Origin: a virus
Taxonomy: Duplodnaviria; Caudoviricetes
Length of the DNA stretch: 64,000 nt
IMG/VR virus record: IMGVR_UViG_3300010149_000008
Direction: 5' to 3' (one strand)
Shown: piece after piece, positions 1-64,000 of the stretch
Layout of the letters: every line of letters begins with the position of its first letter
How positions within the stretch are numbered: the first letter of the stretch is position 1
Notes under the pieces: generated by a model
What the model was told of the DNA's origin: nothing
Databases searched by the model: none
Seen by the model: only the letters and a program-made list of their open reading frames with translations
Program-made: the position numbers and the translations under genes

Positions 1-411
1 AAACAAGCTGATGAGCTTACTGAGCTCGAGCGTATTTTTGATGAAAGAAAAGAACATTTTAATCTAGCATCGCCTAGAAGGATCTTTGTTTGTCCACCAG
101 ACGCGCCAAAAGAAGTTCAAAACGAAACTTTTGAAGGTAATTTACATCACATAAAAACAGCAGACTTTTTGCTTGTTAACACAAGAGACAAAGACATTGG
201 AACAATTTGGGAAGCTGGATATGCATATGCATATGACAAGCCAATTATTTATTTTTGCGCAGGATTACCAGAAGGAGCAAAATTTAATTTAATGCTAGCT
301 AGAAGTGGTATTAAAGTTTGCACGTCTTTTGATGAATTAGAAGACTATCTGGATAGAACAATTAAAATACGTTCATTTATAAATGAGCCATACTCAGCTT
401 CAATCGAGTAA
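1..411 (+). CDS. Nucleoside 2-deoxyribosyltransferase-like / nucleotide N-glycosidase (5'-truncated by the window edge)
   Basis: Frame 1 is open from base 1 (KQADELTELERIF...). Contains the family motif D-IGTIWEAGYAYAYDKPII (DxGTxxExGxAxAxxKP). Confidence 0.8.
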   Translation, partial: KQADELTELERIFDERKEHFNLASPRRIFVCPPDAPKEVQNETFEGNLHHIKTADFLLVNTRDKDIGTIWEAGYAYAYDKPIIYFCAGLPEGAKFNLMLARSGIKVCTSFDELEDYLDRTIKIRSFINEPYSASIE

Positions 412-413
412 GC

Positions 414-707
414 ATGAACAATAAAAACTTTAAGCAAGATAAGTTTTGGTCTCTAAAAGACACAACAAACTATTTTTCTGCAAACATTAACAAGTTATTA
501 TTTAAACCTGATGTTGTAAGGTTGTTTTATTTTAAAAACTCTTATTTACTTAAAGTCAGACTTCGTAGACTTAACAATCAAGAAGTCTTTGTTTCTCCTA
601 CAAGCTTTATGTCACAATTTTTTCCGCATGGCTTTTACCAGTGTGTCTATCAAAACAAAAAATACACGTTTACAGATGATGACATTATAGAAGTAATAGA
701 TGTTTAA
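414..707 (+). CDS. Hypothetical protein
   Basis: 97-aa ORF packed between neighbours; no recognisable motif. Confidence 0.6.
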   Translation: MNNKNFKQDKFWSLKDTTNYFSANINKLLFKPDVVRLFYFKNSYLLKVRLRRLNNQEVFVSPTSFMSQFFPHGFYQCVYQNKKYTFTDDDIIEVIDV

Positions 708-930
708 TATGAGTACTAGATATATTATATGTTCAGACAAAAATATCACAATCTATGGTGATGTATTCGAAGAAAAAAATGTTTATTTTAAACATAACAA
801 TTTAGAAAATTTTTCTATTCTTTCGGAAAATAAAAATTCTTTCTTAGAAGTCATCGTTGACAGTAAGCAGCTTAAAAATATTTGTGAGTTATACATTGAA
901 TACTTAGAAAAAAATAATAAGCTTGCCTGA
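700..930 (+). CDS. Hypothetical protein
   Basis: 76-aa ORF overlapping both neighbours. Confidence 0.6.
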   Translation: MFNMSTRYIICSDKNITIYGDVFEEKNVYFKHNNLENFSILSENKNSFLEVIVDSKQLKNICELYIEYLEKNNKLA

Positions 931-1130
931 TGTCTGACAATGAAGCTGAGTTAAAAATAGGGGACTTAATTGAATTTAACTATTTATTTTCTAATGAAAA
1001 AAACAAAATCGGTATTGTGCTTGAAATTAAAAAAGATTTAAATTTTTGCTATATGATAACAATTTTAAGTAACAATCTTTTAGAAAAAATACCTTGGGGT
1101 ATTTTAGAAAGTAAAGTTCATAAATTATGA
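930..1130 (+). CDS. Small KOW/SH3-like beta-barrel protein
   Basis: LKIGDLIEF...KIGIVLEI pattern shared with other small ORFs in the window. Confidence 0.55.
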   Translation: MSDNEAELKIGDLIEFNYLFSNEKNKIGIVLEIKKDLNFCYMITILSNNLLEKIPWGILESKVHKL

Positions 1131-1411
1131 AAAAAATAAAAAAATACAGTGTTTATAAAAGTGGTTTAAGAATTGGCGACTTAGTAACTTATGATGCTTT
1201 TTTATTTACTAATAAAAGAACACACGGCTACAAAAAAACTTCTTTAGTTTTAAATAGAAAACTTTTGTTTAAACAAGATACAAGTTATGGTATTAAATCA
1301 TTTTACGAATACGAAATGATGGATTTTACTAAAAATAATAAACATAATTTAAATACAATTAAAACACAAAACATGTCAATAAAAAGTGTTAATACAGCAA
1401 ATAAAAGGTAA
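1127..1411 (+). CDS. Small hypothetical protein (xxGDLV motif)
   Basis: LRIGDLVTY motif; ATGA-type overlap with the upstream gene. Confidence 0.55.
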   Translation: MKKIKKYSVYKSGLRIGDLVTYDAFLFTNKRTHGYKKTSLVLNRKLLFKQDTSYGIKSFYEYEMMDFTKNNKHNLNTIKTQNMSIKSVNTANKR

Positions 1412-1413
1412 AA

Positions 1414-2403
1414 ATGAGAATAGCAATTACTGGAGAAAAAGGATTTATTGCAAGAAATCTTGCAGTTGAAATTAGTAAAAACAATCATGAATTTATTTCT
1501 TTAGACAACTCGTCTTATGCAAATGAGTTTATGAACTATACAAAGTCTGAAGAAGTTTGTGTACATAGTAATACTGTTGATAAGTGGGTTGAATTATTTG
1601 ATGAGTTAGAGTTAGATGTTATAGTTCACAACGCTGCTGTAGTTGGAACTGATGTTGTAGCTCTTAATCCTAAAGATGCTGTACTGACAAATGTGTTAGG
1701 CACTAAAATAATTACAGAGGCAGCAAACATTTCAGGTCAAACAATAGTATATACTGGCACAACAGTAATTTATGATACTTTTGAGTATCAAGACAAAGAG
1801 TTGTCTGAAGAAAGTAAAGTTTTTCCTAGGACTGATTATGCAATACAAAAGTATGCTGGAGAAATGATTGTACGAAACAATGCAAAAGAGTGGCTAGTTA
1901 CTAGGCCTTTGTTTGCTTACGGTGGTGAAGGTGATATGAACTCACTTATAGCAAAATCTTTGTTTGCTATTAAAAACAACATAAAAAACGTTGACATGTT
2001 TCTTAATCCTGAAAAGATTAAAGATTATATGCACGTAGAAGACTTTTGTTATAGCGTAATACAGCTTATTAATTCAAAAATTAGAAATATGGATTTTAAT
2101 ATTACAGCAGCAAACCCACACTCAACGCTAGAGATTGTTAATATGATTGAAGAAGTAACAGGAAAAAGCTTAACTGATTATATTAAGTGGCATCCGGAAA
2201 CTGACTATCTTGGAAATCATAGGTTAAGTAACAACAAGTTTCAAGAATTTATGGGATTTACAAAGACTAGACTTTTAAAAAGTGGTATTAGTCAATCATG
2301 GGAATCAATTCAAAATTCAGAAAGTAATTATAATCCTCTTAAACATCTAAAGCAAGCAAAAGAAGAAAGTGTTGACTTAAAAGAATTTTTTCCTATGTTT
2401 TAA
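1414..2403 (+). CDS. NAD-dependent epimerase/dehydratase (extended SDR, NDP-sugar modifying)
   Basis: Rossmann start ITGEKGFIA, HNAA, catalytic YxxxK (YAIQK), RPLFAYG, DYMHVED. Confidence 0.9.
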   Translation: MRIAITGEKGFIARNLAVEISKNNHEFISLDNSSYANEFMNYTKSEEVCVHSNTVDKWVELFDELELDVIVHNAAVVGTDVVALNPKDAVLTNVLGTKIITEAANISGQTIVYTGTTVIYDTFEYQDKELSEESKVFPRTDYAIQKYAGEMIVRNNAKEWLVTRPLFAYGGEGDMNSLIAKSLFAIKNNIKNVDMFLNPEKIKDYMHVEDFCYSVIQLINSKIRNMDFNITAANPHSTLEIVNMIEEVTGKSLTDYIKWHPETDYLGNHRLSNNKFQEFMGFTKTRLLKSGISQSWESIQNSESNYNPLKHLKQAKEESVDLKEFFPMF

Positions 2404-2458
2404 ATTATTTGAACAAATAACCATAAGTAGCATCATAATTAAAAACAGGAGATTACTT

Positions 2459-3238
2459 ATGGCTAGAAAAACAAATAAAATAGAATTGACATGCAAAAAT
2501 TGTGGTAATAATTACCATTTGCCACCTTCTAAAGCAGGAAGGTCAAAGTTTTGCAGCAGATCTTGCAAAGATGAGAGCTCAACTATACATAACACAAAAG
2601 CTAATTGTTTATGTTGTAAAAAAGAATTTGTTGTAAAAAAAGGAAAGAAATATTGTTCTAGAGACTGTTACATTAAAGTTAACAAAAAGCCTAGAATTGA
2701 TTTAAGCTGTGACTTTTGTGGTAAAAATTATCAAAAGCCAATTGGTGAAGCAACAAAATATTGTTCAAAAACATGTCAATACACAGCACAAAGCAGTGGA
2801 TTTCATGAAATACCTTCTAACGGAAGGATGGGATTTAGATATGACTTACCTAACAACTATTTTTTTAAATCATCACTAGAGGCTGATTATGCTAGGTGGT
2901 GTGAAGCAACAAAAAAACCTTATGTATATGAACATAAAACGTTTACTGTTAAGTATGAAGGAAGAGATAAACAATATACACCAGACTTCTACCATCCAGA
3001 CGAAGATAGATATGTAGAACTAAAAGCAATTAGAAGAGATAGAAAATTTAACTCAAATCTTCTTGCAGCTGATTTATTAAAAGAAAATGGTCTAAACATA
3101 GATGTTCTTTTAATGCACGAATTTTATACTCAGATAAAACAAAGTGGTCACTACTGGTTAGTTGATAACATAGAAAACAAAAACTACTTAGGAACAAAAC
3201 ACTTGATATATTTAAAAAAGAAACAACAGAATGTATGA
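2459..3238 (+). CDS. Zinc-ribbon repeat + PD-(D/E)XK endonuclease (homing-endonuclease-like)
   Basis: Three CxxC...(F/Y)CSxxC units, then FKSSLEADYARW, YEHKTF, YTPDFY...YVELK. Confidence 0.75.
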   Translation: MARKTNKIELTCKNCGNNYHLPPSKAGRSKFCSRSCKDESSTIHNTKANCLCCKKEFVVKKGKKYCSRDCYIKVNKKPRIDLSCDFCGKNYQKPIGEATKYCSKTCQYTAQSSGFHEIPSNGRMGFRYDLPNNYFFKSSLEADYARWCEATKKPYVYEHKTFTVKYEGRDKQYTPDFYHPDEDRYVELKAIRRDRKFNSNLLAADLLKENGLNIDVLLMHEFYTQIKQSGHYWLVDNIENKNYLGTKHLIYLKKKQQNV

Positions 3239-3449
3239 GAAAGCAAAGTTAGTATTAAATAAAAATTGCATTGGAGAACTTTACAATTTAAGGTTTAGTT
3301 ACAGTAATTATAAGTTTAAGCTTGAAGCAACTGCTTGTTTGCTTTTAAAAATAAAAAATAGCAAAGTTACTTTTTTAACTGAAGGTAAAATATCCATGTT
3401 TGATTTATATGACAAGGACATTGTGTTATATGCAAAAAAAACTTCGTAA
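3231..3449 (+). CDS. Hypothetical protein
   Basis: 72-aa ORF overlapping neighbours. Confidence 0.5.
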   Translation: MYEKAKLVLNKNCIGELYNLRFSYSNYKFKLEATACLLLKIKNSKVTFLTEGKISMFDLYDKDIVLYAKKTS

Positions 3450-4629
3450 TGAAAAAGGCTTTGCTTCTGCTGTCACATTGTTATTAGCAGCTGTACTAGC
3501 AGTCTTATCATATAAGATTATAATGATAGCAAGAATTGCTATTAATGTAGCAAAAGAAAAGCAATCGCTTGATGCATGTGCAATGTATGCAGGATTAAAT
3601 ATTTTAAAGACTAATGACACTGAAAATATATGTCATGCAAGATTTTTTGATGAATGTGTTAGTCACCTTGAAATAGTTAACATTAACGGTCAAATGCAAT
3701 GTATAGATGAAGGATTAGTTTGCAATAATTTAAACGAATGTAAAAGAGTAATAAAAGTTTCTTCTACATATAATCCAGGAATACGAAACGTTACAAAGTC
3801 TGTCGATGTTCATATAAATGAAGAAGAGCATAACGTTGACTTAATTGATGCTGCAGTAATACTTTTGCTAGACTACAGCGGCTCAATGAGCGGTAATAGA
3901 ATACAACAGTTAAAAAACACAGTTAATCAATTTATAAGTTCGAACTTTAATCTAAGTTACTCTGTTATTCTTTATAATAGCGATATTATATCATCAACAG
4001 AAATTGGTAAAAGTATTCAACACGATAATACAGCAGCGTCAATTGTCAACAATAATAATCCAAATGGAGGTACTAATTTCATAAAGCCTTTAAATAAAGC
4101 TTTGCAACAAATATCAAGCACTAATTATGAAGCGTATTATATACTCTTAATATCAGATGGCTCTCCAAACGAAGGTATAAATTCATCTCAGTCTCTTGTC
4201 CAAAACAATATAATGAATATTAGTGATGAAAATTGTATTTATACAACTAATTCTAACCCTTGCACTACGATTTACACCCTTGGTGTAGACAATGCGAATA
4301 CTGAAGCACTTCGCTCTATAAGTGGGAACACACTTAGCTCAGCTTCTAACGATTTTTCTTTTGTTGTTAACGCAAATCAAGTAACTGCAGCATTTAATGC
4401 TATTATAAAAGAAATAATGTGCAGGATTGGACCGGTTATTGGAGGAGAAGGACTAAATGTTTTTAACAATCTAGAAATATTAGAAAAAGATATTGACTAT
4501 TTATATGATAGTGTATACAAGATTATAAAGTTTTATGACGTAGAACCTTTTAATATCTGTACTGAAATGTTAGGTAACAATGCAAATATAACTTTAAGAT
4601 GGGGAAAGCCAAAGTTATATGTTGAATAG
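3430..4629 (+). CDS. TadG/pseudopilin-like N-terminus + von Willebrand A domain protein
   Basis: Likely start is the in-frame ATG at 3430: MQKKLRNEKG|FASAVTLLL prepilin-like leader, TM helix, KQSLDACAMYAG (cf. Tad LQxAxDAAALAGA). VWA MIDAS DYSGSM, GGTN, LISDG. Confidence 0.75.
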   Translation: MQKKLRNEKGFASAVTLLLAAVLAVLSYKIIMIARIAINVAKEKQSLDACAMYAGLNILKTNDTENICHARFFDECVSHLEIVNINGQMQCIDEGLVCNNLNECKRVIKVSSTYNPGIRNVTKSVDVHINEEEHNVDLIDAAVILLLDYSGSMSGNRIQQLKNTVNQFISSNFNLSYSVILYNSDIISSTEIGKSIQHDNTAASIVNNNNPNGGTNFIKPLNKALQQISSTNYEAYYILLISDGSPNEGINSSQSLVQNNIMNISDENCIYTTNSNPCTTIYTLGVDNANTEALRSISGNTLSSASNDFSFVVNANQVTAAFNAIIKEIMCRIGPVIGGEGLNVFNNLEILEKDIDYLYDSVYKIIKFYDVEPFNICTEMLGNNANITLRWGKPKLYVE

Positions 4630-4849
4630 TCATAAAGAAGAAATAAGATTTGTTTCTCAACTAAACAAAGGTGACATGATCGATATTTTTTATTACGGAA
4701 AAAAAATAAAAAACAATTGTTTAGTTGTAGAAATTATACAAGATCACTATTTTACAAAAGGTTTAATCGTCTATTTAAATGGAACATCTAAAGAAACAAT
4801 AGACTTGGAAAACAATGAAGGTCTTTGGGTTAAGAAAGCATCAATTTAA
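4619..4849 (+). CDS. Small KOW/SH3-like protein
   Basis: LNKGDMIDIF...CLVVEI; 3' end overlaps the convergent gene by 20 nt. Confidence 0.5.
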   Translation: MLNSHKEEIRFVSQLNKGDMIDIFYYGKKIKNNCLVVEIIQDHYFTKGLIVYLNGTSKETIDLENNEGLWVKKASI

Positions 4850-6488
4850 TATACTCTACTAAGCCTGATTTGTTTTCAAAAAGATAAACATGATCTCTAA
4901 AATAAGACTTACCGCGGTGATCCTGTTTTGAATATATTGTCTTAAGAATTTCTTTTATTTGACTATACTCTTTTTGATCTTTATATTTTGAGAAGTCAAA
5001 TTGTTGTAATATACACTGAAGTATTGAACTGTGAGAATTCGCAGAAATAACGTTAATTTCCCCTTGCAGATACAAAGTTTTCATTTTAGAAAGAACTGTA
5101 AGTATTTTTACTACATCGTTTAAATTTAATGACTCGTGTTTGTATATTTCAATGGCCTCGCTCCCCCAGATCATATCTTCTAATCCTTTAGACACGTTGT
5201 TGGAAAGTATTAGTTCGTCAATATACTGACTATCTTCTGTAGGGTTTTCTATAAAGTAATCTATCATTTCATCTTTAAAATTAGGCCCTATTAGATTAAA
5301 GTTTTTGTGTTCAACACAAAAAGCAATTAATATACAGAAAAAATCGTTTATATACTCTTTATTTTTATACATTTTACTTAATTCATCAATCGCGACATTA
5401 AAATCAGATTTATTAAGTATGTCATTTCTTTCAAGAAAACTAAAAGGAAGCGGAGCATCATCATATATTAAATCATTGTAAACTAGTTCTTCTTTATAAC
5501 TTCTCATTATATGCTCAACTACTTTTTTGTCATTTGTGTATTTTAAATAGCTTGACATTTCTTGATTTATTGTGTCGTCTCCAAGTCCTTGTGCATTCAT
5601 TTGTTTTTCTATTCTTAAGATTTGGCTTAAGGTAGCTTTTGAATACATCTCAGCAAATGACGTTTCTTTTCTGGTACTTACTCTATTTACAATCAAGTCT
5701 AATATGTCTTTGTTAACTATATCGTTTATTGTTGTTGAGTCTATAGATTGATTTTTAGCATCAACTGTCGATCCACCTTTTTCTTCTAATATGGCTTCAC
5801 CTTCATACACAGTATATGACAAACAAAGTCTTCTATTCACAGACTTGTCATTATCATAGTCTGTTCTTATAACATAAAACATGTGCAAATTACCTGCGTA
5901 ATTTGGAAACATGTTATTCCCTGTAGAGACTCCAGTGCACCAACCACTTCTTCTTTTCGGGTCAGTCTCTTCCGAACCGTCAGGTTTTCCATGTGTCCAT
6001 GCTATTGAACCCTGTATTGTTTTAGGTTCAATCACAATCCAGTCACGACCACTATACACAACGTCAAAGTCTTGATAACTCCCAATTATAGGCTTACCAC
6101 TCTGATATCTGCATTGTTGCCTAACTTCATTTTTATTAAAACTGGACTTAGCATCTATTTGTTTTCTAAGTTCATCAATAGAAATATTGCCACTACCTAT
6201 TTGATCTTTAATCTTTGGCCCTACTGATTGATAGATTTTTTTATAATGAAGCTTGCAAACATCTAATATTTCTTTAACGGGCTCTTGAGTTGTATTTATT
6301 TCATTTTGAATGACTTGTGTATATTTTGTGATAAATCTATTACTATTCCAAAATTCTATAAAATACTTAATTTCCCTTTCAGATCTTTCTTTTTTCTGTA
6401 ATGTTTGAATTAATTCATCTCGAGAAATTATCTTGTGCTCGTTAAGAAGAAAAGTCTTCCATTCATTTAATAACTGTGTAGTTTTCAC
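4830..6488 (-). CDS. Hypothetical phage protein with LxE leader and W-x-V...P-x-T...WCT domain
   Basis: 552 aa, GTG start. N-term LLNEWKTFLLNE; WIVIEPKT..GS...GWCTG...F..Y..LHMFYVI resembles a widespread large-phage (PcfJ-related) domain. Confidence 0.6.
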   Translation of the reverse strand: MKTTQLLNEWKTFLLNEHKIISRDELIQTLQKKERSEREIKYFIEFWNSNRFITKYTQVIQNEINTTQEPVKEILDVCKLHYKKIYQSVGPKIKDQIGSGNISIDELRKQIDAKSSFNKNEVRQQCRYQSGKPIIGSYQDFDVVYSGRDWIVIEPKTIQGSIAWTHGKPDGSEETDPKRRSGWCTGVSTGNNMFPNYAGNLHMFYVIRTDYDNDKSVNRRLCLSYTVYEGEAILEEKGGSTVDAKNQSIDSTTINDIVNKDILDLIVNRVSTRKETSFAEMYSKATLSQILRIEKQMNAQGLGDDTINQEMSSYLKYTNDKKVVEHIMRSYKEELVYNDLIYDDAPLPFSFLERNDILNKSDFNVAIDELSKMYKNKEYINDFFCILIAFCVEHKNFNLIGPNFKDEMIDYFIENPTEDSQYIDELILSNNVSKGLEDMIWGSEAIEIYKHESLNLNDVVKILTVLSKMKTLYLQGEINVISANSHSSILQCILQQFDFSKYKDQKEYSQIKEILKTIYSKQDHRGKSYFRDHVYLFENKSGLVEYIKLMLS

Positions 6489-6552
6489 TTAAAACCCTTT
6501 TTATATCTTTTCTATTTAGCATGCTTATTTATGATCCTTAGTAATATTAATA

Positions 6553-6582
6553 CGTGTAAATTAAATATTAATTAATTATAAT
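6553..6582 (+). promoter_or_regulatory. Putative promoter (C)GTGTAA-N17-TATAAT upstream of dnaE
   Basis: GTGTAA 6554-6559, TATAAT 6577-6582; same pattern recurs at several other intergenic sites. Confidence 0.6.
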
Positions 6583-6608
6583 AAATAAAAACAAGAAAGG
6601 TATATAAT

Positions 6609-9600
6609 TTGTCTATTGATTTAATAACACCACCAAATAGATTTGTATCGCTTCATTCACACTCAACTTTTAGTACTTTTGATGGTCTAGGATATCCAGC
6701 AGATCACATTGATTTTGTTCTTTCTGAATCACAAGGAATGGATGCTTGGGCACTAACAGATCATGGTAATGGTAATGGTCTTGCACATGCTCATTCGCAT
6801 GCTGTTAAAATGCAAAAAGCAGGCAGAAAGTTTAGACAAATATACGGAGTAGAATTCTATTTTGTTCCTTCACTAGATCAGTGGACTAGCGACTATGCAG
6901 ATCACAAGCAATCAATTAAAGATGCAAAAACAGCTGCTGCAGCTGAAAAGAAGAGTAAAGAAAAAATCATTATTGATGCTGATGATGAGAGTGGTGGTCT
7001 TGTCATAGAGGATGAAGATGAATCTAAAAAGATTGATATACTTAAAGATGAGTGGAAGCGACGTTATCACTTAGTAGTTACAGCAAGAAATAGAAAGGGT
7101 CTTAATAATCTATTTACCCTTGTAAAAAAATCATACAAAGACGGCTTTTATAGATACCCGCGCATTGACTTTAAAATGCTTAAAGAGCACGGCGAAGGTT
7201 TACATGTCAATACAGCATGCTTAGGAGGCATATACAGTAATAGAATACTTCGTGGTGTAGCTCATGACAAATCACGTGATGAAATCCAAAAAGACCTGCA
7301 AAACTTATCAGATAGATTTACAGATGCTGTTGGTATTGAAAACTTTAAGTTAGAGCTACAATTTAACAAACTTAATAAGCAACACGTTGTTAATGACTAT
7401 CTTATTGAGCATCATAAGCTAACGGGTATTCCACTTATATCAACAGCAGACTCTCATTACCCGAGCAATGACAAATGGCAAGCAAGAGAGTTATATAAAA
7501 AGCTTGGATGGTTAGGCAAGAAAGATGGTCTAACGCTTCCAGCATTTGAAGATCTTAAGTGTGAGTTGTATCCAAAAAACGCTCAGCAGATGTGGGATGA
7601 GTTTCTTGAAGGTTACAAAGAACACGATTTTTATAAAGGTAACGAGCAGCTAGTTAAAGAGTCAATAGAAAGAACACATGACATTGTCTGGAATGATTTT
7701 GAAGATACTTGGATAGATGTAAGTGCAAAGCTTCCAACAATATCAATTCCTAACAAAACACCTTTTAAACACCTATCAGACTTAGTCAAGAACGCTTTAA
7801 TCAGCGAAGGTTTACATACTAACAAAGAATATGTAGATAGAGCTAAATATGAATTGTCTGATATTAAGTATTTAGGACATGAAGCTTATTTCATTACAAT
7901 GTATGAAATCTTTAAAAAGGCTGAAACGAAGACATTATTTGGTCCTGCTCGAGGAAGTGGTGGAGGTTCTTTGGTTAACTATCTATTAGGCATTACTCAG
8001 CTTGACCCTATTCCTTATAACTTACTTTGGAGCAGATTCTTAGGTAGGCATCGTGTTTCTTGGCCAGACATAGACACAGATGCTGGTGATCGCGATGAAC
8101 TCATCAATGCAGCTAAAGAGCTATACGGTGATGATGCTGTTATTCCAGTATCAAACTTCAACACACTTAAGCTTAAGTCGCTAGTAAAAGATATTGCAAA
8201 GTTTTATGATATTCCATTTGACGAAGTAAATAAGGTAACTGGCCCTCTTCAAGATCAAGTAATGCAAAAAGCAATGGACAAGAATCAAGAAAAGTCTGTG
8301 TTCGTTCTTAAGCATGAAGATTGCATGAAACACTCTCCTGAGTATAATTCGTTTATGACAGAATACCCAGAAGTTGCTGAGCATGTTGAAACTTTATTTA
8401 TGCAGAATAGAGCTATTGGTAGACATGCAGGAGGCGTAATAATAGCAGATGCTGATTCACTAGCTGAATCTATGCCTATTGTTGGTGTTCGTGGTGAACT
8501 ACAAACTCCGTGGACAGAAGGTATGAACTTTAGAAATCTTGAAGATAACGGATTTTTAAAGTTTGACTTTTTAGGTTTAACACTGCTCAAGGACGTAGAA
8601 AACTGTATATATAGAATTCTTAAAAAACAAGGAAATCCTAACCCAACATTCTCAGATGCTCGAGCATTTTTTGATAAGTATTTAAATTGTAGGTTTGTAA
8701 AACAGGATGATAAAAAAGTTTGGGAACATGTATATAAGGACGGTCACTTTTGCGGTGTTTTCCAATTTACAGCTGTAGGTGCAAGAAACTTTGCAAAAGA
8801 GGCAGAGCCTGATTCAATTGAGGAACTAGCAGCATTAACTGCAATTTACCGTCCGGGACCTCTTAAAGCAAATGTACATAAGAAATATGTTAAAGCAAAG
8901 AGAAACGTAGGTGATATAAAATATGAGCATCCTATTATTGAAAAGATACTTGGCCCAACATTTAACTATGTAGTGTTTCAAGAGCAGTTTATGCTTTTAG
9001 CACAAGAGCTAAGCGGATTTGATCCTGGCGAAGCTGACAAGCTTAGAAAGACTTTGGTAAAGAAGTCTTTAGATACTCTACATTCTAAAGGCTCAGAAAA
9101 GGCAATTGCTAGAGATAAGTTTATTAAAGGTGCTAAAGAGCTAAACGATGTTCCAGAATCAGTATCATCTAAGTTATGGGCAGACATAGAAAATTTTGCT
9201 GTTTACGGCTTTAACAAATCCCATGCTATTGCATATGCTATCGGGTCATATTATGCTGCTTGGTTGCATACTCATTATGAGACTGAGTGGCTTGCTGCGA
9301 TATTGCAATCTGAAAATGGTAATCCTAAAGGCATGTCAAAAGCAATTTCAGAGATTAAATCTTTTGGTTACGAGATTGCTGCAATCGATATAAATCACTC
9401 AGGTCTAGAATGGGAATATTCTGATGTGTTGAAAGCCTTTGTGCCGCCTTTGACTTCTCTTAAAGGAGTAGGAGACAAAGCTGTTGAAGAAGTATTTGCA
9501 AATAGACCATACAAAAATTTAAATAATTTATTTTATGATACAGAAGGTGCATGGAAACATTCAAAGCTAAACAAAACAGCTTTTTCATCGCTAGCGAAGA

Positions 9601-10184
9601 TGGAAGCATTTAAGTCTCTTGATGAGTTTAAAGATAATACACTTGATAATCATAAACAACTCCATGATTTGATCCTCGATAATTATGCTATTTTAAAGAA
9701 AGGTTATTGGGGAATGACAAAAACTGCAGTAAAAAGAGCAAAAAAGAACGAAGAAACAATTGTCCCTATTGTAGATCATTTAATTACTAGATATAAAGTT
9801 ATTAGTGACTGGTGCAGATCAGAAAAAATAAAGAATTATTTCAATCTCAGCAATGATGCAAGTGATGACCTCCTATTTCCACCTAAATTAATAAATCGAT
9901 TAAAACAGAAACAAATTAACAGCGTATTTGATATACCACAAGGTGAAAGAGGAATTGGCTGGTTTACAGTTACTGAGGTAATACATAAGACAACAAAGAA
10001 TGGTAAGGCTTTTATGCGCTGGAAGTGCGTTGACTCAGATAATCGTAGTGGCTGGCTACGTGTGTGGGGAAGCATTGAAGAAGGAGTTGAATTTAGTACA
10101 TGGCTTGTAGACGTAAAGAATGATGCTGGTTGGGGTATGTCTACTAATTTAGGCAAGCTTAAAAAGATTAATGCTTTTGATTAA
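6609..10184 (+). CDS. dnaE: DNA polymerase III alpha subunit (family C, DnaE type)
   Basis: PHP domain (HSHSTFS..DG, TDHGN, YGVEFY, TADSHY), GPARGSGGGSL, catalytic PDIDTD, GRHAGG, KFDFLGL, YGFNKSHA, C-terminal OB-like region. TTG start with GAAAGG RBS. Confidence 0.97.
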   Translation: MSIDLITPPNRFVSLHSHSTFSTFDGLGYPADHIDFVLSESQGMDAWALTDHGNGNGLAHAHSHAVKMQKAGRKFRQIYGVEFYFVPSLDQWTSDYADHKQSIKDAKTAAAAEKKSKEKIIIDADDESGGLVIEDEDESKKIDILKDEWKRRYHLVVTARNRKGLNNLFTLVKKSYKDGFYRYPRIDFKMLKEHGEGLHVNTACLGGIYSNRILRGVAHDKSRDEIQKDLQNLSDRFTDAVGIENFKLELQFNKLNKQHVVNDYLIEHHKLTGIPLISTADSHYPSNDKWQARELYKKLGWLGKKDGLTLPAFEDLKCELYPKNAQQMWDEFLEGYKEHDFYKGNEQLVKESIERTHDIVWNDFEDTWIDVSAKLPTISIPNKTPFKHLSDLVKNALISEGLHTNKEYVDRAKYELSDIKYLGHEAYFITMYEIFKKAETKTLFGPARGSGGGSLVNYLLGITQLDPIPYNLLWSRFLGRHRVSWPDIDTDAGDRDELINAAKELYGDDAVIPVSNFNTLKLKSLVKDIAKFYDIPFDEVNKVTGPLQDQVMQKAMDKNQEKSVFVLKHEDCMKHSPEYNSFMTEYPEVAEHVETLFMQNRAIGRHAGGVIIADADSLAESMPIVGVRGELQTPWTEGMNFRNLEDNGFLKFDFLGLTLLKDVENCIYRILKKQGNPNPTFSDARAFFDKYLNCRFVKQDDKKVWEHVYKDGHFCGVFQFTAVGARNFAKEAEPDSIEELAALTAIYRPGPLKANVHKKYVKAKRNVGDIKYEHPIIEKILGPTFNYVVFQEQFMLLAQELSGFDPGEADKLRKTLVKKSLDTLHSKGSEKAIARDKFIKGAKELNDVPESVSSKLWADIENFAVYGFNKSHAIAYAIGSYYAAWLHTHYETEWLAAILQSENGNPKGMSKAISEIKSFGYEIAAIDINHSGLEWEYSDVLKAFVPPLTSLKGVGDKAVEEVFANRPYKNLNNLFYDTEGAWKHSKLNKTAFSSLAKMEAFKSLDEFKDNTLDNHKQLHDLILDNYAILKKGYWGMTKTAVKRAKKNEETIVPIVDHLITRYKVISDWCRSEKIKNYFNLSNDASDDLLFPPKLINRLKQKQINSVFDIPQGERGIGWFTVTEVIHKTTKNGKAFMRWKCVDSDNRSGWLRVWGSIEEGVEFSTWLVDVKNDAGWGMSTNLGKLKKINAFD

Positions 10185-10270
10185 ATAAAAGTTTATTTTA
10201 GTCTTCCAATTATTATTTTCATATATACATTCTTCTGTCTACTGTTTTAATTATATTTTAAATGCACTTT

Positions 10271-11086
10271 TTATATATCTAAAACTAATAAATGTTTTTC
10301 TTTTAGAAGTTCAATAATATTAGCGTTGTCTTTTCTATAAGTTTTGCTTAAAGGGCTTTCTGGCCACATATACCCCATATGGTCCATAGCAGAAAACTGT
10401 GAAGTATCATCAGACGTCTGTGGTGTTAAAGGCATTAGCTTTCTAACGCCTTGATCTTCCCACTGATCTGGATACTCTTTTTTGTAATAAGAAATATCAT
10501 CAGGATTAATATCTAGCTGTTTAGCAACGACATCATTTCTTTTAACGTAATTTTTCCAAACTTTAATTGCTTCGTCTGTGACTGATGCAGAGTCTGGCTT
10601 TATTCCTGCATTTAAATTGTTAGAAACAAATTCTATAACAACTTCATACAAAAGAGGACCCATTCCTTTTTTTGTGTCGTGTGTTTTTTTTATGTACCAA
10701 GTAGAGTTAACTTCATCTTTTGCTTTGCCTGGAGCTTCAACATCAGGGTTGTCATATTCTGAAGCTAGCTTTGCTTTAGATGACATTATTTCTATGCAGC
10801 CGTATAATTGCGGCGCTAATTCATGTTGTTTTTTTTCTTTGCTATTTAAATACAAATTAACATTAGAAAACATTGATTTTTCTTTGCTTACATAACCAAT
10901 ATTATATTTGTTAATGTTTTCTTTTTGAATTTTTATTTTATACTCTAAATTGCTGTTAAAATTAATTTCTTCTAGTTTATTTATTTGTTTATATATTTTT
11001 TCAATACTAACTGGTTTATCTTCTTCACTTTCATTTAAAAAGTTTTTCCACTCTTTAATTAGCATTTTAAAGTTTTTGTTATTCAT
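10271..11086 (-). CDS. GNAT-like protein with LxE leader
   Basis: N-term MLIKEWKNFLNE; KKGMGPLLYE (acetyl-CoA-binding GxG-like) ... PDSASVTDEAIKVW. Confidence 0.55.
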   Translation of the reverse strand: MNNKNFKMLIKEWKNFLNESEEDKPVSIEKIYKQINKLEEINFNSNLEYKIKIQKENINKYNIGYVSKEKSMFSNVNLYLNSKEKKQHELAPQLYGCIEIMSSKAKLASEYDNPDVEAPGKAKDEVNSTWYIKKTHDTKKGMGPLLYEVVIEFVSNNLNAGIKPDSASVTDEAIKVWKNYVKRNDVVAKQLDINPDDISYYKKEYPDQWEDQGVRKLMPLTPQTSDDTSQFSAMDHMGYMWPESPLSKTYRKDNANIIELLKEKHLLVLDI

Positions 11087-11113
11087 TATTTTCCCAACTA
11101 TTTTTTCATTGTT

Positions 11114-11142
11114 TTGTAAATTTAATTATTATATTATATAAT
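11114..11142 (+). promoter_or_regulatory. Putative sigma70-type promoter TTGTAA-N17-TATAAT
   Basis: TTGTAA 11114-11119, TATAAT 11137-11142, 19 nt before the kinase/TS gene. Confidence 0.5.
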
Positions 11143-11161
11143 AATTTTAAAAAGGATTTAA

Positions 11162-12055
11162 ATGAGATTTTTAAATATTAATATAGAAGGTCCTGATTGT
11201 AGTGGTAAGACTACACTTTTTAATAGAATTCATAAAGAAACAAGCTTTAAGTACAACATACAAGACAGAAGCTGTATGTCAATGTATGTTTATGCAAAAT
11301 TGTATGAAAGAGATAACGCTTCTTTTTGGTTTGATAAAGTTCTTGAAGACATTAAACGATTAGATACATTATATATTGTTCTTTTACCTTCAAACCATAC
11401 TGTGTTAGAAAGACTAAGAAAAAGAGGTGATGAGTTTCAAGATGAAGAAAGCATTATGGATGTCAAACGTTTATTTTACAACTTAGTTAAATGCGGATTT
11501 GGTAACTTTCCAAATGTTTTAGTGCTAGAAGACATTGAAGATTTAACGCAGAAAGTTGATATGTGTTTAAGCTTTATTGAAAGTTTAAATGAATTTCCTA
11601 GTGGCGACTTAATAAAGTCTATTGTTATTAATAGCGGCAGAAACGAATTAGTTGACGTACAATGCAAGGAAGTAGTTGACATTAGCTCTTTAGACTACAC
11701 AGCATTAAATTTTCCTGAAGAAAAATCGTATTATGAAAAAATTACTACAGATATTGAAAATAAGATCTTTAAAGAATTTGCAGGTTTAAATTCACATAAT
11801 ACACCACAAAAACATGACAGTAGAAGATTTGTTTATACTGATGCAAGTTGTATATCGCTTATTCATGCTTTGTTTCGAAAGAACAGACTAAACGTTTCAG
11901 TGACACTTAGATCTTCAAATGTAATTAAAACACTCTGGGCAGATTATGAATTTTTAAAGATAATTAGTGTAAAATTAGCAGAACTTATGCAACTTGACGA
12001 AAGCATACCAGTCGATTTGACTATTAATATAAGGTCTGCACATATTGTACCTTAA
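11162..12055 (+). CDS. dNMP (thymidylate-type) kinase fused to a minimal thymidylate-synthase-like domain
   Basis: N-term P-loop EGPDCSGKTT and DRS; C-term DSRR...SCISLIHALFR.NRL....LRSSN....WAD....SAHI matches the TS fold motifs SRR, PC, RSxD, xHxY. Confidence 0.75.
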   Translation: MRFLNINIEGPDCSGKTTLFNRIHKETSFKYNIQDRSCMSMYVYAKLYERDNASFWFDKVLEDIKRLDTLYIVLLPSNHTVLERLRKRGDEFQDEESIMDVKRLFYNLVKCGFGNFPNVLVLEDIEDLTQKVDMCLSFIESLNEFPSGDLIKSIVINSGRNELVDVQCKEVVDISSLDYTALNFPEEKSYYEKITTDIENKIFKEFAGLNSHNTPQKHDSRRFVYTDASCISLIHALFRKNRLNVSVTLRSSNVIKTLWADYEFLKIISVKLAELMQLDESIPVDLTINIRSAHIVP

Positions 12056-12064
12056 GGAAATTAA

Positions 12065-12634
12065 ATGAATCCGTTTTTTAAAATATATACGGGTCCAATG
12101 TTTGGATCAAAAACAACAAGGCTAGTAGCAGAAATCGATCGTTCTTCTTATAAAGACAGAAAAATTTTTGCTTTTAAAGCAAAGAAAGATAAAAGATACG
12201 ACGCTGAATCTATATCTACACATAGTGGTGTTACATGGCCTGCAATTTGTATCAATGATGCACTAGAAATATTTGACTATTTAAACGATGATTATAATCT
12301 TTCTAATGTGTTAATTGCTGTAGACGAAGCTTTTATGATTAAAGGAATTGATGAAGCTTTAATTTCTTTATTTTTTAAAGGCGCTAATATTGTAGTTTCT
12401 ACAATTCAATTAGATGCAAACGAAAGACCTTTTGAAAATATAAAAAACATGTTGCCTTTTGCAACGCATATTGAAATTTGTCCGGCAGTTTGTACAAAAT
12501 GCAATAACGATGCTTATTATACAGCAGCAATGTTTGACATAGATAACGCAACAGATGAAGAGCGAGTTGGTTCTAAAGACATGTATGAGCCAAGATGCTC
12601 AAAACATTACAAGGCATTTTTTAAATATGAATAG
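12065..12634 (+). CDS. tdk: Thymidine kinase (type II)
   Basis: GPMFGSKTT P-loop, VDEAF, CxxC zinc site (CTKC...A), VGS..MYEPRCSKH. Confidence 0.93.
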   Translation: MNPFFKIYTGPMFGSKTTRLVAEIDRSSYKDRKIFAFKAKKDKRYDAESISTHSGVTWPAICINDALEIFDYLNDDYNLSNVLIAVDEAFMIKGIDEALISLFFKGANIVVSTIQLDANERPFENIKNMLPFATHIEICPAVCTKCNNDAYYTAAMFDIDNATDEERVGSKDMYEPRCSKHYKAFFKYE

Positions 12635-12664
12635 AGAATATTTATTTAAAAAAGGTAGAAAAGC

Positions 12665-13561
12665 ATGTCAATAAAATTTAAATCAGCAGAAATGTACTAT
12701 GGAATACGTGTATACATTTCTGAAAATTCAGACAAAGATTTTTATTTAACAAAATCTTTGATTAACAACTTAAAAAACGTTGAAATAAAATTTAGACAAA
12801 ATAGAATAAATACACCGGTAGCAGACTTATTTAAACATCTTGTTATAATAAAAGGAAGTAAAGAAAGAAGTAGTATTGACAAGATACATAAATCTGGAGC
12901 TGCTAATTGGAGGGCTTTTTTTAATCCAGACACAGAGACTATAGCTTTTGACTTGCAACACTTTAAAAACGAAGAAGCATTAATTAATACTTTAGTTCAT
13001 GAAATAGGTCATGCAATACATGTTAAATTTGTAACGCCAGATGCTAGCAAATACATTTCAGTAGTAGGAAAACAATATGTTAATGTTATAGTTAGTCTCA
13101 AAGACCTTAAAAGTATTGTTGAACAAAACGTACATGACGACGACTTGTGCATGAGACTTATAAAAAAAGCTGAAGATGTATTTTATGATTTTGCAGATTT
13201 ACTAGATAACAGTATTAATTCTTCAGACTACGATGAAAATCATAAAACTTCAAATATTTCTTTCCAAATATGTGAAGAATATGAACTGTATCTTAAGGAA
13301 AAAGGAATTAAAACTTATGTTTCAAAAATTGAAAAAATGATTAGTGTAATAATGAAATTTATACCTTCTGAGTATGGTGCCACAGAAGAGAAAGAGTTTT
13401 TTGCTGAGTGTTTTAGGCAGTTTATTTTAAGCCCAGATGATCTTTCTTTGAACAATAGAAACATGATCATTAATGCATTAACATATTCTAGAGCACAAGG
13501 TAAAGAATTAATGCAGGCACATAAGCTTTTAAAAAACTATGTTAGATATATTATTGATTAA
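12665..13561 (+). CDS. Zincin-like metallopeptidase
   Basis: HEIGH (HExxH) and a distal SEYG....EFFAECF third-ligand motif. Confidence 0.65.
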   Translation: MSIKFKSAEMYYGIRVYISENSDKDFYLTKSLINNLKNVEIKFRQNRINTPVADLFKHLVIIKGSKERSSIDKIHKSGAANWRAFFNPDTETIAFDLQHFKNEEALINTLVHEIGHAIHVKFVTPDASKYISVVGKQYVNVIVSLKDLKSIVEQNVHDDDLCMRLIKKAEDVFYDFADLLDNSINSSDYDENHKTSNISFQICEEYELYLKEKGIKTYVSKIEKMISVIMKFIPSEYGATEEKEFFAECFRQFILSPDDLSLNNRNMIINALTYSRAQGKELMQAHKLLKNYVRYIID

Positions 13562-13909
13562 TTATTTTAAATTATTACAGCAGGCGTCGAAGTCCTTTCG
13601 AGTCAATTTATAAATCTTACACCAGTTTTTTATTCTTTTTTCTTTGCGCTCGTAGTATCTATCACCATCAATATTACAGATTTCTCTTGCGTCTTCTTCC
13701 TGCTCCTGAGTAAAGTGTCTTCCAGGAAAGTATGGATGATCAGGTGCATTTGAATAATAATCCATTTGAGAAACCTCGCCTCTTTCAAATGCACCTCGAA
13801 ATGCAGTAGGCGAGTTATAACCTGAGTGTGCAATGTATGAGTCTCTCTGATCATCTTCTAGCAACACTTTTCTTATAATTCTTCTTAAACGGCTTTCTGT
13901 AATTTTCAT
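13562..13909 (-). CDS. Hypothetical protein with LxE leader
   Basis: Likely start ATG at 13909: MKITESRLRRIIRKVLLE. Confidence 0.7.
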   Translation of the reverse strand: MKITESRLRRIIRKVLLEDDQRDSYIAHSGYNSPTAFRGAFERGEVSQMDYYSNAPDHPYFPGRHFTQEQEEDAREICNIDGDRYYERKEKRIKNWCKIYKLTRKDFDACCNNLK

Positions 13910-13985
13910 ATCTCTTACTTTCTTTGTAAATTTTAAAATAATGTACACAATTAAATATTAAGTAAATATAATAAAAAGGTAAATA

Positions 13986-14411
13986 ATGGAAAATATAGCT
14001 CGTCCCTCTTGGGACAAAATATGGATGACAATGGCAGAAACTATTGCACAAAGAAGTCATCATTCTACTTTCAAGGTAGGCGCTATTATAGTAACGTCAG
14101 ATAATACACAAGTGCTTTCTTTGGGGTATAATGGTAATGCTGCAGGATTATCAAACGTACCTCAATCTGAAGAACCTGGCTGTAGTGGTTTATTACATGC
14201 TGAAATTAATGCTTTACTTAAGCTGGATTATAATAACCCAAAAGATAAAGTTATGTATTTGACGTTAAGCCCTTGCACAAACTGCGCGATCGCTGTTATT
14301 AATAGTGGAATAAAAAAAGTAGTCTATAAAACAAAGTATAGAGACGATACAGGCATTAACATGTTAACATCTGCAGGTGTGTTAGTAGAGCAATTTAATT
14401 TAAACAAATAA
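13986..14411 (+). CDS. dCMP deaminase (cytidine/deoxycytidylate deaminase family)
   Basis: RPSWD..WM, KVGA, GYNG, HAEINA, SPCTNCA zinc ligands. Confidence 0.92.
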   Translation: MENIARPSWDKIWMTMAETIAQRSHHSTFKVGAIIVTSDNTQVLSLGYNGNAAGLSNVPQSEEPGCSGLLHAEINALLKLDYNNPKDKVMYLTLSPCTNCAIAVINSGIKKVVYKTKYRDDTGINMLTSAGVLVEQFNLNK

Positions 14412-14483
14412 AATAATTTATAATCGTCTTCATATTTATTACTATAATTAATCTGAAAATAACAGAAATAGGTAGTAACACAT

Positions 14484-17400
14484 ATGAGTCTAAAACTTAA
14501 AGACGCTTTATTTGAAACTAATGAAAAAAATCTATATAAGATTTTTGAAAAAGCAGATAAAAGAGAACTTGAAGGAAATGTTCAAGCGCTTAATAAGCAA
14601 AAACTACAAGCTGTGGTTAAAGCAATTGCAACTTCTTTAAATAACAAGTTACCGGATACGGAAACTGTAAAGCTAAAAGACGTAATGAAGTCTCCTTTAG
14701 GTGTTTTTGGTTTTAATGACATTAAAGCACTATCAAATGTTCCTATTGCACTAGGTCTAAAAATTGATCCTGTTAACATTAAAGGAGATCAATCACAAGG
14801 CATTGATCCTCTTTCTTTTAAAGCTGCAGATACTTTTGATATTATGCCAATACAGATTGTTAACAAATTTGGTGAGGCAATAGGTGGAAATGTTAAAGGC
14901 AACGAGATGATAGGAATTGCTTATTTTCCTGCAATAATGAAACCTTTAGATAATCCAGAATTTCATGTTAAAAGATTTGGATTGAAGCCTCCAGAAAAAG
15001 GTAATACTTTAATGCATATGAAGGTACCTTTAGATATTCCTGTTGAGCTGGTTACTAAAGAAGAGTTTGAAGAGATTCAAAAAGCTTTTCTTACAGGTAA
15101 AGAAGCAGTTATTAATAGAATTAGTAATTTGCAAAAGTCTAGAATAAGTGGAGGAGTTCCGGAGCAAGCAGGTCAAAGTGATGTTGCTATGTCAAAGAAT
15201 AAGAGAAAAACATCTGCAGACAATAAAGATGCGAGTAGTAACGAAGATAAAGATATAGACAACAAGACAGATTCAATAGAAAAACCAGATAAAATGCCAG
15301 AAGCATTTAACTTTTCTACAGGAAAAAAACTTCATGAACATTCTTTGTCATCATTGCTTTTAGAGAGTCAAGATGAAGATCCAGTTACAGAACCTGCAGC
15401 AAAATTGGACAAAGGTGGTGCGCAAGCGGAAATCGTTCCTCAACGAGTTGAATTTATGCTTAAAGATTTTCCTGGAGTAACTATTGAGCAAATGTTTTCT
15501 GTAGGTTCTGATATTTTTGCAGGAGATGAAAAAATAAGAAAAGCTGGTGTTGCCGGCGTTATTGACGATAATATAGAACAAAAACTAGATTCATATTTTG
15601 ATAGTATGAGTAGCTTTCAATTAGCATGTTTTTATCTGTACCTTGAAGCTATAGGTGAAATGGATGAATTTAATGCTACAGCTAATCAAACGGTATGGAA
15701 AAATTATATAAATAATAATTTTGGTGGTTCTATAGAAAATATGGTAACCGCGTTTAAAAGCAATCCTGAATCTCTTGATTTAAAACAAAATGGTATTACT
15801 AAAGATGAATTAGTAGCTTTATTTGATGATTTAAAACAACCTGAAGTTCAGGTTGCAACTCATATAGATAATTCTGTAAGTGGTGATAGTAAAGGATCGG
15901 CTACAGACCCTTTCAGTGAAGATCTTGATTCATTGTTTGACATAATAGATGTTGATGGTGTTGATGGTTGGTCGAACATGGATCCAGATGAACAAATAGA
16001 TGCAGTGAGCTCAAATCTAAGTGGCAGTCAATTACAACAAGTACTTAATACAGCTGAAGAAAACACTGGTAACGAAATGACGATACAAGCATTAACAAAT
16101 GCTGATGCACCTTTTTGCAATTTAGTTGTTGGAAATGAAAAAGAAAGTGACGAAAAATCTAGTATTCTATTTTTTCAAAGTATACAAATGTCCCCTAAAG
16201 GTAGACGTAAAAAAAATATTGTCTTTATAATCTTATTTAAAGATAATGGTGGCTACGAATTTTTAAGGAAAGATCATAAATTTGATACATACAAAGAAAT
16301 AATAGATAATCTTGCAGACTGCGCACTATATGATATTTCAAAAAACAAAGAACCCGATGTGCTTTCTATTTTATCTAGAATAAAAGAATTAGATGCCACC
16401 GAAGGCAAACAAACGATTACTAAAACGCTTCAAGATGAATTTAATATAGATATTGAACATCTTGAAAGTCAAGATGATGACAAAGGGCAAGAAAAACCAG
16501 ACGAAATTCAACAAGCTAGTTCTAAAGTTCCTAATGCGCCAAGCGAAGAAGAGCAAAAAGCTTACGAAGGATTTCAAGATATTTTTAGTGCTAATCGATA
16601 TGATAATAATTTGTCGACAGCGCAAAATAATATTTCAAAAGTACAAGACACAGAGCAAAAAATTCCAGATAAAATAAAGTCTAAAATCGATCAGATTGAC
16701 AAATTATCTGGAGTCGATCAAAATGATATTAAAAATGTAGGTGCGCTTTTAAATGCAAAGAGCGATTTATGTCGAACTATGTCAACTGTAATGGATGACG
16801 TAGAAGATTGTGCAAAAAATTTATCAAAACTTGTAAAATTTAAACCAAAAATAAGTGAAGAAGGCGAAGAACGAAAATTTGTGCCTAAGTATAGGACTAA
16901 ATCTTTTGTTGCGGGTCTTGATTATGTTAAAAAAGTTGCTAATTTAGTAGAAGAAACTTTTAATGCTATGGGAATTAGTGAATTTCTTTCTCAAGAAAGT
17001 GAATCTCAAAATACTGTTGCTATGCTTAATAACAGTGCTCGTCCAATTGTAAAAAGTATATTAGACTTTAAATATAAAGATAATAAAAGATCATATTCTC
17101 AATTTAGTCAATGGAGCAAAACTTATAAAATAAGTACTCGAGTAAATGATCAGTGGGAAAAAAAGACTGGCGATGATGTTAAAAATTCTATTCAATATTT
17201 AATTGAAGAGTTAGTAAAAGCATTTAAAAAAGGCTCAGCACAAATAGAAAAAGAGCTTAATAATGCTATTGAAGATTTTAGTAAAGAAAACGCTGAAGCT
17301 TTAAGTAAAGTTGAACAAGGTGCCTTTAATTGGCGTGAAGGTTTAAAATATGATATTGATAAAATATACAAGCCTTTTAGTAAAATAAGTGGTATTGATA

Positions 17401-20400
17401 TAACATACGAGACGTTTGAATCTTATTTCGACTCATTTGTTGAGCAGGCACAAGAAAGAGTAGAAACTTCAAAAAAAGAGTTTGACCCAAGCATTTTAGA
17501 AAAGCCTTTAGTATTAGACTTAGATGCTGTAATTGGTGAATTAGAAAAAGTTAATATTAAAGACGAATCTATTAATGACTTGGCAATTATATTGGCTAGA
17601 AACTTTATTGAGATAGATGATAAAAAACGTCAGCAATTAACTGCTGTTGAAGCACAAAGATATTTTGTAGAATCTTTTTATGAAGCATTAGATATTCAAG
17701 GAAAGAGCGGAAGATTTTTAGAAAATGCTAACAAAAAAGGTGAGCCTTTAAATGAAATTGTAGGAGTCGCAGCTGGTGCAGTAGCAAGTGCAGCTTTGTT
17801 TTGTGGCGTTACTCTAGGCACTTCTATTGTAATTATTGCTCTTGCAGGTTATGGAATAGGTCAGATTACTGGTTTTGATGACTGGATTAAACGAAAATTA
17901 TCAAAAAAAGTGCTTAAAAAGCAAGACGTTGTTGAAGCTATAATGGATAATGACGAAATGGTAGCAGCATATAAAAAGCTAATAAAAGTTAGTTTGTTAA
18001 AAGCTGCGCAAGAATACTTTATATCTCTTGAAAGTAGTTTAGAAGAAAAATTTAATATTAAGCTAAAATATAGTAATCAAAAAGAATATAGGGCAGTAAA
18101 GACTAGACAGCAAGAAGAGAAAAAGTCTGCTAAAGCTATTGAAAACATGTCTGACTTTGGTAAAGAGCTTATGACAAAAATAGAAGATGTTGGACATGAT
18201 GTTCTTCCTTCTATGCCGGGATCACAACACTTTTCTGATGTCACAGTGACACGTGTTAATAGTGCGCTTAGAGAAAGCAAGCATATTAACATGATAATTA
18301 ATCATTTAAGTGATGGCAATACTGCAGGTCAAGAAAATGCTGGGTTTGTGTATCAAAAAGGCTTGGGTCAGCTTATTCTTAAAGAATCAGAAGAAAATTC
18401 TGTGTCAAGCAAAAAAGAGCAAATAAACATTCCAGTAAATAAAATGTTTGGAGAGCTCAAGAGACTTATTGGTCAGTCTATTTCTAAAACAAATTACAAT
18501 GAAAAAATCCTCAGAGACTTAGAAAAAGACTTTATAAAGTACGGTAATGAAAATTCTTCAAAAATAAGCATAACAAAAGCAGAGAACAAAACAATCCCAG
18601 TTAGTTTTGTAGTACAAAAAATATCTGCTTACACTGGTATACCTCAAGCTAAAATTAAAAAGCAGCTTTTTGAAAGCAAAAATAGAAATTCAAACTTAAT
18701 AAATTACAATAATAAAAAGAACATTGAAAACTTAATAAACGAAAACATTCTAAGTGGTTCTCTTGCTAATCTTTTACTTGAAGAAAGTTCAGTTGTATCA
18801 CATGTAAGCTCTGCAGGTCAATATTCAAGAGATGGTCGATTCTATTTTGAGAACTTGCAAAGCAAGGGCAGCGATGGAGTGGAGAAATATGATTACTATG
18901 TTACTGACTTTGCTAAAAGTATTAAAAGGCCTACAATAAAATTTGATCTTAATGATGTTGGTATTGTACCGTCAAAGGGCAGTCAGTTTACCATTAGTTC
19001 TGAAGATGGGGCTGATCCTACACCTTTTGTTAGATTTAGTGTTGAACACAATGGTGTTAAAAAAGTTTTAAGATTTAGAGCAGATGGAATTGCTAGTGAT
19101 TTTGACAAGGATGTAAAAATATTCTTGAAATTGAAAAATATGGATGCTGCGGAAAGGATGAGATACTCTGATCAAATTAGTAAAATATCTAATCGACTTG
19201 GTAATCTAAAAGGAAAAATTGATCCTAATGGTAAGATTACAATAACATCAGACGGTGAGAATGTAGGTATAATAAAGAATGTTAAAGAATTTAAAACGCC
19301 TCCAATTAGTAGAACTAATAAATTAACTGAAGATAGATTTAATGATATGATTGAAAGTACGTCAGCTAAGGGTGAAATTTATCTATCTGCTTCAGAAAAT
19401 TTACAAGCGAAACATGATCAATTTCTACTACATAAATTAGGTGGTGAACGTAGTGATTACGTAGTAAAAAAAGGTTTAGCTATTCCTAAAGAACACATGC
19501 TAGAAGGAGAAATACAGTGGGGAGATTCAGACGTTATTGAAGGTGTAAAAGCTTTTAAAACTAATGGGGAATTTGTTGAAATAAAAATTGCTGCTGGATC
19601 AACTAGCGGTGAAATTGTTACAATTTCACCTGATGGTGTAGAGCTAGCTTCTAGATCACGAGTTATAGAGCTTAGAGACAAACTTGTCGGAAATCCAGTA
19701 AAGTTTAAAACTACAGGTGATACAATTTCAGATAATGGTTTAGTTTCTTCAAAACTAGAAATGTCTGCGAAGGCAAAGGAAACTCTAGGTAGTGCTGGTA
19801 CTGAGGTTGGTGAACAGGCTGGTGCTGAGGCTGGTGCTGAGGCTGGTGCTGAGGCTGGTGCTGAGGCTGGTTCAGAGGCTGGTTCAGAGGCTGGTTCAGA
19901 GGCTGGTTCAGAGGCTGGAGAGCAAGCAGCTGGTGAACAAGCTGGAGAGCAAGTAGATACAGAAATTAAGGACGTCAAGTCTAATGATTCTAATATAGAC
20001 ATTTTTAAAGATGATAAAGTAGATTCAATTGATCAAGATGCTTTAGATGAAATATATAAAGATCATATGAGAACAGACTCAGGCGGTAATATTAGACTAG
20101 ACGCTCAACATTTAGATGATGATTTTGAAAAGTTAGGTTATAAAGTAGATACTTCTAATAGTGTTGGTGAAATAAAACTATATAGGATTGACTCAGATGG
20201 CAATGCATCTTCGGAAGTAATAGAAACTTTTGAAAACAGTCCGGATGGTGTTAAAGATCTTTGTCAAAAAATAAACGATTTGAAAGGTCAAAGTAATATT
20301 TCTTTAGAAGTTAAAGAAATTAATATGGAAACTAAAACTTTAACAAAAATCGATCCAGAGTCTGAAGGTTTTTTTGCAGGTGCTAAGAAATTCTATAACG

Positions 20401-22718
20401 ACTTGTTTGATTCATCTTCTAGTGTGACAGACAAGACTCTTTCTAATATTGCTATATCTAAAGGCCCACCTATGACTGGTCCTGATGCTGAAGCATTTCA
20501 AAACTTATTTAATGCTGACGGTTTTGAGTCTGCTAAAGTTTTTGAGCTCAAAGGCGGAGGTGGAATAATTGACTTTGGTAATGGTAAAGTAATTGCTTCA
20601 CCTACAATTGAAAATCTAAAAGAGCAATATGGTATAATAGCACAAAATAACTTTGATTTTAAAGTTGCAATGGCTAAAGAGTTTGGAAAGGAATATGCAA
20701 CTGTTTCAAGCGGTGCTGAAGTTGTAGAACCTACGCTTGGTGAGGCTTTAGTGGGGAAAATAGGTGCATGGTTGCCAATAATTCCTTTAGCACTTTATGG
20801 TTATAAAACTTTTAAGAGCATACAGTCAGCTAAAAAAGACGTTATAATAAAAGCTATGTTAGATAGCATTAAAGCTGAGTCTGATATAGGTTTCTTTAAC
20901 ATTTCAGCATCTGTGCCTTTAGCTTATAAAATATGTAAGTTACTAGAAGAAAACAAACAAACATTAAAGGAAAATGGTATTAATATTGTTGGTTCTCTAG
21001 GTCAAGAAAAAGCAGGAACTACTGGAATGGGTAGCCAAAAGTTAGCTTCAAGCAAACTTGTATCTTCTCTTAAGCAGCAACTTAGAACTAGTACTAGTGG
21101 TCCGTTTAAGAAGTGGAGAGGACAATCAAAGGCAAGTGGCGTAAATGCAGATAGTATTACAGATGATCAAATTGCGCAAGCAATAAACGGAGGTTTAACA
21201 CAGATCTGTGTTGGTCTTCTTAAGATTTATGATAAAGAAAGATATAAAGAAACAGTTAAGACTGCAGATAAGGAAAGCTACAGTAAAGAAGCTTCTAAGT
21301 GGTTTAAAAGCAAAAATTATGACAATGTCATTAATAGAATTGGTGGTGAAGAAGTTTCCAGTAATAGAGAAAAAATGCTGCAAAAAAATGTTTCAAAAGA
21401 AGTAGAGCTATTATCAAACTTTATTATTGGACTAAATAGAGACTCAAAAGGTTTAGGTGAAAGCTTTTACAAAAACAAACTAAAAAACCTTTTGTTTGAA
21501 ACAGGATTTTTGACTGAAGTTTCAAATAAAACAATTATTGACGTTAAAGAACTTAAAAGTGGATTAAGATCTTCTGGTGTAGCAGTATACTCTTCAGGAT
21601 TAAAACCTGATAGCAAAGATTTCGTTGAAGGTGAAAACTATTTAGTTGGTACACTTGCAGACTTTTTATACACTAACTTTGACATTGAAGTTAAAGGAGT
21701 AGAAGAATATCAAAAGCTCAACTTAACAAAGGTTGCTGTAGAAGCTGATGTTGATCAAGATGCAAAAGTTGGTGAATCTGCTTCTAAAGAGCTTGAAGCT
21801 GTTGTTGGTAATGGACCGGTTGCACAAAACATGAATGCACCTATGGACTTAAATCAGCTAGCTGGTTTAATTAATATGAGCGGCGGCAATAATGCACTTT
21901 TGCTTATACTACTCCTTTCACAACAACCTCAACTTCTTCAAGCACTTGTTGCACTTCAAGGTAAAGGTGGTGCTTCTTTATTAGACGGACTTAACTTAAT
22001 AAAGCAAGAAGCACCTGAAGATGCTAAAGAAAAGCTTGAAGGGATTGATAGAGACATAGAACAAGCTTTGGAGTATCAAAACAACTCTAAACCAAATATG
22101 TCAAAGAAAGATGTTAAAAGGCTTTATAAACTACTAAATGCTGATCCTTTGAGCAAGCTAAGCAATCAAAATATAATATCAGGATCAAAAATTAACATAA
22201 AAGATTCAAGCATGTTTGTTGCAAACTTAAGACGCTATTTTAATATAACAGATGGAAATGTAGGTTATAGTGATGATGATGTCTTTAAATTATTTAATTT
22301 TATGCTTGGTGTTAATGGATTTTATGATACAGAAAATCTTAAAGCATCTAATGATGAAGGTTATTATAAACATGATAGCAACAAAGTAATTGATAATAGT
22401 GAACAAGAAATTATGTATATAACAACCTGCGCAGGCCTTTATTTAGCTGCAAAGTTTCTTAGACTTGATCATGATAGTATTATTAAAACCTACATAATGA
22501 AAGCAATTGCAGGAACTGACGATGATAAAAATACTTTTTATAGTAAATTAAATCAAGGAAACAATGTTATATTTACTTCGCTTGATATACCAGAGTTAAC
22601 TGCAGAGAATAAATTTAGAAAATCAAAGGTAATTACAAGAAAGCCTAAAAAACTAAAAGTGATAGAAGAGGCTAAGTTTTTGGAGCAAGAGTTTAAACGA
22701 TTATGGAATTTAAGATAA
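14484..22718 (+). CDS. Giant 2744-aa acidic protein, putative virion/internal-head polyprotein
   Basis: Uninterrupted ORF. Repeated S/K-L-x-x-L-L-x-E segments, hydrophobic G/A-rich stretches and an AGAE/AGSE tandem repeat; no enzyme motif recognised. Confidence 0.7.
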   Translation: MSLKLKDALFETNEKNLYKIFEKADKRELEGNVQALNKQKLQAVVKAIATSLNNKLPDTETVKLKDVMKSPLGVFGFNDIKALSNVPIALGLKIDPVNIKGDQSQGIDPLSFKAADTFDIMPIQIVNKFGEAIGGNVKGNEMIGIAYFPAIMKPLDNPEFHVKRFGLKPPEKGNTLMHMKVPLDIPVELVTKEEFEEIQKAFLTGKEAVINRISNLQKSRISGGVPEQAGQSDVAMSKNKRKTSADNKDASSNEDKDIDNKTDSIEKPDKMPEAFNFSTGKKLHEHSLSSLLLESQDEDPVTEPAAKLDKGGAQAEIVPQRVEFMLKDFPGVTIEQMFSVGSDIFAGDEKIRKAGVAGVIDDNIEQKLDSYFDSMSSFQLACFYLYLEAIGEMDEFNATANQTVWKNYINNNFGGSIENMVTAFKSNPESLDLKQNGITKDELVALFDDLKQPEVQVATHIDNSVSGDSKGSATDPFSEDLDSLFDIIDVDGVDGWSNMDPDEQIDAVSSNLSGSQLQQVLNTAEENTGNEMTIQALTNADAPFCNLVVGNEKESDEKSSILFFQSIQMSPKGRRKKNIVFIILFKDNGGYEFLRKDHKFDTYKEIIDNLADCALYDISKNKEPDVLSILSRIKELDATEGKQTITKTLQDEFNIDIEHLESQDDDKGQEKPDEIQQASSKVPNAPSEEEQKAYEGFQDIFSANRYDNNLSTAQNNISKVQDTEQKIPDKIKSKIDQIDKLSGVDQNDIKNVGALLNAKSDLCRTMSTVMDDVEDCAKNLSKLVKFKPKISEEGEERKFVPKYRTKSFVAGLDYVKKVANLVEETFNAMGISEFLSQESESQNTVAMLNNSARPIVKSILDFKYKDNKRSYSQFSQWSKTYKISTRVNDQWEKKTGDDVKNSIQYLIEELVKAFKKGSAQIEKELNNAIEDFSKENAEALSKVEQGAFNWREGLKYDIDKIYKPFSKISGIDITYETFESYFDSFVEQAQERVETSKKEFDPSILEKPLVLDLDAVIGELEKVNIKDESINDLAIILARNFIEIDDKKRQQLTAVEAQRYFVESFYEALDIQGKSGRFLENANKKGEPLNEIVGVAAGAVASAALFCGVTLGTSIVIIALAGYGIGQITGFDDWIKRKLSKKVLKKQDVVEAIMDNDEMVAAYKKLIKVSLLKAAQEYFISLESSLEEKFNIKLKYSNQKEYRAVKTRQQEEKKSAKAIENMSDFGKELMTKIEDVGHDVLPSMPGSQHFSDVTVTRVNSALRESKHINMIINHLSDGNTAGQENAGFVYQKGLGQLILKESEENSVSSKKEQINIPVNKMFGELKRLIGQSISKTNYNEKILRDLEKDFIKYGNENSSKISITKAENKTIPVSFVVQKISAYTGIPQAKIKKQLFESKNRNSNLINYNNKKNIENLINENILSGSLANLLLEESSVVSHVSSAGQYSRDGRFYFENLQSKGSDGVEKYDYYVTDFAKSIKRPTIKFDLNDVGIVPSKGSQFTISSEDGADPTPFVRFSVEHNGVKKVLRFRADGIASDFDKDVKIFLKLKNMDAAERMRYSDQISKISNRLGNLKGKIDPNGKITITSDGENVGIIKNVKEFKTPPISRTNKLTEDRFNDMIESTSAKGEIYLSASENLQAKHDQFLLHKLGGERSDYVVKKGLAIPKEHMLEGEIQWGDSDVIEGVKAFKTNGEFVEIKIAAGSTSGEIVTISPDGVELASRSRVIELRDKLVGNPVKFKTTGDTISDNGLVSSKLEMSAKAKETLGSAGTEVGEQAGAEAGAEAGAEAGAEAGSEAGSEAGSEAGSEAGEQAAGEQAGEQVDTEIKDVKSNDSNIDIFKDDKVDSIDQDALDEIYKDHMRTDSGGNIRLDAQHLDDDFEKLGYKVDTSNSVGEIKLYRIDSDGNASSEVIETFENSPDGVKDLCQKINDLKGQSNISLEVKEINMETKTLTKIDPESEGFFAGAKKFYNDLFDSSSSVTDKTLSNIAISKGPPMTGPDAEAFQNLFNADGFESAKVFELKGGGGIIDFGNGKVIASPTIENLKEQYGIIAQNNFDFKVAMAKEFGKEYATVSSGAEVVEPTLGEALVGKIGAWLPIIPLALYGYKTFKSIQSAKKDVIIKAMLDSIKAESDIGFFNISASVPLAYKICKLLEENKQTLKENGINIVGSLGQEKAGTTGMGSQKLASSKLVSSLKQQLRTSTSGPFKKWRGQSKASGVNADSITDDQIAQAINGGLTQICVGLLKIYDKERYKETVKTADKESYSKEASKWFKSKNYDNVINRIGGEEVSSNREKMLQKNVSKEVELLSNFIIGLNRDSKGLGESFYKNKLKNLLFETGFLTEVSNKTIIDVKELKSGLRSSGVAVYSSGLKPDSKDFVEGENYLVGTLADFLYTNFDIEVKGVEEYQKLNLTKVAVEADVDQDAKVGESASKELEAVVGNGPVAQNMNAPMDLNQLAGLINMSGGNNALLLILLLSQQPQLLQALVALQGKGGASLLDGLNLIKQEAPEDAKEKLEGIDRDIEQALEYQNNSKPNMSKKDVKRLYKLLNADPLSKLSNQNIISGSKINIKDSSMFVANLRRYFNITDGNVGYSDDDVFKLFNFMLGVNGFYDTENLKASNDEGYYKHDSNKVIDNSEQEIMYITTCAGLYLAAKFLRLDHDSIIKTYIMKAIAGTDDDKNTFYSKLNQGNNVIFTSLDIPELTAENKFRKSKVITRKPKKLKVIEEAKFLEQEFKRLWNLR
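19817..19912 (+). repeat. In-frame 12-bp tandem repeat (4x GGCTGGTGCTGA + 4x GGCTGGTTCAGA)
   Basis: Read directly from the sequence; encodes (AGAE)4(AGSE)4. Confidence 0.95.
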
Positions 22719-22728
22719 GGTTTTAAAA

Positions 22729-23190
22729 ATGAAGCTTAACGAGAATATGATGAAAAAAGTTTTAAAAGAAGAGTATGACAAGAGAATAAAATATTTTCTT
22801 ACAGAAAAGATAACTGTTAAAGATAAACGTGGTGTAAATGTTTTGCAATATGCTAATGGTCTTAAAGTTTTAGATAGTGCAGGAAATCAATACTCTTTTG
22901 ATGGAGTAGTTAAAAAAGGAAATGAAGAATTTGCTAAACTTTACTTACCTGATGAGCCTCGTAAAGATGCTTATGGAGTAAGTGGAGGATCAACTTTGCA
23001 TGAAGATGAAAGAGGCGAAATTGGATTTTACAGTAGATCTAATGGAAACATGAGAGACGTTTCGGCTGTTGATGACGTTGAAATGCCAGAAGAAAGACCT
23101 TCCTCACCTAAACTTCCAGATAGAAAATTTATACTAGTTCCTATGGGTGAATTTGAGCAAAGATTTAAACTTAAAACTGAAGAAGAGTAA
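22729..23190 (+). CDS. Hypothetical protein with LxE leader
   Basis: MKLNENMMKKVLKEEYDKRIKYFLTE leader. Confidence 0.7.
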   Translation: MKLNENMMKKVLKEEYDKRIKYFLTEKITVKDKRGVNVLQYANGLKVLDSAGNQYSFDGVVKKGNEEFAKLYLPDEPRKDAYGVSGGSTLHEDERGEIGFYSRSNGNMRDVSAVDDVEMPEERPSSPKLPDRKFILVPMGEFEQRFKLKTEEE

Positions 23191-23198
23191 AACTTATT

Positions 23199-23936
23199 AT
23201 GCATATAAATAATTTAATTAAAAAAGCGATCGCTGAAACATTAGAAGAAAAAGGATTATCAACCAATGCTAGTCAAGAAAGATTAACAGAGAACAATCTT
23301 GTTTCATCTGGAGTTATGTCTGAGGCTTATGTCGCTGAAGCTGGAAAGTTTAATTTAAAAACAGAACTTTTATCAGATAAAACTAAGAAAGCACATCAAG
23401 AACTTTTAGAAGGATACGTTGAAAATCTTAACAAAGTTTCTGCAAAGTTAGACGGAGTAGACAAATCTTCAGCTAATTTAAACCACTCTGACTTTCGAAA
23501 CTTAAAGGTAGACGAAACTTACAATCATAATGCTGCATTTTTACATGGCATGTATTTTGAAAACATAAGTGACTTAAATAGTCAGATTACAGTTGATTCA
23601 TTGACTTATATGAAGTTAGCAAGAGACTTTGGCACGTTTGATAAGTGGCAAGAAGATTTTGTTGCTTGTTGTCTTTCAGCAAGAAATGGTTGGGCTGTTA
23701 CTTTTTATAATCCAAATCTTAAAAGATATATGAATACTGTTATTGACTTACATAGCCAAAACGTAATGATTAGCATGCTTCCAGTTGTTGTAATGGATTG
23801 TTGGGAACATAGTTATTATAGAGATTATCTTAAAGACAGAAAAACATATGTCTATGGAATGATGAAAGAGATAGATTGGTCTATTGTTGAGAATAGAGTT
23901 AAATTATCTGAAAAAATTGCGAAAGTGTTAGGTTAA
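23199..23936 (+). CDS. Fe/Mn superoxide dismutase with N-terminal extension
   Basis: Metal ligands KAH..., AFLHGMYF, MDCWEHSYY; FGTFDKW and GW motifs; about 50-aa leader with ETLEE/RLTE/VMSE. Confidence 0.88.
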   Translation: MHINNLIKKAIAETLEEKGLSTNASQERLTENNLVSSGVMSEAYVAEAGKFNLKTELLSDKTKKAHQELLEGYVENLNKVSAKLDGVDKSSANLNHSDFRNLKVDETYNHNAAFLHGMYFENISDLNSQITVDSLTYMKLARDFGTFDKWQEDFVACCLSARNGWAVTFYNPNLKRYMNTVIDLHSQNVMISMLPVVVMDCWEHSYYRDYLKDRKTYVYGMMKEIDWSIVENRVKLSEKIAKVLG

Positions 23937-23938
23937 TC

Positions 23939-24769
23939 ATGTCTGATAGATTTTTAAACAATATGAAGTATATGCTAGAAAATACTAGAGGTTTGTCATT
24001 AAAAGTTTTACTTGAAGACAAAGAAGATAAAGAAGACAAAGAAGATAAAGAAGACCCCTTTGCAGATGCGTTCGACAGTAATGACGAAGATGAAAAGGAC
24101 ACAGACAAAGAAGATAAAAAGAGCGCAGAAGAAGGTGAAGATGAAGAAGGTGAAGATGACGTAACTGAGCCTGAAGAAAGCACTGATAGTTCTGCTGGTG
24201 TATATGATGATTTACATAGCTTGTCTGATTTTACAAAAACAGTTTCTGACGCTAATGATGAAAAAGAAAGAGTTAAAAATAAATTTAAGTTTAAACCTGA
24301 AGCTATAATTTCTTCTTCGTTTGATCCTATAATAAGTCATAAAAACAAGTCTTCTTTAATTTTAAAGAATTTACTCTTAATGAAAGAAGAAAGTAAATTT
24401 GACAAAACTTTAGATAAAGTAGAAAAGTCAATAGAAGATGAGCAAAAAAGAATAGAAAAATTAGGAGATGATGCACATTCTATTTCTTCAAAGATAGTAA
24501 AAGGATTTAATATAAATCATGAAAAAGAATCAGCAGAAGCTTTAAATAATTTTAAAAACTTTGATGCTAAATTTAGCAAAGCTGAGCTTGTTGCAAACAT
24601 GTATATTGATAAAATATCTGATTTAAGTTCGCCTCAAGACTTAGAAAGAAACATAAAAGATTTTTTATCTAGATTTAACCAGCTTTTACCAGACAGCGAT
24701 AAGATTGATATACAGGAAAAGCCGACTTCATATAATACAGGCACAGGCGGCAAAACACCGTCAGGATAA
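23939..24769 (+). CDS. Acidic hypothetical protein with LxE leader
   Basis: YMLE...LSLKVLLE followed by an (EDK)n acidic tract. Confidence 0.7.
   Translation: MSDRFLNNMKYMLENTRGLSLKVLLEDKEDKEDKEDKEDPFADAFDSNDEDEKDTDKEDKKSAEEGEDEEGEDDVTEPEESTDSSAGVYDDLHSLSDFTKTVSDANDEKERVKNKFKFKPEAIISSSFDPIISHKNKSSLILKNLLLMKEESKFDKTLDKVEKSIEDEQKRIEKLGDDAHSISSKIVKGFNINHEKESAEALNNFKNFDAKFSKAELVANMYIDKISDLSSPQDLERNIKDFLSRFNQLLPDSDKIDIQEKPTSYNTGTGGKTPSG
24012..24053 (+). repeat. 9-bp in-frame repeat encoding EDKEDKEDKEDKED
   Basis: GAAGA(C/T)AAA units read directly. Confidence 0.85.
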
Positions 24770-24780
24770 GGCTTTTAAAA

Positions 24781-25077
24781 ATGAATGAAAAACAATTGGC
24801 AAACAAAATAGTGAATAACAAAACAATTCACTTTGAGTTGCAAGGAAACATTCATAGAAAACTTAGAGCACTTTTATTCTTAAAAGAAATGTCAATGCAA
24901 AAATTTTTTAGACTCATGTCAGAAAAGTTTGTTGACGGAGATGACTATATAATTAGTCTTATAGAACAAAGAGTTAAAGAAGAAAAGACAAACAAGATTT
25001 CAAAGTTAAAAAATATAAATACGAAAGATTTGTACGATGCTATCGAAGAAAATTCTCCTCTTAAAGAAAAAGATTAA
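24781..25077 (+). CDS. Ribbon-helix-helix-like DNA-binding protein
   Basis: Beta strand KTIHFEL followed by two helices (NIHRKLRALL / MSMQKFFRLMSE). Confidence 0.5.
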   Translation: MNEKQLANKIVNNKTIHFELQGNIHRKLRALLFLKEMSMQKFFRLMSEKFVDGDDYIISLIEQRVKEEKTNKISKLKNINTKDLYDAIEENSPLKEKD

Positions 25078-25483
25078 AAAAGCAGAACAGATGTATTTAG
25101 GCAATTTGCTTGATCAAAAGTTGTCTTTGCTAAGTGATAGAATTGAAAATCAAGAGCAGAAAATAAAAAATCTAGAATGTAAAATAATTGAGCTTAAAAA
25201 AACAAATAATAAAGAATTATTAAAAGTTAAAAGTGGAATTGATTTAATTCTAGACAGCGTAACTGATCTAGAAGACTATAGAGAAACTTGCTCTTTAGAC
25301 TTGTCTACATTGGCATCAGCAATAACAGAACTTTATAATGTTTTAAATTACATGTTAGGTGGAAAGCTTTTAGTAAAAAAGGAGCCTACAAATGAAGACG
25401 AAGACTTTTTTGAAGAAGATTTACACCTTGAAGAGTACATAGATGAATGTGGTAAAAAGAAAAAGAAAAAGGTATATCATTAA
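25037..25483 (+). CDS. Coiled-coil hypothetical protein
   Basis: Heptad-rich 148-aa ORF with an acidic then poly-Lys tail. Confidence 0.6.
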   Translation: MLSKKILLLKKKIKKAEQMYLGNLLDQKLSLLSDRIENQEQKIKNLECKIIELKKTNNKELLKVKSGIDLILDSVTDLEDYRETCSLDLSTLASAITELYNVLNYMLGGKLLVKKEPTNEDEDFFEEDLHLEEYIDECGKKKKKKVYH

Positions 25484-25531
25484 TCGAAACAATTAATATA
25501 ATTATACCTATATGATATTAGGAAACGTTAT

Positions 25532-25942
25532 ATGAAAATAGATTTAGCAAATATAAAAGATTTAGCAAAAAACCTTTTGTTTGAAAATAATATAAATGAG
25601 CTCAGGCTTCCTCTAGACCATGACATGGATGCGGGTAAAAATAATAGAACTTCTGCTAAGGATCAACCTGGGCCTCAAATAGATGGTGAAGGTAATTATG
25701 AAAAGTCATACGAAGACTTAGAAGATGAGTTACCATTAGTACCATCAGATATTATGCCTGTCTTCTATGATGAAAAACTATCAGTTAATGCATTAGATGA
25801 CGAAGAATATATACCACAAAACACTTCAGAGCTCATGCGAGCATCTAATACGCTTATAGATAGAAATAAAGAAGAATTAAGTAGCAAAGAAATAGAGCTA
25901 GCATGGAAAACTTTAGTTAAAATTATTAAGAAAGCGAACTAG
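25532..25942 (+). CDS. Hypothetical protein with LxE leader
   Basis: DLAKNLLFENNINE leader. Confidence 0.65.
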   Translation: MKIDLANIKDLAKNLLFENNINELRLPLDHDMDAGKNNRTSAKDQPGPQIDGEGNYEKSYEDLEDELPLVPSDIMPVFYDEKLSVNALDDEEYIPQNTSELMRASNTLIDRNKEELSSKEIELAWKTLVKIIKKAN

Positions 25943-25947
25943 CAAAA

Positions 25948-28900
25948 ATGTCAAATAAAAAACTAACGAAAAGGGTTATGACCCTTATTGAAAACAAAAA
26001 CAAAGACTTTAAAGAAAAATTTTATCTTTTGTCTTATTTAGCGAATACTGATATAAAATCAGATGAAAGATTAATGTCTGAGGCAGATTGTTACATTAAT
26101 ACTCTAGTCAATACAGACGGAGTCAAGCCAGATATCAAACATGTACATAACTTATTAAAAGAGTCTATTAAGATAAAAGAAGGAGCTAAGTACAAAAAAG
26201 AATTTGAATGTGTTAAAGATCTTTGTCGTTTAATTAACATAGAAAAGCTTTCTTCGGAAGAAAGCTTTATTTTTGAAGAATTAAATAGTATTAGTAACTT
26301 AACTGACTTTAAGTTAAACAACAAATTAAAAAATATATTTTTAAAGTCTGTTAATAACAATACGCCTCTTTTAATCAGTGAAGCAATTAAAACAGTAGAT
26401 GCAGACGATTTATTAGACAATTTTTATGGTGATAAAAAAGTTTCAAAGCCCAATACAGGAAGATATGCTGACTTGGACTTAGACGTCTTAGATGACAATG
26501 AAGCTTATAGCGACGAAGCTGTTCAAGATGATGATGAAGCTGTTCAAGATGATGATGACTTTGACAAAAAAGTTAATGCTAGAGAATTAAATCGAAGACA
26601 AAAAGAAGTCTTGTTAAGATATGACTGGCTGCTTAAAAGAAAAAATATTCCTTTTATTGCAAGTAAACTAAACATATATCTTCCTAAGCAAATTAAAAAG
26701 AAAGGTGTTAGTATTCCTCCTCCAGAAAATTTAGAAAATATTCCTGCAATTGACAAGCTTGCAATTGTTGCAAAATACAAGTTGATTGTTGAACAAAGTG
26801 CTACAGTTAAAGCATTAAGAAAATTTGAAATTATAAATCAGATATACTACTATCTTAATATTCAAAAAAGATTTTTAGATAGTGACATGGCACAAATAAT
26901 GTCTGTAGGAGAGAAAGACTTAACAAAAAATAGAAAATCAAGATTTTCTTCTTCACCATCGAGGCTTACTGATGATGAAAAAAGAGAAGTTAAAGCAGAG
27001 CTTGATAAATTAATTTCAAAAATAAACTTAGATAATGCGTCTACTTTAGACTCTGATACTGTATCTGAAAGCGAGCTTATTTCTATACTTAAAAAGTCTG
27101 TAGGAGTACAGAAAGATGCTGCTGTTAGCTTTTTGTCTTATTTAAATAATGCATATCCGCTATCAGGCAATAAACAAAACAGTCAAGAAGTAATGTCAGA
27201 TGAAGAGTATGAAGAATATCTAAGAGGAAACAGAGAATTAGACGCAAAAGAAGCACTAGAAGATGATGAAGAGTTTAGAAATGATTTAGTTGATGCTGAG
27301 TCTGGCGAACCTCTTTATGCAAGTGTAGAAACTGCAGCTAAAATTGCAAGCTCTTATAAGAAAGAAAATGATTTTGAAGAAGTAGAAGTTGAAGCAGCTG
27401 ATGCTATACAACTTATGTCGCAAAAGTCACAAAGCTTAATGAAAATACAGGAGCTTGAAACTAAAGCTAAAGCAAGAAAAAAGCTTGTAAGATCTTCTAA
27501 CGAAGAAAAGCAGAAGTTTATTGCAGAACTTTCAGCTTCAATGACTCGTAGCCAAGTAGAAGCTGAAAAGCAGAAGCCAGGATGGCAAACAAGAATGTAC
27601 TTATCTGAGTTAGATAGAGCTGAATTTGATGATGCAATTGAAAAATATTCAGTTCTTGTTGGGACTAAATTAATTGTTATTCCAGATCGATCAAAAAAAG
27701 AAGTACATGATGAAATATTACATGCAATAGATAAACCTCAAGGCGCAAACAAATTAAATCCTACAACAGGAAAGATTGAATCTTCTACTTGGAACGAATT
27801 TTTTGACAAGTACTTAGACTATGATCCAGAAAATCCAACTAGTAATGCAGACATTGCTAGATTAAGTCAAGGTCAGTGGAGAGATACAGGTGGTGTTAGA
27901 CAAAGTGTAGGGAAATCTTTTGCTAAATCTTTATTTTATACTTCAAACATCAAAGTTAAATCAGAAATATACGCTGAACTTGGTAAGAAGTATATTGATA
28001 TTGCTAGAAAATTAGGTCTAGTTGAATTTGATATATCTTCTGTAGGTGAAGATACTTCGAGCATAGAAACTAAAGGTGACATTGTATCTTTTAAAAGATT
28101 AGAAGAACTAATTACTCGAGAAGATGTTTTTGAAGAGTATTTTACTAGTGGATTATCAAATGAAGAAGATGAAGAAACGCTAGATTATCTTACAACAAAA
28201 ATTTCTTCTTTTAGAATATTTTGTAATGAATATCTAGATTACTTTTATTCTAACTTTATATGGAATAAATGTGAAGTTAAAATTGCCTTAGCAATAAAAA
28301 AATATTTTTCTACAAAGTATCCTGGCTCAAATATTGGTAAAAGCTTAGATGATAATACAAAAACTTGGCGTGGAAGCAAAGTAGATCAAGAGCACGGTAG
28401 GATGTTATTTGATACAATCATTAACTGGACAATGGGAAGATCAGGAATAAAAGATTCAGGCAACGTGATCTCTAATCCTAAAATGGAGCTTGATCAAAGA
28501 AAAAATGCTTTTATAAATGGCCAAGGAAAATTTAAGTCTCTTGCAGAAAAAGTATCTTCATTTAACTCAATGTCTTATGCAAACAAGATACAAAACTTTG
28601 ATCCAGAACATTTAATGTATGATTGTTTAAATGATACTTCTAAAGTATCAGCTCCATATCCTATTATAGGAGCAGCATTTAAAAACTGCAGCGAGTTAAA
28701 TGCTGATGATAGGTCTTTGTTTTTAAATTATATATCTAAGCAAAAGTCTTCTAGCCTCGAGACAACTTTTATTGAGTCACTTATGAAACAAGAATATTAT
28801 GATGCTGCTCTTAATAATCCAAATAGTCCGTTAGGAAATCCAGCTGAAATTCAAGGAATAGAGACAGGCTCTGGCTCTGAATCTCCTGCTGACTCAGGCA

Positions 28901-29247
28901 TGCCTTTAAGCACAAAAGGTGCACCATATTTTAGAAAACATTGGCGTGAAGCAATTAAAAGCAGCTTAAAAGATTTAGCAGCTCGTGCAGATAAAGAAGC
29001 TAAAGAAAGAGAAGTAAAAATTAGTCAGTCTAGAAATTATGATTTCTTAGAAGACGAAGAGCTAATGCTTACAGACTATCAAGTTATTTATGACGGAAAG
29101 TTAGCTGAAATAAGTACTATTGACATTGAAAATCAAAAAGCAAAGGTTATTATTGATGTTCTAGACTCAAAAGGAAATGTTATAGATGTTAAAACAGTAA
29201 CAGCAGATTTTTCTGAATTGCGTCATGCTGATTTAATGAGAAAGTAA
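25948..29247 (+). CDS. Large (1099-aa) hypothetical protein, LxE-rich N-terminus, C-terminal SH3-like barrel
   Basis: TLIE, LMSE, LLKE, LLISE in the first 150 aa; DEAVQDD duplication; C-term YQVIYDGKLAEI...KAKVII. Confidence 0.65.
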   Translation: MSNKKLTKRVMTLIENKNKDFKEKFYLLSYLANTDIKSDERLMSEADCYINTLVNTDGVKPDIKHVHNLLKESIKIKEGAKYKKEFECVKDLCRLINIEKLSSEESFIFEELNSISNLTDFKLNNKLKNIFLKSVNNNTPLLISEAIKTVDADDLLDNFYGDKKVSKPNTGRYADLDLDVLDDNEAYSDEAVQDDDEAVQDDDDFDKKVNARELNRRQKEVLLRYDWLLKRKNIPFIASKLNIYLPKQIKKKGVSIPPPENLENIPAIDKLAIVAKYKLIVEQSATVKALRKFEIINQIYYYLNIQKRFLDSDMAQIMSVGEKDLTKNRKSRFSSSPSRLTDDEKREVKAELDKLISKINLDNASTLDSDTVSESELISILKKSVGVQKDAAVSFLSYLNNAYPLSGNKQNSQEVMSDEEYEEYLRGNRELDAKEALEDDEEFRNDLVDAESGEPLYASVETAAKIASSYKKENDFEEVEVEAADAIQLMSQKSQSLMKIQELETKAKARKKLVRSSNEEKQKFIAELSASMTRSQVEAEKQKPGWQTRMYLSELDRAEFDDAIEKYSVLVGTKLIVIPDRSKKEVHDEILHAIDKPQGANKLNPTTGKIESSTWNEFFDKYLDYDPENPTSNADIARLSQGQWRDTGGVRQSVGKSFAKSLFYTSNIKVKSEIYAELGKKYIDIARKLGLVEFDISSVGEDTSSIETKGDIVSFKRLEELITREDVFEEYFTSGLSNEEDEETLDYLTTKISSFRIFCNEYLDYFYSNFIWNKCEVKIALAIKKYFSTKYPGSNIGKSLDDNTKTWRGSKVDQEHGRMLFDTIINWTMGRSGIKDSGNVISNPKMELDQRKNAFINGQGKFKSLAEKVSSFNSMSYANKIQNFDPEHLMYDCLNDTSKVSAPYPIIGAAFKNCSELNADDRSLFLNYISKQKSSSLETTFIESLMKQEYYDAALNNPNSPLGNPAEIQGIETGSGSESPADSGMPLSTKGAPYFRKHWREAIKSSLKDLAARADKEAKEREVKISQSRNYDFLEDEELMLTDYQVIYDGKLAEISTIDIENQKAKVIIDVLDSKGNVIDVKTVTADFSELRHADLMRK

Positions 29248-29249
29248 AA

Positions 29250-29612
29250 ATGATGTTGCAAAACTTAATGGAAAACTACTTAAATAGCAGTACTAAATCA
29301 GTAATGCCAGTTTCAGACATTGAAACCAGTATGCCAGTCATACCTAAAAATCCACAGTGGATTATAGGAAAAAACAAAATCCAGAAAGCTTATAAGTTCG
29401 ACACTAGAAAGCAAAAAGAAGCTTTTGTTTTAGAGCTTGTCAAGTATTGTAGAGAAACTGAAGCTGATGTTGAGTTTAGAATTAGAAAAAACAAAGTAGG
29501 TGTAATATTACATGCTACTTCACCACAAGTTTCTGAAATTGAATTTGAAGCAAAAGTTGAAATTGACAAGATAAGAAAAGACGTAGTATACTACTTTGCA
29601 AAGAAAGATTAA
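29250..29612 (+). CDS. Pterin-4-alpha-carbinolamine dehydratase-like protein
   Basis: W....KIQKAYKF...F...LV...E......FRI..NKV.V.LH fits the PCD fold spacing; the active-site HHP motif is absent. Confidence 0.5.
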   Translation: MMLQNLMENYLNSSTKSVMPVSDIETSMPVIPKNPQWIIGKNKIQKAYKFDTRKQKEAFVLELVKYCRETEADVEFRIRKNKVGVILHATSPQVSEIEFEAKVEIDKIRKDVVYYFAKKD

Positions 29613-29614
29613 AA

Positions 29615-30013
29615 ATGAAAGAAGAGTTAGACGAGATTTTGTCAAATCAGCTTAAAAAAGAAAATGTATTTATTTCAAAAGAGTTAGATCAATTACTTTC
29701 TTCAAACAAACAAAATCAGTTTAATTCTTCATTTTGGTTTAACGCTGTTTTTAATGAATTTGAAGTTTCATTTGAATATATTAGCTATAAAAAAAGCAAA
29801 AACAGAGAAACAATAAAAGGTCTTTGCAGCTGTGAAGGTGTTTATAAAATCTTAGACAATAAAAATACAAAAAATATATTTCTTATGTTTAAGGATAAAG
29901 TCATAAAAAAAATAAGTGCAGAAAACATTAGTGACATGTCAGTTAAATATAAAAGTGAAAATAGTTATATTATTAAGTATAAAATAAAAAAAGGAGATAA
30001 AAATGGAATTTAA
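29615..30013 (+). CDS. Hypothetical protein
   Basis: 132-aa ORF in a co-oriented run. Confidence 0.6.
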   Translation: MKEELDEILSNQLKKENVFISKELDQLLSSNKQNQFNSSFWFNAVFNEFEVSFEYISYKKSKNRETIKGLCSCEGVYKILDNKNTKNIFLMFKDKVIKKISAENISDMSVKYKSENSYIIKYKIKKGDKNGI

Positions 30014-30170
30014 GTTTGATAAATTTGTCGATGATCTAGAGAGAAGAGAGTTAAACAACAAAAAGTCTAGAGAAATAAACAGAGAAATTGCAAATCTAGA
30101 TGAGTTAAGAAGAAAAAGGTCTGAGCTTTATCATGAAAAATGGCAAAATAGAATAAAGTGGGAGAAATAA
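30003..30170 (+). CDS. Small hypothetical protein (55 aa, not in the ORF track)
   Basis: GGAG RBS then MEFKFDKFVDDLERRE...IKWEK*; exactly fills the gap before 30172. Confidence 0.65.
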   Translation: MEFKFDKFVDDLERRELNNKKSREINREIANLDELRRKRSELYHEKWQNRIKWEK

Positions 30171-30171
30171 C

Positions 30172-30870
30172 ATGAAGTCTAACAAAGAAAAAGCTAGTAG
30201 TTTTGATTTGTTTTCACTTTTAGAAAGTACAATATATGAAGATACTGAAGTTTCTTGGGAGAAAGAAAGAAGCAATGCTGAAAAGTTTGTAAAAAAAGCT
30301 TCTATCGATGGTTTCGAAGCATCAAAGCCTAAAAAAAAGAAAAAGAAGAAAAGCTTAAACCAAAACAATAAAAAAGAAGAATTCGATATTATTGATGACG
30401 AAGAAGAAGAAAATGACGAAGATCAAAGTAATGAAAAAGAAGAGCCTACAACAATAAACCTTTCTGATGCAGTTAGTTACGAAAAGTTAGTAGATGAACT
30501 TAACATGTTTAGAGCAGCTCATTCTTTTTCTGACAAGGAAATTGCTATAGAACTTAAAGATTACTTTAATAGCCTAACAAAAGAAGAAAAACAAGTTTTA
30601 CATGTATTAATTAAAGGGTTAATACATGTTACATTGATGGATGTAAAAGGAAAATCTGCAAAAACACCTTCAGACTTTAGTTTTAACATAACGAAGTCTG
30701 GTGCAACTAGTAAAGAAAAGAAAAAGTCTTTAGACAATAAAATTTCTTCAGAAAAGCAAGGTAAAAAAGTAGACAATAATACTCCTATTACAATTAAAAA
30801 CCCAATTAAAATTGGTGAAAGTGCTCAAAACAAAAATGATGTTTTAAAAGTTTTATATAGCAACAAATGA
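30172..30870 (+). CDS. Hypothetical protein with LxE leader
   Basis: DLFSLLESTIYE leader; poly-Lys and acidic tracts. Confidence 0.65.
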   Translation: MKSNKEKASSFDLFSLLESTIYEDTEVSWEKERSNAEKFVKKASIDGFEASKPKKKKKKKSLNQNNKKEEFDIIDDEEEENDEDQSNEKEEPTTINLSDAVSYEKLVDELNMFRAAHSFSDKEIAIELKDYFNSLTKEEKQVLHVLIKGLIHVTLMDVKGKSAKTPSDFSFNITKSGATSKEKKKSLDNKISSEKQGKKVDNNTPITIKNPIKIGESAQNKNDVLKVLYSNK

Positions 30871-31688
30871 ATTCGTACTATAGCTACTCTTTTGATTTAA
30901 AAAGCATAAACTCTATTAATGAATACTTGTTTATATTAAAAAACTGCTTAAGACTAGCTTCTAAAAACAAGCTTTACAACAATACTTTCAATAAAAGAAT
31001 ACATATAAGCTACTGCAATGTCACAAATAAATATTATTATAAAGTTAATAATAGCAATATAAAAACAGATATTTCTTGTGATTTAAGTATTGTCTATAGC
31101 TTTAATTTAAAAAAGCAATTAGACGTTTTAAAGTTGAACAAATACTCAAATAGAACTATAGAATTTGAAATAGACAAAGACAACAAACTATACCCAATAA
31201 CGCTGTATAATAGTAATACTAAAAAAATAATATTAGCATACTCAGACTTATTTTCTTATTTTGTTAATGTAAATAATAGTATAAGAAAATTGAATTTACA
31301 AATAAATATTGAAAATTACCAAAAATTATATTACAAATTTATAGAGTATATAGAAAATATAAAAATTCTAAAAGACATCAACTCAATTAAATATACTAAC
31401 TTGACAAAAAAAAGTTCTGATGTGAGAATGGATTATCTAGATTTTGATAAAGCATACAAGATGAAACTGTTTCCTTTAAAAAAGCACAGATTTTATTACA
31501 CTGTTTTTTTAATATCTATTGAATTTAATAATTTTTTAAGAGACAATCTTGATATTCCTGTTAGCAACTTTTGTATATTTGACAACAGTATAGGGAAAAT
31601 TATTAAGTTTCCTTGCTCTTTTTATAACAATGTTTATAAAGAAAATACAAAAAAACATTTGCCACCTTTGCTACCTGTGAGATTTTAA
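30867..31688 (+). CDS. Hypothetical protein
   Basis: 273-aa ORF, Asn/Lys/Tyr-rich. Confidence 0.6.
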   Translation: MNSYYSYSFDLKSINSINEYLFILKNCLRLASKNKLYNNTFNKRIHISYCNVTNKYYYKVNNSNIKTDISCDLSIVYSFNLKKQLDVLKLNKYSNRTIEFEIDKDNKLYPITLYNSNTKKIILAYSDLFSYFVNVNNSIRKLNLQINIENYQKLYYKFIEYIENIKILKDINSIKYTNLTKKSSDVRMDYLDFDKAYKMKLFPLKKHRFYYTVFLISIEFNNFLRDNLDIPVSNFCIFDNSIGKIIKFPCSFYNNVYKENTKKHLPPLLPVRF

Positions 31689-31939
31689 TGACAAAAGAAG
31701 AATTTTTTAAAGTAAAAGAGCTTCTCGATGAAATCGGAGAGTATTATAAAGACAATGACTGGTTAATAGTTAAGAAATATATTTTAAGATATTTAAATCC
31801 GACAATAAGAAAATATTTTTCTACTAGAGACTTAAAGTCTAAAAAGCATAAAATTAATAGCTTTGATCAAAAAGCTATAGACTATTATTACCAAAAATTC
31901 AATGTAAAGTTGGTGTTAGATGATTCAAAAAAATTATAA
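31688..31939 (+). CDS. Hypothetical protein
   Basis: 83 aa, TAATG-coupled to the upstream gene. Confidence 0.6.
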   Translation: MTKEEFFKVKELLDEIGEYYKDNDWLIVKKYILRYLNPTIRKYFSTRDLKSKKHKINSFDQKAIDYYYQKFNVKLVLDDSKKL

Positions 31940-33779
31940 ACTTCAAATTTCAGATAATAAAACAATTATTAAAGAAGTCCAAGGTGGAAGTCCCTATGCG
32001 CAAACAGCAATGAAAGGAGCAGGCCAATTAACTATAAGTGCAGGTGAAGCTTTAAAAATGACGGGTGCTTTTCTTAAAAGGTCTTGGGGCGCAACTTTTG
32101 GTTATATGTTTACAGTATATCAAAGTGTTAGAAGCCATGGAGTTATAAGAGGCTTGGCTGTTGCAAATAAACAATTTACTTCTAAAGATAAACAGATAAA
32201 AAACGAAATGAAAAGTTTAATAAAAGCTCAACCTGGAGCAAAAGATGCTGAGCTTTTTATAGGAATGACATGTCCTGCCGCAAGAGCTTTTGATGTTTTT
32301 GTAGATAAAGATTTTAAACAAATCAATCTTCCCGGAAATACTGGCAAAGGTTCACGTGAAAGAGATAGAGAAAAATATAAAGCTTTTTACAACTTTGTTA
32401 TGATAGTATCACATATTTCACATGGTACTAAATTGAAAGATTTCGAAGAAAACAATAAAAGACTGACTAGAAAACAAAGAGAAAAAAGTATAAAGAAAAA
32501 ATATAAAGTTGACAAAGAAGCTCTGAAAAATTTACAAACAGAAAAGTTTGTTGATGTTTGTAAAGCAATAACTTTTTTACATAAGCCTAATAGAAATTTA
32601 AGAAAAATTTTTAAAAAAAATGATGTTAGCTACCCAACTTTAAATACTTTACAAAATGGTTTTGTAAAATTTATGTTAAGCAATCAAGATAAAAACAAGT
32701 GTTTAAAATTCATATCAGAAGGAGAATTAGAAAGCACAGTTGTGTCTTTGTCTAATTTACTATCTCTTGATGACTCAATAAAATGTGTTAAATACATACT
32801 AAAAAACGAAAATCTATCAGATAGTGCTGATGATGAAGGGGAAGAGGAAGAGAGACTTAACTCAGGTTTTAGTCTTTTATTGAAAAAAAATAAAACTATA
32901 ATCAAAGAAGCTGAAGAGGAAGAGGAAGAGGACGTAAGTAGTGAAAAAGTTAAAGATTTAAAGTCAGGAATGGCACTTTCTTTTGCAACTTTTTATATAA
33001 TGAGATCATCAATACTTTCTATATTATCTGACATTACTGTTTCTGTGTCTATAGCAATTAATACAGCAACTGATGTTGTTTTTAATAGTATACTTAGCGA
33101 AAAAAATGACATAAACATTTCAGAAAGTAAAAATATTCTATTAGAAAACAAAGAAAACTCAGCTGAGTTAAGTGGTAAAATTGAAAAAGTTAACAAGCAA
33201 ATTGATTTATTTAATAGACAATTTGAGTACTCAATTGAAAAAATTGATATAGGTATACTGAAGGATCTTCAAGGTTTTGCATCAAAAATAACAAAAGAAG
33301 TTGAAAAATCAGAGGCTGAGTTAGATTCTAAATTAAAAGATGATAAAGAAAAAAAAGTTGCTAGATCAACTGGGATAATTGAAATTTTAGAAAAAATAAA
33401 ATCTTCTGCTTCAGAGATAAATTTGTCTTCTGAGATATCTGTATCAATAAACAATGCAAAAAAAATAATAGAAGAAGACATGATGGACTTAGATGAAATT
33501 TTAATTTTAGTTGGAAAAAACAAAAACAAACTATCAGACGTAGGTCTAAGCGAGAATTCAATAGCTAAAATAAAAAATACAATTGACAAAGCAACAAAAG
33601 ACATTAATGACTTAAATGACATTGAAAATAAAATAACTAGTTATACAGATAGAATAGAACAGTTAAAATCTAGTTTAGATGAAGATATAAATAGTTTAGA
33701 TGAAGAAAAAAGCAAAGAAACAGACACAGAAACTATAGAAATACCCAAGGAAAAACTAGACATTGAAAAGGAGAAATGA
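31920..33779 (+). CDS. Hypothetical coiled-coil protein
   Basis: 619 aa; NKTIIKE occurs twice (N-terminus and mid-protein). Confidence 0.65.
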   Translation: MIQKNYKLQISDNKTIIKEVQGGSPYAQTAMKGAGQLTISAGEALKMTGAFLKRSWGATFGYMFTVYQSVRSHGVIRGLAVANKQFTSKDKQIKNEMKSLIKAQPGAKDAELFIGMTCPAARAFDVFVDKDFKQINLPGNTGKGSRERDREKYKAFYNFVMIVSHISHGTKLKDFEENNKRLTRKQREKSIKKKYKVDKEALKNLQTEKFVDVCKAITFLHKPNRNLRKIFKKNDVSYPTLNTLQNGFVKFMLSNQDKNKCLKFISEGELESTVVSLSNLLSLDDSIKCVKYILKNENLSDSADDEGEEEERLNSGFSLLLKKNKTIIKEAEEEEEEDVSSEKVKDLKSGMALSFATFYIMRSSILSILSDITVSVSIAINTATDVVFNSILSEKNDINISESKNILLENKENSAELSGKIEKVNKQIDLFNRQFEYSIEKIDIGILKDLQGFASKITKEVEKSEAELDSKLKDDKEKKVARSTGIIEILEKIKSSASEINLSSEISVSINNAKKIIEEDMMDLDEILILVGKNKNKLSDVGLSENSIAKIKNTIDKATKDINDLNDIENKITSYTDRIEQLKSSLDEDINSLDEEKSKETDTETIEIPKEKLDIEKEK

Positions 33780-34048
33780 AATTGGACAAGTGGATTCCAG
33801 AGATATTTTACGAAGAAGACAATAAAGGTTTAACAGGCGGACTTCCTTTTATTAACGTGCCAAAAGATAGATCAATGCCCTCATGCATGTTTATATGTGA
33901 AGTCAGACCTGTTTATGAAGAAGACAATGAAATAGAAAAAGAAGTTATCGCTCATTCTTTAGCTAATATGTCTGTATTAAAACAAAAGCTAGACCAAGAA
34001 ACTTACAACAAAGTAAGAACTGCAATAGGTTTACAGCCTATAAAATAA
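33776..34048 (+). CDS. Hypothetical protein
   Basis: 90 aa, ATGA overlap. Confidence 0.65.
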   Translation: MKLDKWIPEIFYEEDNKGLTGGLPFINVPKDRSMPSCMFICEVRPVYEEDNEIEKEVIAHSLANMSVLKQKLDQETYNKVRTAIGLQPIK

Positions 34049-34050
34049 AA

Positions 34051-34078
34051 TTGTACAAATAAAATATTTTAATATAAT
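34051..34078 (+). promoter_or_regulatory. Possible promoter TTGTAC-N16-TATAAT
   Basis: Intergenic, upstream of the exonuclease-groEL run; spacing is one base short. Confidence 0.35.
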
Positions 34079-34098
34079 AATATTAAAAGAGAGATTTT

Positions 34099-34551
34099 AT
34101 GTACGAAGTAGGCCAGTTAATATATACAATAATAGAAGAGAGACATAAAGTAATGCCTCTCAAAATATCAGAGCAAGTTACAACAAAAACGTTGGAAGGC
34201 GAAAAAACTGTATACAAAGCAGAACTGCCAGGAAATAAAAAAAAAGTTATATTAAGTAAACTGACAAATGTTTGGACAGATTTAGAAGATGTTAAAAAGC
34301 ATATGCTAAAAAACGCTAGTATTGCAATTGACAACATGCTTATTGAAACTGACGACATTAGAAAAAAATATTTTTTGGATCAAGAGTTAGTTGATGCGTG
34401 TAAAGAAGATTTAAGTCATGATATAATTGATAGTGACGTTGATGATGATTTAACTCTTAAAGTTGATCTAGGCGATGGACAAATTGGAAACTTAACAATC
34501 AACAACCAAGAATTGGATCAAAAAAAAAATGAAGAAAATATTACTTCTTGA
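34099..34551 (+). CDS. Hypothetical protein (YEVGQLIY KOW-like start)
   Basis: 150-aa ORF with GAGAG RBS. Confidence 0.6.
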   Translation: MYEVGQLIYTIIEERHKVMPLKISEQVTTKTLEGEKTVYKAELPGNKKKVILSKLTNVWTDLEDVKKHMLKNASIAIDNMLIETDDIRKKYFLDQELVDACKEDLSHDIIDSDVDDDLTLKVDLGDGQIGNLTINNQELDQKKNEENITS

Positions 34552-35344
34552 TGGTTATAACTTAATCTACAGAGCTAGATATAGCGGTATGAACAAAGGT
34601 GATCATTCTACAATATTTAATTTTTTTAGAGGTCTAAGACCTTTAATAGAGAAGTTTGATCCTGACATGGCCTATTTGGTTCTAGAAGGTGCGCCTAAGA
34701 AGAGACTTGAAGTTCAACCTGACTACAAAGGACAGAGAACTTACAATGACAAAGATAATTTTTCTTTGCAAAGAAAAACAATTATTTCTTTGCTTACAAA
34801 TTACTTTCCAATACAATTAGTAAAGCATGACGATTATGAATGTGATGATATAATTGGACACATTGCTGATGTTAACGATAAAAAAAATAATGAAGTAACA
34901 ATCATATCATCAGACACAGACTTTATGCAATGTATAAGTAAAAACGTATCTCTTTATAATCCTGTTAGAAAAAAGTACATAGAAAAACCTGATTATGACT
35001 ATGTTCTTTGGAAATCTTTAAAAGGTGACGCTTCTGATAACATTATAGGCTTTAAAGGCATAGGTGATAAAAGAGCAAGAAAGCTATGTGAAAACAAAGA
35101 TGAATTAGAAAATTTTCTTCTAACTGAAGGTTATAAAGACAAGTTAGAAGAAAATGTTTTTATGATTAAACTCCATACATTAGAAAGTGATGCAGAAAAT
35201 ATTAAATATTTTGACATGCCAAAATCACATATGTGGGAAGAATTAAAAAGTGTATTTGAGCAATATGACTTTAAGTCAATGATTTCAAAAGAAAAAACTT
35301 GGCAAAAATACACAAACACATTTGATAAATTATTCGAGAGGTAG
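34529..35344 (+). CDS. 5'-3' exonuclease / flap endonuclease (PolI N-terminal or T4 RNase H type)
   Basis: LLDGYNLIYRA, YECDDIIG, ISSDTDF, LKGDASDNI.GFKGIG (H3TH). Confidence 0.92.
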   Translation: MKKILLLDGYNLIYRARYSGMNKGDHSTIFNFFRGLRPLIEKFDPDMAYLVLEGAPKKRLEVQPDYKGQRTYNDKDNFSLQRKTIISLLTNYFPIQLVKHDDYECDDIIGHIADVNDKKNNEVTIISSDTDFMQCISKNVSLYNPVRKKYIEKPDYDYVLWKSLKGDASDNIIGFKGIGDKRARKLCENKDELENFLLTEGYKDKLEENVFMIKLHTLESDAENIKYFDMPKSHMWEELKSVFEQYDFKSMISKEKTWQKYTNTFDKLFER

Positions 35345-35347
35345 AAA

Positions 35348-35557
35348 ATGATATATTCAGATACAACACAAAAAGTGTTAAGAGAAAACAATTTAATTAC
35401 TGAAGCTGAGATTGCACTACAATCAGGCGACTTAATTTTAGCAGAAAACGTTTTAACAAAAGAGAGAAGAATGCTAAACAAAGAAACTGTTTCAAGGTTT
35501 ATTAGTACAACAAACATTTCAGAATCAACAACAAAAACACAGTTGCTAAAGGGGTAA
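35348..35557 (+). CDS. Small hypothetical protein
   Basis: 69 aa, directly upstream of groEL; ends LLKG. Confidence 0.6.
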   Translation: MIYSDTTQKVLRENNLITEAEIALQSGDLILAENVLTKERRMLNKETVSRFISTTNISESTTKTQLLKG

Positions 35558-35558
35558 A

Positions 35559-37217
35559 ATGTCTGATTTAATTTATTTTAATGCTGAAGCACAATACATG
35601 CTAAAAGAGGGTGTAAGAAAACTTTGTGCAGCTGTTAGCTCAACAATGGGGCCTCGAGGGAGATTAGTCCTTATTGAAAAAAATAATGAGCCTCCTCATC
35701 TTACAAAAGATGGCGCAACTGTTGCAAAAAACATTATACTTTCTGACAGGGTAGAGTCTTTAGGCGCAAGGCTTTTAAGACAAGCTTCAGAAAATACTGC
35801 TACAGTAGCAGGTGACGGAAGTACAACTGCGACAGTTTTGGCTAAAGAAATATACTTTAGATCTTCACAGGCATTGCAAACAGGAGTAGGATCGCCATCA
35901 GAGATTACTAGTCTTTTATCGAAAAAGTCTGAAGTAATTAAAGAATTTTTAAAAGAAAAGTCTAAAACTGTTTCTTCTAATGAAGAGATAAAGCAAGTTG
36001 CAACTATTAGCGCAAATGGCGATGATTATATTGGTGGTCTTATTTCTAACGCAATGGAAGAAGTAGGTACAAGTGGTTTAGTCACAGTTGAAAAAAGTAA
36101 AACAACAAGTACAGAGCTTAAGCTAGTTAGAGGAGTAAAGATAGATCGAGGATATATTTCTCCTTATTTTGTGACAGATACAGTAAAGTCCAGATGTATT
36201 TTAGAAGATCCTCTTGTTTTGATTACTAGCGCAAAATTGACTTCTTTGACACAAATATTACCAATATTAGAAAAAGCGCATCAAACAAAAAAGCCTTTGT
36301 TTATTATTGCAAATGATTATGATCAAGAAGCAATTCAAGCTTTAATAGCAAACGTTTCTAAGGGCTTGCTTCAAATATGTGCTGTTAGGTCACCTTTCTA
36401 TGGAGAAAAAAGAAATCAAGTTCTTAATGATCTTGCAGCAGCATTAGATACAAAAGTTTATTTTGATTTAGAAGAAAACGAAGTAAACAATATTCTACTT
36501 TCAGACTTAGGAAATTGCAAAAAGATTGAAACTAGTCATAATGAAACATTGTTTGTTGAATGTGCAGGATCAGCTGACAAGTCTAAAGAAAGCATTGAAA
36601 CTCTTGAGAGTATAGAAAATCTTCTTAAAGATAAGAATATTTCCAAAGAAGAAGAAGCTTATTTAAAACAAAGACTTGTTATTAACAAAGGAGTTGTAGC
36701 AGTACTTTCTATTGGAGCACACACTGAGTCTGAATTATTGGAGCTAGTTGACAGAATTGACGATGCACTTCATGCTACTAAAGCTGCAATGGAAAGTGGA
36801 TTTCTTCCGGGAGGTGGCATTGCCTTAGCAAAAGCTGGTCTAAAGCTATTAAGAGACTCAGAAGCTTTAGATGCAGAAAACAGTTTATTAGAAAGCACTG
36901 TAATAAAAATTCTTGCTGACGCATGTATTACACCACTTAGACAAATATTAAAAAACGCAGACTTATCTGTTGACTATATAATAGAGATGATTAAAAAAGT
37001 TCCTGACTTTAATCACGGATTTGATGTAAGAACTGAGACTTACATTGATATGATTGACAAAGGTATTATTGATCCACAGAAAGTAACAGCAACAGCACTA
37101 GAAAACGCAGTAAGCGTTGCAAACTCATTAATGAGTGTAGGTTGTGTTGTTTTAAATGAAGGTAATGCTTACGGTAATGACGTGCAACTAGTTCAGTTAT
37201 CTAATGATATGTATTAA
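35559..37217 (+). CDS. groEL: Chaperonin GroEL (Cpn60)
   Basis: STMGPRG, TKDGATVA, AGDGSTTAT, TISANGD, IDDALHATKAA...GGG, IIDP.KV. Confidence 0.96.
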   Translation: MSDLIYFNAEAQYMLKEGVRKLCAAVSSTMGPRGRLVLIEKNNEPPHLTKDGATVAKNIILSDRVESLGARLLRQASENTATVAGDGSTTATVLAKEIYFRSSQALQTGVGSPSEITSLLSKKSEVIKEFLKEKSKTVSSNEEIKQVATISANGDDYIGGLISNAMEEVGTSGLVTVEKSKTTSTELKLVRGVKIDRGYISPYFVTDTVKSRCILEDPLVLITSAKLTSLTQILPILEKAHQTKKPLFIIANDYDQEAIQALIANVSKGLLQICAVRSPFYGEKRNQVLNDLAAALDTKVYFDLEENEVNNILLSDLGNCKKIETSHNETLFVECAGSADKSKESIETLESIENLLKDKNISKEEEAYLKQRLVINKGVVAVLSIGAHTESELLELVDRIDDALHATKAAMESGFLPGGGIALAKAGLKLLRDSEALDAENSLLESTVIKILADACITPLRQILKNADLSVDYIIEMIKKVPDFNHGFDVRTETYIDMIDKGIIDPQKVTATALENAVSVANSLMSVGCVVLNEGNAYGNDVQLVQLSNDMY

Positions 37218-37229
37218 TATACAATACAT

Positions 37230-37415
37230 ATGGAGTTTATCATGGAAAACTTTGAAATTGACTTGATGGTTATAGAAGAACTTTTAGAAAAGAAAAAGTT
37301 AGAGTTAGAAAATGAAAGACCTTTTTTGCAGCTAGAAATAGAAAATTATCCTCCAATAAAAGAAAATACAAAAACAAAAAGTGAACCTAGACGTGTAATA
37401 ATTATTGACATTTAA
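37230..37415 (+). CDS. Small hypothetical protein
   Basis: ERPFLQLEI...EPRRVIIIDI C-terminus. Confidence 0.55.
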   Translation: MEFIMENFEIDLMVIEELLEKKKLELENERPFLQLEIENYPPIKENTKTKSEPRRVIIIDI

Positions 37416-37446
37416 TTATTATATACAAAAAAAGGAATAAAAATTT

Positions 37447-38193
37447 ATGTTAAATAATGCATTTAGTGAAATTATAAAGAAAAACCCACTACTTACTAAA
37501 AGGCAAGAGTTTGAACTTTCTAAGAAAGCAAAGAGCGGTGATCTAGAAGCTAGAAGAAAACTAATTGAATCAAATTATCGACTAGTTATTTCTATTGCAA
37601 AAAAATATCACAGAAAAAACGTTGACTTTGATGATCTTATTCAAGAAAGTACTACTGGTCTTCTAAAAGCAGTTGATAGATTTAATCCTGATTTAGGTCA
37701 TAAGTTTTCCACATACGCTTGCTGGTGGATTAAACAAGCTGCATTATCATATATTAACGAGCAAAGTGGGAGTATTAAAGTTCCTACACACTCGAGAATG
37801 CTTAATGCAAAAATTAGAAATAAAGTTGCTGAGCTTGAAAAAATTAAAGGTAAAAAACCTCATATCGAAGAAGTTGCAATTGCTTTAGGCGAGTCTGTTA
37901 ATAAGATTAATTACACAATAAAAGCAAACAAACCTTCAGTATCTTATGACAACGAAGACAACGAAAAAGCAACTTCAATAAAAAATAAGCTTCCAGACAA
38001 TAGCGCTTTTTCAGATCCTGCTGATGCGCTAGAAAGAAAAGAGTTAATGCAAATCATTAAAAACAATCTTCTTCTTTTATCACCTAAAGAAGAAAAGATT
38101 ATTCGACTAAGATTTGGCATCGAAGAAGATATTAATGATTTAGAAAATTTTCCAGTTACTGAAGAAATGAAAGGCTATCTTAATGAAAAATAA
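37447..38193 (+). CDS. RNA polymerase sigma70-family factor (regions 1.2-4.1, lacking the 4.2 HTH)
   Basis: LLTKRQE, ARRKLIESNYRLVISIAKKY, DLIQE..GLLKAVDRF...G.KFSTYACWWIKQA, EEVAIALG, LSPKEEKIIRLRFGI, then a stop 23 codons later. Confidence 0.92.
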   Translation: MLNNAFSEIIKKNPLLTKRQEFELSKKAKSGDLEARRKLIESNYRLVISIAKKYHRKNVDFDDLIQESTTGLLKAVDRFNPDLGHKFSTYACWWIKQAALSYINEQSGSIKVPTHSRMLNAKIRNKVAELEKIKGKKPHIEEVAIALGESVNKINYTIKANKPSVSYDNEDNEKATSIKNKLPDNSAFSDPADALERKELMQIIKNNLLLLSPKEEKIIRLRFGIEEDINDLENFPVTEEMKGYLNEK

Positions 38194-38437
38194 AAAATAC
38201 GTTACAACAAATGACTATGACGGCTTAGACTATAGATCTATAGCAGAAATAATGACAAAAGATGGACACAAGATGAATCACTCATCTGTCAGAAACTATA
38301 TTACACGAGGATTTTGTAAAGTTGTAAAAGGTATAACTAAAGATTTCTCTATTAGCTATTCTGACGAAAAAATAAAAAAGATAGCTCAATCCCCAGACTT
38401 TCAAAGCTCTATAATTGAAATAATGAAAGGCAGATAA
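38183..38437 (+). CDS. Stand-alone sigma region-4.2-like helix-turn-helix protein
   Basis: DGLDYRSIAEIM...MNHSSVRNYITRG..KV resembles GxxYxEIAExL..SxxTVRxxxxRAxxKL. Confidence 0.65.
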   Translation: MKNKKYVTTNDYDGLDYRSIAEIMTKDGHKMNHSSVRNYITRGFCKVVKGITKDFSISYSDEKIKKIAQSPDFQSSIIEIMKGR

Positions 38438-48292: not shown

Positions 48293-48614
48293 TTTCTTTC
48301 ATTCCAAAATCAATACAACACTGTGGAAAACTTTGTTCTACTTTTTTACCTATGTCAACCATTACAAAATTAACTTTAGTATCTTTTTTATCACCATCGA
48401 ATCTAACGTTTCTATTGTTTAAATCAGCTGAAACAACATTGCCTTGAAAGATTTCATTTTTTTTAGCATTAAATTTTTTAGTACTTGCTGCTTTAGCACA
48501 ACCTCCGCAACAAATTTTTATTTTTACTTTTTGCCCAGCTTTATACTTGACATCTGTAAATTTGTTTTCATTTAAAAATATTCGCCACTCGTTTAAAATT
48601 TCTTTTGTTTTCAT
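48285..48614 (-). CDS. Hypothetical protein, LxE leader + SH3-like/CCxxC domain
   Basis: MKTKEILNEWRIFLNE; YKAGQKVKIKICCGGC. Confidence 0.65.
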   Translation of the reverse strand: MKTKEILNEWRIFLNENKFTDVKYKAGQKVKIKICCGGCAKAASTKKFNAKKNEIFQGNVVSADLNNRNVRFDGDKKDTKVNFVMVDIGKKVEQSFPQCCIDFGMKESE

Positions 48615-48922
48615 TTGTATTTTCTCACATTTATTATTAGATTTGTTCCGTTTTTATTAACTATACGGTGCCATGTTTCTTTAGGTATTTTAAAAATAGA
48701 ACCTTTCTGCATTAACTGGGGCAGCTCATTGTCTCTCTGTACGTACCAGCCGTCACCTTCAACTAAAAAAATGTCACGATCTTCTTTATCCCTATGCCAA
48801 ATAAGCTCTTCTTCACACAAGTCTTTACAAAAACTTCTTTGTACAATAAAATAAGTAGGAGTTTCTTCTATGATAGTCTCCTTAAATACTTGTTTGTAAT
48901 CATAAACAGTTTTTTCTCTCAT
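48611..48922 (-). CDS. Cupin-like small protein
   Basis: WHRD.EDR...VEG.GW..Q.DNELP......F.IPK..WHRI; start at ATG 48922 (TAATG coupling). Confidence 0.65.
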   Translation of the reverse strand: MREKTVYDYKQVFKETIIEETPTYFIVQRSFCKDLCEEELIWHRDKEDRDIFLVEGDGWYVQRDNELPQLMQKGSIFKIPKETWHRIVNKNGTNLIINVRKYK

Positions 48923-49551
48923 TACCACCACCCAGGAATGTTTCTTCCAAATAACTTTGTAGCTCTACACGACCAATATCCAGCTTTAGTCTTGTCTTTT
49001 TTCTCGCTGCATTTGTGTCTATCACCAAAAGACTTCCTCCTTTTTTTATGGGCTTCGCTTTTTCCCATAGCCATAGACATTGAAGATCCAAAAGTAACTT
49101 TTTTAACTTTAATTCTTCCTTTTTTATCTTTTTTTCCAGAATTAACAAAAACAACAGCCTTGCCGTTTCCTGCTCTTTTAACACCGGCTTTTCCTAGTTT
49201 AACTTTTTTACCTTGATACTCAGCTTCAGCGATTATGTCATCTTCTAAATAATAGTCTTCTAATAAAAATGGGTAATCTAGTGGAACCATTTGACCTTCG
49301 TAGCTAGCCCATTGTCCTACTTCAAGCTCTTTTATGTACATTTTATCAATTTCATGTAGTAAGTTTATTTTACCACTTTCATATAATTTTCTAGCTTCAT
49401 TAAATAAGTTAAAATATTCTTTTGAGCCTCTTCTGTATACATTAGTGCTAATAGGTATATTTTCTTTAATATGAAACTTAAGTCCTTCTGATAGTAAATT
49501 CTCCTCTGACTTTACTATTTCAACAACATAATCTTTTAAATTTATAGTCAT
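48922..49551 (-). CDS. Two-part protein: acidic LxE-rich N-half, basic C-half
   Basis: LLSE, YLLE, IIAE|AEYQGKKVKLGK...KKVTFG...RRKSF..RH.C...KAGYWSC. Confidence 0.7.
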   Translation of the reverse strand: MTINLKDYVVEIVKSEENLLSEGLKFHIKENIPISTNVYRRGSKEYFNLFNEARKLYESGKINLLHEIDKMYIKELEVGQWASYEGQMVPLDYPFLLEDYYLEDDIIAEAEYQGKKVKLGKAGVKRAGNGKAVVFVNSGKKDKKGRIKVKKVTFGSSMSMAMGKSEAHKKRRKSFGDRHKCSEKKDKTKAGYWSCRATKLFGRNIPGWW

Positions 49552-49571
49552 GTTTTTCCTTGTTAATTTGT

Positions 49572-49602
49572 GCGTGTATTTTTTAATAATAAATATTATA
49601 AT
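49572..49602 (+). promoter_or_regulatory. Putative promoter GCGTGTAT-N17-TATAAT
   Basis: GTGTAT 49574-49579, TATAAT 49597-49602. Confidence 0.6.
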
Positions 49603-49626
49603 AATATAAAAAAAAGGTTTATTATA

Positions 49627-50538
49627 ATGAATAGATTTGGATATGCATGCATTAATATGAAATTGAGAGAAAAAGGTATTTTTAATTCTAGAACAATGCG
49701 CAAAAAAACATTTCTAACAAAAGGTTTACCTTATGCTTCACAGCTAGTCTTGCAAAATGTAAAAGACCTTTTACCTATATATAACTGGAATTATAAGAAT
49801 AATGTCAAAGTTTTTCGAATGTCTTCTGAAATTACTCCATGGGCTTCTGAATATGAATTGCATGATTTACCCGACTACGAAGAAATTTGTCATTACCTGA
49901 AAATTGCAGGTGATTATACAAAAGTTATTGGTCAACGTGTTTCATTTCACCCCGGACAATTTAACTGTCTAGCTTCAGAAAAAGATTATGTTGTTGATAA
50001 CTGTATTAAAGATTTAGAAATTCACGGCAAGCTGTTTGATCTTATGGGTCTAGACCAAAACCACTGGTCTAAAATTAATATACACTTAGGGTCGACTTGT
50101 GGTGGGGATCTTCAAAAAGCAGCAGACAACTTCAATAAAAACTTTATGCGCTTGTCTGACTCTGTAAAGTCTAGACTTACTGTAGAGAATGATGATAAAC
50201 CTGCTATGTTTAGCACAAAGTTTCTATATGACAATATCTACAAGGTATCTGGTGTGCCTATTGTGTTTGATTCACATCACTTCGAAATTGGCCCGCAAGA
50301 TGTAGACTATGTCTCTAGTTTCCAGATGGCATATGACTCATGGCCAAAAGGTATACGCCCAACTTGTCATCATTCAAACGGCAAAAAAGTGTATGAAGAT
50401 AAAACTATTAGTTCAAAAGCTGCACACTCTAATTACTACTATAAAAAATTTAATAGCTGTGGCAAATCAGTTGACGTCATGTTAGAAGCAAAAGCTAAAG
50501 AAAGAGCTCTTAAGAAATACTTAAAAGATTTTTGTTAA
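49627..50538 (+). CDS. uvsE: UV DNA damage endonuclease (UvsE/UVDE)
   Basis: RFGYACIN, FRMSS, RVSFHPGQF, IHLG, LTVENDDK, VFDSHH, HHS, VMLEAKAKE; start at ATG 49627. Confidence 0.93.
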   Translation: MNRFGYACINMKLREKGIFNSRTMRKKTFLTKGLPYASQLVLQNVKDLLPIYNWNYKNNVKVFRMSSEITPWASEYELHDLPDYEEICHYLKIAGDYTKVIGQRVSFHPGQFNCLASEKDYVVDNCIKDLEIHGKLFDLMGLDQNHWSKINIHLGSTCGGDLQKAADNFNKNFMRLSDSVKSRLTVENDDKPAMFSTKFLYDNIYKVSGVPIVFDSHHFEIGPQDVDYVSSFQMAYDSWPKGIRPTCHHSNGKKVYEDKTISSKAAHSNYYYKKFNSCGKSVDVMLEAKAKERALKKYLKDFC

Positions 50539-50598
50539 AATATAATTTATAAATTGTATCTAATTATAATATAATAATACTAACTTAATGAGGATATA

Positions 50599-51669
50599 AT
50601 GAAAATATTAAATAACAAGGCAATAAGTTTTGATGATATTGTTTTAATACCACAACATTCTGACATAAATTCTAGAAGCGAAATTAATACTACCGTAAAA
50701 ATAGCTCATGAAAACAATACTGAGACATCTTTTAAGATACCTATAATTAGCAGTCCAATGTCAACAGTTACAGAAGCACACATGTGTAACGCAATTAGAA
50801 GTCAAGGAGGCTTAGGGATTATTCACAGATACAATACGATTGAATATCAGACTAGACTTTTAAGTTTTGTAAGCGACAATGAAACAAAGGCAGCTGCAAT
50901 TGGAGTTTCTGGTGACTTTAAAGAAAGACTTTCATCTCTAGTGGAAAAAGGATTAAAGATTGTATGTATTGATATTGCTCATGGTGATCACAAATTAATG
51001 GAAAACGCTATCGAATTTGTAAGATCAGAGTATAATGATTTATTTGTGATTGCTGGAAATGTTGCAACTGGTTCAGGATACAAAAGATTAGCTTATGCAG
51101 GAGCTCATGGAATACGAACTTCTGTAGGCAGCGGAAGCATATGTACTACAAGAATTCAAACGGGACATGGCATGCCAACTCTGAGTGCAATTATTGAAAT
51201 TTCCAAAGCAAAAAAAGAGTTAATAACAGAGCTAAATTATACTTCAAAAAGCTTGCCTTTTGTAATAGCTGATGGTGGCATTAAGAATAGCGGTGACATA
51301 GTAAAGTCTCTTGCAGCAGGAGCTGACTTTGTAATGTTAGGATCAATGTTAAGCGGGACAAAAGAAACGCCTGGAAAGATTATTTTAAATAGTGAAGGAA
51401 ATAAAATAAAAAGATACAATGGAATGGCTTCAAAGTTAGCTCAAAAAAACTGGAAAGGATCTTACTCTTCTATAGAAGGTGTAAGCTCTTATGTAAATTA
51501 CAAAGGAACTGTTTCGAAAGTAATAAACGAAATAATGTCAAACGTAAGAAGTGGCATGTCTTATACAGGAGCTAGATCACTAAAAGAGTTAAGAGAAGAA
51601 GCTATTGCTATTATTCAAACTAATTCTTCACATTCAGAAGGTAACCCACATATTTTTAATAGAAGGTAA
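50599..51669 (+). CDS. IMPDH/GMP reductase family enzyme (no CBS domains)
   Basis: FDDIVLIPQ, SSPMSTVT, GLGIIHR, DIAHG, AGNVAT, GSGSICTTR, IADGG, VMLGSMLSGTKETPG, YNGMAS. Confidence 0.93.
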   Translation: MKILNNKAISFDDIVLIPQHSDINSRSEINTTVKIAHENNTETSFKIPIISSPMSTVTEAHMCNAIRSQGGLGIIHRYNTIEYQTRLLSFVSDNETKAAAIGVSGDFKERLSSLVEKGLKIVCIDIAHGDHKLMENAIEFVRSEYNDLFVIAGNVATGSGYKRLAYAGAHGIRTSVGSGSICTTRIQTGHGMPTLSAIIEISKAKKELITELNYTSKSLPFVIADGGIKNSGDIVKSLAAGADFVMLGSMLSGTKETPGKIILNSEGNKIKRYNGMASKLAQKNWKGSYSSIEGVSSYVNYKGTVSKVINEIMSNVRSGMSYTGARSLKELREEAIAIIQTNSSHSEGNPHIFNRR

Positions 51670-51672
51670 AAC

Positions 51673-52872
51673 ATGCCAACAAAAATAGTTTTAGGTCTTC
51701 AACATGGAGACGAAGGTAAAGGAAGAGTTGTAGATGACTTAGTTCAGACTTGGGCTGACGTAGTTGTAAGGTTTCAAGGAGGAGGAAATGCAGGTCATAC
51801 AGTTTATGATAAAGAAGGAAATAAGTTTGTAACACATATTTTACCGGTAGGCGTTTTAAATAAAAGTAAATTTAATTTCATAGCTAAAGGTTGTGTAATC
51901 AACATTATCGATTTATTTAAAGAAATAAAAGAATTAAACGTATTGCCTGAAAATCTATTAATTTCAGGCAACTGTCCTTTAATAGAACCTACTCATTTAA
52001 TCAAAGATAAGATTAAGTATCAAGGCAAGTTAGGTACTACAGGAAGAGGAATTGGCCCAGCTTACTCTGAGTTTTATGCAAGAGATTCTATACTTTTTAA
52101 AGATTTTATTAAAAGTCCAAAAGAAGTAGCTATTAAAATACAAGACAAATTTTTTGACTATCAAACATTTTTAGCTGAATTAGGTATTGAAGGAAATTCT
52201 GATGTAATAGAAGAAAACTTTAGATTATTTAATAAATGGTTTAATGAATATAACAAAGCACATAAATTATTAGAAGCTTACCTTTGTAGCAACGAAAATA
52301 TTATACAAGAAATATACAGTAGAAATTCTAATATTCTTTTAGAAGGAGCTCAAGGAAGTGGTCTAAGTATATATTCAAACAACTACCCAGATGTTACATC
52401 TTCATCACCTTCAGTCGGTGAAGCTTTAAACTCTACTGGTCTTAATCATAAACAAATTGACGAAGTAATCGGCGTAATAAAGTCTTATAAAACAAAAGTA
52501 GGAAGTGGATCTTTTCCTAGCAGATGTGATCCTGTTTCTGAAGATGTTTTGTCAAAAATTGGTAAAGAATTTGGAGCAACAACCGGTCGACCTAGAAAGT
52601 GCGGCTGGCTAGATCTAGATGAAGTTATAGATGCAGTCAACATAAACGGTGTAGATCATATATGTGTTATAAAATCAGATGTTTTTTGCAACATAAAAGA
52701 ACCTTACGTTTACCATGAAAAAGAGCTTAAATCTATATCTAAAATAAACTCTGTTTCTCTTGAAGACAGCGCTTTTGTAGATTTATTAAATATTATTAAA
52801 ACAAAAACAGGCGTCAACAAAGTGTCATTTACAACAGGACCAAAAAGAGGAGAAATAGTTTGGAATGTTTAA
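51673..52872 (+). CDS. purA: Adenylosuccinate synthetase
   Basis: GLQHGDEGKG, RFQGGGNAGHT, GTTGRGIGPAY, LEGAQG, YPDVTSS, FGATTGRPRKCGWLD. Confidence 0.95.
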   Translation: MPTKIVLGLQHGDEGKGRVVDDLVQTWADVVVRFQGGGNAGHTVYDKEGNKFVTHILPVGVLNKSKFNFIAKGCVINIIDLFKEIKELNVLPENLLISGNCPLIEPTHLIKDKIKYQGKLGTTGRGIGPAYSEFYARDSILFKDFIKSPKEVAIKIQDKFFDYQTFLAELGIEGNSDVIEENFRLFNKWFNEYNKAHKLLEAYLCSNENIIQEIYSRNSNILLEGAQGSGLSIYSNNYPDVTSSSPSVGEALNSTGLNHKQIDEVIGVIKSYKTKVGSGSFPSRCDPVSEDVLSKIGKEFGATTGRPRKCGWLDLDEVIDAVNINGVDHICVIKSDVFCNIKEPYVYHEKELKSISKINSVSLEDSAFVDLLNIIKTKTGVNKVSFTTGPKRGEIVWNV

Positions 52873-53092
52873 TTTTAAAAAAGGAGACTTAATACAGTTT
52901 AAAATTTCTAAAGAACTCTGTATTATAATTGACGATTTTGATCAAGAAAAATTTGAAGCTTTAAATACAACTGTAGTTTCTAATATGTCTAGAAAAATAT
53001 TAACGTTTACAGAAAGAGGTCCTGAAATTAATTTTACACCAAACTTTAATATAGCTTTAATTAAAAGTGAAAAGGAAGAAAATGATACCTAG
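52865..53092 (+). CDS. Small KOW/SH3-like protein
   Basis: FKKGDLIQF...LCIII. Confidence 0.55.
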   Translation: MFNFKKGDLIQFKISKELCIIIDDFDQEKFEALNTTVVSNMSRKILTFTERGPEINFTPNFNIALIKSEKEENDT

Positions 53093-54233
53093 ATATAAAG
53101 TACAAGAAATTCATGATATATGGAAAACAGATAATAAGCTAAAAACATGGCTAGCTGTAGAAATTGCTCATTTAGAATCATTAGCTAATAGCATTACTGA
53201 TAAGACTATTAGTAATGAAAGCTTTGAAATTATTAAAGAAAACGCAAAGATTGATATTGATAGATGGAAAGAAATAGAAAAAGAAACTAGACACGATCTT
53301 CAAGCTTTTGTGCAAATGCTTGAAGAAAGTATACCTAAAAACGAAGGAAGATGGATTCATTACGGACTAACGTCTTCTGACATTTTAGATACTTCTCTTT
53401 CAATAATGTCAAAGAAAAGTCTGAACGTGATCATAAATTATACTGCAAAAGTTTTATATACACTTAACAAACTTTTAAAATCAGACGTTTATAAAAAAAA
53501 TATCTTAGCAAGAACTCATGGAAAATCTGCAGAAATACAAACGTACTATGATGTTTTTTATAGATGGATTAGCTTTGTAAGAAAAGGCCATGATTCACTA
53601 GTTGAAGCAAAAAACAAGATAAGCGTTGGAAAATTAAGTGGTGCAACAGGAAATTATAAATTTAACACTAAACAATGTGAATATAATGCATTAGATTCTT
53701 TAGGACTTAAACCAGTTGTATCTTCTCAGATTATATCGAGGCAGTATTATCTAGACTATTTTTATGGAATATTGCAAGTTATTTTAGCTGTAGAAAAAAT
53801 TGCATATGACATCAGGATTTACAGTTTAGATGGCATTAATGAAATGTCTGAACCCTTTAGAAAAGGACAAAAAGGTTCAAGCGCAATGCCACACAAGAAA
53901 AACCCTATATTAACAGAAAATATATGCGGATTGACACGTTTATACAAAGCTTATTTTTCAACAGCTGTTGAAAATTGTACGACTTTGTTAGAGAGAGATA
54001 TCTCTCACTCTTCTTCAGAAAGAATTATTTTCAAAGACTCAGCACATATTGCATGCTTTACATTAGATAGGCTAGACAAAGTATTAAAAGGCTTAAACAT
54101 AGATACAGTTAACGCAAAAAATAATTGCAAAAAAATGGAATCTGCTACAAACTCACAAAAATCAATGAACGATTTAATAGAACAAGGTTATAGCAGAAAA
54201 GAAGCACATGATATTACACAGTCAAACATATAA
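53082..54233 (+). CDS. purB: Adenylosuccinate lyase (C-terminally shortened)
   Basis: ETRHD, IHYGLTSSDILDT, ARTHG, GKLSGATG, GSSAMPHKKNP, LERDISHSS.ERI. Confidence 0.93.
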   Translation: MIPRYKVQEIHDIWKTDNKLKTWLAVEIAHLESLANSITDKTISNESFEIIKENAKIDIDRWKEIEKETRHDLQAFVQMLEESIPKNEGRWIHYGLTSSDILDTSLSIMSKKSLNVIINYTAKVLYTLNKLLKSDVYKKNILARTHGKSAEIQTYYDVFYRWISFVRKGHDSLVEAKNKISVGKLSGATGNYKFNTKQCEYNALDSLGLKPVVSSQIISRQYYLDYFYGILQVILAVEKIAYDIRIYSLDGINEMSEPFRKGQKGSSAMPHKKNPILTENICGLTRLYKAYFSTAVENCTTLLERDISHSSSERIIFKDSAHIACFTLDRLDKVLKGLNIDTVNAKNNCKKMESATNSQKSMNDLIEQGYSRKEAHDITQSNI

Positions 54234-54266
54234 TTATATAATATAAAAACTATAGAAAGTAATAAA

Positions 54267-54707
54267 ATGAAAAGATTTAGTGAAAGAAGCATTGCAAGAA
54301 ATTTTCTAAATGAGATAGCTGATTCTAAAATATCATTAGGTACAGCATTCATTTCTGACGACGATACTGTTAAAGGCCAATCACATTCAGAGCTCGATCC
54401 AGACAACGACGGATATATAACACATGAGGATTTGTTTGGTCATTTCGATGTTGATAACGATGGTTTCGTTACAACAGATGAGTATGTCGACCATATTCAA
54501 TACCATGCTGATAATCCTGAGACACTTGATCATTACAGAGACGATGTACCTTGCAATACTTCTTATAACACATGTAGAACACATTATGACAATGATGATG
54601 AAGTCTTAAGGCGTTGTATTTCAAATACAGGTGCAACGTGTATGCAATCAGGAATTCAAGCTCTCATCGATGTGTTAACTGCAATGAAAAAATCAGGTAT
54701 GATTTAA
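54267..54707 (+). CDS. EF-hand Ca2+-binding protein with LxE leader
   Basis: SIARNFLNE leader; two EF-hand loops DPDNDGYITHED and DVDNDGFVTTDE. Confidence 0.75.
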   Translation: MKRFSERSIARNFLNEIADSKISLGTAFISDDDTVKGQSHSELDPDNDGYITHEDLFGHFDVDNDGFVTTDEYVDHIQYHADNPETLDHYRDDVPCNTSYNTCRTHYDNDDEVLRRCISNTGATCMQSGIQALIDVLTAMKKSGMI

Positions 54708-54727
54708 TTTTAAGGAGAAATCAATAC

Positions 54728-54925
54728 ATGTTTAAAATAGGACAAAAAGTTTCGCATTTTATGACGACGCATAAGGTTGGAACTATAGTTAACATTGAAT
54801 ATACTAGAAATAATTTTATGACAACAGGTGGTACAACACAACATAAAGTTTATATAGTTGTAAAATATACAGAAGAAGACATTCAAAAATATGATTCAGG
54901 AGACTTAATAAAGATATATGATTAA
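54728..54925 (+). CDS. Small KOW/SH3-like protein
   Basis: MFKIGQKV...VGTIVNI; start at 54728 after AAGGAG. Confidence 0.6.
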   Translation: MFKIGQKVSHFMTTHKVGTIVNIEYTRNNFMTTGGTTQHKVYIVVKYTEEDIQKYDSGDLIKIYD

Positions 54926-55469
54926 AGAAATGTTTATTTGCTTGGCGCTGTTTGACATGAATGGTGTTGTTAATGAAAAAAATATTTGTGAAAACATAGA
55001 AACACTTTCACATATCTCTAAAGAATACAACATTGATACATATACATACGTCTCAATGTTATGGATTGAAAGTAATTTTAACAAAGAAATTGTAAGTTAC
55101 ACAGGTAAAGCTTGCGGTATATCACAAGTTGTACCAAAGTGGACAAGACCTAAAAAGTCATGCAAAGATTTAAATTCAGATATAAAATCAGCTATGATTC
55201 AAGGAGCAAGAATATTTAAAGGCTTTAAAAGATATGGTGGTAAAAGTTTAGACATTAGTTTATGTGGATATAACCAAGGATATCGATGCAAAGGTGAAAA
55301 AGAAGTCAAAAAAGGCGGTTATGACTACAGAAAAGAAGGTCTAATATACGCAAAAAAAGTTAAGTCATTTAGAAAAAAGTTGAAGTATAATGTTAGGAAG
55401 CAAAAGAGAAAAGTAAATTTATACAAAAAGAAATTAGAGCGTGCATTAAGATTATTTTATAGACTATAA
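54918..55469 (+). CDS. Lytic transglycosylase (SLT/lysozyme-like)
   Basis: Catalytic WIESNFN, GISQV, YNQG motifs; hydrophobic N-terminus and very basic C-terminus. Confidence 0.8.
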   Translation: MIKEMFICLALFDMNGVVNEKNICENIETLSHISKEYNIDTYTYVSMLWIESNFNKEIVSYTGKACGISQVVPKWTRPKKSCKDLNSDIKSAMIQGARIFKGFKRYGGKSLDISLCGYNQGYRCKGEKEVKKGGYDYRKEGLIYAKKVKSFRKKLKYNVRKQKRKVNLYKKKLERALRLFYRL

Positions 55470-55491
55470 TACTTTAAAAAAGGAGTGTTTA

Positions 55492-55962
55492 ATGTCAAAA
55501 TTATTATATGAACCCGGTTTTTATCACTTAACTTCACATCTAAACTTATACTATGATATAGATGTAATTCTAAAACAGTTTGAAGAAGATGCATATTATC
55601 CTAACTTAAACAAGATTTACATAGACAGAAATAATCATTGGAGAGATCGTCTTATTGCTTTAATACACGAAGCAGGTCATGTATTAATCGATTTTAACAA
55701 CCTCCAGACTAAAAGTATGAAAGCAAATTTATCAACATATGAAGAGCATATTAGATCTAAGAGACAGTTAGTTTCACTTTTAAATGAAGAGATTTCTGCT
55801 TGGAATGTTGGAAAAAAGCTAGCTATTGATTTAAATATTAAATTTGATCATGCTAGAATGGATGAAGTATCTACAAATTGCATTATGTCTTATGTTAAAA
55901 AAGGTTTGTTAAATGTATACGGTTCGACAATTGATATATCATGTATTGACAGTAGGACATAG
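55492..55962 (+). CDS. Zincin-like metallopeptidase
   Basis: LIHEAGHV ... EEISAWN.G. Confidence 0.7.
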   Translation: MSKLLYEPGFYHLTSHLNLYYDIDVILKQFEEDAYYPNLNKIYIDRNNHWRDRLIALIHEAGHVLIDFNNLQTKSMKANLSTYEEHIRSKRQLVSLLNEEISAWNVGKKLAIDLNIKFDHARMDEVSTNCIMSYVKKGLLNVYGSTIDISCIDSRT

Positions 55963-55978
55963 AAAGTTAGATCTTTTT

Positions 55979-56009
55979 GCGTGTACACTTTGTAAATATT
56001 GTTTATAAT
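55979..56009 (+). promoter_or_regulatory. Putative promoter GCGTGTAC-N17-TATAAT
   Basis: GTGTAC 55981-55986, TATAAT 56004-56009. Confidence 0.6.
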
Positions 56010-56031
56010 AATAATATAAGGAGAATATATA

Positions 56032-56340
56032 ATGTCCTACTCAAAAAAAGACTTAAAAGATATAAAAAACAAATTAAAAAAAGAAAATCCTAGCTTTTTT
56101 AATAATTCTTCTATAAAAAAACAAAAAAAATCAATAGTAAAAAGTCAACCTAGTAGAAAAAAAATAGTAAAGTGGAATTATAAAGTAAATGATGTTGTTA
56201 CATGTATACATTCACAAAGAATAGGTCTGATTGTATCAGACAATACGTATTTTGGCCGTAAACTAGAAAAAAACTATTATTTTGTATTGTTTGGATGTAG
56301 AGTACAGAAATATGATGGTTCTTATTTAAGGGCTTTATAG
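56032..56340 (+). CDS. Hypothetical protein, basic N-terminus + KOW/SH3-like C-terminus
   Basis: YKVNDVV...IGLIVS. Confidence 0.6.
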   Translation: MSYSKKDLKDIKNKLKKENPSFFNNSSIKKQKKSIVKSQPSRKKIVKWNYKVNDVVTCIHSQRIGLIVSDNTYFGRKLEKNYYFVLFGCRVQKYDGSYLRAL

Positions 56341-56341
56341 T

Positions 56342-56373
56342 GCGTGCAAATATTGTTTTACTTGTATTATAAT
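56342..56373 (+). promoter_or_regulatory. Putative promoter GCGTGCAAA...TATAAT (N18)
   Basis: GTGCAA 56344-56349, TATAAT 56368-56373. Confidence 0.65.
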
Positions 56374-56380
56374 TAACAAA

Positions 56381-56404
56381 AAACATTTAAACATTTAAAC
56401 ATTT
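56381..56404 (+). repeat. 3x AAACATTT direct repeat in the 5' leader
   Basis: Three perfect 8-bp copies immediately before the AAGGA RBS. Confidence 0.8.
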
Positions 56405-56421
56405 AAGGAAAATACAAAAAT

Positions 56422-57171
56422 ATGAAGCTTAACGTTAAAAACGACAAAATTGTTTTTGGAACAAACATACTTGACATTAACATACCAAACAAATTACGAG
56501 AAAGAAACAAGTGTGGCGTAGATTATATTGATGATGCTTTTGGAGGAGAAGGATTTACACCTTCTACTATTTCTTTGTTTACTGGTGAGCCAGGAGCAGG
56601 AAAAACAACTCTAATGTTGTCGCTAGCTGATTCTTTAACTAGCCAAGGTTACGTTTGTCTTTTTAATACAGCTGAAGAAAGCTTGTACCAAATTAAGCTC
56701 ACATGCGAAAGGCTTGATCTAAGGAACGGATTTGTTGCAGGGCAAGAAAGCTACGTTCCAAGGCTTATTAAACAATGTGACTCTTTAAGACATAAGTACA
56801 AAGGAAAACCTTTCTTTCTTATTGTAGACTCTTTGCAAACTCTTAATGACGGAAAATACGGAGAAGAGCACACTAACACACAATCAGCTGTTAGATCTTT
56901 ACAGATTCTAACTGACTATGCTAAAGAACATTACATAAATGTTATTTGCATTGGGCAGGTAAATAAAAGCGGAAACATGGCAGGTAGTCAAAAGCTTAAG
57001 CACATGGTTGATGCTATGCTTCATCTTTCTATTGAAAGAAAAGACGAAGATTTCAAGGGCTTACGAGTTCTAGAAACTGTAAAGAATAGATTTGGTGGAG
57101 CAGGATGGACTTTCTTTTTAGACTTGAAAAATAACGGCTTTAATGAAGTTGCTAGAATTGGAGTGAGATAA
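56422..57171 (+). CDS. RadA/Sms-like RecA-fold ATPase (core only)
   Basis: GEPGAGKTT, AEES, IVDSLQT, IGQVNKSG..AGS..LKHMVDA, KNRFG; no Zn finger or Lon-like domain. Confidence 0.85.
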   Translation: MKLNVKNDKIVFGTNILDINIPNKLRERNKCGVDYIDDAFGGEGFTPSTISLFTGEPGAGKTTLMLSLADSLTSQGYVCLFNTAEESLYQIKLTCERLDLRNGFVAGQESYVPRLIKQCDSLRHKYKGKPFFLIVDSLQTLNDGKYGEEHTNTQSAVRSLQILTDYAKEHYINVICIGQVNKSGNMAGSQKLKHMVDAMLHLSIERKDEDFKGLRVLETVKNRFGGAGWTFFLDLKNNGFNEVARIGVR

Positions 57172-57172
57172 C

Positions 57173-57505
57173 TTGTTTGTAGCTTTAATATGCTATCTGC
57201 TAGGATCAGCAGGTGTTTTCTTTCAACATAACTTACAATTCATAGATGATTGGTGGAAAGATAAAACTGTATTAAATGTTTTTTTATTTTCAATACCTAT
57301 AGGCTTCTTATATTTGAAGTCTTGGACTTATTTTGTACAACAGCTAGGATCTGTATGGTCTGCAAGATTTTTGTTTTTTGGTTTTTCTTATCTTGTTTTC
57401 CCTTTGTTAGCTTACATATTTTTAAACGAAACACCCTGGTCACTAAAAACTGTTCTTTGCACACTTCTTAGTATAGTAATAATATTAATCCAATATAAGC
57501 TATAA
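57173..57505 (+). CDS. Small multi-pass membrane protein (SMR/DMT-like)
   Basis: Four hydrophobic segments in 110 aa. Confidence 0.6.
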   Translation: MFVALICYLLGSAGVFFQHNLQFIDDWWKDKTVLNVFLFSIPIGFLYLKSWTYFVQQLGSVWSARFLFFGFSYLVFPLLAYIFLNETPWSLKTVLCTLLSIVIILIQYKL

Positions 57506-57537
57506 GCGTGCAAAATAGATCTATATTAAATTATAAT
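57506..57537 (+). promoter_or_regulatory. Putative promoter GCGTGCAAA...TATAAT (N18)
   Basis: GTGCAA 57508-57513, TATAAT 57532-57537. Confidence 0.65.
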
Positions 57538-57568
57538 AATCAAAACAACATATAATAAGGACTTTAAA

Positions 57569-58663
57569 TTGAACATTGATACTTTTATTAATATTGCTAA
57601 AGATCTTCCTCCACATATTGCTGTTCTTATAAGAGGTGGAACAGGAATTGGCAAGTCTGCTATTACAGGACAGATTTCAAAAAGCTTGAAAAAACCTCTT
57701 CCACTTATCGATGTACGTGGTTCTACAATGTCTGAAGGTGATACTGGAGGTTACCCAGATATTGAGGGTATGAAGAAAAACGGAGTTATGACTTTTTGCA
57801 TGCCCGCTTGGTTCATTAGGGCTTGCAACGAGCCTGTTGTTTTATTTTTAGACGAACTTAATAGATCTTTACCCGCAGTCCAACAATCCTTCTTTCAGAT
57901 TGTTTTAGATAGACAGTTAGGAAATGATGAAAACGGCAATCCATATAATTTACACCCAGAGACTCGCGTCTTTGCAGCTGTAAACCACGGATCAGAATAT
58001 GATGTAAACGAAATGGATCCTGCTTTATTAAGACGATTTTGGACTGTTGACCTTAAGCCCGATATTGATAGCTGGATTTCTTGGGCAACAAAAAACAATA
58101 TTGACAATATGATTATTGAGTTTCTAAAAACTAGATCAATAAATTTTGCTCCTGATGCTAGTTCCATTGAGCCAGGAAACGTATTTCCTACTCCAGCTTC
58201 TTGGACTAGGTTAGATGAAGCTATAAAGTTTATGGCAATTGACTTAGAAAAAGAAGGAAAGCTAGATAAACCTCTGATATATAACATTGCTTCAGGTTTC
58301 GTTGGCACACCCGTAGCAATTGAGTTTTCTGACTACGTAGAAAAATACGAGGCTAATGTAACTCCTCAAGATATTTTAGACAGATATGATGATCTAACTA
58401 ATAAAATTAATAGATTAAGTAATGATAGACTCAATCTGCTAATTGAACGTCTAGGTGAACATGGAAGACAAAATAACTGGACTGTAACACAAGCAGAAAA
58501 TGCAGCAAAGTTTGGAAAAAGTATATCAGAAGAAATGCTTATTCATATGTGGAGCAAAATTTCTGAAACTAAAAACATTAAAACAATTCAAAACTTTCAC
58601 AAATTTATTGGCCAATACTTAGTGAAAGTTGTTAACTCAAACAAAGATTTACTAAGTAATTAA
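57569..58663 (+). CDS. MoxR-like AAA+ ATPase
   Basis: Walker A GGTGIGKS, Walker B LFLDELNR, VFAAVN, EMDPALLRRF, PTPASW. Confidence 0.9.
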   Translation: MNIDTFINIAKDLPPHIAVLIRGGTGIGKSAITGQISKSLKKPLPLIDVRGSTMSEGDTGGYPDIEGMKKNGVMTFCMPAWFIRACNEPVVLFLDELNRSLPAVQQSFFQIVLDRQLGNDENGNPYNLHPETRVFAAVNHGSEYDVNEMDPALLRRFWTVDLKPDIDSWISWATKNNIDNMIIEFLKTRSINFAPDASSIEPGNVFPTPASWTRLDEAIKFMAIDLEKEGKLDKPLIYNIASGFVGTPVAIEFSDYVEKYEANVTPQDILDRYDDLTNKINRLSNDRLNLLIERLGEHGRQNNWTVTQAENAAKFGKSISEEMLIHMWSKISETKNIKTIQNFHKFIGQYLVKVVNSNKDLLSN

Positions 58664-58686
58664 TAATAAAGTTTATAGTTTTGTAT

Positions 58687-58718
58687 GCGTGCAAATGACT
58701 ATAAAATTAGTGTATAAT
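58687..58718 (+). promoter_or_regulatory. Putative promoter GCGTGCAAA...TATAAT (N18)
   Basis: GTGCAA 58689-58694, TATAAT 58713-58718. Confidence 0.65.
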
Positions 58719-58735
58719 ATCATTAAGGAGGATAA

Positions 58736-60040
58736 ATGAAAAAAGAAACAACTTCTAATGGAATTAGTAGATCAATAAATGTTTCCCAATCAGATATTGA
58801 TAACTTTAAACTACAAAGTCATCTAGTAGACCTACTTTGGGACGAACCTTTTTATAGTAGAATTTTAAGAAGCTTAAATAAAATTGAAACTGAAGAGATA
58901 CCAACTGCAGGAGTTCTTTGTAAAGACGGCGAAATTACAATGTGGTGGAATAGAAGATTTCTTGCTTCACTTCCAAAAAACAAAGTTAAAGGTTTAATTA
59001 AACATGAGTGTCTTCATCTAGCTTTTAAGCATACAACTGATAGAAGAAATTCTCCTCATATTATTTGGAACTATGCAACTGATTTAGCTATTAATTCAAT
59101 TATACCCTATGATGAGTTACCTAAAGGTGGTTTAGTTCCTGGATATCATTTAGAGCCTTTAACAAATGATGATATGGAAAATATGACAAAAGAAAACATT
59201 GACATGTTTAATGTTCTTTCAAGTCTTATTGCATCTTTTCCTCAAAACAAAACTTCTGAATATTACTTTGAAAAACTCATGCAAAATGAAACAATCAAAG
59301 AACATGCAGAAAAATCAAGTAGTTTCTTATCAGATGGCTTTCCTGATGTTGGCTTTGATGACCATGAAGGTTGGGATGAGATGAGTGCTGAAGCACGAGA
59401 AATGATGAAAGAAAAGTTAGGAGAAATATTAAAGTCTGCCGTAGAAGAATCAAATCAAAAAGGATGGGGTTCAATATCTTCTCAAGTCGCAATTACTCTA
59501 AACAAAATGATATCAAAGACAATTAAATGGGAAGATGTTTTAAAAAGATTTTGTGGTTTTACGAGAAGAGACGATAGACAATCATCGACTAAGAGGCTTA
59601 ACAGAAAATATCCTGCAATACATCCAGGATCAAAAAAAATATACAAACCTAGAATTGCTGTATATGTTGATGAAAGTGGTTCAATGCCAGCATCAATACT
59701 TGAAAATTTCTATGGAGAGCTAAATAGTTTAAGCTCTAGAACAGACTTTTATATGTATAAGTTTGATGCTGTAGTAGATGACAAGTCAGGTTTTCTTTGG
59801 AAAAAAGGTAAAAGACTTAAGATAGAAAGGACAATGCACGGAGGCACAAGCTTTCAATCTGTAACTAAACATGCAATCAAAAACAAAAAGAACTTTGACG
59901 GCTATATAATCTTTACAGATGGTTGTGCACCTAAACCTTCACCTTCCCATGGCTTAAAGAGATGTTGGCTCTTGATGCCTAATTGTGAACTAAGTTTTAA
60001 AAAAAATAATTCAGATATTTTAATTCAAATGAAAAGTTAA
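58736..60040 (+). CDS. Metallopeptidase + VWA-like protein (DUF2201 type)
   Basis: IPTAGV, IKHECLH (HExxH), WNYATDLAINS, DDH..W, VDESGSM, GGTSF, IFTDG. Confidence 0.88.
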   Translation: MKKETTSNGISRSINVSQSDIDNFKLQSHLVDLLWDEPFYSRILRSLNKIETEEIPTAGVLCKDGEITMWWNRRFLASLPKNKVKGLIKHECLHLAFKHTTDRRNSPHIIWNYATDLAINSIIPYDELPKGGLVPGYHLEPLTNDDMENMTKENIDMFNVLSSLIASFPQNKTSEYYFEKLMQNETIKEHAEKSSSFLSDGFPDVGFDDHEGWDEMSAEAREMMKEKLGEILKSAVEESNQKGWGSISSQVAITLNKMISKTIKWEDVLKRFCGFTRRDDRQSSTKRLNRKYPAIHPGSKKIYKPRIAVYVDESGSMPASILENFYGELNSLSSRTDFYMYKFDAVVDDKSGFLWKKGKRLKIERTMHGGTSFQSVTKHAIKNKKNFDGYIIFTDGCAPKPSPSHGLKRCWLLMPNCELSFKKNNSDILIQMKS

Positions 60041-60052
60041 CAAAGGATAGAT

Positions 60053-60217
60053 ATGTTATACCATTATAACGGCGAAACTTTTAAAATTAAACAGGAAAAC
60101 AATAAGAATAAATTATATCATAAAGCTGTTAATAAATGGTCGTCTGGTTGGACGTACATTGGCAACTTTAAATCACATGATCTGGCTCAAGCTGCAGCTA
60201 GAAAATATACTTTCTAA
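60053..60217 (+). CDS. Small hypothetical protein (54 aa, not in the ORF track)
   Basis: AAGGA RBS; MLYHYNGETFKI...WTYIGNF...AARKYTF*. Confidence 0.6.
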   Translation: MLYHYNGETFKIKQENNKNKLYHKAVNKWSSGWTYIGNFKSHDLAQAAARKYTF

Positions 60218-60225
60218 GAGGAAAA

Positions 60226-60453
60226 ATGAGAAAAGAAAGATTTAAGATTACAATTAGATATCACGGACTAAGAGACTACGATGTGGAAAAAGTAAACTAT
60301 GTTTTTGATGCGTCTTCACCTAAAGACGCTATTAGAAGAGTAAGCAAAGTGTATAAAAGAATTGAAGACTCTGGCGGAAGGCTTTCATATTATGCAAAGC
60401 AATTTCTAGAAGCTGTAGCAATTTCAGCAGAAACTGACCTACTTAACCCTTAA
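60226..60453 (+). CDS. Hypothetical protein
   Basis: 75 aa with GAGG RBS. Confidence 0.6.
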   Translation: MRKERFKITIRYHGLRDYDVEKVNYVFDASSPKDAIRRVSKVYKRIEDSGGRLSYYAKQFLEAVAISAETDLLNP

Positions 60454-60467
60454 AAAAAAGCAGATTA

Positions 60468-61778
60468 ATGTATAGAAAAATTATTTATGAATTTCTAAAC
60501 AATATGAAACAGACAACTTCTACAAACGATAAAGTAGAAGTTATGATGCATTCTGAAAAGTCTGTTTTAAAAACTCTATATTATACTTACAACACATTCA
60601 TACAATTCGGTATTACAGAAAAGGTTCTAGAAAAAAGAAAAGATCTATGCAATATAAATTCTGAATTTAAAGAAGACAAAGGAATGTTTAGTTTACTTGA
60701 TTCTTTAAATCACAGAATGTTAACAGGTCATAATGCAATAAAAGAAGCGAACGGATTTCTCTACAACAATCCAGACTTAAAGGAAATATTTTATCTTATA
60801 TTAGGTAGAAATCTAAAATTGCGAGTTTCTGTAAAACTTATTAACAAAGCATGTCCTAACTTAATACCTACGTTTAATGTAGCACTTGCTAACAAGTACG
60901 ATGAAAAAACAAAAAAGAAAGTAGACTTGCAGAAAGATGTTTGGTATGTATCAAGAAAACTCGATGGTGTTCGCTGCCTTGTTGTGGTGGACGAAAAAGG
61001 AAAAGCTAAATCATTCTCCAGAGCAGGAAAACAATTTCATACGTTATCCTTGGTAGAAAAAGAAATAGAAAGTTTAGGCTTTAAAAATGTAGTATACGAC
61101 GGAGAAATGTGCATTGTAGACAATGATGATAACGAAGATTTTCAAAGTGTAATGAAAGAAATAAAAAGAAAAAACCACACAATTAAAAACGGTTTGTTTC
61201 AAGTATTTGACTATATACCCTACAGAATATTTAGCAAAGGCCACGGTGAAGTTGGTACTTTTTCTCAAAGAATAAACACTCTTAACAATATTATTTATAA
61301 TACAGACGTAGAGTTAAAGCACGTTAAACTTTTACAACAAACGCCAATAAACAATTGGAGCGAATTTAATGTATTAAACAGCAAGGCATCTGATTTTGGC
61401 TGGGAAGGTCTCATGTTAAGAAAAAACAGCTTCTATAAAGGAAAAAGATCTAATGACATTTTAAAAGTTAAAACTTTTTTTGATAGCGAGTATAAGGTTG
61501 AAGGATTGAATTTTGGACCTTTTAGATACATTAAAGAAGGAAAAGAAGTTGAAGAGGAAATGCTTACTGCAGTAACAATAAAGCATAAAGAAAATACTGT
61601 TAATGTAGGAAGCGGATTTACTATAGAGCAAAGACAAAGATTTTATAGTAATCCTGCAGAGATAAAAGGAAAAGTTATAACTGTACAATATTTTGAAGAA
61701 TCTCAAAATCAAAACGGCGAGTACTCACTAAGATTTCCTGTCATAAAGGCTATACATGGAGATAAAAGAGAAATTTAG
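60468..61778 (+). CDS. lig: ATP-dependent DNA ligase
   Basis: Adenylation motif SRKLDGVRC, YDGEM, FQVFD, WEGLMLR, ILKVK, GSGFT, SLRFP. Confidence 0.93.
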   Translation: MYRKIIYEFLNNMKQTTSTNDKVEVMMHSEKSVLKTLYYTYNTFIQFGITEKVLEKRKDLCNINSEFKEDKGMFSLLDSLNHRMLTGHNAIKEANGFLYNNPDLKEIFYLILGRNLKLRVSVKLINKACPNLIPTFNVALANKYDEKTKKKVDLQKDVWYVSRKLDGVRCLVVVDEKGKAKSFSRAGKQFHTLSLVEKEIESLGFKNVVYDGEMCIVDNDDNEDFQSVMKEIKRKNHTIKNGLFQVFDYIPYRIFSKGHGEVGTFSQRINTLNNIIYNTDVELKHVKLLQQTPINNWSEFNVLNSKASDFGWEGLMLRKNSFYKGKRSNDILKVKTFFDSEYKVEGLNFGPFRYIKEGKEVEEEMLTAVTIKHKENTVNVGSGFTIEQRQRFYSNPAEIKGKVITVQYFEESQNQNGEYSLRFPVIKAIHGDKREI

Positions 61779-61944
61779 CATAGGTGACTTAATAAAGTTT
61801 CCTTACGGCTTTGACATTAGAAAGAAAACTTACTACTTAGGAATAATAGTAGGAAAAAAAGTTACCAACAATATAGTTACTTATAAGTGTTTTACTAATA
61901 ATAGCTTTGAATATGTTCAAGAAGCTGTTATTATAAACGTATAA
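61756..61944 (+). CDS. Small KOW/SH3-like protein
   Basis: FSIGDLIKF...LGIIVG. Confidence 0.5.
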   Translation: MEIKEKFSIGDLIKFPYGFDIRKKTYYLGIIVGKKVTNNIVTYKCFTNNSFEYVQEAVIINV

Positions 61945-61976
61945 AACACTAGAAATAAAGCATATTGTTATATTAT

Positions 61977-62003
61977 AAAAACCAGCTAAAAGCTGGTTTT
62001 TTT
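61977..62003. terminator. Rho-independent terminator (bidirectional geometry)
   Basis: AAAAACCAGC-TAAAA-GCTGGTTTTTTT hairpin with an A-run before and a T-run after. Confidence 0.8.
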
Positions 62004-62115
62004 GTGTTTGAAAAAAGTATTGTAGTTTTGACGAAGCAGCGTATGTACACCGCAAGTCACAATTAGATTTATAAAAAATAGAATATATTTATAGTATAGA
62101 TACATAGGAGATATC

Positions 62116-62943
62116 ATGAAACTTATATTATTATTAATTTTTTCGTCTTTACTTTTAAATTGTTCTGACGAATTGTCAAATTATCAAGGTTACGAAAATG
62201 ACTTTAGGAGTAAGTCATACTTCGAAGTTAAATATGTTGGTGCTACTTGTGATTCGCAATGTATCTATTCAAGTTACGCTGTAACTTATAATTTGCAAGA
62301 AAAACAGTTTGACTGTGTTGAAGGACCTTGTGCTTGTGTAAAAGAAGGTGATGCACATACTTTATGTAGTGATAAGCCGTTAGCTGAAGATTTGTGGTCG
62401 CAACAAGAAAGCATACAACCACATAATAATCAAGTAATAGAAATACCTTATTATAATCAATATGACAACGCTAACTACCCGCATTCAACATGTCAAAATA
62501 CTAGTATTGCAATGGTATTAAGCTACTTTCAATATAACATTCAACCAGATGAGATATTTTATAGGTGGGGTAAAGATATTGCACAGTCGCCTTCCGGATT
62601 AAATCAAGTATATACAAGCTATTCTGCAAACAGTGAAATTAATACTTATACTAATGCTACTCCTGAAGACTTGCGATCTGCGTTAGATAAAGGTTACATT
62701 GCAATTGTTCACGGATATTTTACATCATCAGGACATGTAATTGTCGTTAGGGGCTATGATAAGCAGCATTACTACGTTAATGATCCTGCAGGCAAATGGG
62801 ATGGTTGCTTTAAATGTGGATACACTACAGGCAATTACAATGGTATTACTAAATACTCAAAAATATCATTTGAAAACGCAGTATTCACTTCAAATGGCAG
62901 CTCTTATTTACCCGGTTGGATCCATCTTATAAAAGGTAGTTAA
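62116..62943 (+). CDS. C39-like cysteine peptidase lipoprotein
   Basis: Lipobox LLLNC; PYYNQ....STCQNTSIAMVL, GHVIVVRGYD, VNDPAG (Cys-His-Asp). Confidence 0.85.
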   Translation: MKLILLLIFSSLLLNCSDELSNYQGYENDFRSKSYFEVKYVGATCDSQCIYSSYAVTYNLQEKQFDCVEGPCACVKEGDAHTLCSDKPLAEDLWSQQESIQPHNNQVIEIPYYNQYDNANYPHSTCQNTSIAMVLSYFQYNIQPDEIFYRWGKDIAQSPSGLNQVYTSYSANSEINTYTNATPEDLRSALDKGYIAIVHGYFTSSGHVIVVRGYDKQHYYVNDPAGKWDGCFKCGYTTGNYNGITKYSKISFENAVFTSNGSSYLPGWIHLIKGS

Positions 62944-62944
62944 A

Positions 62945-63619
62945 ATGAAGATTTTATTTAATGTCTGTTTAATTTTTATTATGTTCATGATTAATTTATC
63001 ATACGGTCAAAGTTATGAATGCGACAATAATTTTGGTGATTGTGGAACACCAAATCAAAGTGGTGGAGGAGGTGGAGGTGGATCGATACTAATTGCAAAT
63101 ACTGATTTAGGCGACACCTACCAGCATGCTGACGACTATGATGATGACGGTATTGAAGATCCTTCTGACAATTGTCCTAGGATTATGAATCCTGATCAGC
63201 TTGATCGAGACGGTGATGGAGTAGGTGATAGCTGTGATAATTGTCTTTCTATATGGAATAAAAAGCAAGAAAACACAGATGGCGATGACAAAGGAGACTT
63301 TTGCGACGAAGACATTGATAACGACAGCATATTAAACTATTATGACGAATGTCCTTATCACTGGGGTAACGATACATGTTTCGCATTAAATGTTTTAGAA
63401 AATTTTAATAACAATAGTGATTACGAAGATGAACACGCTGAAATAGGAAATACAAAAAGTTTTAAAGAAAATGACATGTTTATCAAAGCAAGTGATAAAC
63501 ATGTCAAATTAAATCAAAGCTGTAATTCATCGAGATATCCAGATTTTTTCAATGTTTTTGCTTTAATCTCTATAATAATGCTAGTTATTAAAAAGAAATG
63601 TAATGAACGAAAAATTTAA
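62945..63619 (+). CDS. Secreted thrombospondin type-3 (Ca-binding) repeat protein with a MYXO-CTERM-like tail
   Basis: Signal peptide; DDDGIED..DNCP...NPDQ.D.DGDGVGDSCDNC repeats; tail QSC-NSS...TM helix-KKK. Confidence 0.8.
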   Translation: MKILFNVCLIFIMFMINLSYGQSYECDNNFGDCGTPNQSGGGGGGGSILIANTDLGDTYQHADDYDDDGIEDPSDNCPRIMNPDQLDRDGDGVGDSCDNCLSIWNKKQENTDGDDKGDFCDEDIDNDSILNYYDECPYHWGNDTCFALNVLENFNNNSDYEDEHAEIGNTKSFKENDMFIKASDKHVKLNQSCNSSRYPDFFNVFALISIIMLVIKKKCNERKI

Positions 63620-63953
63620 TGTAGGTGACTTTGTCTATGTTAAGTCTTACTATATTAAAAACAATTTTAGTAAGCATGAGATACTTTATCTTAATAAAAG
63701 TTATGCGCTGATAAAAAACAAAAAAAATGGTGAACTTTATAAAAAAGTTGCAATAAAGGATATCACAAAAAGTAAAGAAACAGCAGTAATAACTGAAGAT
63801 ATTGTAAAAGGTGATCTTGTAAAATGCATTGTTGACAACAGCAGAATAGAACAAGGTATCGTAATTGATGCATATGAAAACTTTGTTCTTGTACTTATAT
63901 CAACTAAAAAAAAGAAAGTTTCTAAAAACAGAGTTATTGTTGTTAATAATTAA
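63603..63953 (+). CDS. Tandem KOW/SH3-like protein
   Basis: FNVGDFVYV and IVKGDLVKC...QGIVID. Confidence 0.55.
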   Translation: MNEKFNVGDFVYVKSYYIKNNFSKHEILYLNKSYALIKNKKNGELYKKVAIKDITKSKETAVITEDIVKGDLVKCIVDNSRIEQGIVIDAYENFVLVLISTKKKKVSKNRVIVVNN

Positions 63954-64000
63954 CCCAATTCTAAGTACTTAATCTGTATAGTAAAATATACATGCAATAG

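What the first reader, a model, noticed from the sequence alone, without database searches (positions are those of the whole stretch)
4830..54707. About 20 unrelated proteins share one amphipathic [LIF]-[LIM]-x-E tag: a candidate capsid-loading and protease-maturation system for a virion-delivered toolkit
Seen in sequence: N-terminal helices ending in hydrophobic-hydrophobic-x-Glu at 4830- (LLNEWKTFLLNE), 10271- (LIKEWKNFLNE), 13562- (RRIIRKVLLE), 14484 (LKDALFE), 22729 (VLKEE..YFLTE), 23199 (ETLEE/RLTE), 23939 (LSLKVLLE), 25532 (KNLLFE), 25948, 29250 (QNLME), 30172 (FSLLE), 31920 (KTIIKE twice), 39234 (LLAE), 41938 (DIMLE), 44374- (LNLLNE), 46662 (YIKVYLNE), 47239-/47587- (EALIDE), 47900- (EILIQE), 48285- (ILNEWRIFLNE), 48922- (IIAE) and 54267 (RNFLNE). 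The functional domain often begins right after the Glu (MLE|GGAGGH, IDE|ARKKKK, IAE|AEYQG). The replication and metabolic enzymes (DnaE, TK, ligase, PurA, UvsE) lack such a leader. Established: T4 prohead protease gp21 cleaves after Glu at (I/L)-x-E and removes the short capsid-targeting leaders of internal proteins; phiKZ-type proteases also cleave after x-x-E. Inference: this is a portable packaging tag grafted onto diverse cargo (SOD, GNAT, nucleotidyltransferase, nuclease-like, EF-hand, basic proteins), defining a large injected proteome.
Basis: partly seen in the sequence, partly recalled or inferred. Interest (0 to 1): 0.85.

Follow-up and report, generated by a model that had tools for sequence, protein, structure and literature searches.

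The report
Capsid-loading leader tags, marine jumbo phage
Roughly a dozen or more otherwise unrelated proteins of this uncultured 256-kb marine phage start with short helical tags ending in hydrophobic-x-Glu, the cut site of the T4-type head protease the phage also encodes, so they are probably loaded into the capsid and trimmed there as T4 does with its internal proteins, but on a much larger scale.

Summary
The excess is confined to residues 1-20 and is specific to Glu. About a third of the individual calls could be chance, two listed sites are internal, and there are at least two leader families, not one.

The window's own 256,231-bp contig encodes a T4 gp21-type prohead protease (Pfam Peptidase_S77, catalytic His and Ser kept). 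It sits beside a T4-type portal and a gp23-type capsid protein.

The strongest leader (LNEW-K/R-x-FLNE) occurs in 137 public viral and metagenome stretches. In 126 of 131 it lies within 19 residues of the start, on 22 unrelated protein bodies, and a codon-reversed control pattern gave 0 hits. A second leader (MKIT..EL..II.EE) heads 50 further body families. Large contigs with either leader carry S77 about as often as their completeness allows.

In 117 homologues of the tagged superoxide dismutase, the variable 42-residue extension keeps two invariant (L/I/M)-x-Glu sites.

This is an expanded variant of the T4 capsid-targeting-sequence system. The scan has reported the same kind in at least eight other genomes. 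Packaging, cleavage and injection remain untested.

The parts
6438..6488 (-). W-class leader (17 aa, two hh-N-E sites, Trp after the first) of the 552-aa protein 4830-6488
   Evidence: Class-A HMM 21.3 bits against a best internal window of 4.4. A near-identical orthologue in IMG/VR locus L019 has the canonical leader, one Leu shorter. At the syntenic spot, relative G001 has two other leader-bearing genes with unrelated bodies.
11030..11086 (-). W-class leader (19 aa) of the 271-aa protein 10271-11086
   Evidence: Class-A HMM 17.9 bits. Its C-terminal domain (aa 138-269) is homologous to two G002 proteins that also start with W-class leaders.
48567..48614 (-). W-class leader (16 aa) of the 109-aa Cys-rich protein 48285-48614
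   Evidence: Class-A HMM 28.9 bits. Homologues with the same leader occur in IMG/VR and metagenomes.
54267..54314 (+). Half W-class leader (ends NFLNE) of the 146-aa EF-hand protein 54267-54707
   Evidence: Class-A HMM 9.2 bits, E 0.004. EF-hand Pfam matches.
13856..13909 (-). KIT-class leader (18 aa, MKIT...VLLE) of the protein 13562-13909; the true start is the internal ATG at 13909
   Evidence: Class-B HMM 13.5 bits against a best internal window of 4.0. The class occurs in 87 IMG/VR places, 84 of them directly behind a start codon.
23199..23324 (+). 42-aa N-terminal extension of the Fe/Mn superoxide dismutase 23199-23936, with sites L15-x-E17 and M40-S-E42
   Evidence: Pfam Sod_Fe_C 71.8 bits. 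Homology to solved SODs starts near aa 40. In 117 homologues the extension is variable (0.58) but E17 is 99% and E42 100% conserved.
47524..47577 (-). 18-aa leader (ends ALIDE) of the basic DUF5824 protein 47239-47577; a Lys-rich body starts right after the Glu
   Evidence: DUF5824 38.1 bits. hh.E count 4 against 0.1 expected. G002 has a basic protein with a KIT-like leader ending AILDE followed by Lys/Arg.
47821..47874 (-). Paralogous 18-aa leader of the basic protein 47587-47874
   Evidence: Same leader as 47239- apart from one residue.
48248..48292 (-). 15-aa leader (ends ILIQE) of the basic protein 47900-48292; a Lys run follows the Glu
   Evidence: Same leader-plus-Lys-rich-body layout as its two neighbours. 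Individually moderate.
46195..46245 (-). 17-aa leader (ends NLLNE) of the 623-aa protein 44374-46245
   Evidence: Motif at aa 14-17. Individually moderate.
46662..46706 (+). 15-aa leader (ends VYLNE) of the 186-aa protein 46662-47222
   Evidence: Individually moderate.
49486..49551 (-).
   Evidence: hh.E count 5 against 1.1 expected, z 4.2. Positions.
14484..14516 (+). 11-aa N-terminus (ends ALFE) of the 2744-aa protein 14484-22718
   Evidence: The site is kept as LIYE in the orthologue of a relative that is only 12% identical overall. Internal sites are not enriched overall.
22729..22806 (+). 26-aa N-terminus with two sites (VLKE, FLTE) of the 153-aa protein 22729-23190
   Evidence: The first site is kept (ILSE) and the second is shifted by one residue in the orthologue at 24% identity.
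23939..24016 (+). 26-aa N-terminus with two sites (YMLE, VLLE), followed at once by a long acidic tract, in the 276-aa protein 23939-24769
   Evidence: Both sites are kept in the orthologue at 29% identity. The layout resembles T4-like gp67, where FLIE is followed by an acidic tail.
25532..25585 (+). 18-aa leader (ends NLLFE) of the 136-aa protein 25532-25942
   Evidence: LLFE is kept in the orthologue at 36% identity. The same KNLLFE hexapeptide recurs at aa 2334-2339 of the 2744-aa protein.
25948..25992 (+). 15-aa N-terminus (ends TLIE) of the 1099-aa protein 25948-29247
   Evidence: Kept as KLLE followed by NKN in the orthologue at 27% identity. It is L-x-E only, so weaker.
30172..30240 (+).
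   Evidence: SLLE becomes NLFD in the orthologue, while TIYE is kept as FINE.
31688..31732 (+).
   Evidence: Kept as LMLE before an identical IGEYYK in the orthologue.
31920..31976 (+). 19-aa N-terminus (ends TIIKE) of the 619-aa protein 31920-33779; the heptapeptide NKTIIKE recurs at aa 321-327
   Evidence: The orthologue has LTE a few residues earlier. Moderate.
41938..42024 (+). 29-aa N-terminus (ends DIMLE) of the 807-aa protein 41938-44361; a Gly-rich stretch follows the Glu
   Evidence: (gene call of 807 aa). Only a weak cytidylyltransferase-like match. In relative L270 the slot holds a different 636-aa protein.
29250..29273 (+).
   Evidence: The Glu is Cys in the orthologue at 43% identity.

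Best explanation
The window belongs to an uncultured marine jumbo phage whose head is built the T4 way. It has a gp20-type portal, a gp23-type capsid protein, acidic core and scaffold proteins, and a gp21-type (S77) serine protease that cuts after Glu in (L/I)-x-E.

A dozen or more proteins in the window carry N-terminal amphipathic helices of 10-30 residues that end in hydrophobic-hydrophobic-x-Glu. At least two leader families are present, a W-class and a KIT-class.

Inferred mechanism:
1. The helix docks the protein onto the assembling scaffold core, so it is enclosed in the prohead.
2. Once the shell is complete, the protease removes the leader at the Glu. This frees the mature protein (superoxide dismutase, EF-hand protein, Lys-rich DNA-binding-type proteins, large unknown proteins) inside the capsid.
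3. At infection, at least some of these proteins leave with the DNA.

Shown here: the enrichment, position and Glu-specificity of the motif; its portability across unrelated proteins; its conservation under peptide-level selection; and the presence of the matching protease and head genes in the same genome.

Inferred only: docking, cleavage, residence in the virion and injection.
For: Motif statistics:
- Enrichment and position.
- Glu-specificity, in the window and in two related genomes.

Own-genome protease and head module:
- P0093 has a longest contig of 256,231 bp, equal to the window's contig length.
- It scores 101.6 bits on Peptidase_S77 and matches the T4 gp21 structure 5JBL at E 1e-16.
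- It is 37% identical to a T4-like gp21, with GELDHP and GISSRG aligned to GELNHP and GVSSRG.
- Its neighbours are Portal_T4 (265.9 bits), Gp23 (120.3 bits) and Terminase_6N.
- The protease starts with L-I-T-E at residue 9, where T4-like gp21 has L-I-E at residue 9.
- The capsid protein has VLRE at residue 59, near where T4-like gp23 has its FLTE string at residues 60-63 of that record (the E65 site in T4 numbering).

Portability:
- The W-class pattern gave 17 IMG/VR hits and more than 119 metagenome hits, and the codon-reversed control gave 0.
- 126 of 131 hits lie within 19 aa of the first possible start, 95 of them exactly at residue 5, on 22 body families.
- Synonymous codons vary freely.
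- The KIT-class gave 87 hits, 84 directly behind ATG or GTG, on 50 body families.

Link to the S77 protease:
- 4 of the 5 largest W-class contigs have both S77 and Gp23.
- 12 of 24 KIT-class contigs have S77, where summed completeness predicts 11.6 if every genome has one.

Conservation:
- In the SOD family, E17 is 99% and E42 100% conserved inside a variable extension.
- 9 of 11 N-terminal sites are kept in orthologues that are 12-43% identical.

Analogy and cassette behaviour:
- In relative G002, an ADP-ribosyltransferase domain starts right after a W-class leader, as in T4 Alt.
- Leader-bearing genes with different bodies sit at syntenic slots in relatives.

Established T4 biology (10-residue CTS, cleavage after Glu, GFP loading): PMC9026906, PMC9958956, PMC5694885.
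Against: - There are no protein-level data: no virion proteome, no observed N-termini, no cleavage assay.
- A structure prediction of protease plus leader gave no answer.
- The leaders are not recognisably similar to the T4 CTS beyond M-K at the start and h-x-E at the end.
- About a third of the individual N-terminal matches are what chance gives, and some housekeeping enzymes (TK, ligase, GroEL) also match.
- The tagged genes show no distinct shared promoter. The T4 late box TATAAATA is not enriched (10 seen against 12.5 expected), and many tagged genes sit behind the same TATAAT-rich intergenic regions as early-type genes.
- One 94%-complete KIT-class contig has no S77 match.
Confidence: 0.68

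Rival explanations
1. The leaders are real head-assembly propeptides, but the tagged proteins are mainly scaffold or core components and DNA-condensing fillers. They would be degraded or stay in the capsid, and would not be an injected enzyme toolkit.
For: - The 23939 protein has a leader followed by a long acidic tract, like T4-like gp67, which is a core protein degraded by gp21.
- Three tagged proteins are little more than Lys-rich tails.
- Most cargo bodies have no recognisable enzyme domain.
Against: - Some bodies are folded enzymes or effector-like domains: an SOD with a conserved mature N-terminus, an EF-hand protein, and an ADP-ribosyltransferase in relative G002.
- T4 internal proteins and Alt, the closest analogues, are injected (PMC9958956).
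Confidence: 0.17
2. The shared N-termini serve a function unrelated to the capsid. Examples would be a common docking helix for a cytoplasmic partner, a degron or localisation signal, or a translation-initiation-friendly coding start.
For: - No direct link to virions was shown.
- The tagged genes lie scattered among early-type genes and behind sigma-70-like promoters.
- N-termini in this AT-rich genome are generally richer in Lys, Asn, Ile and Leu.
Against: - Shuffling only the N-terminal residues does not reproduce the motif.
- The final residue is specifically Glu, not Asp.
- Synonymous sites vary freely, so selection acts on the peptide and not on the mRNA.
- Contigs with the leaders carry the Glu-specific S77 protease about as often as their completeness allows.
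- The protease, core proteins and capsid protein carry the same kind of site at the places where T4 is cut.
Confidence: 0.08
3. The pattern is a chance or compositional effect of a short degenerate motif in an AT-rich genome.
For: The motif is only four residues long, and 6-8 N-terminal matches per 76 ORFs are expected. At least one listed site (29250) is not conserved.
Against: - 0 of 2000 local shuffles reach the observed count.
- Longer leaders recur with 10-14 fixed residues on dozens of unrelated proteins, while a control pattern gave 0 hits.
Confidence: 0.03

Closest known systems
Phage T4 capsid targeting sequence (CTS) of internal proteins IPI-III and the Alt propeptide, removed by prohead protease gp21 (Mullaney and Black 1996; reviews PMC9026906, PMC9958956)
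   Same: - A short N-terminal leader of 10-20 residues on unrelated, often basic proteins.
- The leader ends in (L/I)-x-Glu.
- The genome encodes an S77 gp21-type protease, a gp20-type portal and a gp23-type capsid protein.
- Protease and capsid protein carry sites at the positions where T4 is cut.
- Cargo genes behave as swappable cassettes.
- A relative has an ADP-ribosyltransferase cargo, like Alt.
   Different: - The leader sequences differ. There are two conserved families of 14-18 residues, one with an invariant Trp and two Glu sites seven residues apart.
- The repertoire is about 12-20 genes in 64 kb, and first-stage notes report more elsewhere in the genome, against four or five in T4.
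- Cargo includes a superoxide dismutase and an EF-hand protein.
- The phage replicates with a DnaE-type polymerase and carries GroEL and a sigma-70-type factor.
- Nothing has been shown experimentally.
[quoted passage not shown]
   Same: A conserved leader with variable bodies, and different cargo at the same genomic slot in related phages.
   Different: Here the same leader spans phages from 30 to 49% GC and at least 22 (W-class) and 50 (KIT-class) body families.
phiKZ, 201phi2-1 and SPN3US giant-phage head protein processing (PMC5694885)
   Same: Giant phages in which many head and ejection proteins are processed after Glu by a protease related to gp21.
   Different: - Those proteases prefer small residues (Ala/Ser/Gly-x-Glu), and propeptides are often longer than 100 residues.
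- Here the -2 and -3 positions are hydrophobic, as in T4, the leaders are short, and the capsid, portal and protease match the T4 Pfam families directly.
MuF-domain polymorphic toxins and the P1 Dar system (other ways of loading cargo into capsids)
   Same: Diverse cargo delivered through the capsid.
   Different: Those systems rely on fusion to, or dependence on, a head protein domain (MuF, DarB/Hdf). No such domain was found on the tagged proteins by Pfam. Here the address is a short cleavable peptide.

Membership tests
T4-type CTS / gp21-propeptide system | The genome encodes a gp21-type (MEROPS S77) prohead protease with its catalytic residues | tested here: met
   P0093 lies on a contig of 256,231 bp. 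It scores 101.6 bits on PF03420 against a cut-off of 27. It matches 5JBL at E 1e-16. His in GELDHP and Ser in GISSRG align with the T4-like gp21 residues, and those two positions are Ala in the solved chain.
T4-type CTS / gp21-propeptide system | T4-type head module (gp20 portal, gp23 capsid protein) next to the protease | tested here: met
   L264 carries Portal_T4 at 265.9 bits, Gp23 at 120.3 bits and Terminase_6N at 65.5 bits. The syntenic relative G001 has the same module.
T4-type CTS / gp21-propeptide system | The leader sits at the extreme N-terminus, is 10-20 residues long, and ends in (L/I)-x-Glu | tested here: met
   In the window the Glu positions peak at residues 1-20. 126 of 131 W-class and 84 of 87 KIT-class occurrences lie at the start of the ORF. 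The effect is Glu-specific.
T4-type CTS / gp21-propeptide system | The same leader is attached to unrelated mature proteins | tested here: met
   22 and 50 body families at BLASTP E<1e-4. Within the window the bodies are unrelated and include SOD, EF-hand and DUF5824.
T4-type CTS / gp21-propeptide system | Sequence similarity of the leader to the T4 CTS itself | tested here: inconclusive
   Only the M-K start and the h-x-E end are shared by eye. No T4 internal-protein sequence was fetched for a formal comparison. The W-class leader resembles the protease's own N-terminus (LITEW..F) at a PSSM score of 7.2, which is within the chance range, and it resembles the gp23 N-terminus only weakly.
T4-type CTS / gp21-propeptide system | The leader is removed by the protease after the Glu | not testable with these tools
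   This needs N-terminal or semi-specific mass spectrometry, or an in vitro cleavage assay. The complex prediction gave no answer. Indirect support: invariant Glu in the SOD family and in orthologues.
T4-type CTS / gp21-propeptide system | Tagged proteins are present in mature heads and enter the host with the DNA | not testable with these tools
   There is no cultured phage and no proteome. This is inferred from T4 (PMC9958956).
phiKZ-type protease processing ((S/A/G)-x-Glu) | A small residue at position -2 of the cleavage site, and long propeptides | tested here: not met
   Position -2 is L, I, M or F in the leaders, and the leaders are 8-42 residues long.
MuF polymorphic toxin / head-protein fusion cargo | Cargo fused to a MuF or other head-protein domain | tested here: not met
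   No MuF or head-protein Pfam domain was found on any tagged protein.

The most novel reading that the evidence does not exclude
Marine T4-superfamily phages, from ordinary 180-kb cyanophage-like genomes to this DnaE- and GroEL-carrying jumbo lineage, may share a small set of universal, sequence-readable capsid-address peptides: the W-class LNEW-K/R-x-FLNE and the KIT-class MKIT..EL..II.EE. If so, the packaged and injected proteome of uncultured ocean phages could be read directly from metagenomes; at least 70 cargo families were seen here alone. The two classes might address different places or times in the prohead, for example the W-class imitating the protease's own N-terminal propeptide.
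Probability: 0.3. Interest if true: 0.75.

Novelty: new variant of a known kind. Interest (0 to 1): 0.55.

Why it matters
If the reading is right, a phage's packaged and possibly injected protein set can be predicted from sequence alone in a large and abundant group of uncultured ocean phages. The set would be far larger and more varied than the handful of proteins known from T4.

It would also assign a role to many viral 'dark matter' ORFs. It would explain why enzymes such as a phage superoxide dismutase carry conserved N-terminal extensions. And it would supply new short tags, with a matching protease, for loading foreign proteins into T4-type capsids.

The concept itself is anticipated in the T4 literature (PMC9026906), so this extends known biology and does not add a new principle.

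Tried and rejected
- Whole genome: none is held, and the window's record cannot be searched by handle.
- Walking to the head module with the look-up of encoding contigs stalled after two loci of the 256-kb contig. Later look-ups returned only short contigs. The head module was reached instead through the relative's protease and the longest-contig field.
- Searches of the phage collection with window DNA and the 1099-aa protein found nothing. PHROGs gave nothing for ten tagged proteins. IMG/VR held no relative of the 1099-aa protein, nor an exact stretch of the window.
- Complex prediction of protease P0093 with residues 1-40 of the 48285- protein gave no verdict. It is not evidence either way.
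- The T4 late promoter box TATAAATA is not enriched, and reading all upstream regions showed no motif special to tagged genes.
- The 2744-aa protein as a polyprotein punctuated by sites: its hh.E count is not above shuffles, although a few leader-like sites exist.
- The W-class leader as a mimic of the gp23 N-terminus: a PSSM score of 5.6 is within chance. I kept this only as a remark.
- Text searches for the leader strings, and for cyanophage propeptides, found no relevant paper.
- The Atlas look-up of the 552-aa cargo gave only viral hypothetical clusters.

Full report
WHAT THE WINDOW IS.
The window has 30% G+C and no tRNA genes. I called 76 non-overlapping ORFs of at least 50 aa. An exact-protein look-up places it on a 256,231-bp marine metagenome contig, ENA ERZ27249212 k141_115948. 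Fragments of the same phage occur in other ENA, JGI and Logan marine samples. Window position w corresponds to record position 126284-w.

The tagged proteins have no PHROG families. Nothing similar is in the phage collection. The DnaE polymerase is only about 28% identical to any phage homologue. No whole genome or handle is available.

Pfam identifies ordinary enzymes:
- epimerase, VWA protein and dCMP deaminase;
- 5'-3' exonuclease, GroEL and a sigma-70-type factor;
- IMPDH-like protein, adenylosuccinate synthase and lyase;
- UvdE, SNase, DNA ligase, and a MoxR-type ATPase with a DUF2201 partner.

Yes, as a set.
- Shuffling whole proteins gives 5.9 +/- 2.4 (largest 14 of 500).
- Shuffling only residues 2-30, which keeps the special composition of N-termini, gives 7.8 +/- 2.5, and none of 2000 shuffles reaches 19.
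- The rate is 1.23 per 100 residues at the N-terminus and 0.33 elsewhere.
- The Glu lies almost always at residues 1-20.
- The excess is specific to Glu. The N-terminal/rest rate ratio is 4.3 for hh.E, no other final residue among the eight commonest exceeds 2.7, and Asp is not among those eight. In two related genomes the Glu ratio is 3.9 and 2.2, and the Asp ratio is 0.7-0.8.

So roughly 11-15 of the N-terminal matches are more than chance, and 6-8 are not.

- LLAE of 39234 and IIAE of 48922- are internal, at aa 97 and 106.
- Two genes start at later ATGs, 13909 and 41938.
- NKTIIKE of 31920 does occur twice.

IT IS NOT ONE TAG.
Three proteins (4830-, 10271-, 48285-) share a long leader of the form h-h-x-E-W-K/R-x-F-L-x-E. 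The EF-hand protein 54267 has its second half. An HMM of this W-class scores them at 9-29 bits, against 4.4 for the best of 322 internal windows.

The protein 13562- starts with MKIT...VLLE and matches a second class, the KIT-class, at 13.5 bits against 4.0.

The two DUF5824 paralogues and their neighbour 47900- have leaders ending LIDE or LIQE, followed at once by Lys runs. The others have shorter family-specific N-termini.

PORTABILITY, TESTED ON PUBLIC DNA.
I back-translated L-N-E-W-[KR]-x-F-L-N-E into a degenerate DNA pattern that does not specify position in a gene.
- The same codons in reverse order hit none in IMG/VR.
- Of 131 matches with a closed upstream frame, 126 lie within 19 residues of the first possible start codon, and 95 lie exactly at residue 5.
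- The 130 N-terminal ORFs fall into 22 families of mutually unrelated bodies, 45 to 615 aa long, on contigs of 30-49% G+C.
- Synonymous positions vary freely, for example four Leu codons and GAA/GAG near 55:45. Selection therefore acts on the peptide, not the nucleotide sequence.

A pattern for K-I-T-x-x-E-L-x-x-I-I-x-E-E hit 87 places in IMG/VR. In 84 of them the preceding codon is ATG or GTG, although the pattern did not ask for that. The bodies form 50 families.

Neither Pfam nor PHROGs has a model covering these leaders. Text searches found no paper that mentions them.

LINK TO A GLU-SPECIFIC HEAD PROTEASE.
Four of the five largest W-class contigs carry Pfam Peptidase_S77 (T4 gp21) and Gp23 above the curated cut-offs. 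Twelve of 24 large KIT-class contigs carry S77. If every genome had one, the summed completeness estimates predict 11.6.

One of the W-class contigs, G001 (133 kb, 30.9% G+C), is a close syntenic relative of the window phage. Its last 5 kb match window 169-4849 at 38-88% amino-acid identity. Its head module lies about where first-stage notes place the head genes of the window's genome.

Searching with G001's protease returned P0093. It is 88% identical, and its longest contig is 256,231 bp, the length of the window's own contig.
- P0093 scores 101.6 bits on Peptidase_S77.
- It matches the solved T4 gp21 structure 5JBL at E 1e-16.
- It is 37% identical to a T4-like gp21. His (GELDHP) and Ser (GISSRG) sit at the two positions that read Ala in the solved chain and His/Ser in the T4-like gp21, taken here to be the catalytic pair.

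A 13.1-kb contig from the same sample series (L264) shows its neighbours:
- T4-type large terminase and Portal_T4 (265.9 bits);
- a 278-aa protein, then the protease;
- small core-like proteins, one of which starts with three hh.E sites in 23 residues;
- a 580-aa acidic scaffold-like protein and a Gp23-family capsid protein.

The capsid protein's N-terminus contains LTEG and VLRES, the strings a first-stage note gave for this genome's capsid. That ties L264 to the window's genome. VLRE ends at residue 59, close to where T4-like gp23 has its FLTE maturation site. The protease has L-I-T-E ending at residue 9, where T4-like gp21 has L-I-E at residue 9. The reviews describe that as fitting the gp21 cleavage logo (PMC9026906).

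CONSERVATION OF THE SITES.
The tagged superoxide dismutase (Sod_Fe_C 71.8 bits) aligns to solved SODs only from about residue 40. It has 1311 metagenomic homologues of the same length.

In 117 of them the body is 0.86 identical to consensus and the 42-residue extension only 0.58. Inside the extension, two islands are nearly invariant:
- I7, A10, T14, L15, E17 (116 of 117) and G19;
- a hydrophobic residue at 40, and E42 (117 of 117), followed by A/S-Y-V.

A syntenic relative (237.5-kb contig, loci L268 and L270) has orthologues of the 14-35 kb block at 12-72% identity. The N-terminal sites of 14484, 22729, 23939 (both sites), 25532, 25948, 31688 and the SOD (both sites) are kept. That of 29250 is lost (Glu to Cys). 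The first site of 30172 becomes Asp while a second one is kept.

CASSETTE BEHAVIOUR AND CARGO.
At the slot of window gene 4830-, G001 has two other minus-strand genes with W-class-like leaders and unrelated bodies. At the slot of 41938, the L270 relative has a different 636-aa protein. A more distant relative, G002 (42% G+C), shares DnaE, GroEL, IMPDH and the MoxR pair with the window. It has an array of six or seven consecutive W-class genes and many KIT-class genes. One of them is an ADP-ribosyltransferase domain that starts right after the leader. That is the arrangement of T4 Alt, which is packaged, trimmed by gp21 and injected (PMC9958956).

In the window, the cargo with recognisable folds are the SOD, an EF-hand protein and the basic DUF5824 proteins. 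The 23939 protein, a leader followed by an acidic tract, has the layout of T4-like gp67. The nucleotidyltransferase call is weak, and no GNAT or nuclease domain was found on a tagged protein. The SNase gene 46242- has no leader.

MECHANISM AND ITS STATUS.
Established for T4 (PMC9026906, PMC9958956, PMC5694885):
- a 10-residue CTS targets proteins, even GFP, into the scaffold core;
- gp21 cuts after Glu in (L/I)-x-E;
- 10-20-residue propeptides are removed;
- internal proteins and Alt enter the host.

Shown here: the same protease family and head module in this genome; leaders with the right position, length and Glu-specific end; their portability; and peptide-level conservation.

Inferred: docking on the core, cleavage, residence in heads and injection. 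A predicted complex of protease and leader gave no verdict.

I put 0.68 on the T4-type capsid-loading and trimming reading. I put less, about 0.5, on injection of most cargo.

WHAT ARGUES AGAINST, AND WHAT FAILED.
- There is no distinct promoter for tagged genes.
- Some enzymes carry chance matches.
- One nearly complete KIT-class contig has no S77 match.
- The 2744-aa protein is not enriched in sites.
- The resemblance of the W-class leader to the gp23 N-terminus is not significant. Its resemblance to the protease's own N-terminus is only suggestive.

NOVELTY.
The principle is known from T4, and the T4 literature already suggests that the CTS lets T4-like phages load varied proteins. What I could not find described are two things. 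The second is their use by a DnaE- and GroEL-carrying jumbo lineage at a density of a dozen or more genes per 64 kb.

This scan has already reported the same kind of system in at least eight other genomes and, unverified, in other windows of this genome. I rate it a new variant of a known kind, with interest 0.55.

Noticed in passing
IMG/VR loci L179-L258 (for example L184, L187, L191): A second portable leader, M-K-I-T-x-x-E-L-x-x-I-I-x-E-E, occurs in 87 places in IMG/VR. In 84 of them it sits directly behind a start codon. It heads 50 unrelated body families on contigs of 26-47% G+C. No Pfam or PHROG model covers it.
   Followed up: partly
L048:7299-7832 (-) in G002: A 177-aa protein has a W-class leader directly followed by an ART-PolyVal ADP-ribosyltransferase domain. 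This is a close analogue of T4 Alt. It lies in an array of six or seven consecutive W-class genes.
   Followed up: partly
window 23939-24769 (+): A leader with two conserved hh.E sites is followed by a long Asp/Glu/Lys tract (KED repeats). The layout matches the T4-like prohead core protein gp67. The 22.7-34 kb block may be a second head-internal protein module far from the head genes.
   Followed up: partly
window 25532-25585 and 14484-22718 (aa 2334-2345): The hexapeptide KNLLFE at the end of the 25532 leader recurs inside the 2744-aa protein, followed six residues later by FLTE. The 2744-aa protein is split into 1503-aa and 497-aa genes in the relative L268.
   Followed up: partly
window 31920-33779 (+): The heptapeptide NKTIIKE occurs twice, at aa 10-16 and aa 321-327. 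The second copy is followed by a Glu run, which could be an internal processing site.
   Followed up: no
L007:3180-3782 (+), about 6 kb before the window start: A 200-aa ClpP-family protease gene (PF00574) sits among ribonucleotide reductase, thioredoxin, amidase and ThyX genes. It is a second phage protease, separate from the head module.
   Followed up: no
window 57569-60040 (+): A MoxR-type AAA ATPase is paired with a DUF2201 metallopeptidase-like/VWA protein. The pair is conserved in the distant relative G002 at 33-36% identity.
   Followed up: no
window 62116-63619 (+): Two genes have signal-peptide or lipoprotein-like starts. One is a Peptidase_C39-like cysteine protease and the other a thrombospondin type-3 repeat (calcium-binding) protein.
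   Followed up: no
L058 (LR756508.1, 484-kb uncultured phage) 14733-19423: Directly downstream of its gp23-type capsid gene, the closest phage-collection relative of this lineage's capsid protein (47% identical to G001's), lies an array of five or six paralogous genes of about 250 aa. Their N-termini are of the M-R/K-L-K-x-h-L-x-E type.
   Followed up: no
L264:4866-5702 (+): The 278-aa protein between the portal and the protease contains LLNEWR at aa 129-134, the first half of the W-class leader, and has 11 hh.E sites. It could be a core protein that shares the docking motif.
   Followed up: no
window 40430-41908 (+) and L270:14830-16572: The orthologue in the relative starts with a lipoprotein-type signal (hydrophobic stretch then Cys) 90 residues upstream of the aligned part. 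The window gene probably starts upstream of 40430, in the 40158-40429 gap.
   Followed up: no
G001 131500-133024: The last 1.5 kb of the IMG/VR relative has only short ORFs of odd composition on the minus strand. This is possibly a chimeric or non-coding contig end.
   Followed up: no

What the first reader, a model, noticed from the sequence alone, without database searches (positions are those of the whole stretch)
11162..12055. dNMP kinase fused to a stripped-down TS-like domain with the dCMP-type Asp: candidate DNA pyrimidine-modification enzyme
Seen: the C-terminal ~120 aa keep the TS-fold landmarks (DSRR, catalytic Cys in ASC, LRSSN for RSxD, SAHI for xHxY) but lack most of the N-terminal folate-binding region. 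The substrate-specificity position after RSxx is Asp (TLWAD). Established: this position is Asn in dTMP synthases (E. coli N177) and Asp in dCMP hydroxymethylases (T4 gp42 D179); phage hmC and hydroxy-C pathways pair such enzymes with a dedicated dNMP kinase. Inference: it makes and phosphorylates a modified dCMP, possibly folate-independent, for incorporation by the adjacent DnaE.
Basis: partly seen in the sequence, partly recalled or inferred. Interest (0 to 1): 0.7.

Follow-up and report, generated by a model that had tools for sequence, protein, structure and literature searches.

The report
Nucleotide kinase fused to mini thymidylate-synthase
A marine jumbo phage gene fuses a thymidylate-kinase-like enzyme to a half-size thymidylate-synthase-fold domain that keeps the cytosine-type catalytic residues, so it probably makes and phosphorylates an altered dCMP for phage DNA; this widespread family has never been described.

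Summary
ORF 11162-12055 (+) encodes 297 aa. Residues 1-145 are a P-loop kinase of the thymidylate-kinase/YorR type. Residues 146-297 are a real but drastically reduced thymidylate synthase (TS) / dCMP hydroxymethylase fold.

Evidence for the fold:
- AlphaFold2 model, pLDDT 90.7.
- Best solved matches are the flavin-dependent phage dCMP hydroxylase AfhB (Z 9.8), T4 dCMP hydroxymethylase and ThyA.
- Family profile against PDB: E 4e-4. hhalign against RB69 gp48: 94% probability.

Across 125 representatives at 50% identity, the catalytic Cys230, Glu187, Arg221/222, Arg250-Ser251, His294 and the cytosine-selecting Asp261 are 83-98% conserved. The cofactor lid (about 60 aa), about 11-16 aa before the Cys and the whole C-terminal tail are missing.

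This protein also has Asn253, the D169N change reported in 2026 as diagnostic of 5-hydroxy-dCMP synthases. That position varies (N/D/E) within the family, so the chemistry stays open. In the characterised 5-hydroxycytosine clusters the same kinase type lies two or three genes from the synthase gene; here the two are fused.

The family occurs only in uncultured viruses, is called "thymidylate kinase" or "hypothetical", and recurs next to a long ThyX-like gene in DnaE, PolB and PolA phages.

The scan had already noted this same stretch in an overlapping window of the same genome, not on other DNA.

The parts
11152..11156 (+). Shine-Dalgarno-like AAGGA, 5 nt before the ATG
11162..12055 (+). Complete ORF, 297 aa plus TAA: kinase::mini-TS fusion (P0001)
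   Evidence: 292 homologues of 295-297 aa with the same N-terminus. The database's own gene call for this genome (P0055, 217 aa) starts at Val81 and is probably too short.
11162..11596 (+). N-terminal P-loop dNMP kinase domain (aa 1-145), thymidylate-kinase/YorR type
   Evidence: phrog_761 at 5.4e-15. PF01712, PF02223 and TIGR00041 hit below their cut-offs. YorR 2axp/3kb2 is the best PDB match by sequence and fold.
11189..11212 (+). Walker A motif GPDCSGKT (aa 10-17)
   Evidence: G15 and K16 conserved in fused members
11264..11272 (+). DRS (aa 35-37), the TMPK-type DR motif
11411..11431 (+). LID-like RLRKRGD (aa 84-90)
   Evidence: R84, R88, G89 and D90 conserved
11597..12052 (+). C-terminal mini thymidylate-synthase/dCMP-hydroxymethylase-fold domain (aa 146-297)
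11720..11722 (+). Glu187, in E-x-x-Y-Y; inferred equivalent of ThyA Glu58 / T4 dCH Glu60
   Evidence: 119/125 conserved. The motif compares with RELEWY of the gp42-like protein in L010. The residue mapping is an inference.
11822..11827 (+). Arg221-Arg222, equivalent to ThyA R126'/R127' (phosphate binding across the dimer)
   Evidence: 122/125 and 104/125 conserved; aligned to NSRR of RB69 gp48 and AfhB
11849..11851 (+). Cys230, the catalytic nucleophile position (ThyA C146, T4 dCH C148)
   Evidence: 121/125 conserved; aligned
11909..11920 (+). Arg250-Ser251-Ser252-Asn253 (ThyA R166-S167-x-D169). Asn253 is the D169N state.
   Evidence: R 122 and S 123 of 125. Position 253 is N 58, D 50, E 7, H 5. 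The D169N signature is described in PMC13326640.
11942..11944 (+). Asp261, the specificity position (ThyA N177, T4 dCH D179)
   Evidence: 123/125 conserved; aligned
12041..12043 (+). His294 in SAHI (ThyA H207). The protein ends 3 residues later.
   Evidence: 120/125 conserved; aligned to SAHV of RB69 gp48/AfhB and SLHVY of dCH
12065..12634 (+). Thymidine kinase gene, 9 nt downstream with its own AAGGA; probably co-transcribed
   Evidence: PF00265 at 1.2e-29; TK lies within 10 kb downstream in 66/80 related loci
13986..14411 (+). dCMP deaminase gene
   Evidence: PF00383 at 2.6e-23; present in 64/80 related loci
6609..10184 (+). DnaE-type DNA polymerase III alpha gene, upstream
   Evidence: Pfam hits; DnaE lies upstream of the fusion gene (within the 10 kb flank) in 80/80 IMG/VR loci
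1..411 (+). 3' part of the nucleoside 2-deoxyribosyltransferase-like gene. The long ThyX-like gene lies just before the window.
   Evidence: L002 is identical to the window over 10,642 bases.

Best explanation
The gene encodes a bifunctional enzyme of a phage pre-replicative cytosine-nucleotide pathway.

The C-terminal mini-TS domain binds dCMP, or a 5-substituted dCMP. It uses the conserved phosphate-binding residues (Arg250, Ser251, and Arg221/Arg222 from the partner subunit) and reads the cytosine N3/N4 edge with Asp261. Cys230 then adds to C6, with Glu187 and His294 assisting, so that C5 can react.

The folate/flavin lid and the C-terminal tail are absent. The reacting group must therefore come from one of three sources:
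- a loosely bound flavin, as in the AfhB / RB69 gp48 5-hydroxy-dCMP synthases, whose Asn (D169N) and SAH motifs this protein shares;
- the co-occurring long ThyX-like flavoprotein;
- no cofactor at all, for example substitution on an already 5-substituted dCMP.

The fused thymidylate-kinase-like domain then phosphorylates the product to the diphosphate, as T4 gp1 does for hm-dCMP. Host NDP kinase and the adjacent DnaE polymerase complete incorporation.

Shown: the fold, the residue conservation, the fusion and the genomic associations. Inferred: the substrate, catalysis, the product and incorporation into DNA.
For: Fold and homology:
- Confident full-length model, pLDDT 90.7, pTM 0.84.
- Foldseek top hits are 9iqu/9iqc (AfhB dCMP hydroxylase) at 4e-5, then T4 dCH and ThyA.
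- VIA-align on the domain model gives AfhB Z 9.8 with 138 aa aligned at 20% identity. All 50 listed rows are TS-family.
- Family profile against PDB: T4 dCH 4.2e-4, AfhB 1e-3.
- hhalign: 94% against RB69 gp48 and 92% against a gp42-like dCH.

Catalytic residues are under selection. Over 125 representatives down to about 25% identity, Cys230 is kept in 121, Asp261 in 123, Arg250 in 122, Ser251 in 123, Arg221 in 122, His294 in 120 and Glu187 in 119. All 80 IMG/VR loci keep E, C, D and H, apart from one truncated match.

Kinase motifs are intact.

Rosetta-stone logic: in the DLP3, RB69 and RL38J1 5hoC clusters, a YorR/TMPK-like 'nucleotide kinase' gene sits two or three genes from the 5hodCMP synthase gene (for RB69p045 and p048). 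YorR is also the best PDB match of this N-terminal domain.

This protein carries N177D, D169N and L143D equivalents.

The context mirrors the T4 set: RNR, an all-alpha NTP pyrophosphatase-nucleotidase fusion, ThyX, TK and dCMP deaminase.

The fusion or mini-TS gene sits next to a long ThyX-like gene in three polymerase backgrounds: DnaE, PolB with overlapping genes and PolA. It does so in one further contig as well.
Against: - No activity, product or DNA-modification data exist.
- The domain lacks every element that holds folate or flavin in solved TS-family enzymes. It has about 62 aa fewer than RB69 gp48 before the SRR strand and about 16 aa fewer before the Cys. It ends 3 aa after His294.
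- Position 253 varies N/D/E among orthologues in the same synteny, and its state does not go with the sugar epimerase gene: N 7/28, D 24/42, E 9/9. The 5hoC signature is therefore not decisive.
- Some phages carry a full-size cytosine-type TS homologue as well as a mini-TS, so the mini-TS may not be the primary C5-modifying enzyme.
- Four of 125 representatives have lost the Cys and an Arg.
- The ThyX-like gene is within 10 kb in only 36/80 DnaE-lineage loci.
- The kinase could simply be the phage's dTMP kinase, since the next gene is thymidine kinase.
Confidence: 0.55

Rival explanations
1. The protein is an ordinary phage thymidylate (dNMP) kinase. Its TS-derived C-terminal domain no longer catalyses anything. 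It serves instead as a nucleotide-binding module for allosteric control, substrate capture or dimerisation.
For: - The sources that name it call it thymidylate kinase.
- It is followed 9 nt later by thymidine kinase, and the phage has ThyX and dCMP deaminase, so a dTMP kinase step is needed.
- The cofactor-binding parts of the TS fold are deleted.
- Four of 125 representatives lost the Cys and Arg yet keep the domain.
Against: - A binding-only domain would not need the nucleophile Cys (121/125), the Glu58-type Glu (119/125) and His294 (120/125) conserved down to about 25% identity.
- Stand-alone mini-TS proteins of 150-200 aa, with no kinase attached, keep the same residues.
Confidence: 0.2
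2. The mini-TS domain is one subunit of a two-protein enzyme with the long ThyX-like flavoprotein. The mini-TS holds dCMP and activates it through Cys230. The ThyX-like protein supplies the flavin-borne (or flavin/folate-borne) group that the missing lid would otherwise position.
For: - The ThyX-like gene lies next to the fusion gene in PolB and PolA phages and in one further contig, and in the same DnaE-lineage block; it is within 10 kb in 36/80 loci.
- The two genes overlap by 16 nt in L007.
- The ThyX-like family keeps the RHR motif but has an invariant Cys where ThyX has its second Ser.
Against: - In this genome the two genes are about 11 kb apart.
- 44/80 loci show no ThyX-like gene within 10 kb.
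- Some stand-alone mini-TS contexts show none either.
- There is no physical evidence of an interaction.
Confidence: 0.15
3. It is a thymidylate-pathway fusion (TS plus TMPK) that converts dUMP to dTMP and then dTDP. It would be a reduced version of the full-length TMPK::TS fusions found in other phages.
For: An ESM Atlas cluster of 437-aa viral proteins combines PF00303 (100% of members) with PF02223 (39%). The neighbours are thymidylate-supply genes.
Against: - Asp, not Asn, occupies the N177 position in 123/125 representatives. Asp selects dCMP in T4 dCH and in N177D ThyA (PMC13326640).
- The hydride-donating folate site needed for methylation is absent.
- The phage already has a canonical ThyX.
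Confidence: 0.05

Closest known systems
Flavin-dependent 5-hydroxy-dCMP synthases: HY126 AfhB (PDB 9iqu, 9iqc), RB69 gp48, DLP3 gp80
   Same: - Best structural match (Z 9.8, 20% identity).
- Same states at the key positions: Cys, R-S-x-Asn (D169N), Asp at N177, an acidic residue three positions before the Cys, and the SAH[VI] motif.
- Partnered with a YorR/TMPK-like nucleotide kinase.
   Different: - The domain is 152 aa against 217-238 aa. It lacks about 62 aa before the SRR strand, about 16 aa before the Cys, and the residues after SAH.
- The kinase is fused rather than a separate gene.
- Position 253 is not fixed as Asn in the family.
- No flavin or activity data exist.
- No DNA glycosyltransferase has been identified nearby.
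T4 gp42 dCMP hydroxymethylase with gp1 dNMP kinase and gp56 dCTPase
   Same: - Best sequence-profile match in PDB (E 4.2e-4).
- Shares Cys148, Arg168-Ser169, Asp179 and His216 equivalents, and the I-R-D-type Arg239.
- The pathway logic also matches: pyrophosphatase, then a C5-modifying TS homologue, then a dedicated kinase, alongside cd, td-like and tk genes.
   Different: - Asp171 is Asn here.
- The tetrahydrofolate-binding parts are missing.
- The kinase belongs to the TMPK/YorR class, not the gp1 family.
- A T4-like contig carries both a gp42-like gene and a stand-alone mini-TS, so the two are not simple equivalents.
Thymidylate synthase ThyA (PF00303)
   Same: Same fold. The model's residues 3-152 align to E. 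coli ThyA 1-210 at Z 8.4. The catalytic Cys, Arg126/127, Arg166, Ser167 and His207 equivalents are present.
   Different: - Asp replaces Asn177 and Asn replaces Asp169.
- There is no Trp80/Trp83 lid and no C-terminal 54 residues.
- The Pfam model does not detect the family: 0 hits for this protein and 3/116 at E<0.01.
Full-length TMPK::TS fusion proteins of phages (ESM Atlas cluster, 437 aa)
   Same: Same domain order and partner classes: a thymidylate-kinase-like domain plus a TS-fold domain, found only in viruses.
   Different: Those proteins carry a complete PF00303 domain and are recognised by Pfam. The state of their specificity residues was not examined here.
MilA/MilB of mildiomycin biosynthesis (TS-like CMP hydroxymethylase plus an NDT-fold N-glycosidase)
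   Same: A cytosine-specific TS-fold enzyme is genomically paired with a PF05014 nucleoside-deoxyribosyltransferase-fold protein (paper listed).
   Different: MilA is full-size, folate-dependent and ribonucleotide-specific, and its pathway releases a free base. Here a kinase fusion and the polymerase context point to nucleotide supply for DNA.

Membership tests
Thymidylate synthase / dCMP hydroxymethylase superfamily | TS alpha/beta fold | tested here: met
   Foldseek E 4e-5 to 1e-3 for AfhB, T4 dCH and ThyA. VIA-align Z 8-9.8 over 135-139 residues, and every listed row is TS-family. Atlas rows 6-8.
Thymidylate synthase / dCMP hydroxymethylase superfamily | Significant sequence-profile similarity | tested here: met
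   Family profile against PDB: T4 dCH 4.2e-4, AfhB 1e-3. hhalign probabilities 94% and 92%. PHROG 160 at 7.7e-4.
Thymidylate synthase / dCMP hydroxymethylase superfamily | Reaches the Pfam PF00303 curated threshold | tested here: not met
   No PF00303 hit for P0001. Only 3/116 family members reach E<0.01.
Thymidylate synthase / dCMP hydroxymethylase superfamily | Catalytic Cys and phosphate-binding Arg/Ser set (C146, R126', R127', R166, S167; R21) | tested here: met
   Cys230, Arg221, Arg222, Arg250 and Ser251 are aligned and 83-98% conserved. The Arg21 equivalent is uncertain (Arg160 here, variable in the family).
Thymidylate synthase / dCMP hydroxymethylase superfamily | Cofactor-binding lid (Trp80/Trp83 region) and C-terminal tail closing over the cofactor | tested here: not met
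   152 residues span what takes 210 in ThyA and 211 in AfhB. There are gaps of about 62 and 16 aa relative to RB69 gp48. The protein ends 3 aa after His294.
Thymidylate synthase / dCMP hydroxymethylase superfamily | Obligate homodimer with shared active sites | not tested
Conservation of Arg221/222 is consistent with a dimer.
5-hydroxy-dCMP synthase (AfhB / RB69 gp48 type) | Asp at the ThyA N177 position | tested here: met
   Asp261, 123/125.
5-hydroxy-dCMP synthase (AfhB / RB69 gp48 type) | Asn at the ThyA D169 position (diagnostic per PMC13326640) | tested here: met
   Asn253 in this protein. Family-wide it is N 58, D 50, E 7, H 5 of 125, and N 29, D 42, E 9 of the 81 aligned sequences (80 loci plus P0001). 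It is therefore not a family trait.
5-hydroxy-dCMP synthase (AfhB / RB69 gp48 type) | Binds a flavin and hydroxylates dCMP with O2 | not testable with these tools
   Needs purified protein. The region that would cover the cofactor is absent.
5-hydroxy-dCMP synthase (AfhB / RB69 gp48 type) | Accompanied by DNA glycosyltransferases and NDP-sugar synthesis genes | tested here: inconclusive
   An NDP-sugar epimerase lies at 1414-2403. No glycosyltransferase appears among the Pfam families listed for 37 window ORFs, but only 25 of 34 families were shown. Epimerase presence does not track Asn253.
T4 gp42-type dCMP hydroxymethylase | Asp179, Glu60, Cys148 and Asp171, with a tetrahydrofolate site | tested here: not met
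   The Asp, Cys and (by motif) Glu are present. The Asp171 equivalent is Asn253, and the folate-binding segments are missing.
Thymidylate kinase / dNMP kinase (PF02223, TIGR00041) | Walker A, DR motif and LID arginines | tested here: met
   GPDCSGKT, D35-R36, and R84/R88-G-D, all conserved in fused members.
Thymidylate kinase / dNMP kinase (PF02223, TIGR00041) | Reaches the curated family thresholds | tested here: not met
   PF02223 scores 21.5 against a cut-off of 27. PF01712 scores 22.7 against 27. TIGR00041 scores 23.7 against 83.25. PHROG 761 'thymidylate kinase' hits at 5.4e-15.

The most novel reading that the evidence does not exclude
A minimal TS-fold enzyme of about 150 aa has shed its folate/flavin lid. 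It performs covalent Cys-C6 catalysis on dCMP either with a cofactor presented in trans by the long ThyX-like flavoprotein, or with no cofactor on a 5-substituted dCMP. The product would be a cytosine derivative not yet described in DNA, which the fused kinase channels toward DnaE in abundant uncultured marine phages.
Probability: 0.3. Interest if true: 0.85.

Novelty: new variant of a known kind. Interest (0 to 1): 0.66.

Why it matters
TS-fold enzymes are the entry point to every known pre-replicative C5 pyrimidine modification of phage DNA: hmC, hmU, 5mC and, since 2025-26, 5-hydroxy-C. This family shows that about 150 residues of that fold, without the cofactor-binding half, are kept under strong selection together with all catalytic residues.

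The family is large. It has 169 representatives at 50% identity, 292 clusters at 90% identity in one length band, and at least 88 IMG/VR viral contigs. It occurs in phages with three different replicative polymerases.

Current annotation misses it completely: Pfam finds no TS domain, and sources call it thymidylate kinase or hypothetical.

If it is active, it marks an unexplored cytosine-modification route in marine phages. That would matter for restriction evasion, for sequencing bias in viromes, and for new nucleotide chemistry. It would also give a minimal scaffold for studying what a TS fold can do without folate.

Tried and rejected
- **Complex prediction.** The ThyX-like protein (A8) was folded with the full-length fusion (A9). 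The result was no verdict, with run scores of 0.45, 0.00 and 0.00. It counts neither for nor against binding.
- **Cultured phages.** tblastn of P0001, P0267, P0250 and P0166 against 50,697 phage records gave no match. P0245 gave only a 49-aa P-loop match in an unannotated faecal phage contig.
- **Bacterial and archaeal genomes.** A scan of species-representative genomes with A5 found no relatives. No whole genome is held for this window.
- **Failed locus searches.** The search for related loci with A3, A4 and A7 had no stretch conserved enough to search with. P0250 gave nothing. Contexts outside the DnaE lineage therefore rest on a few encoding-contig look-ups.
- **Longer fused forms.** A search for forms of 574-2000 aa found none. 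This is weak evidence.
- **Third homologue search.** The search with A3 only recovered the close family again.
- **Read-level signs of base modification.** All runs that hold the stretch are kept only as assembled contigs. The stretch is held nearly complete in five 2017 marine metagenome runs, three of which may be the source.
- **Asn253 against sugar genes.** I tested whether Asn253 goes with the NDP-sugar epimerase, as a 5hoC-glycosylation pathway would predict. It does not.
- **AfhB paper.** The He et al. paper on AfhB is not in the library, so the flavin contacts could not be mapped.
- **Wrong ORFs.** An NCBIfam call aimed at the purine genes hit the wrong ORFs and only identified a DNA ligase at 60468-61778.
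- **Single-sequence hhalign.** With the close-family alignment A2, hhalign against RB69 gp48 gave only 3.7% probability. The diverse alignment A3 was needed.
Full report
**The gene**

Window 11162-12055 (+) is a single ORF of 297 codons. It has an ATG start, AAGGA 5 nt upstream and a TAA stop. It lies 75 nt from a divergent 271-aa ORF of unknown function. Nine nucleotides downstream is a thymidine kinase gene with its own AAGGA.

The window has about 30% G+C, no tRNA genes and phage-type genes, including GroEL, an HNH endonuclease and DnaE. A 256-kb metagenome contig is identical to the window over 10,642 bases. The source is therefore an uncultured marine jumbo phage. No whole genome is held for it.

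**Checking the observation**

N-terminal half:
- It matches PHROG 761 'thymidylate kinase' at 5.4e-15.
- It matches PF01712, PF02223 and TIGR00041 below their cut-offs.
- Its best PDB match by sequence and by fold is the SPbeta kinase-like protein YorR.
- Walker A (GPDCSGKT), the D35-R36 motif and the R84/R88-G-D LID are conserved in the fused family.

C-terminal half:
- It has no Pfam hit.
- It matches PHROG 160 'thymidylate synthase' at 7.7e-4.
- It weakly matches T4 dCMP hydroxymethylase in PDB. That alignment places Cys230 on C148, RSSN on RSND and Asp261 on D179.

**Fold**

An AlphaFold2 model built on 52 homologues is confident, with pLDDT 90.7 and pTM 0.84. It shows two domains with the boundary near residue 145.

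Foldseek on the whole model ranks the flavin-dependent phage dCMP hydroxylase AfhB first (9iqu and 9iqc, E 4e-5 and 1e-4). T4 dCH, YorR and many ThyA structures follow.

The domain modelled alone has pLDDT 82.7. VIA-align gives:
- AfhB: Z 9.8, 138 aligned residues, 20% identity.
- E. coli ThyA (1f4c): Z 8.4, with model residues 3-152 covering chain residues 1-210.
- All 50 listed entries are TS-family.

The viral and Atlas structure libraries and a language-model search agree.

**Sequence statistics and residue conservation**

An exhaustive profile search of 1.84 billion cluster representatives found 169 relatives at E<=1e-3. Of the 150 best-scoring relatives that were listed:
- 78 are at least 270 aa long, and 66 of these have a canonical P-loop.
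- Others are gene fragments or genuine stand-alone proteins of about 150-200 aa.

A profile of 116 of these domains hits T4 dCH at 4.2e-4, AfhB at 1e-3 and E. coli ThyA at 0.13-0.19 in PDB, always in the same register. hhalign gives 94% probability against RB69 gp48 and 92% against a T4 gp42-like protein. Pfam's PF00303 model sees only 3 of 116.

Conservation over 125 representatives:

| Residue | Conserved | Equivalent |
|---|---|---|
| Cys230 | 121 | ThyA C146 |
| Asp261 | 123 | ThyA N177 position |
| Arg250 | 122 | ThyA R166 |
| Ser251 | 123 | ThyA S167 |
| Arg221 | 122 | ThyA R126' |
| Arg222 | 104 | ThyA R127' |
| His294 | 120 | ThyA H207 |
| Arg239 | 117 | the I-R-D Arg of dCH and gp48 |
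| Glu187 | 119 | ThyA E58 / T4 E60 (inferred) |

I equate Glu187 with ThyA Glu58 from its E-x-x-aromatic-aromatic motif. The comparison is with RELEWY in the gp42-like protein printed.

**What is missing**

Relative to RB69 gp48, the domain lacks about 62 residues between the Glu helix and the SRR strand. This is the region that carries Trp80/Trp83 in ThyA. It also lacks about 16 residues before the Cys. It ends three residues after His294, whereas ThyA continues for 57 more. The nucleotide site and catalytic residues are therefore intact, while the walls that enclose folate or flavin are gone.

**Link to recent work**

Lee et al. (NAR 2026, PMC13326640) showed that RB69 gp48 and DLP3 gp80 make 5-hydroxy-dCMP with a loosely bound flavin. 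These are TS homologues with N177D and L143E. The paper also reports that Asn at the D169 position is diagnostic of such enzymes.

This protein has Asp261, Asn253, Asp227 and an SAHI motif like gp48's SAHV.

Table 1 of that paper lists a 'nucleotide kinase' whose best matches are YorR and thymidylate kinases. Its gene lies two or three genes from the synthase gene in DLP3, RB69 and RL38J1 (RB69p045 and p048). The present protein is thus a fusion of the two gene types that are neighbours in the characterised clusters.

However, position 253 is N 58, D 50, E 7 and H 5 across the family. It also varies among orthologues with the same neighbours, and Asn does not go with the NDP-sugar epimerase. 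I therefore do not assign the product.

**Genomic context**

In this genome the upstream 20 kb carries, in order:
- RNR, thioredoxin and a canonical ThyX;
- a dUTPase_2/NT5C fusion;
- a long ThyX-like gene (328 aa);
- an NDT-fold gene and an NDP-sugar epimerase;
- DnaE, then the fusion gene, TK and dCMP deaminase.

Relatives at about 30-35% identity keep this order. In 80 IMG/VR loci, the following lie within 10 kb of the fusion gene:

| Gene | Loci (of 80) |
|---|---|
| DnaE (upstream) | 80 |
| TK | 66 |
| dCMP deaminase | 64 |
| NDT-fold gene | 42 |
| ThyX-like gene | 36 |

All 80 loci belong to one broad lineage, so the synteny may partly be inheritance. The contexts outside that lineage are more telling:
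- **PolB phage.** The order is NDT, HD nucleotidase, ThyX-like, fusion, with the last two genes overlapping.
- **PolA phage.** The order is dUTPase_2, a 226-aa PF00303 protein with RSAN and PND motifs, ThyX-like, two unknown genes, a mini-TS fusion, dCMP deaminase.
- **A further contig.** The order is dUTPase_2-like, ThyX-like, a SAM methyltransferase, fusion.
- **T4-like contig.** A gp42-like dCH lies two genes from a stand-alone mini-TS.

The mini-TS therefore belongs to a recurring nucleotide-modification module. In some phages it coexists with a full-size cytosine-type TS homologue. This argues that it is not always the primary modifying enzyme.

**Interpretation**

The most economical reading is a bifunctional enzyme that modifies dCMP, or a 5-substituted dCMP, through Cys230 and then phosphorylates the product. 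This parallels T4 gp42 plus gp1 and the 5hoC clusters. I give it 0.55.

Within that reading I cannot choose between three options:
- an AfhB-like loosely bound flavin;
- a cofactor delivered by the ThyX-like protein;
- cofactor-free chemistry on a pre-modified dCMP.

Rivals:
- A plain phage dTMP kinase with a non-catalytic TS relic (0.2). The conserved nucleophile and the stand-alone forms argue against it.
- A heteromeric enzyme with the ThyX-like protein (0.15). The complex prediction gave no verdict, which counts neither way.
- A dUMP-to-dTDP fusion (0.05). Asp261 and the missing folate site argue against it.

**Novelty**

- No paper in the library describes a truncated TS fold fused to a kinase.
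- No cultured phage record and no species-representative bacterial genome carries a detectable homologue.
- Sources call the protein thymidylate kinase or hypothetical.
- Full-length TMPK::TS fusions do exist in phages.

The architecture is therefore a new variant of a known kind rather than a new kind. Earlier notes of this scan on the same genome had flagged the ThyX-like module and mentioned a stripped-down ThyA-like partner. I re-derived that association independently for four contexts.

Noticed in passing
window 50599-51669, plus other ORFs in the window not located: The window encodes an IMPDH/GMP-reductase-family protein (PF00478, 1.5e-94), an adenylosuccinate synthetase (PF00709, 7e-94) and a Lyase_1 protein (8.8e-31). 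This is a purine-interconversion set, or conceivably PurZ-like, in a 30% G+C phage. In relatives (L004, L005) the IMPDH-like gene lies 1-2 kb downstream of the fusion gene, and it is within 10 kb in 25/80 loci.
   Followed up: partly
L091:4805-5485: A PolA-phage contig carries a 226-aa PF00303 protein with RSAN and L-P-N-D motifs, which are the D169N plus N177D signature of 5-hydroxy-dCMP synthases. It lies directly before a 342-aa ThyX-like gene and three genes before a mini-TS fusion (P0245).
   Followed up: partly
L002:7483-8469 (same genome, just upstream of the window): The long ThyX-like family (34 sequences, A8) keeps the RHR motif. It has an invariant Cys124 where ThyX has its second Ser, and G-D-R where ThyX has R-Y. 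Other invariant residues are H111, H115, D127 and R128.
   Followed up: partly
window 11402-12055 (P0055): The protein database's own gene call for this genome starts at Val81 (217 aa). It cuts off the P-loop, although 292 homologues support the 297-aa ORF. This is probably a start-codon mis-call.
   Followed up: yes
Family representatives P0125, P0135, P0227, P0240; group A4 (P0250 and others): Four of 125 representatives have lost the catalytic Cys and an Arg of the mini-TS domain. A PolB-phage subgroup has G-K-D instead of G-K-S/T in the Walker A motif. Both look like degenerate or re-purposed versions.
   Followed up: no
window 12665-13561: A 298-aa ORF between TK and dCMP deaminase has an HEIGHAIH zincin-like motif and only weak metallopeptidase hits (SprT-like, MPTase-PolyVal, E about 0.02). 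It is not conserved next to the fusion gene (1/80 loci).
   Followed up: partly
window 14484-22718: A 2744-aa ORF contains a run of (A/S)GxE repeats and has no family assignment so far.
   Followed up: no
window 35559-37217: A phage-encoded GroEL chaperonin (phrog_5725, 4.5e-137).
   Followed up: no
L010:4216-4770 and L010:3046-3789: A T4-like contig (gp13 homologue, NUMOD3) has a gp42-like dCMP hydroxymethylase and, two genes later, a stand-alone 184-aa mini-TS. A HAD+PRK fusion follows. The mini-TS is therefore not merely a substitute for gp42.
   Followed up: partly
ESM Atlas cluster (row 8): A viral cluster of 437-aa proteins combines a complete thymidylate synthase domain (PF00303 in 100% of members) with a thymidylate kinase domain (PF02223 in 39%). 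It is a full-size counterpart of the fusion studied here. Its specificity residues were not examined.
   Followed up: no
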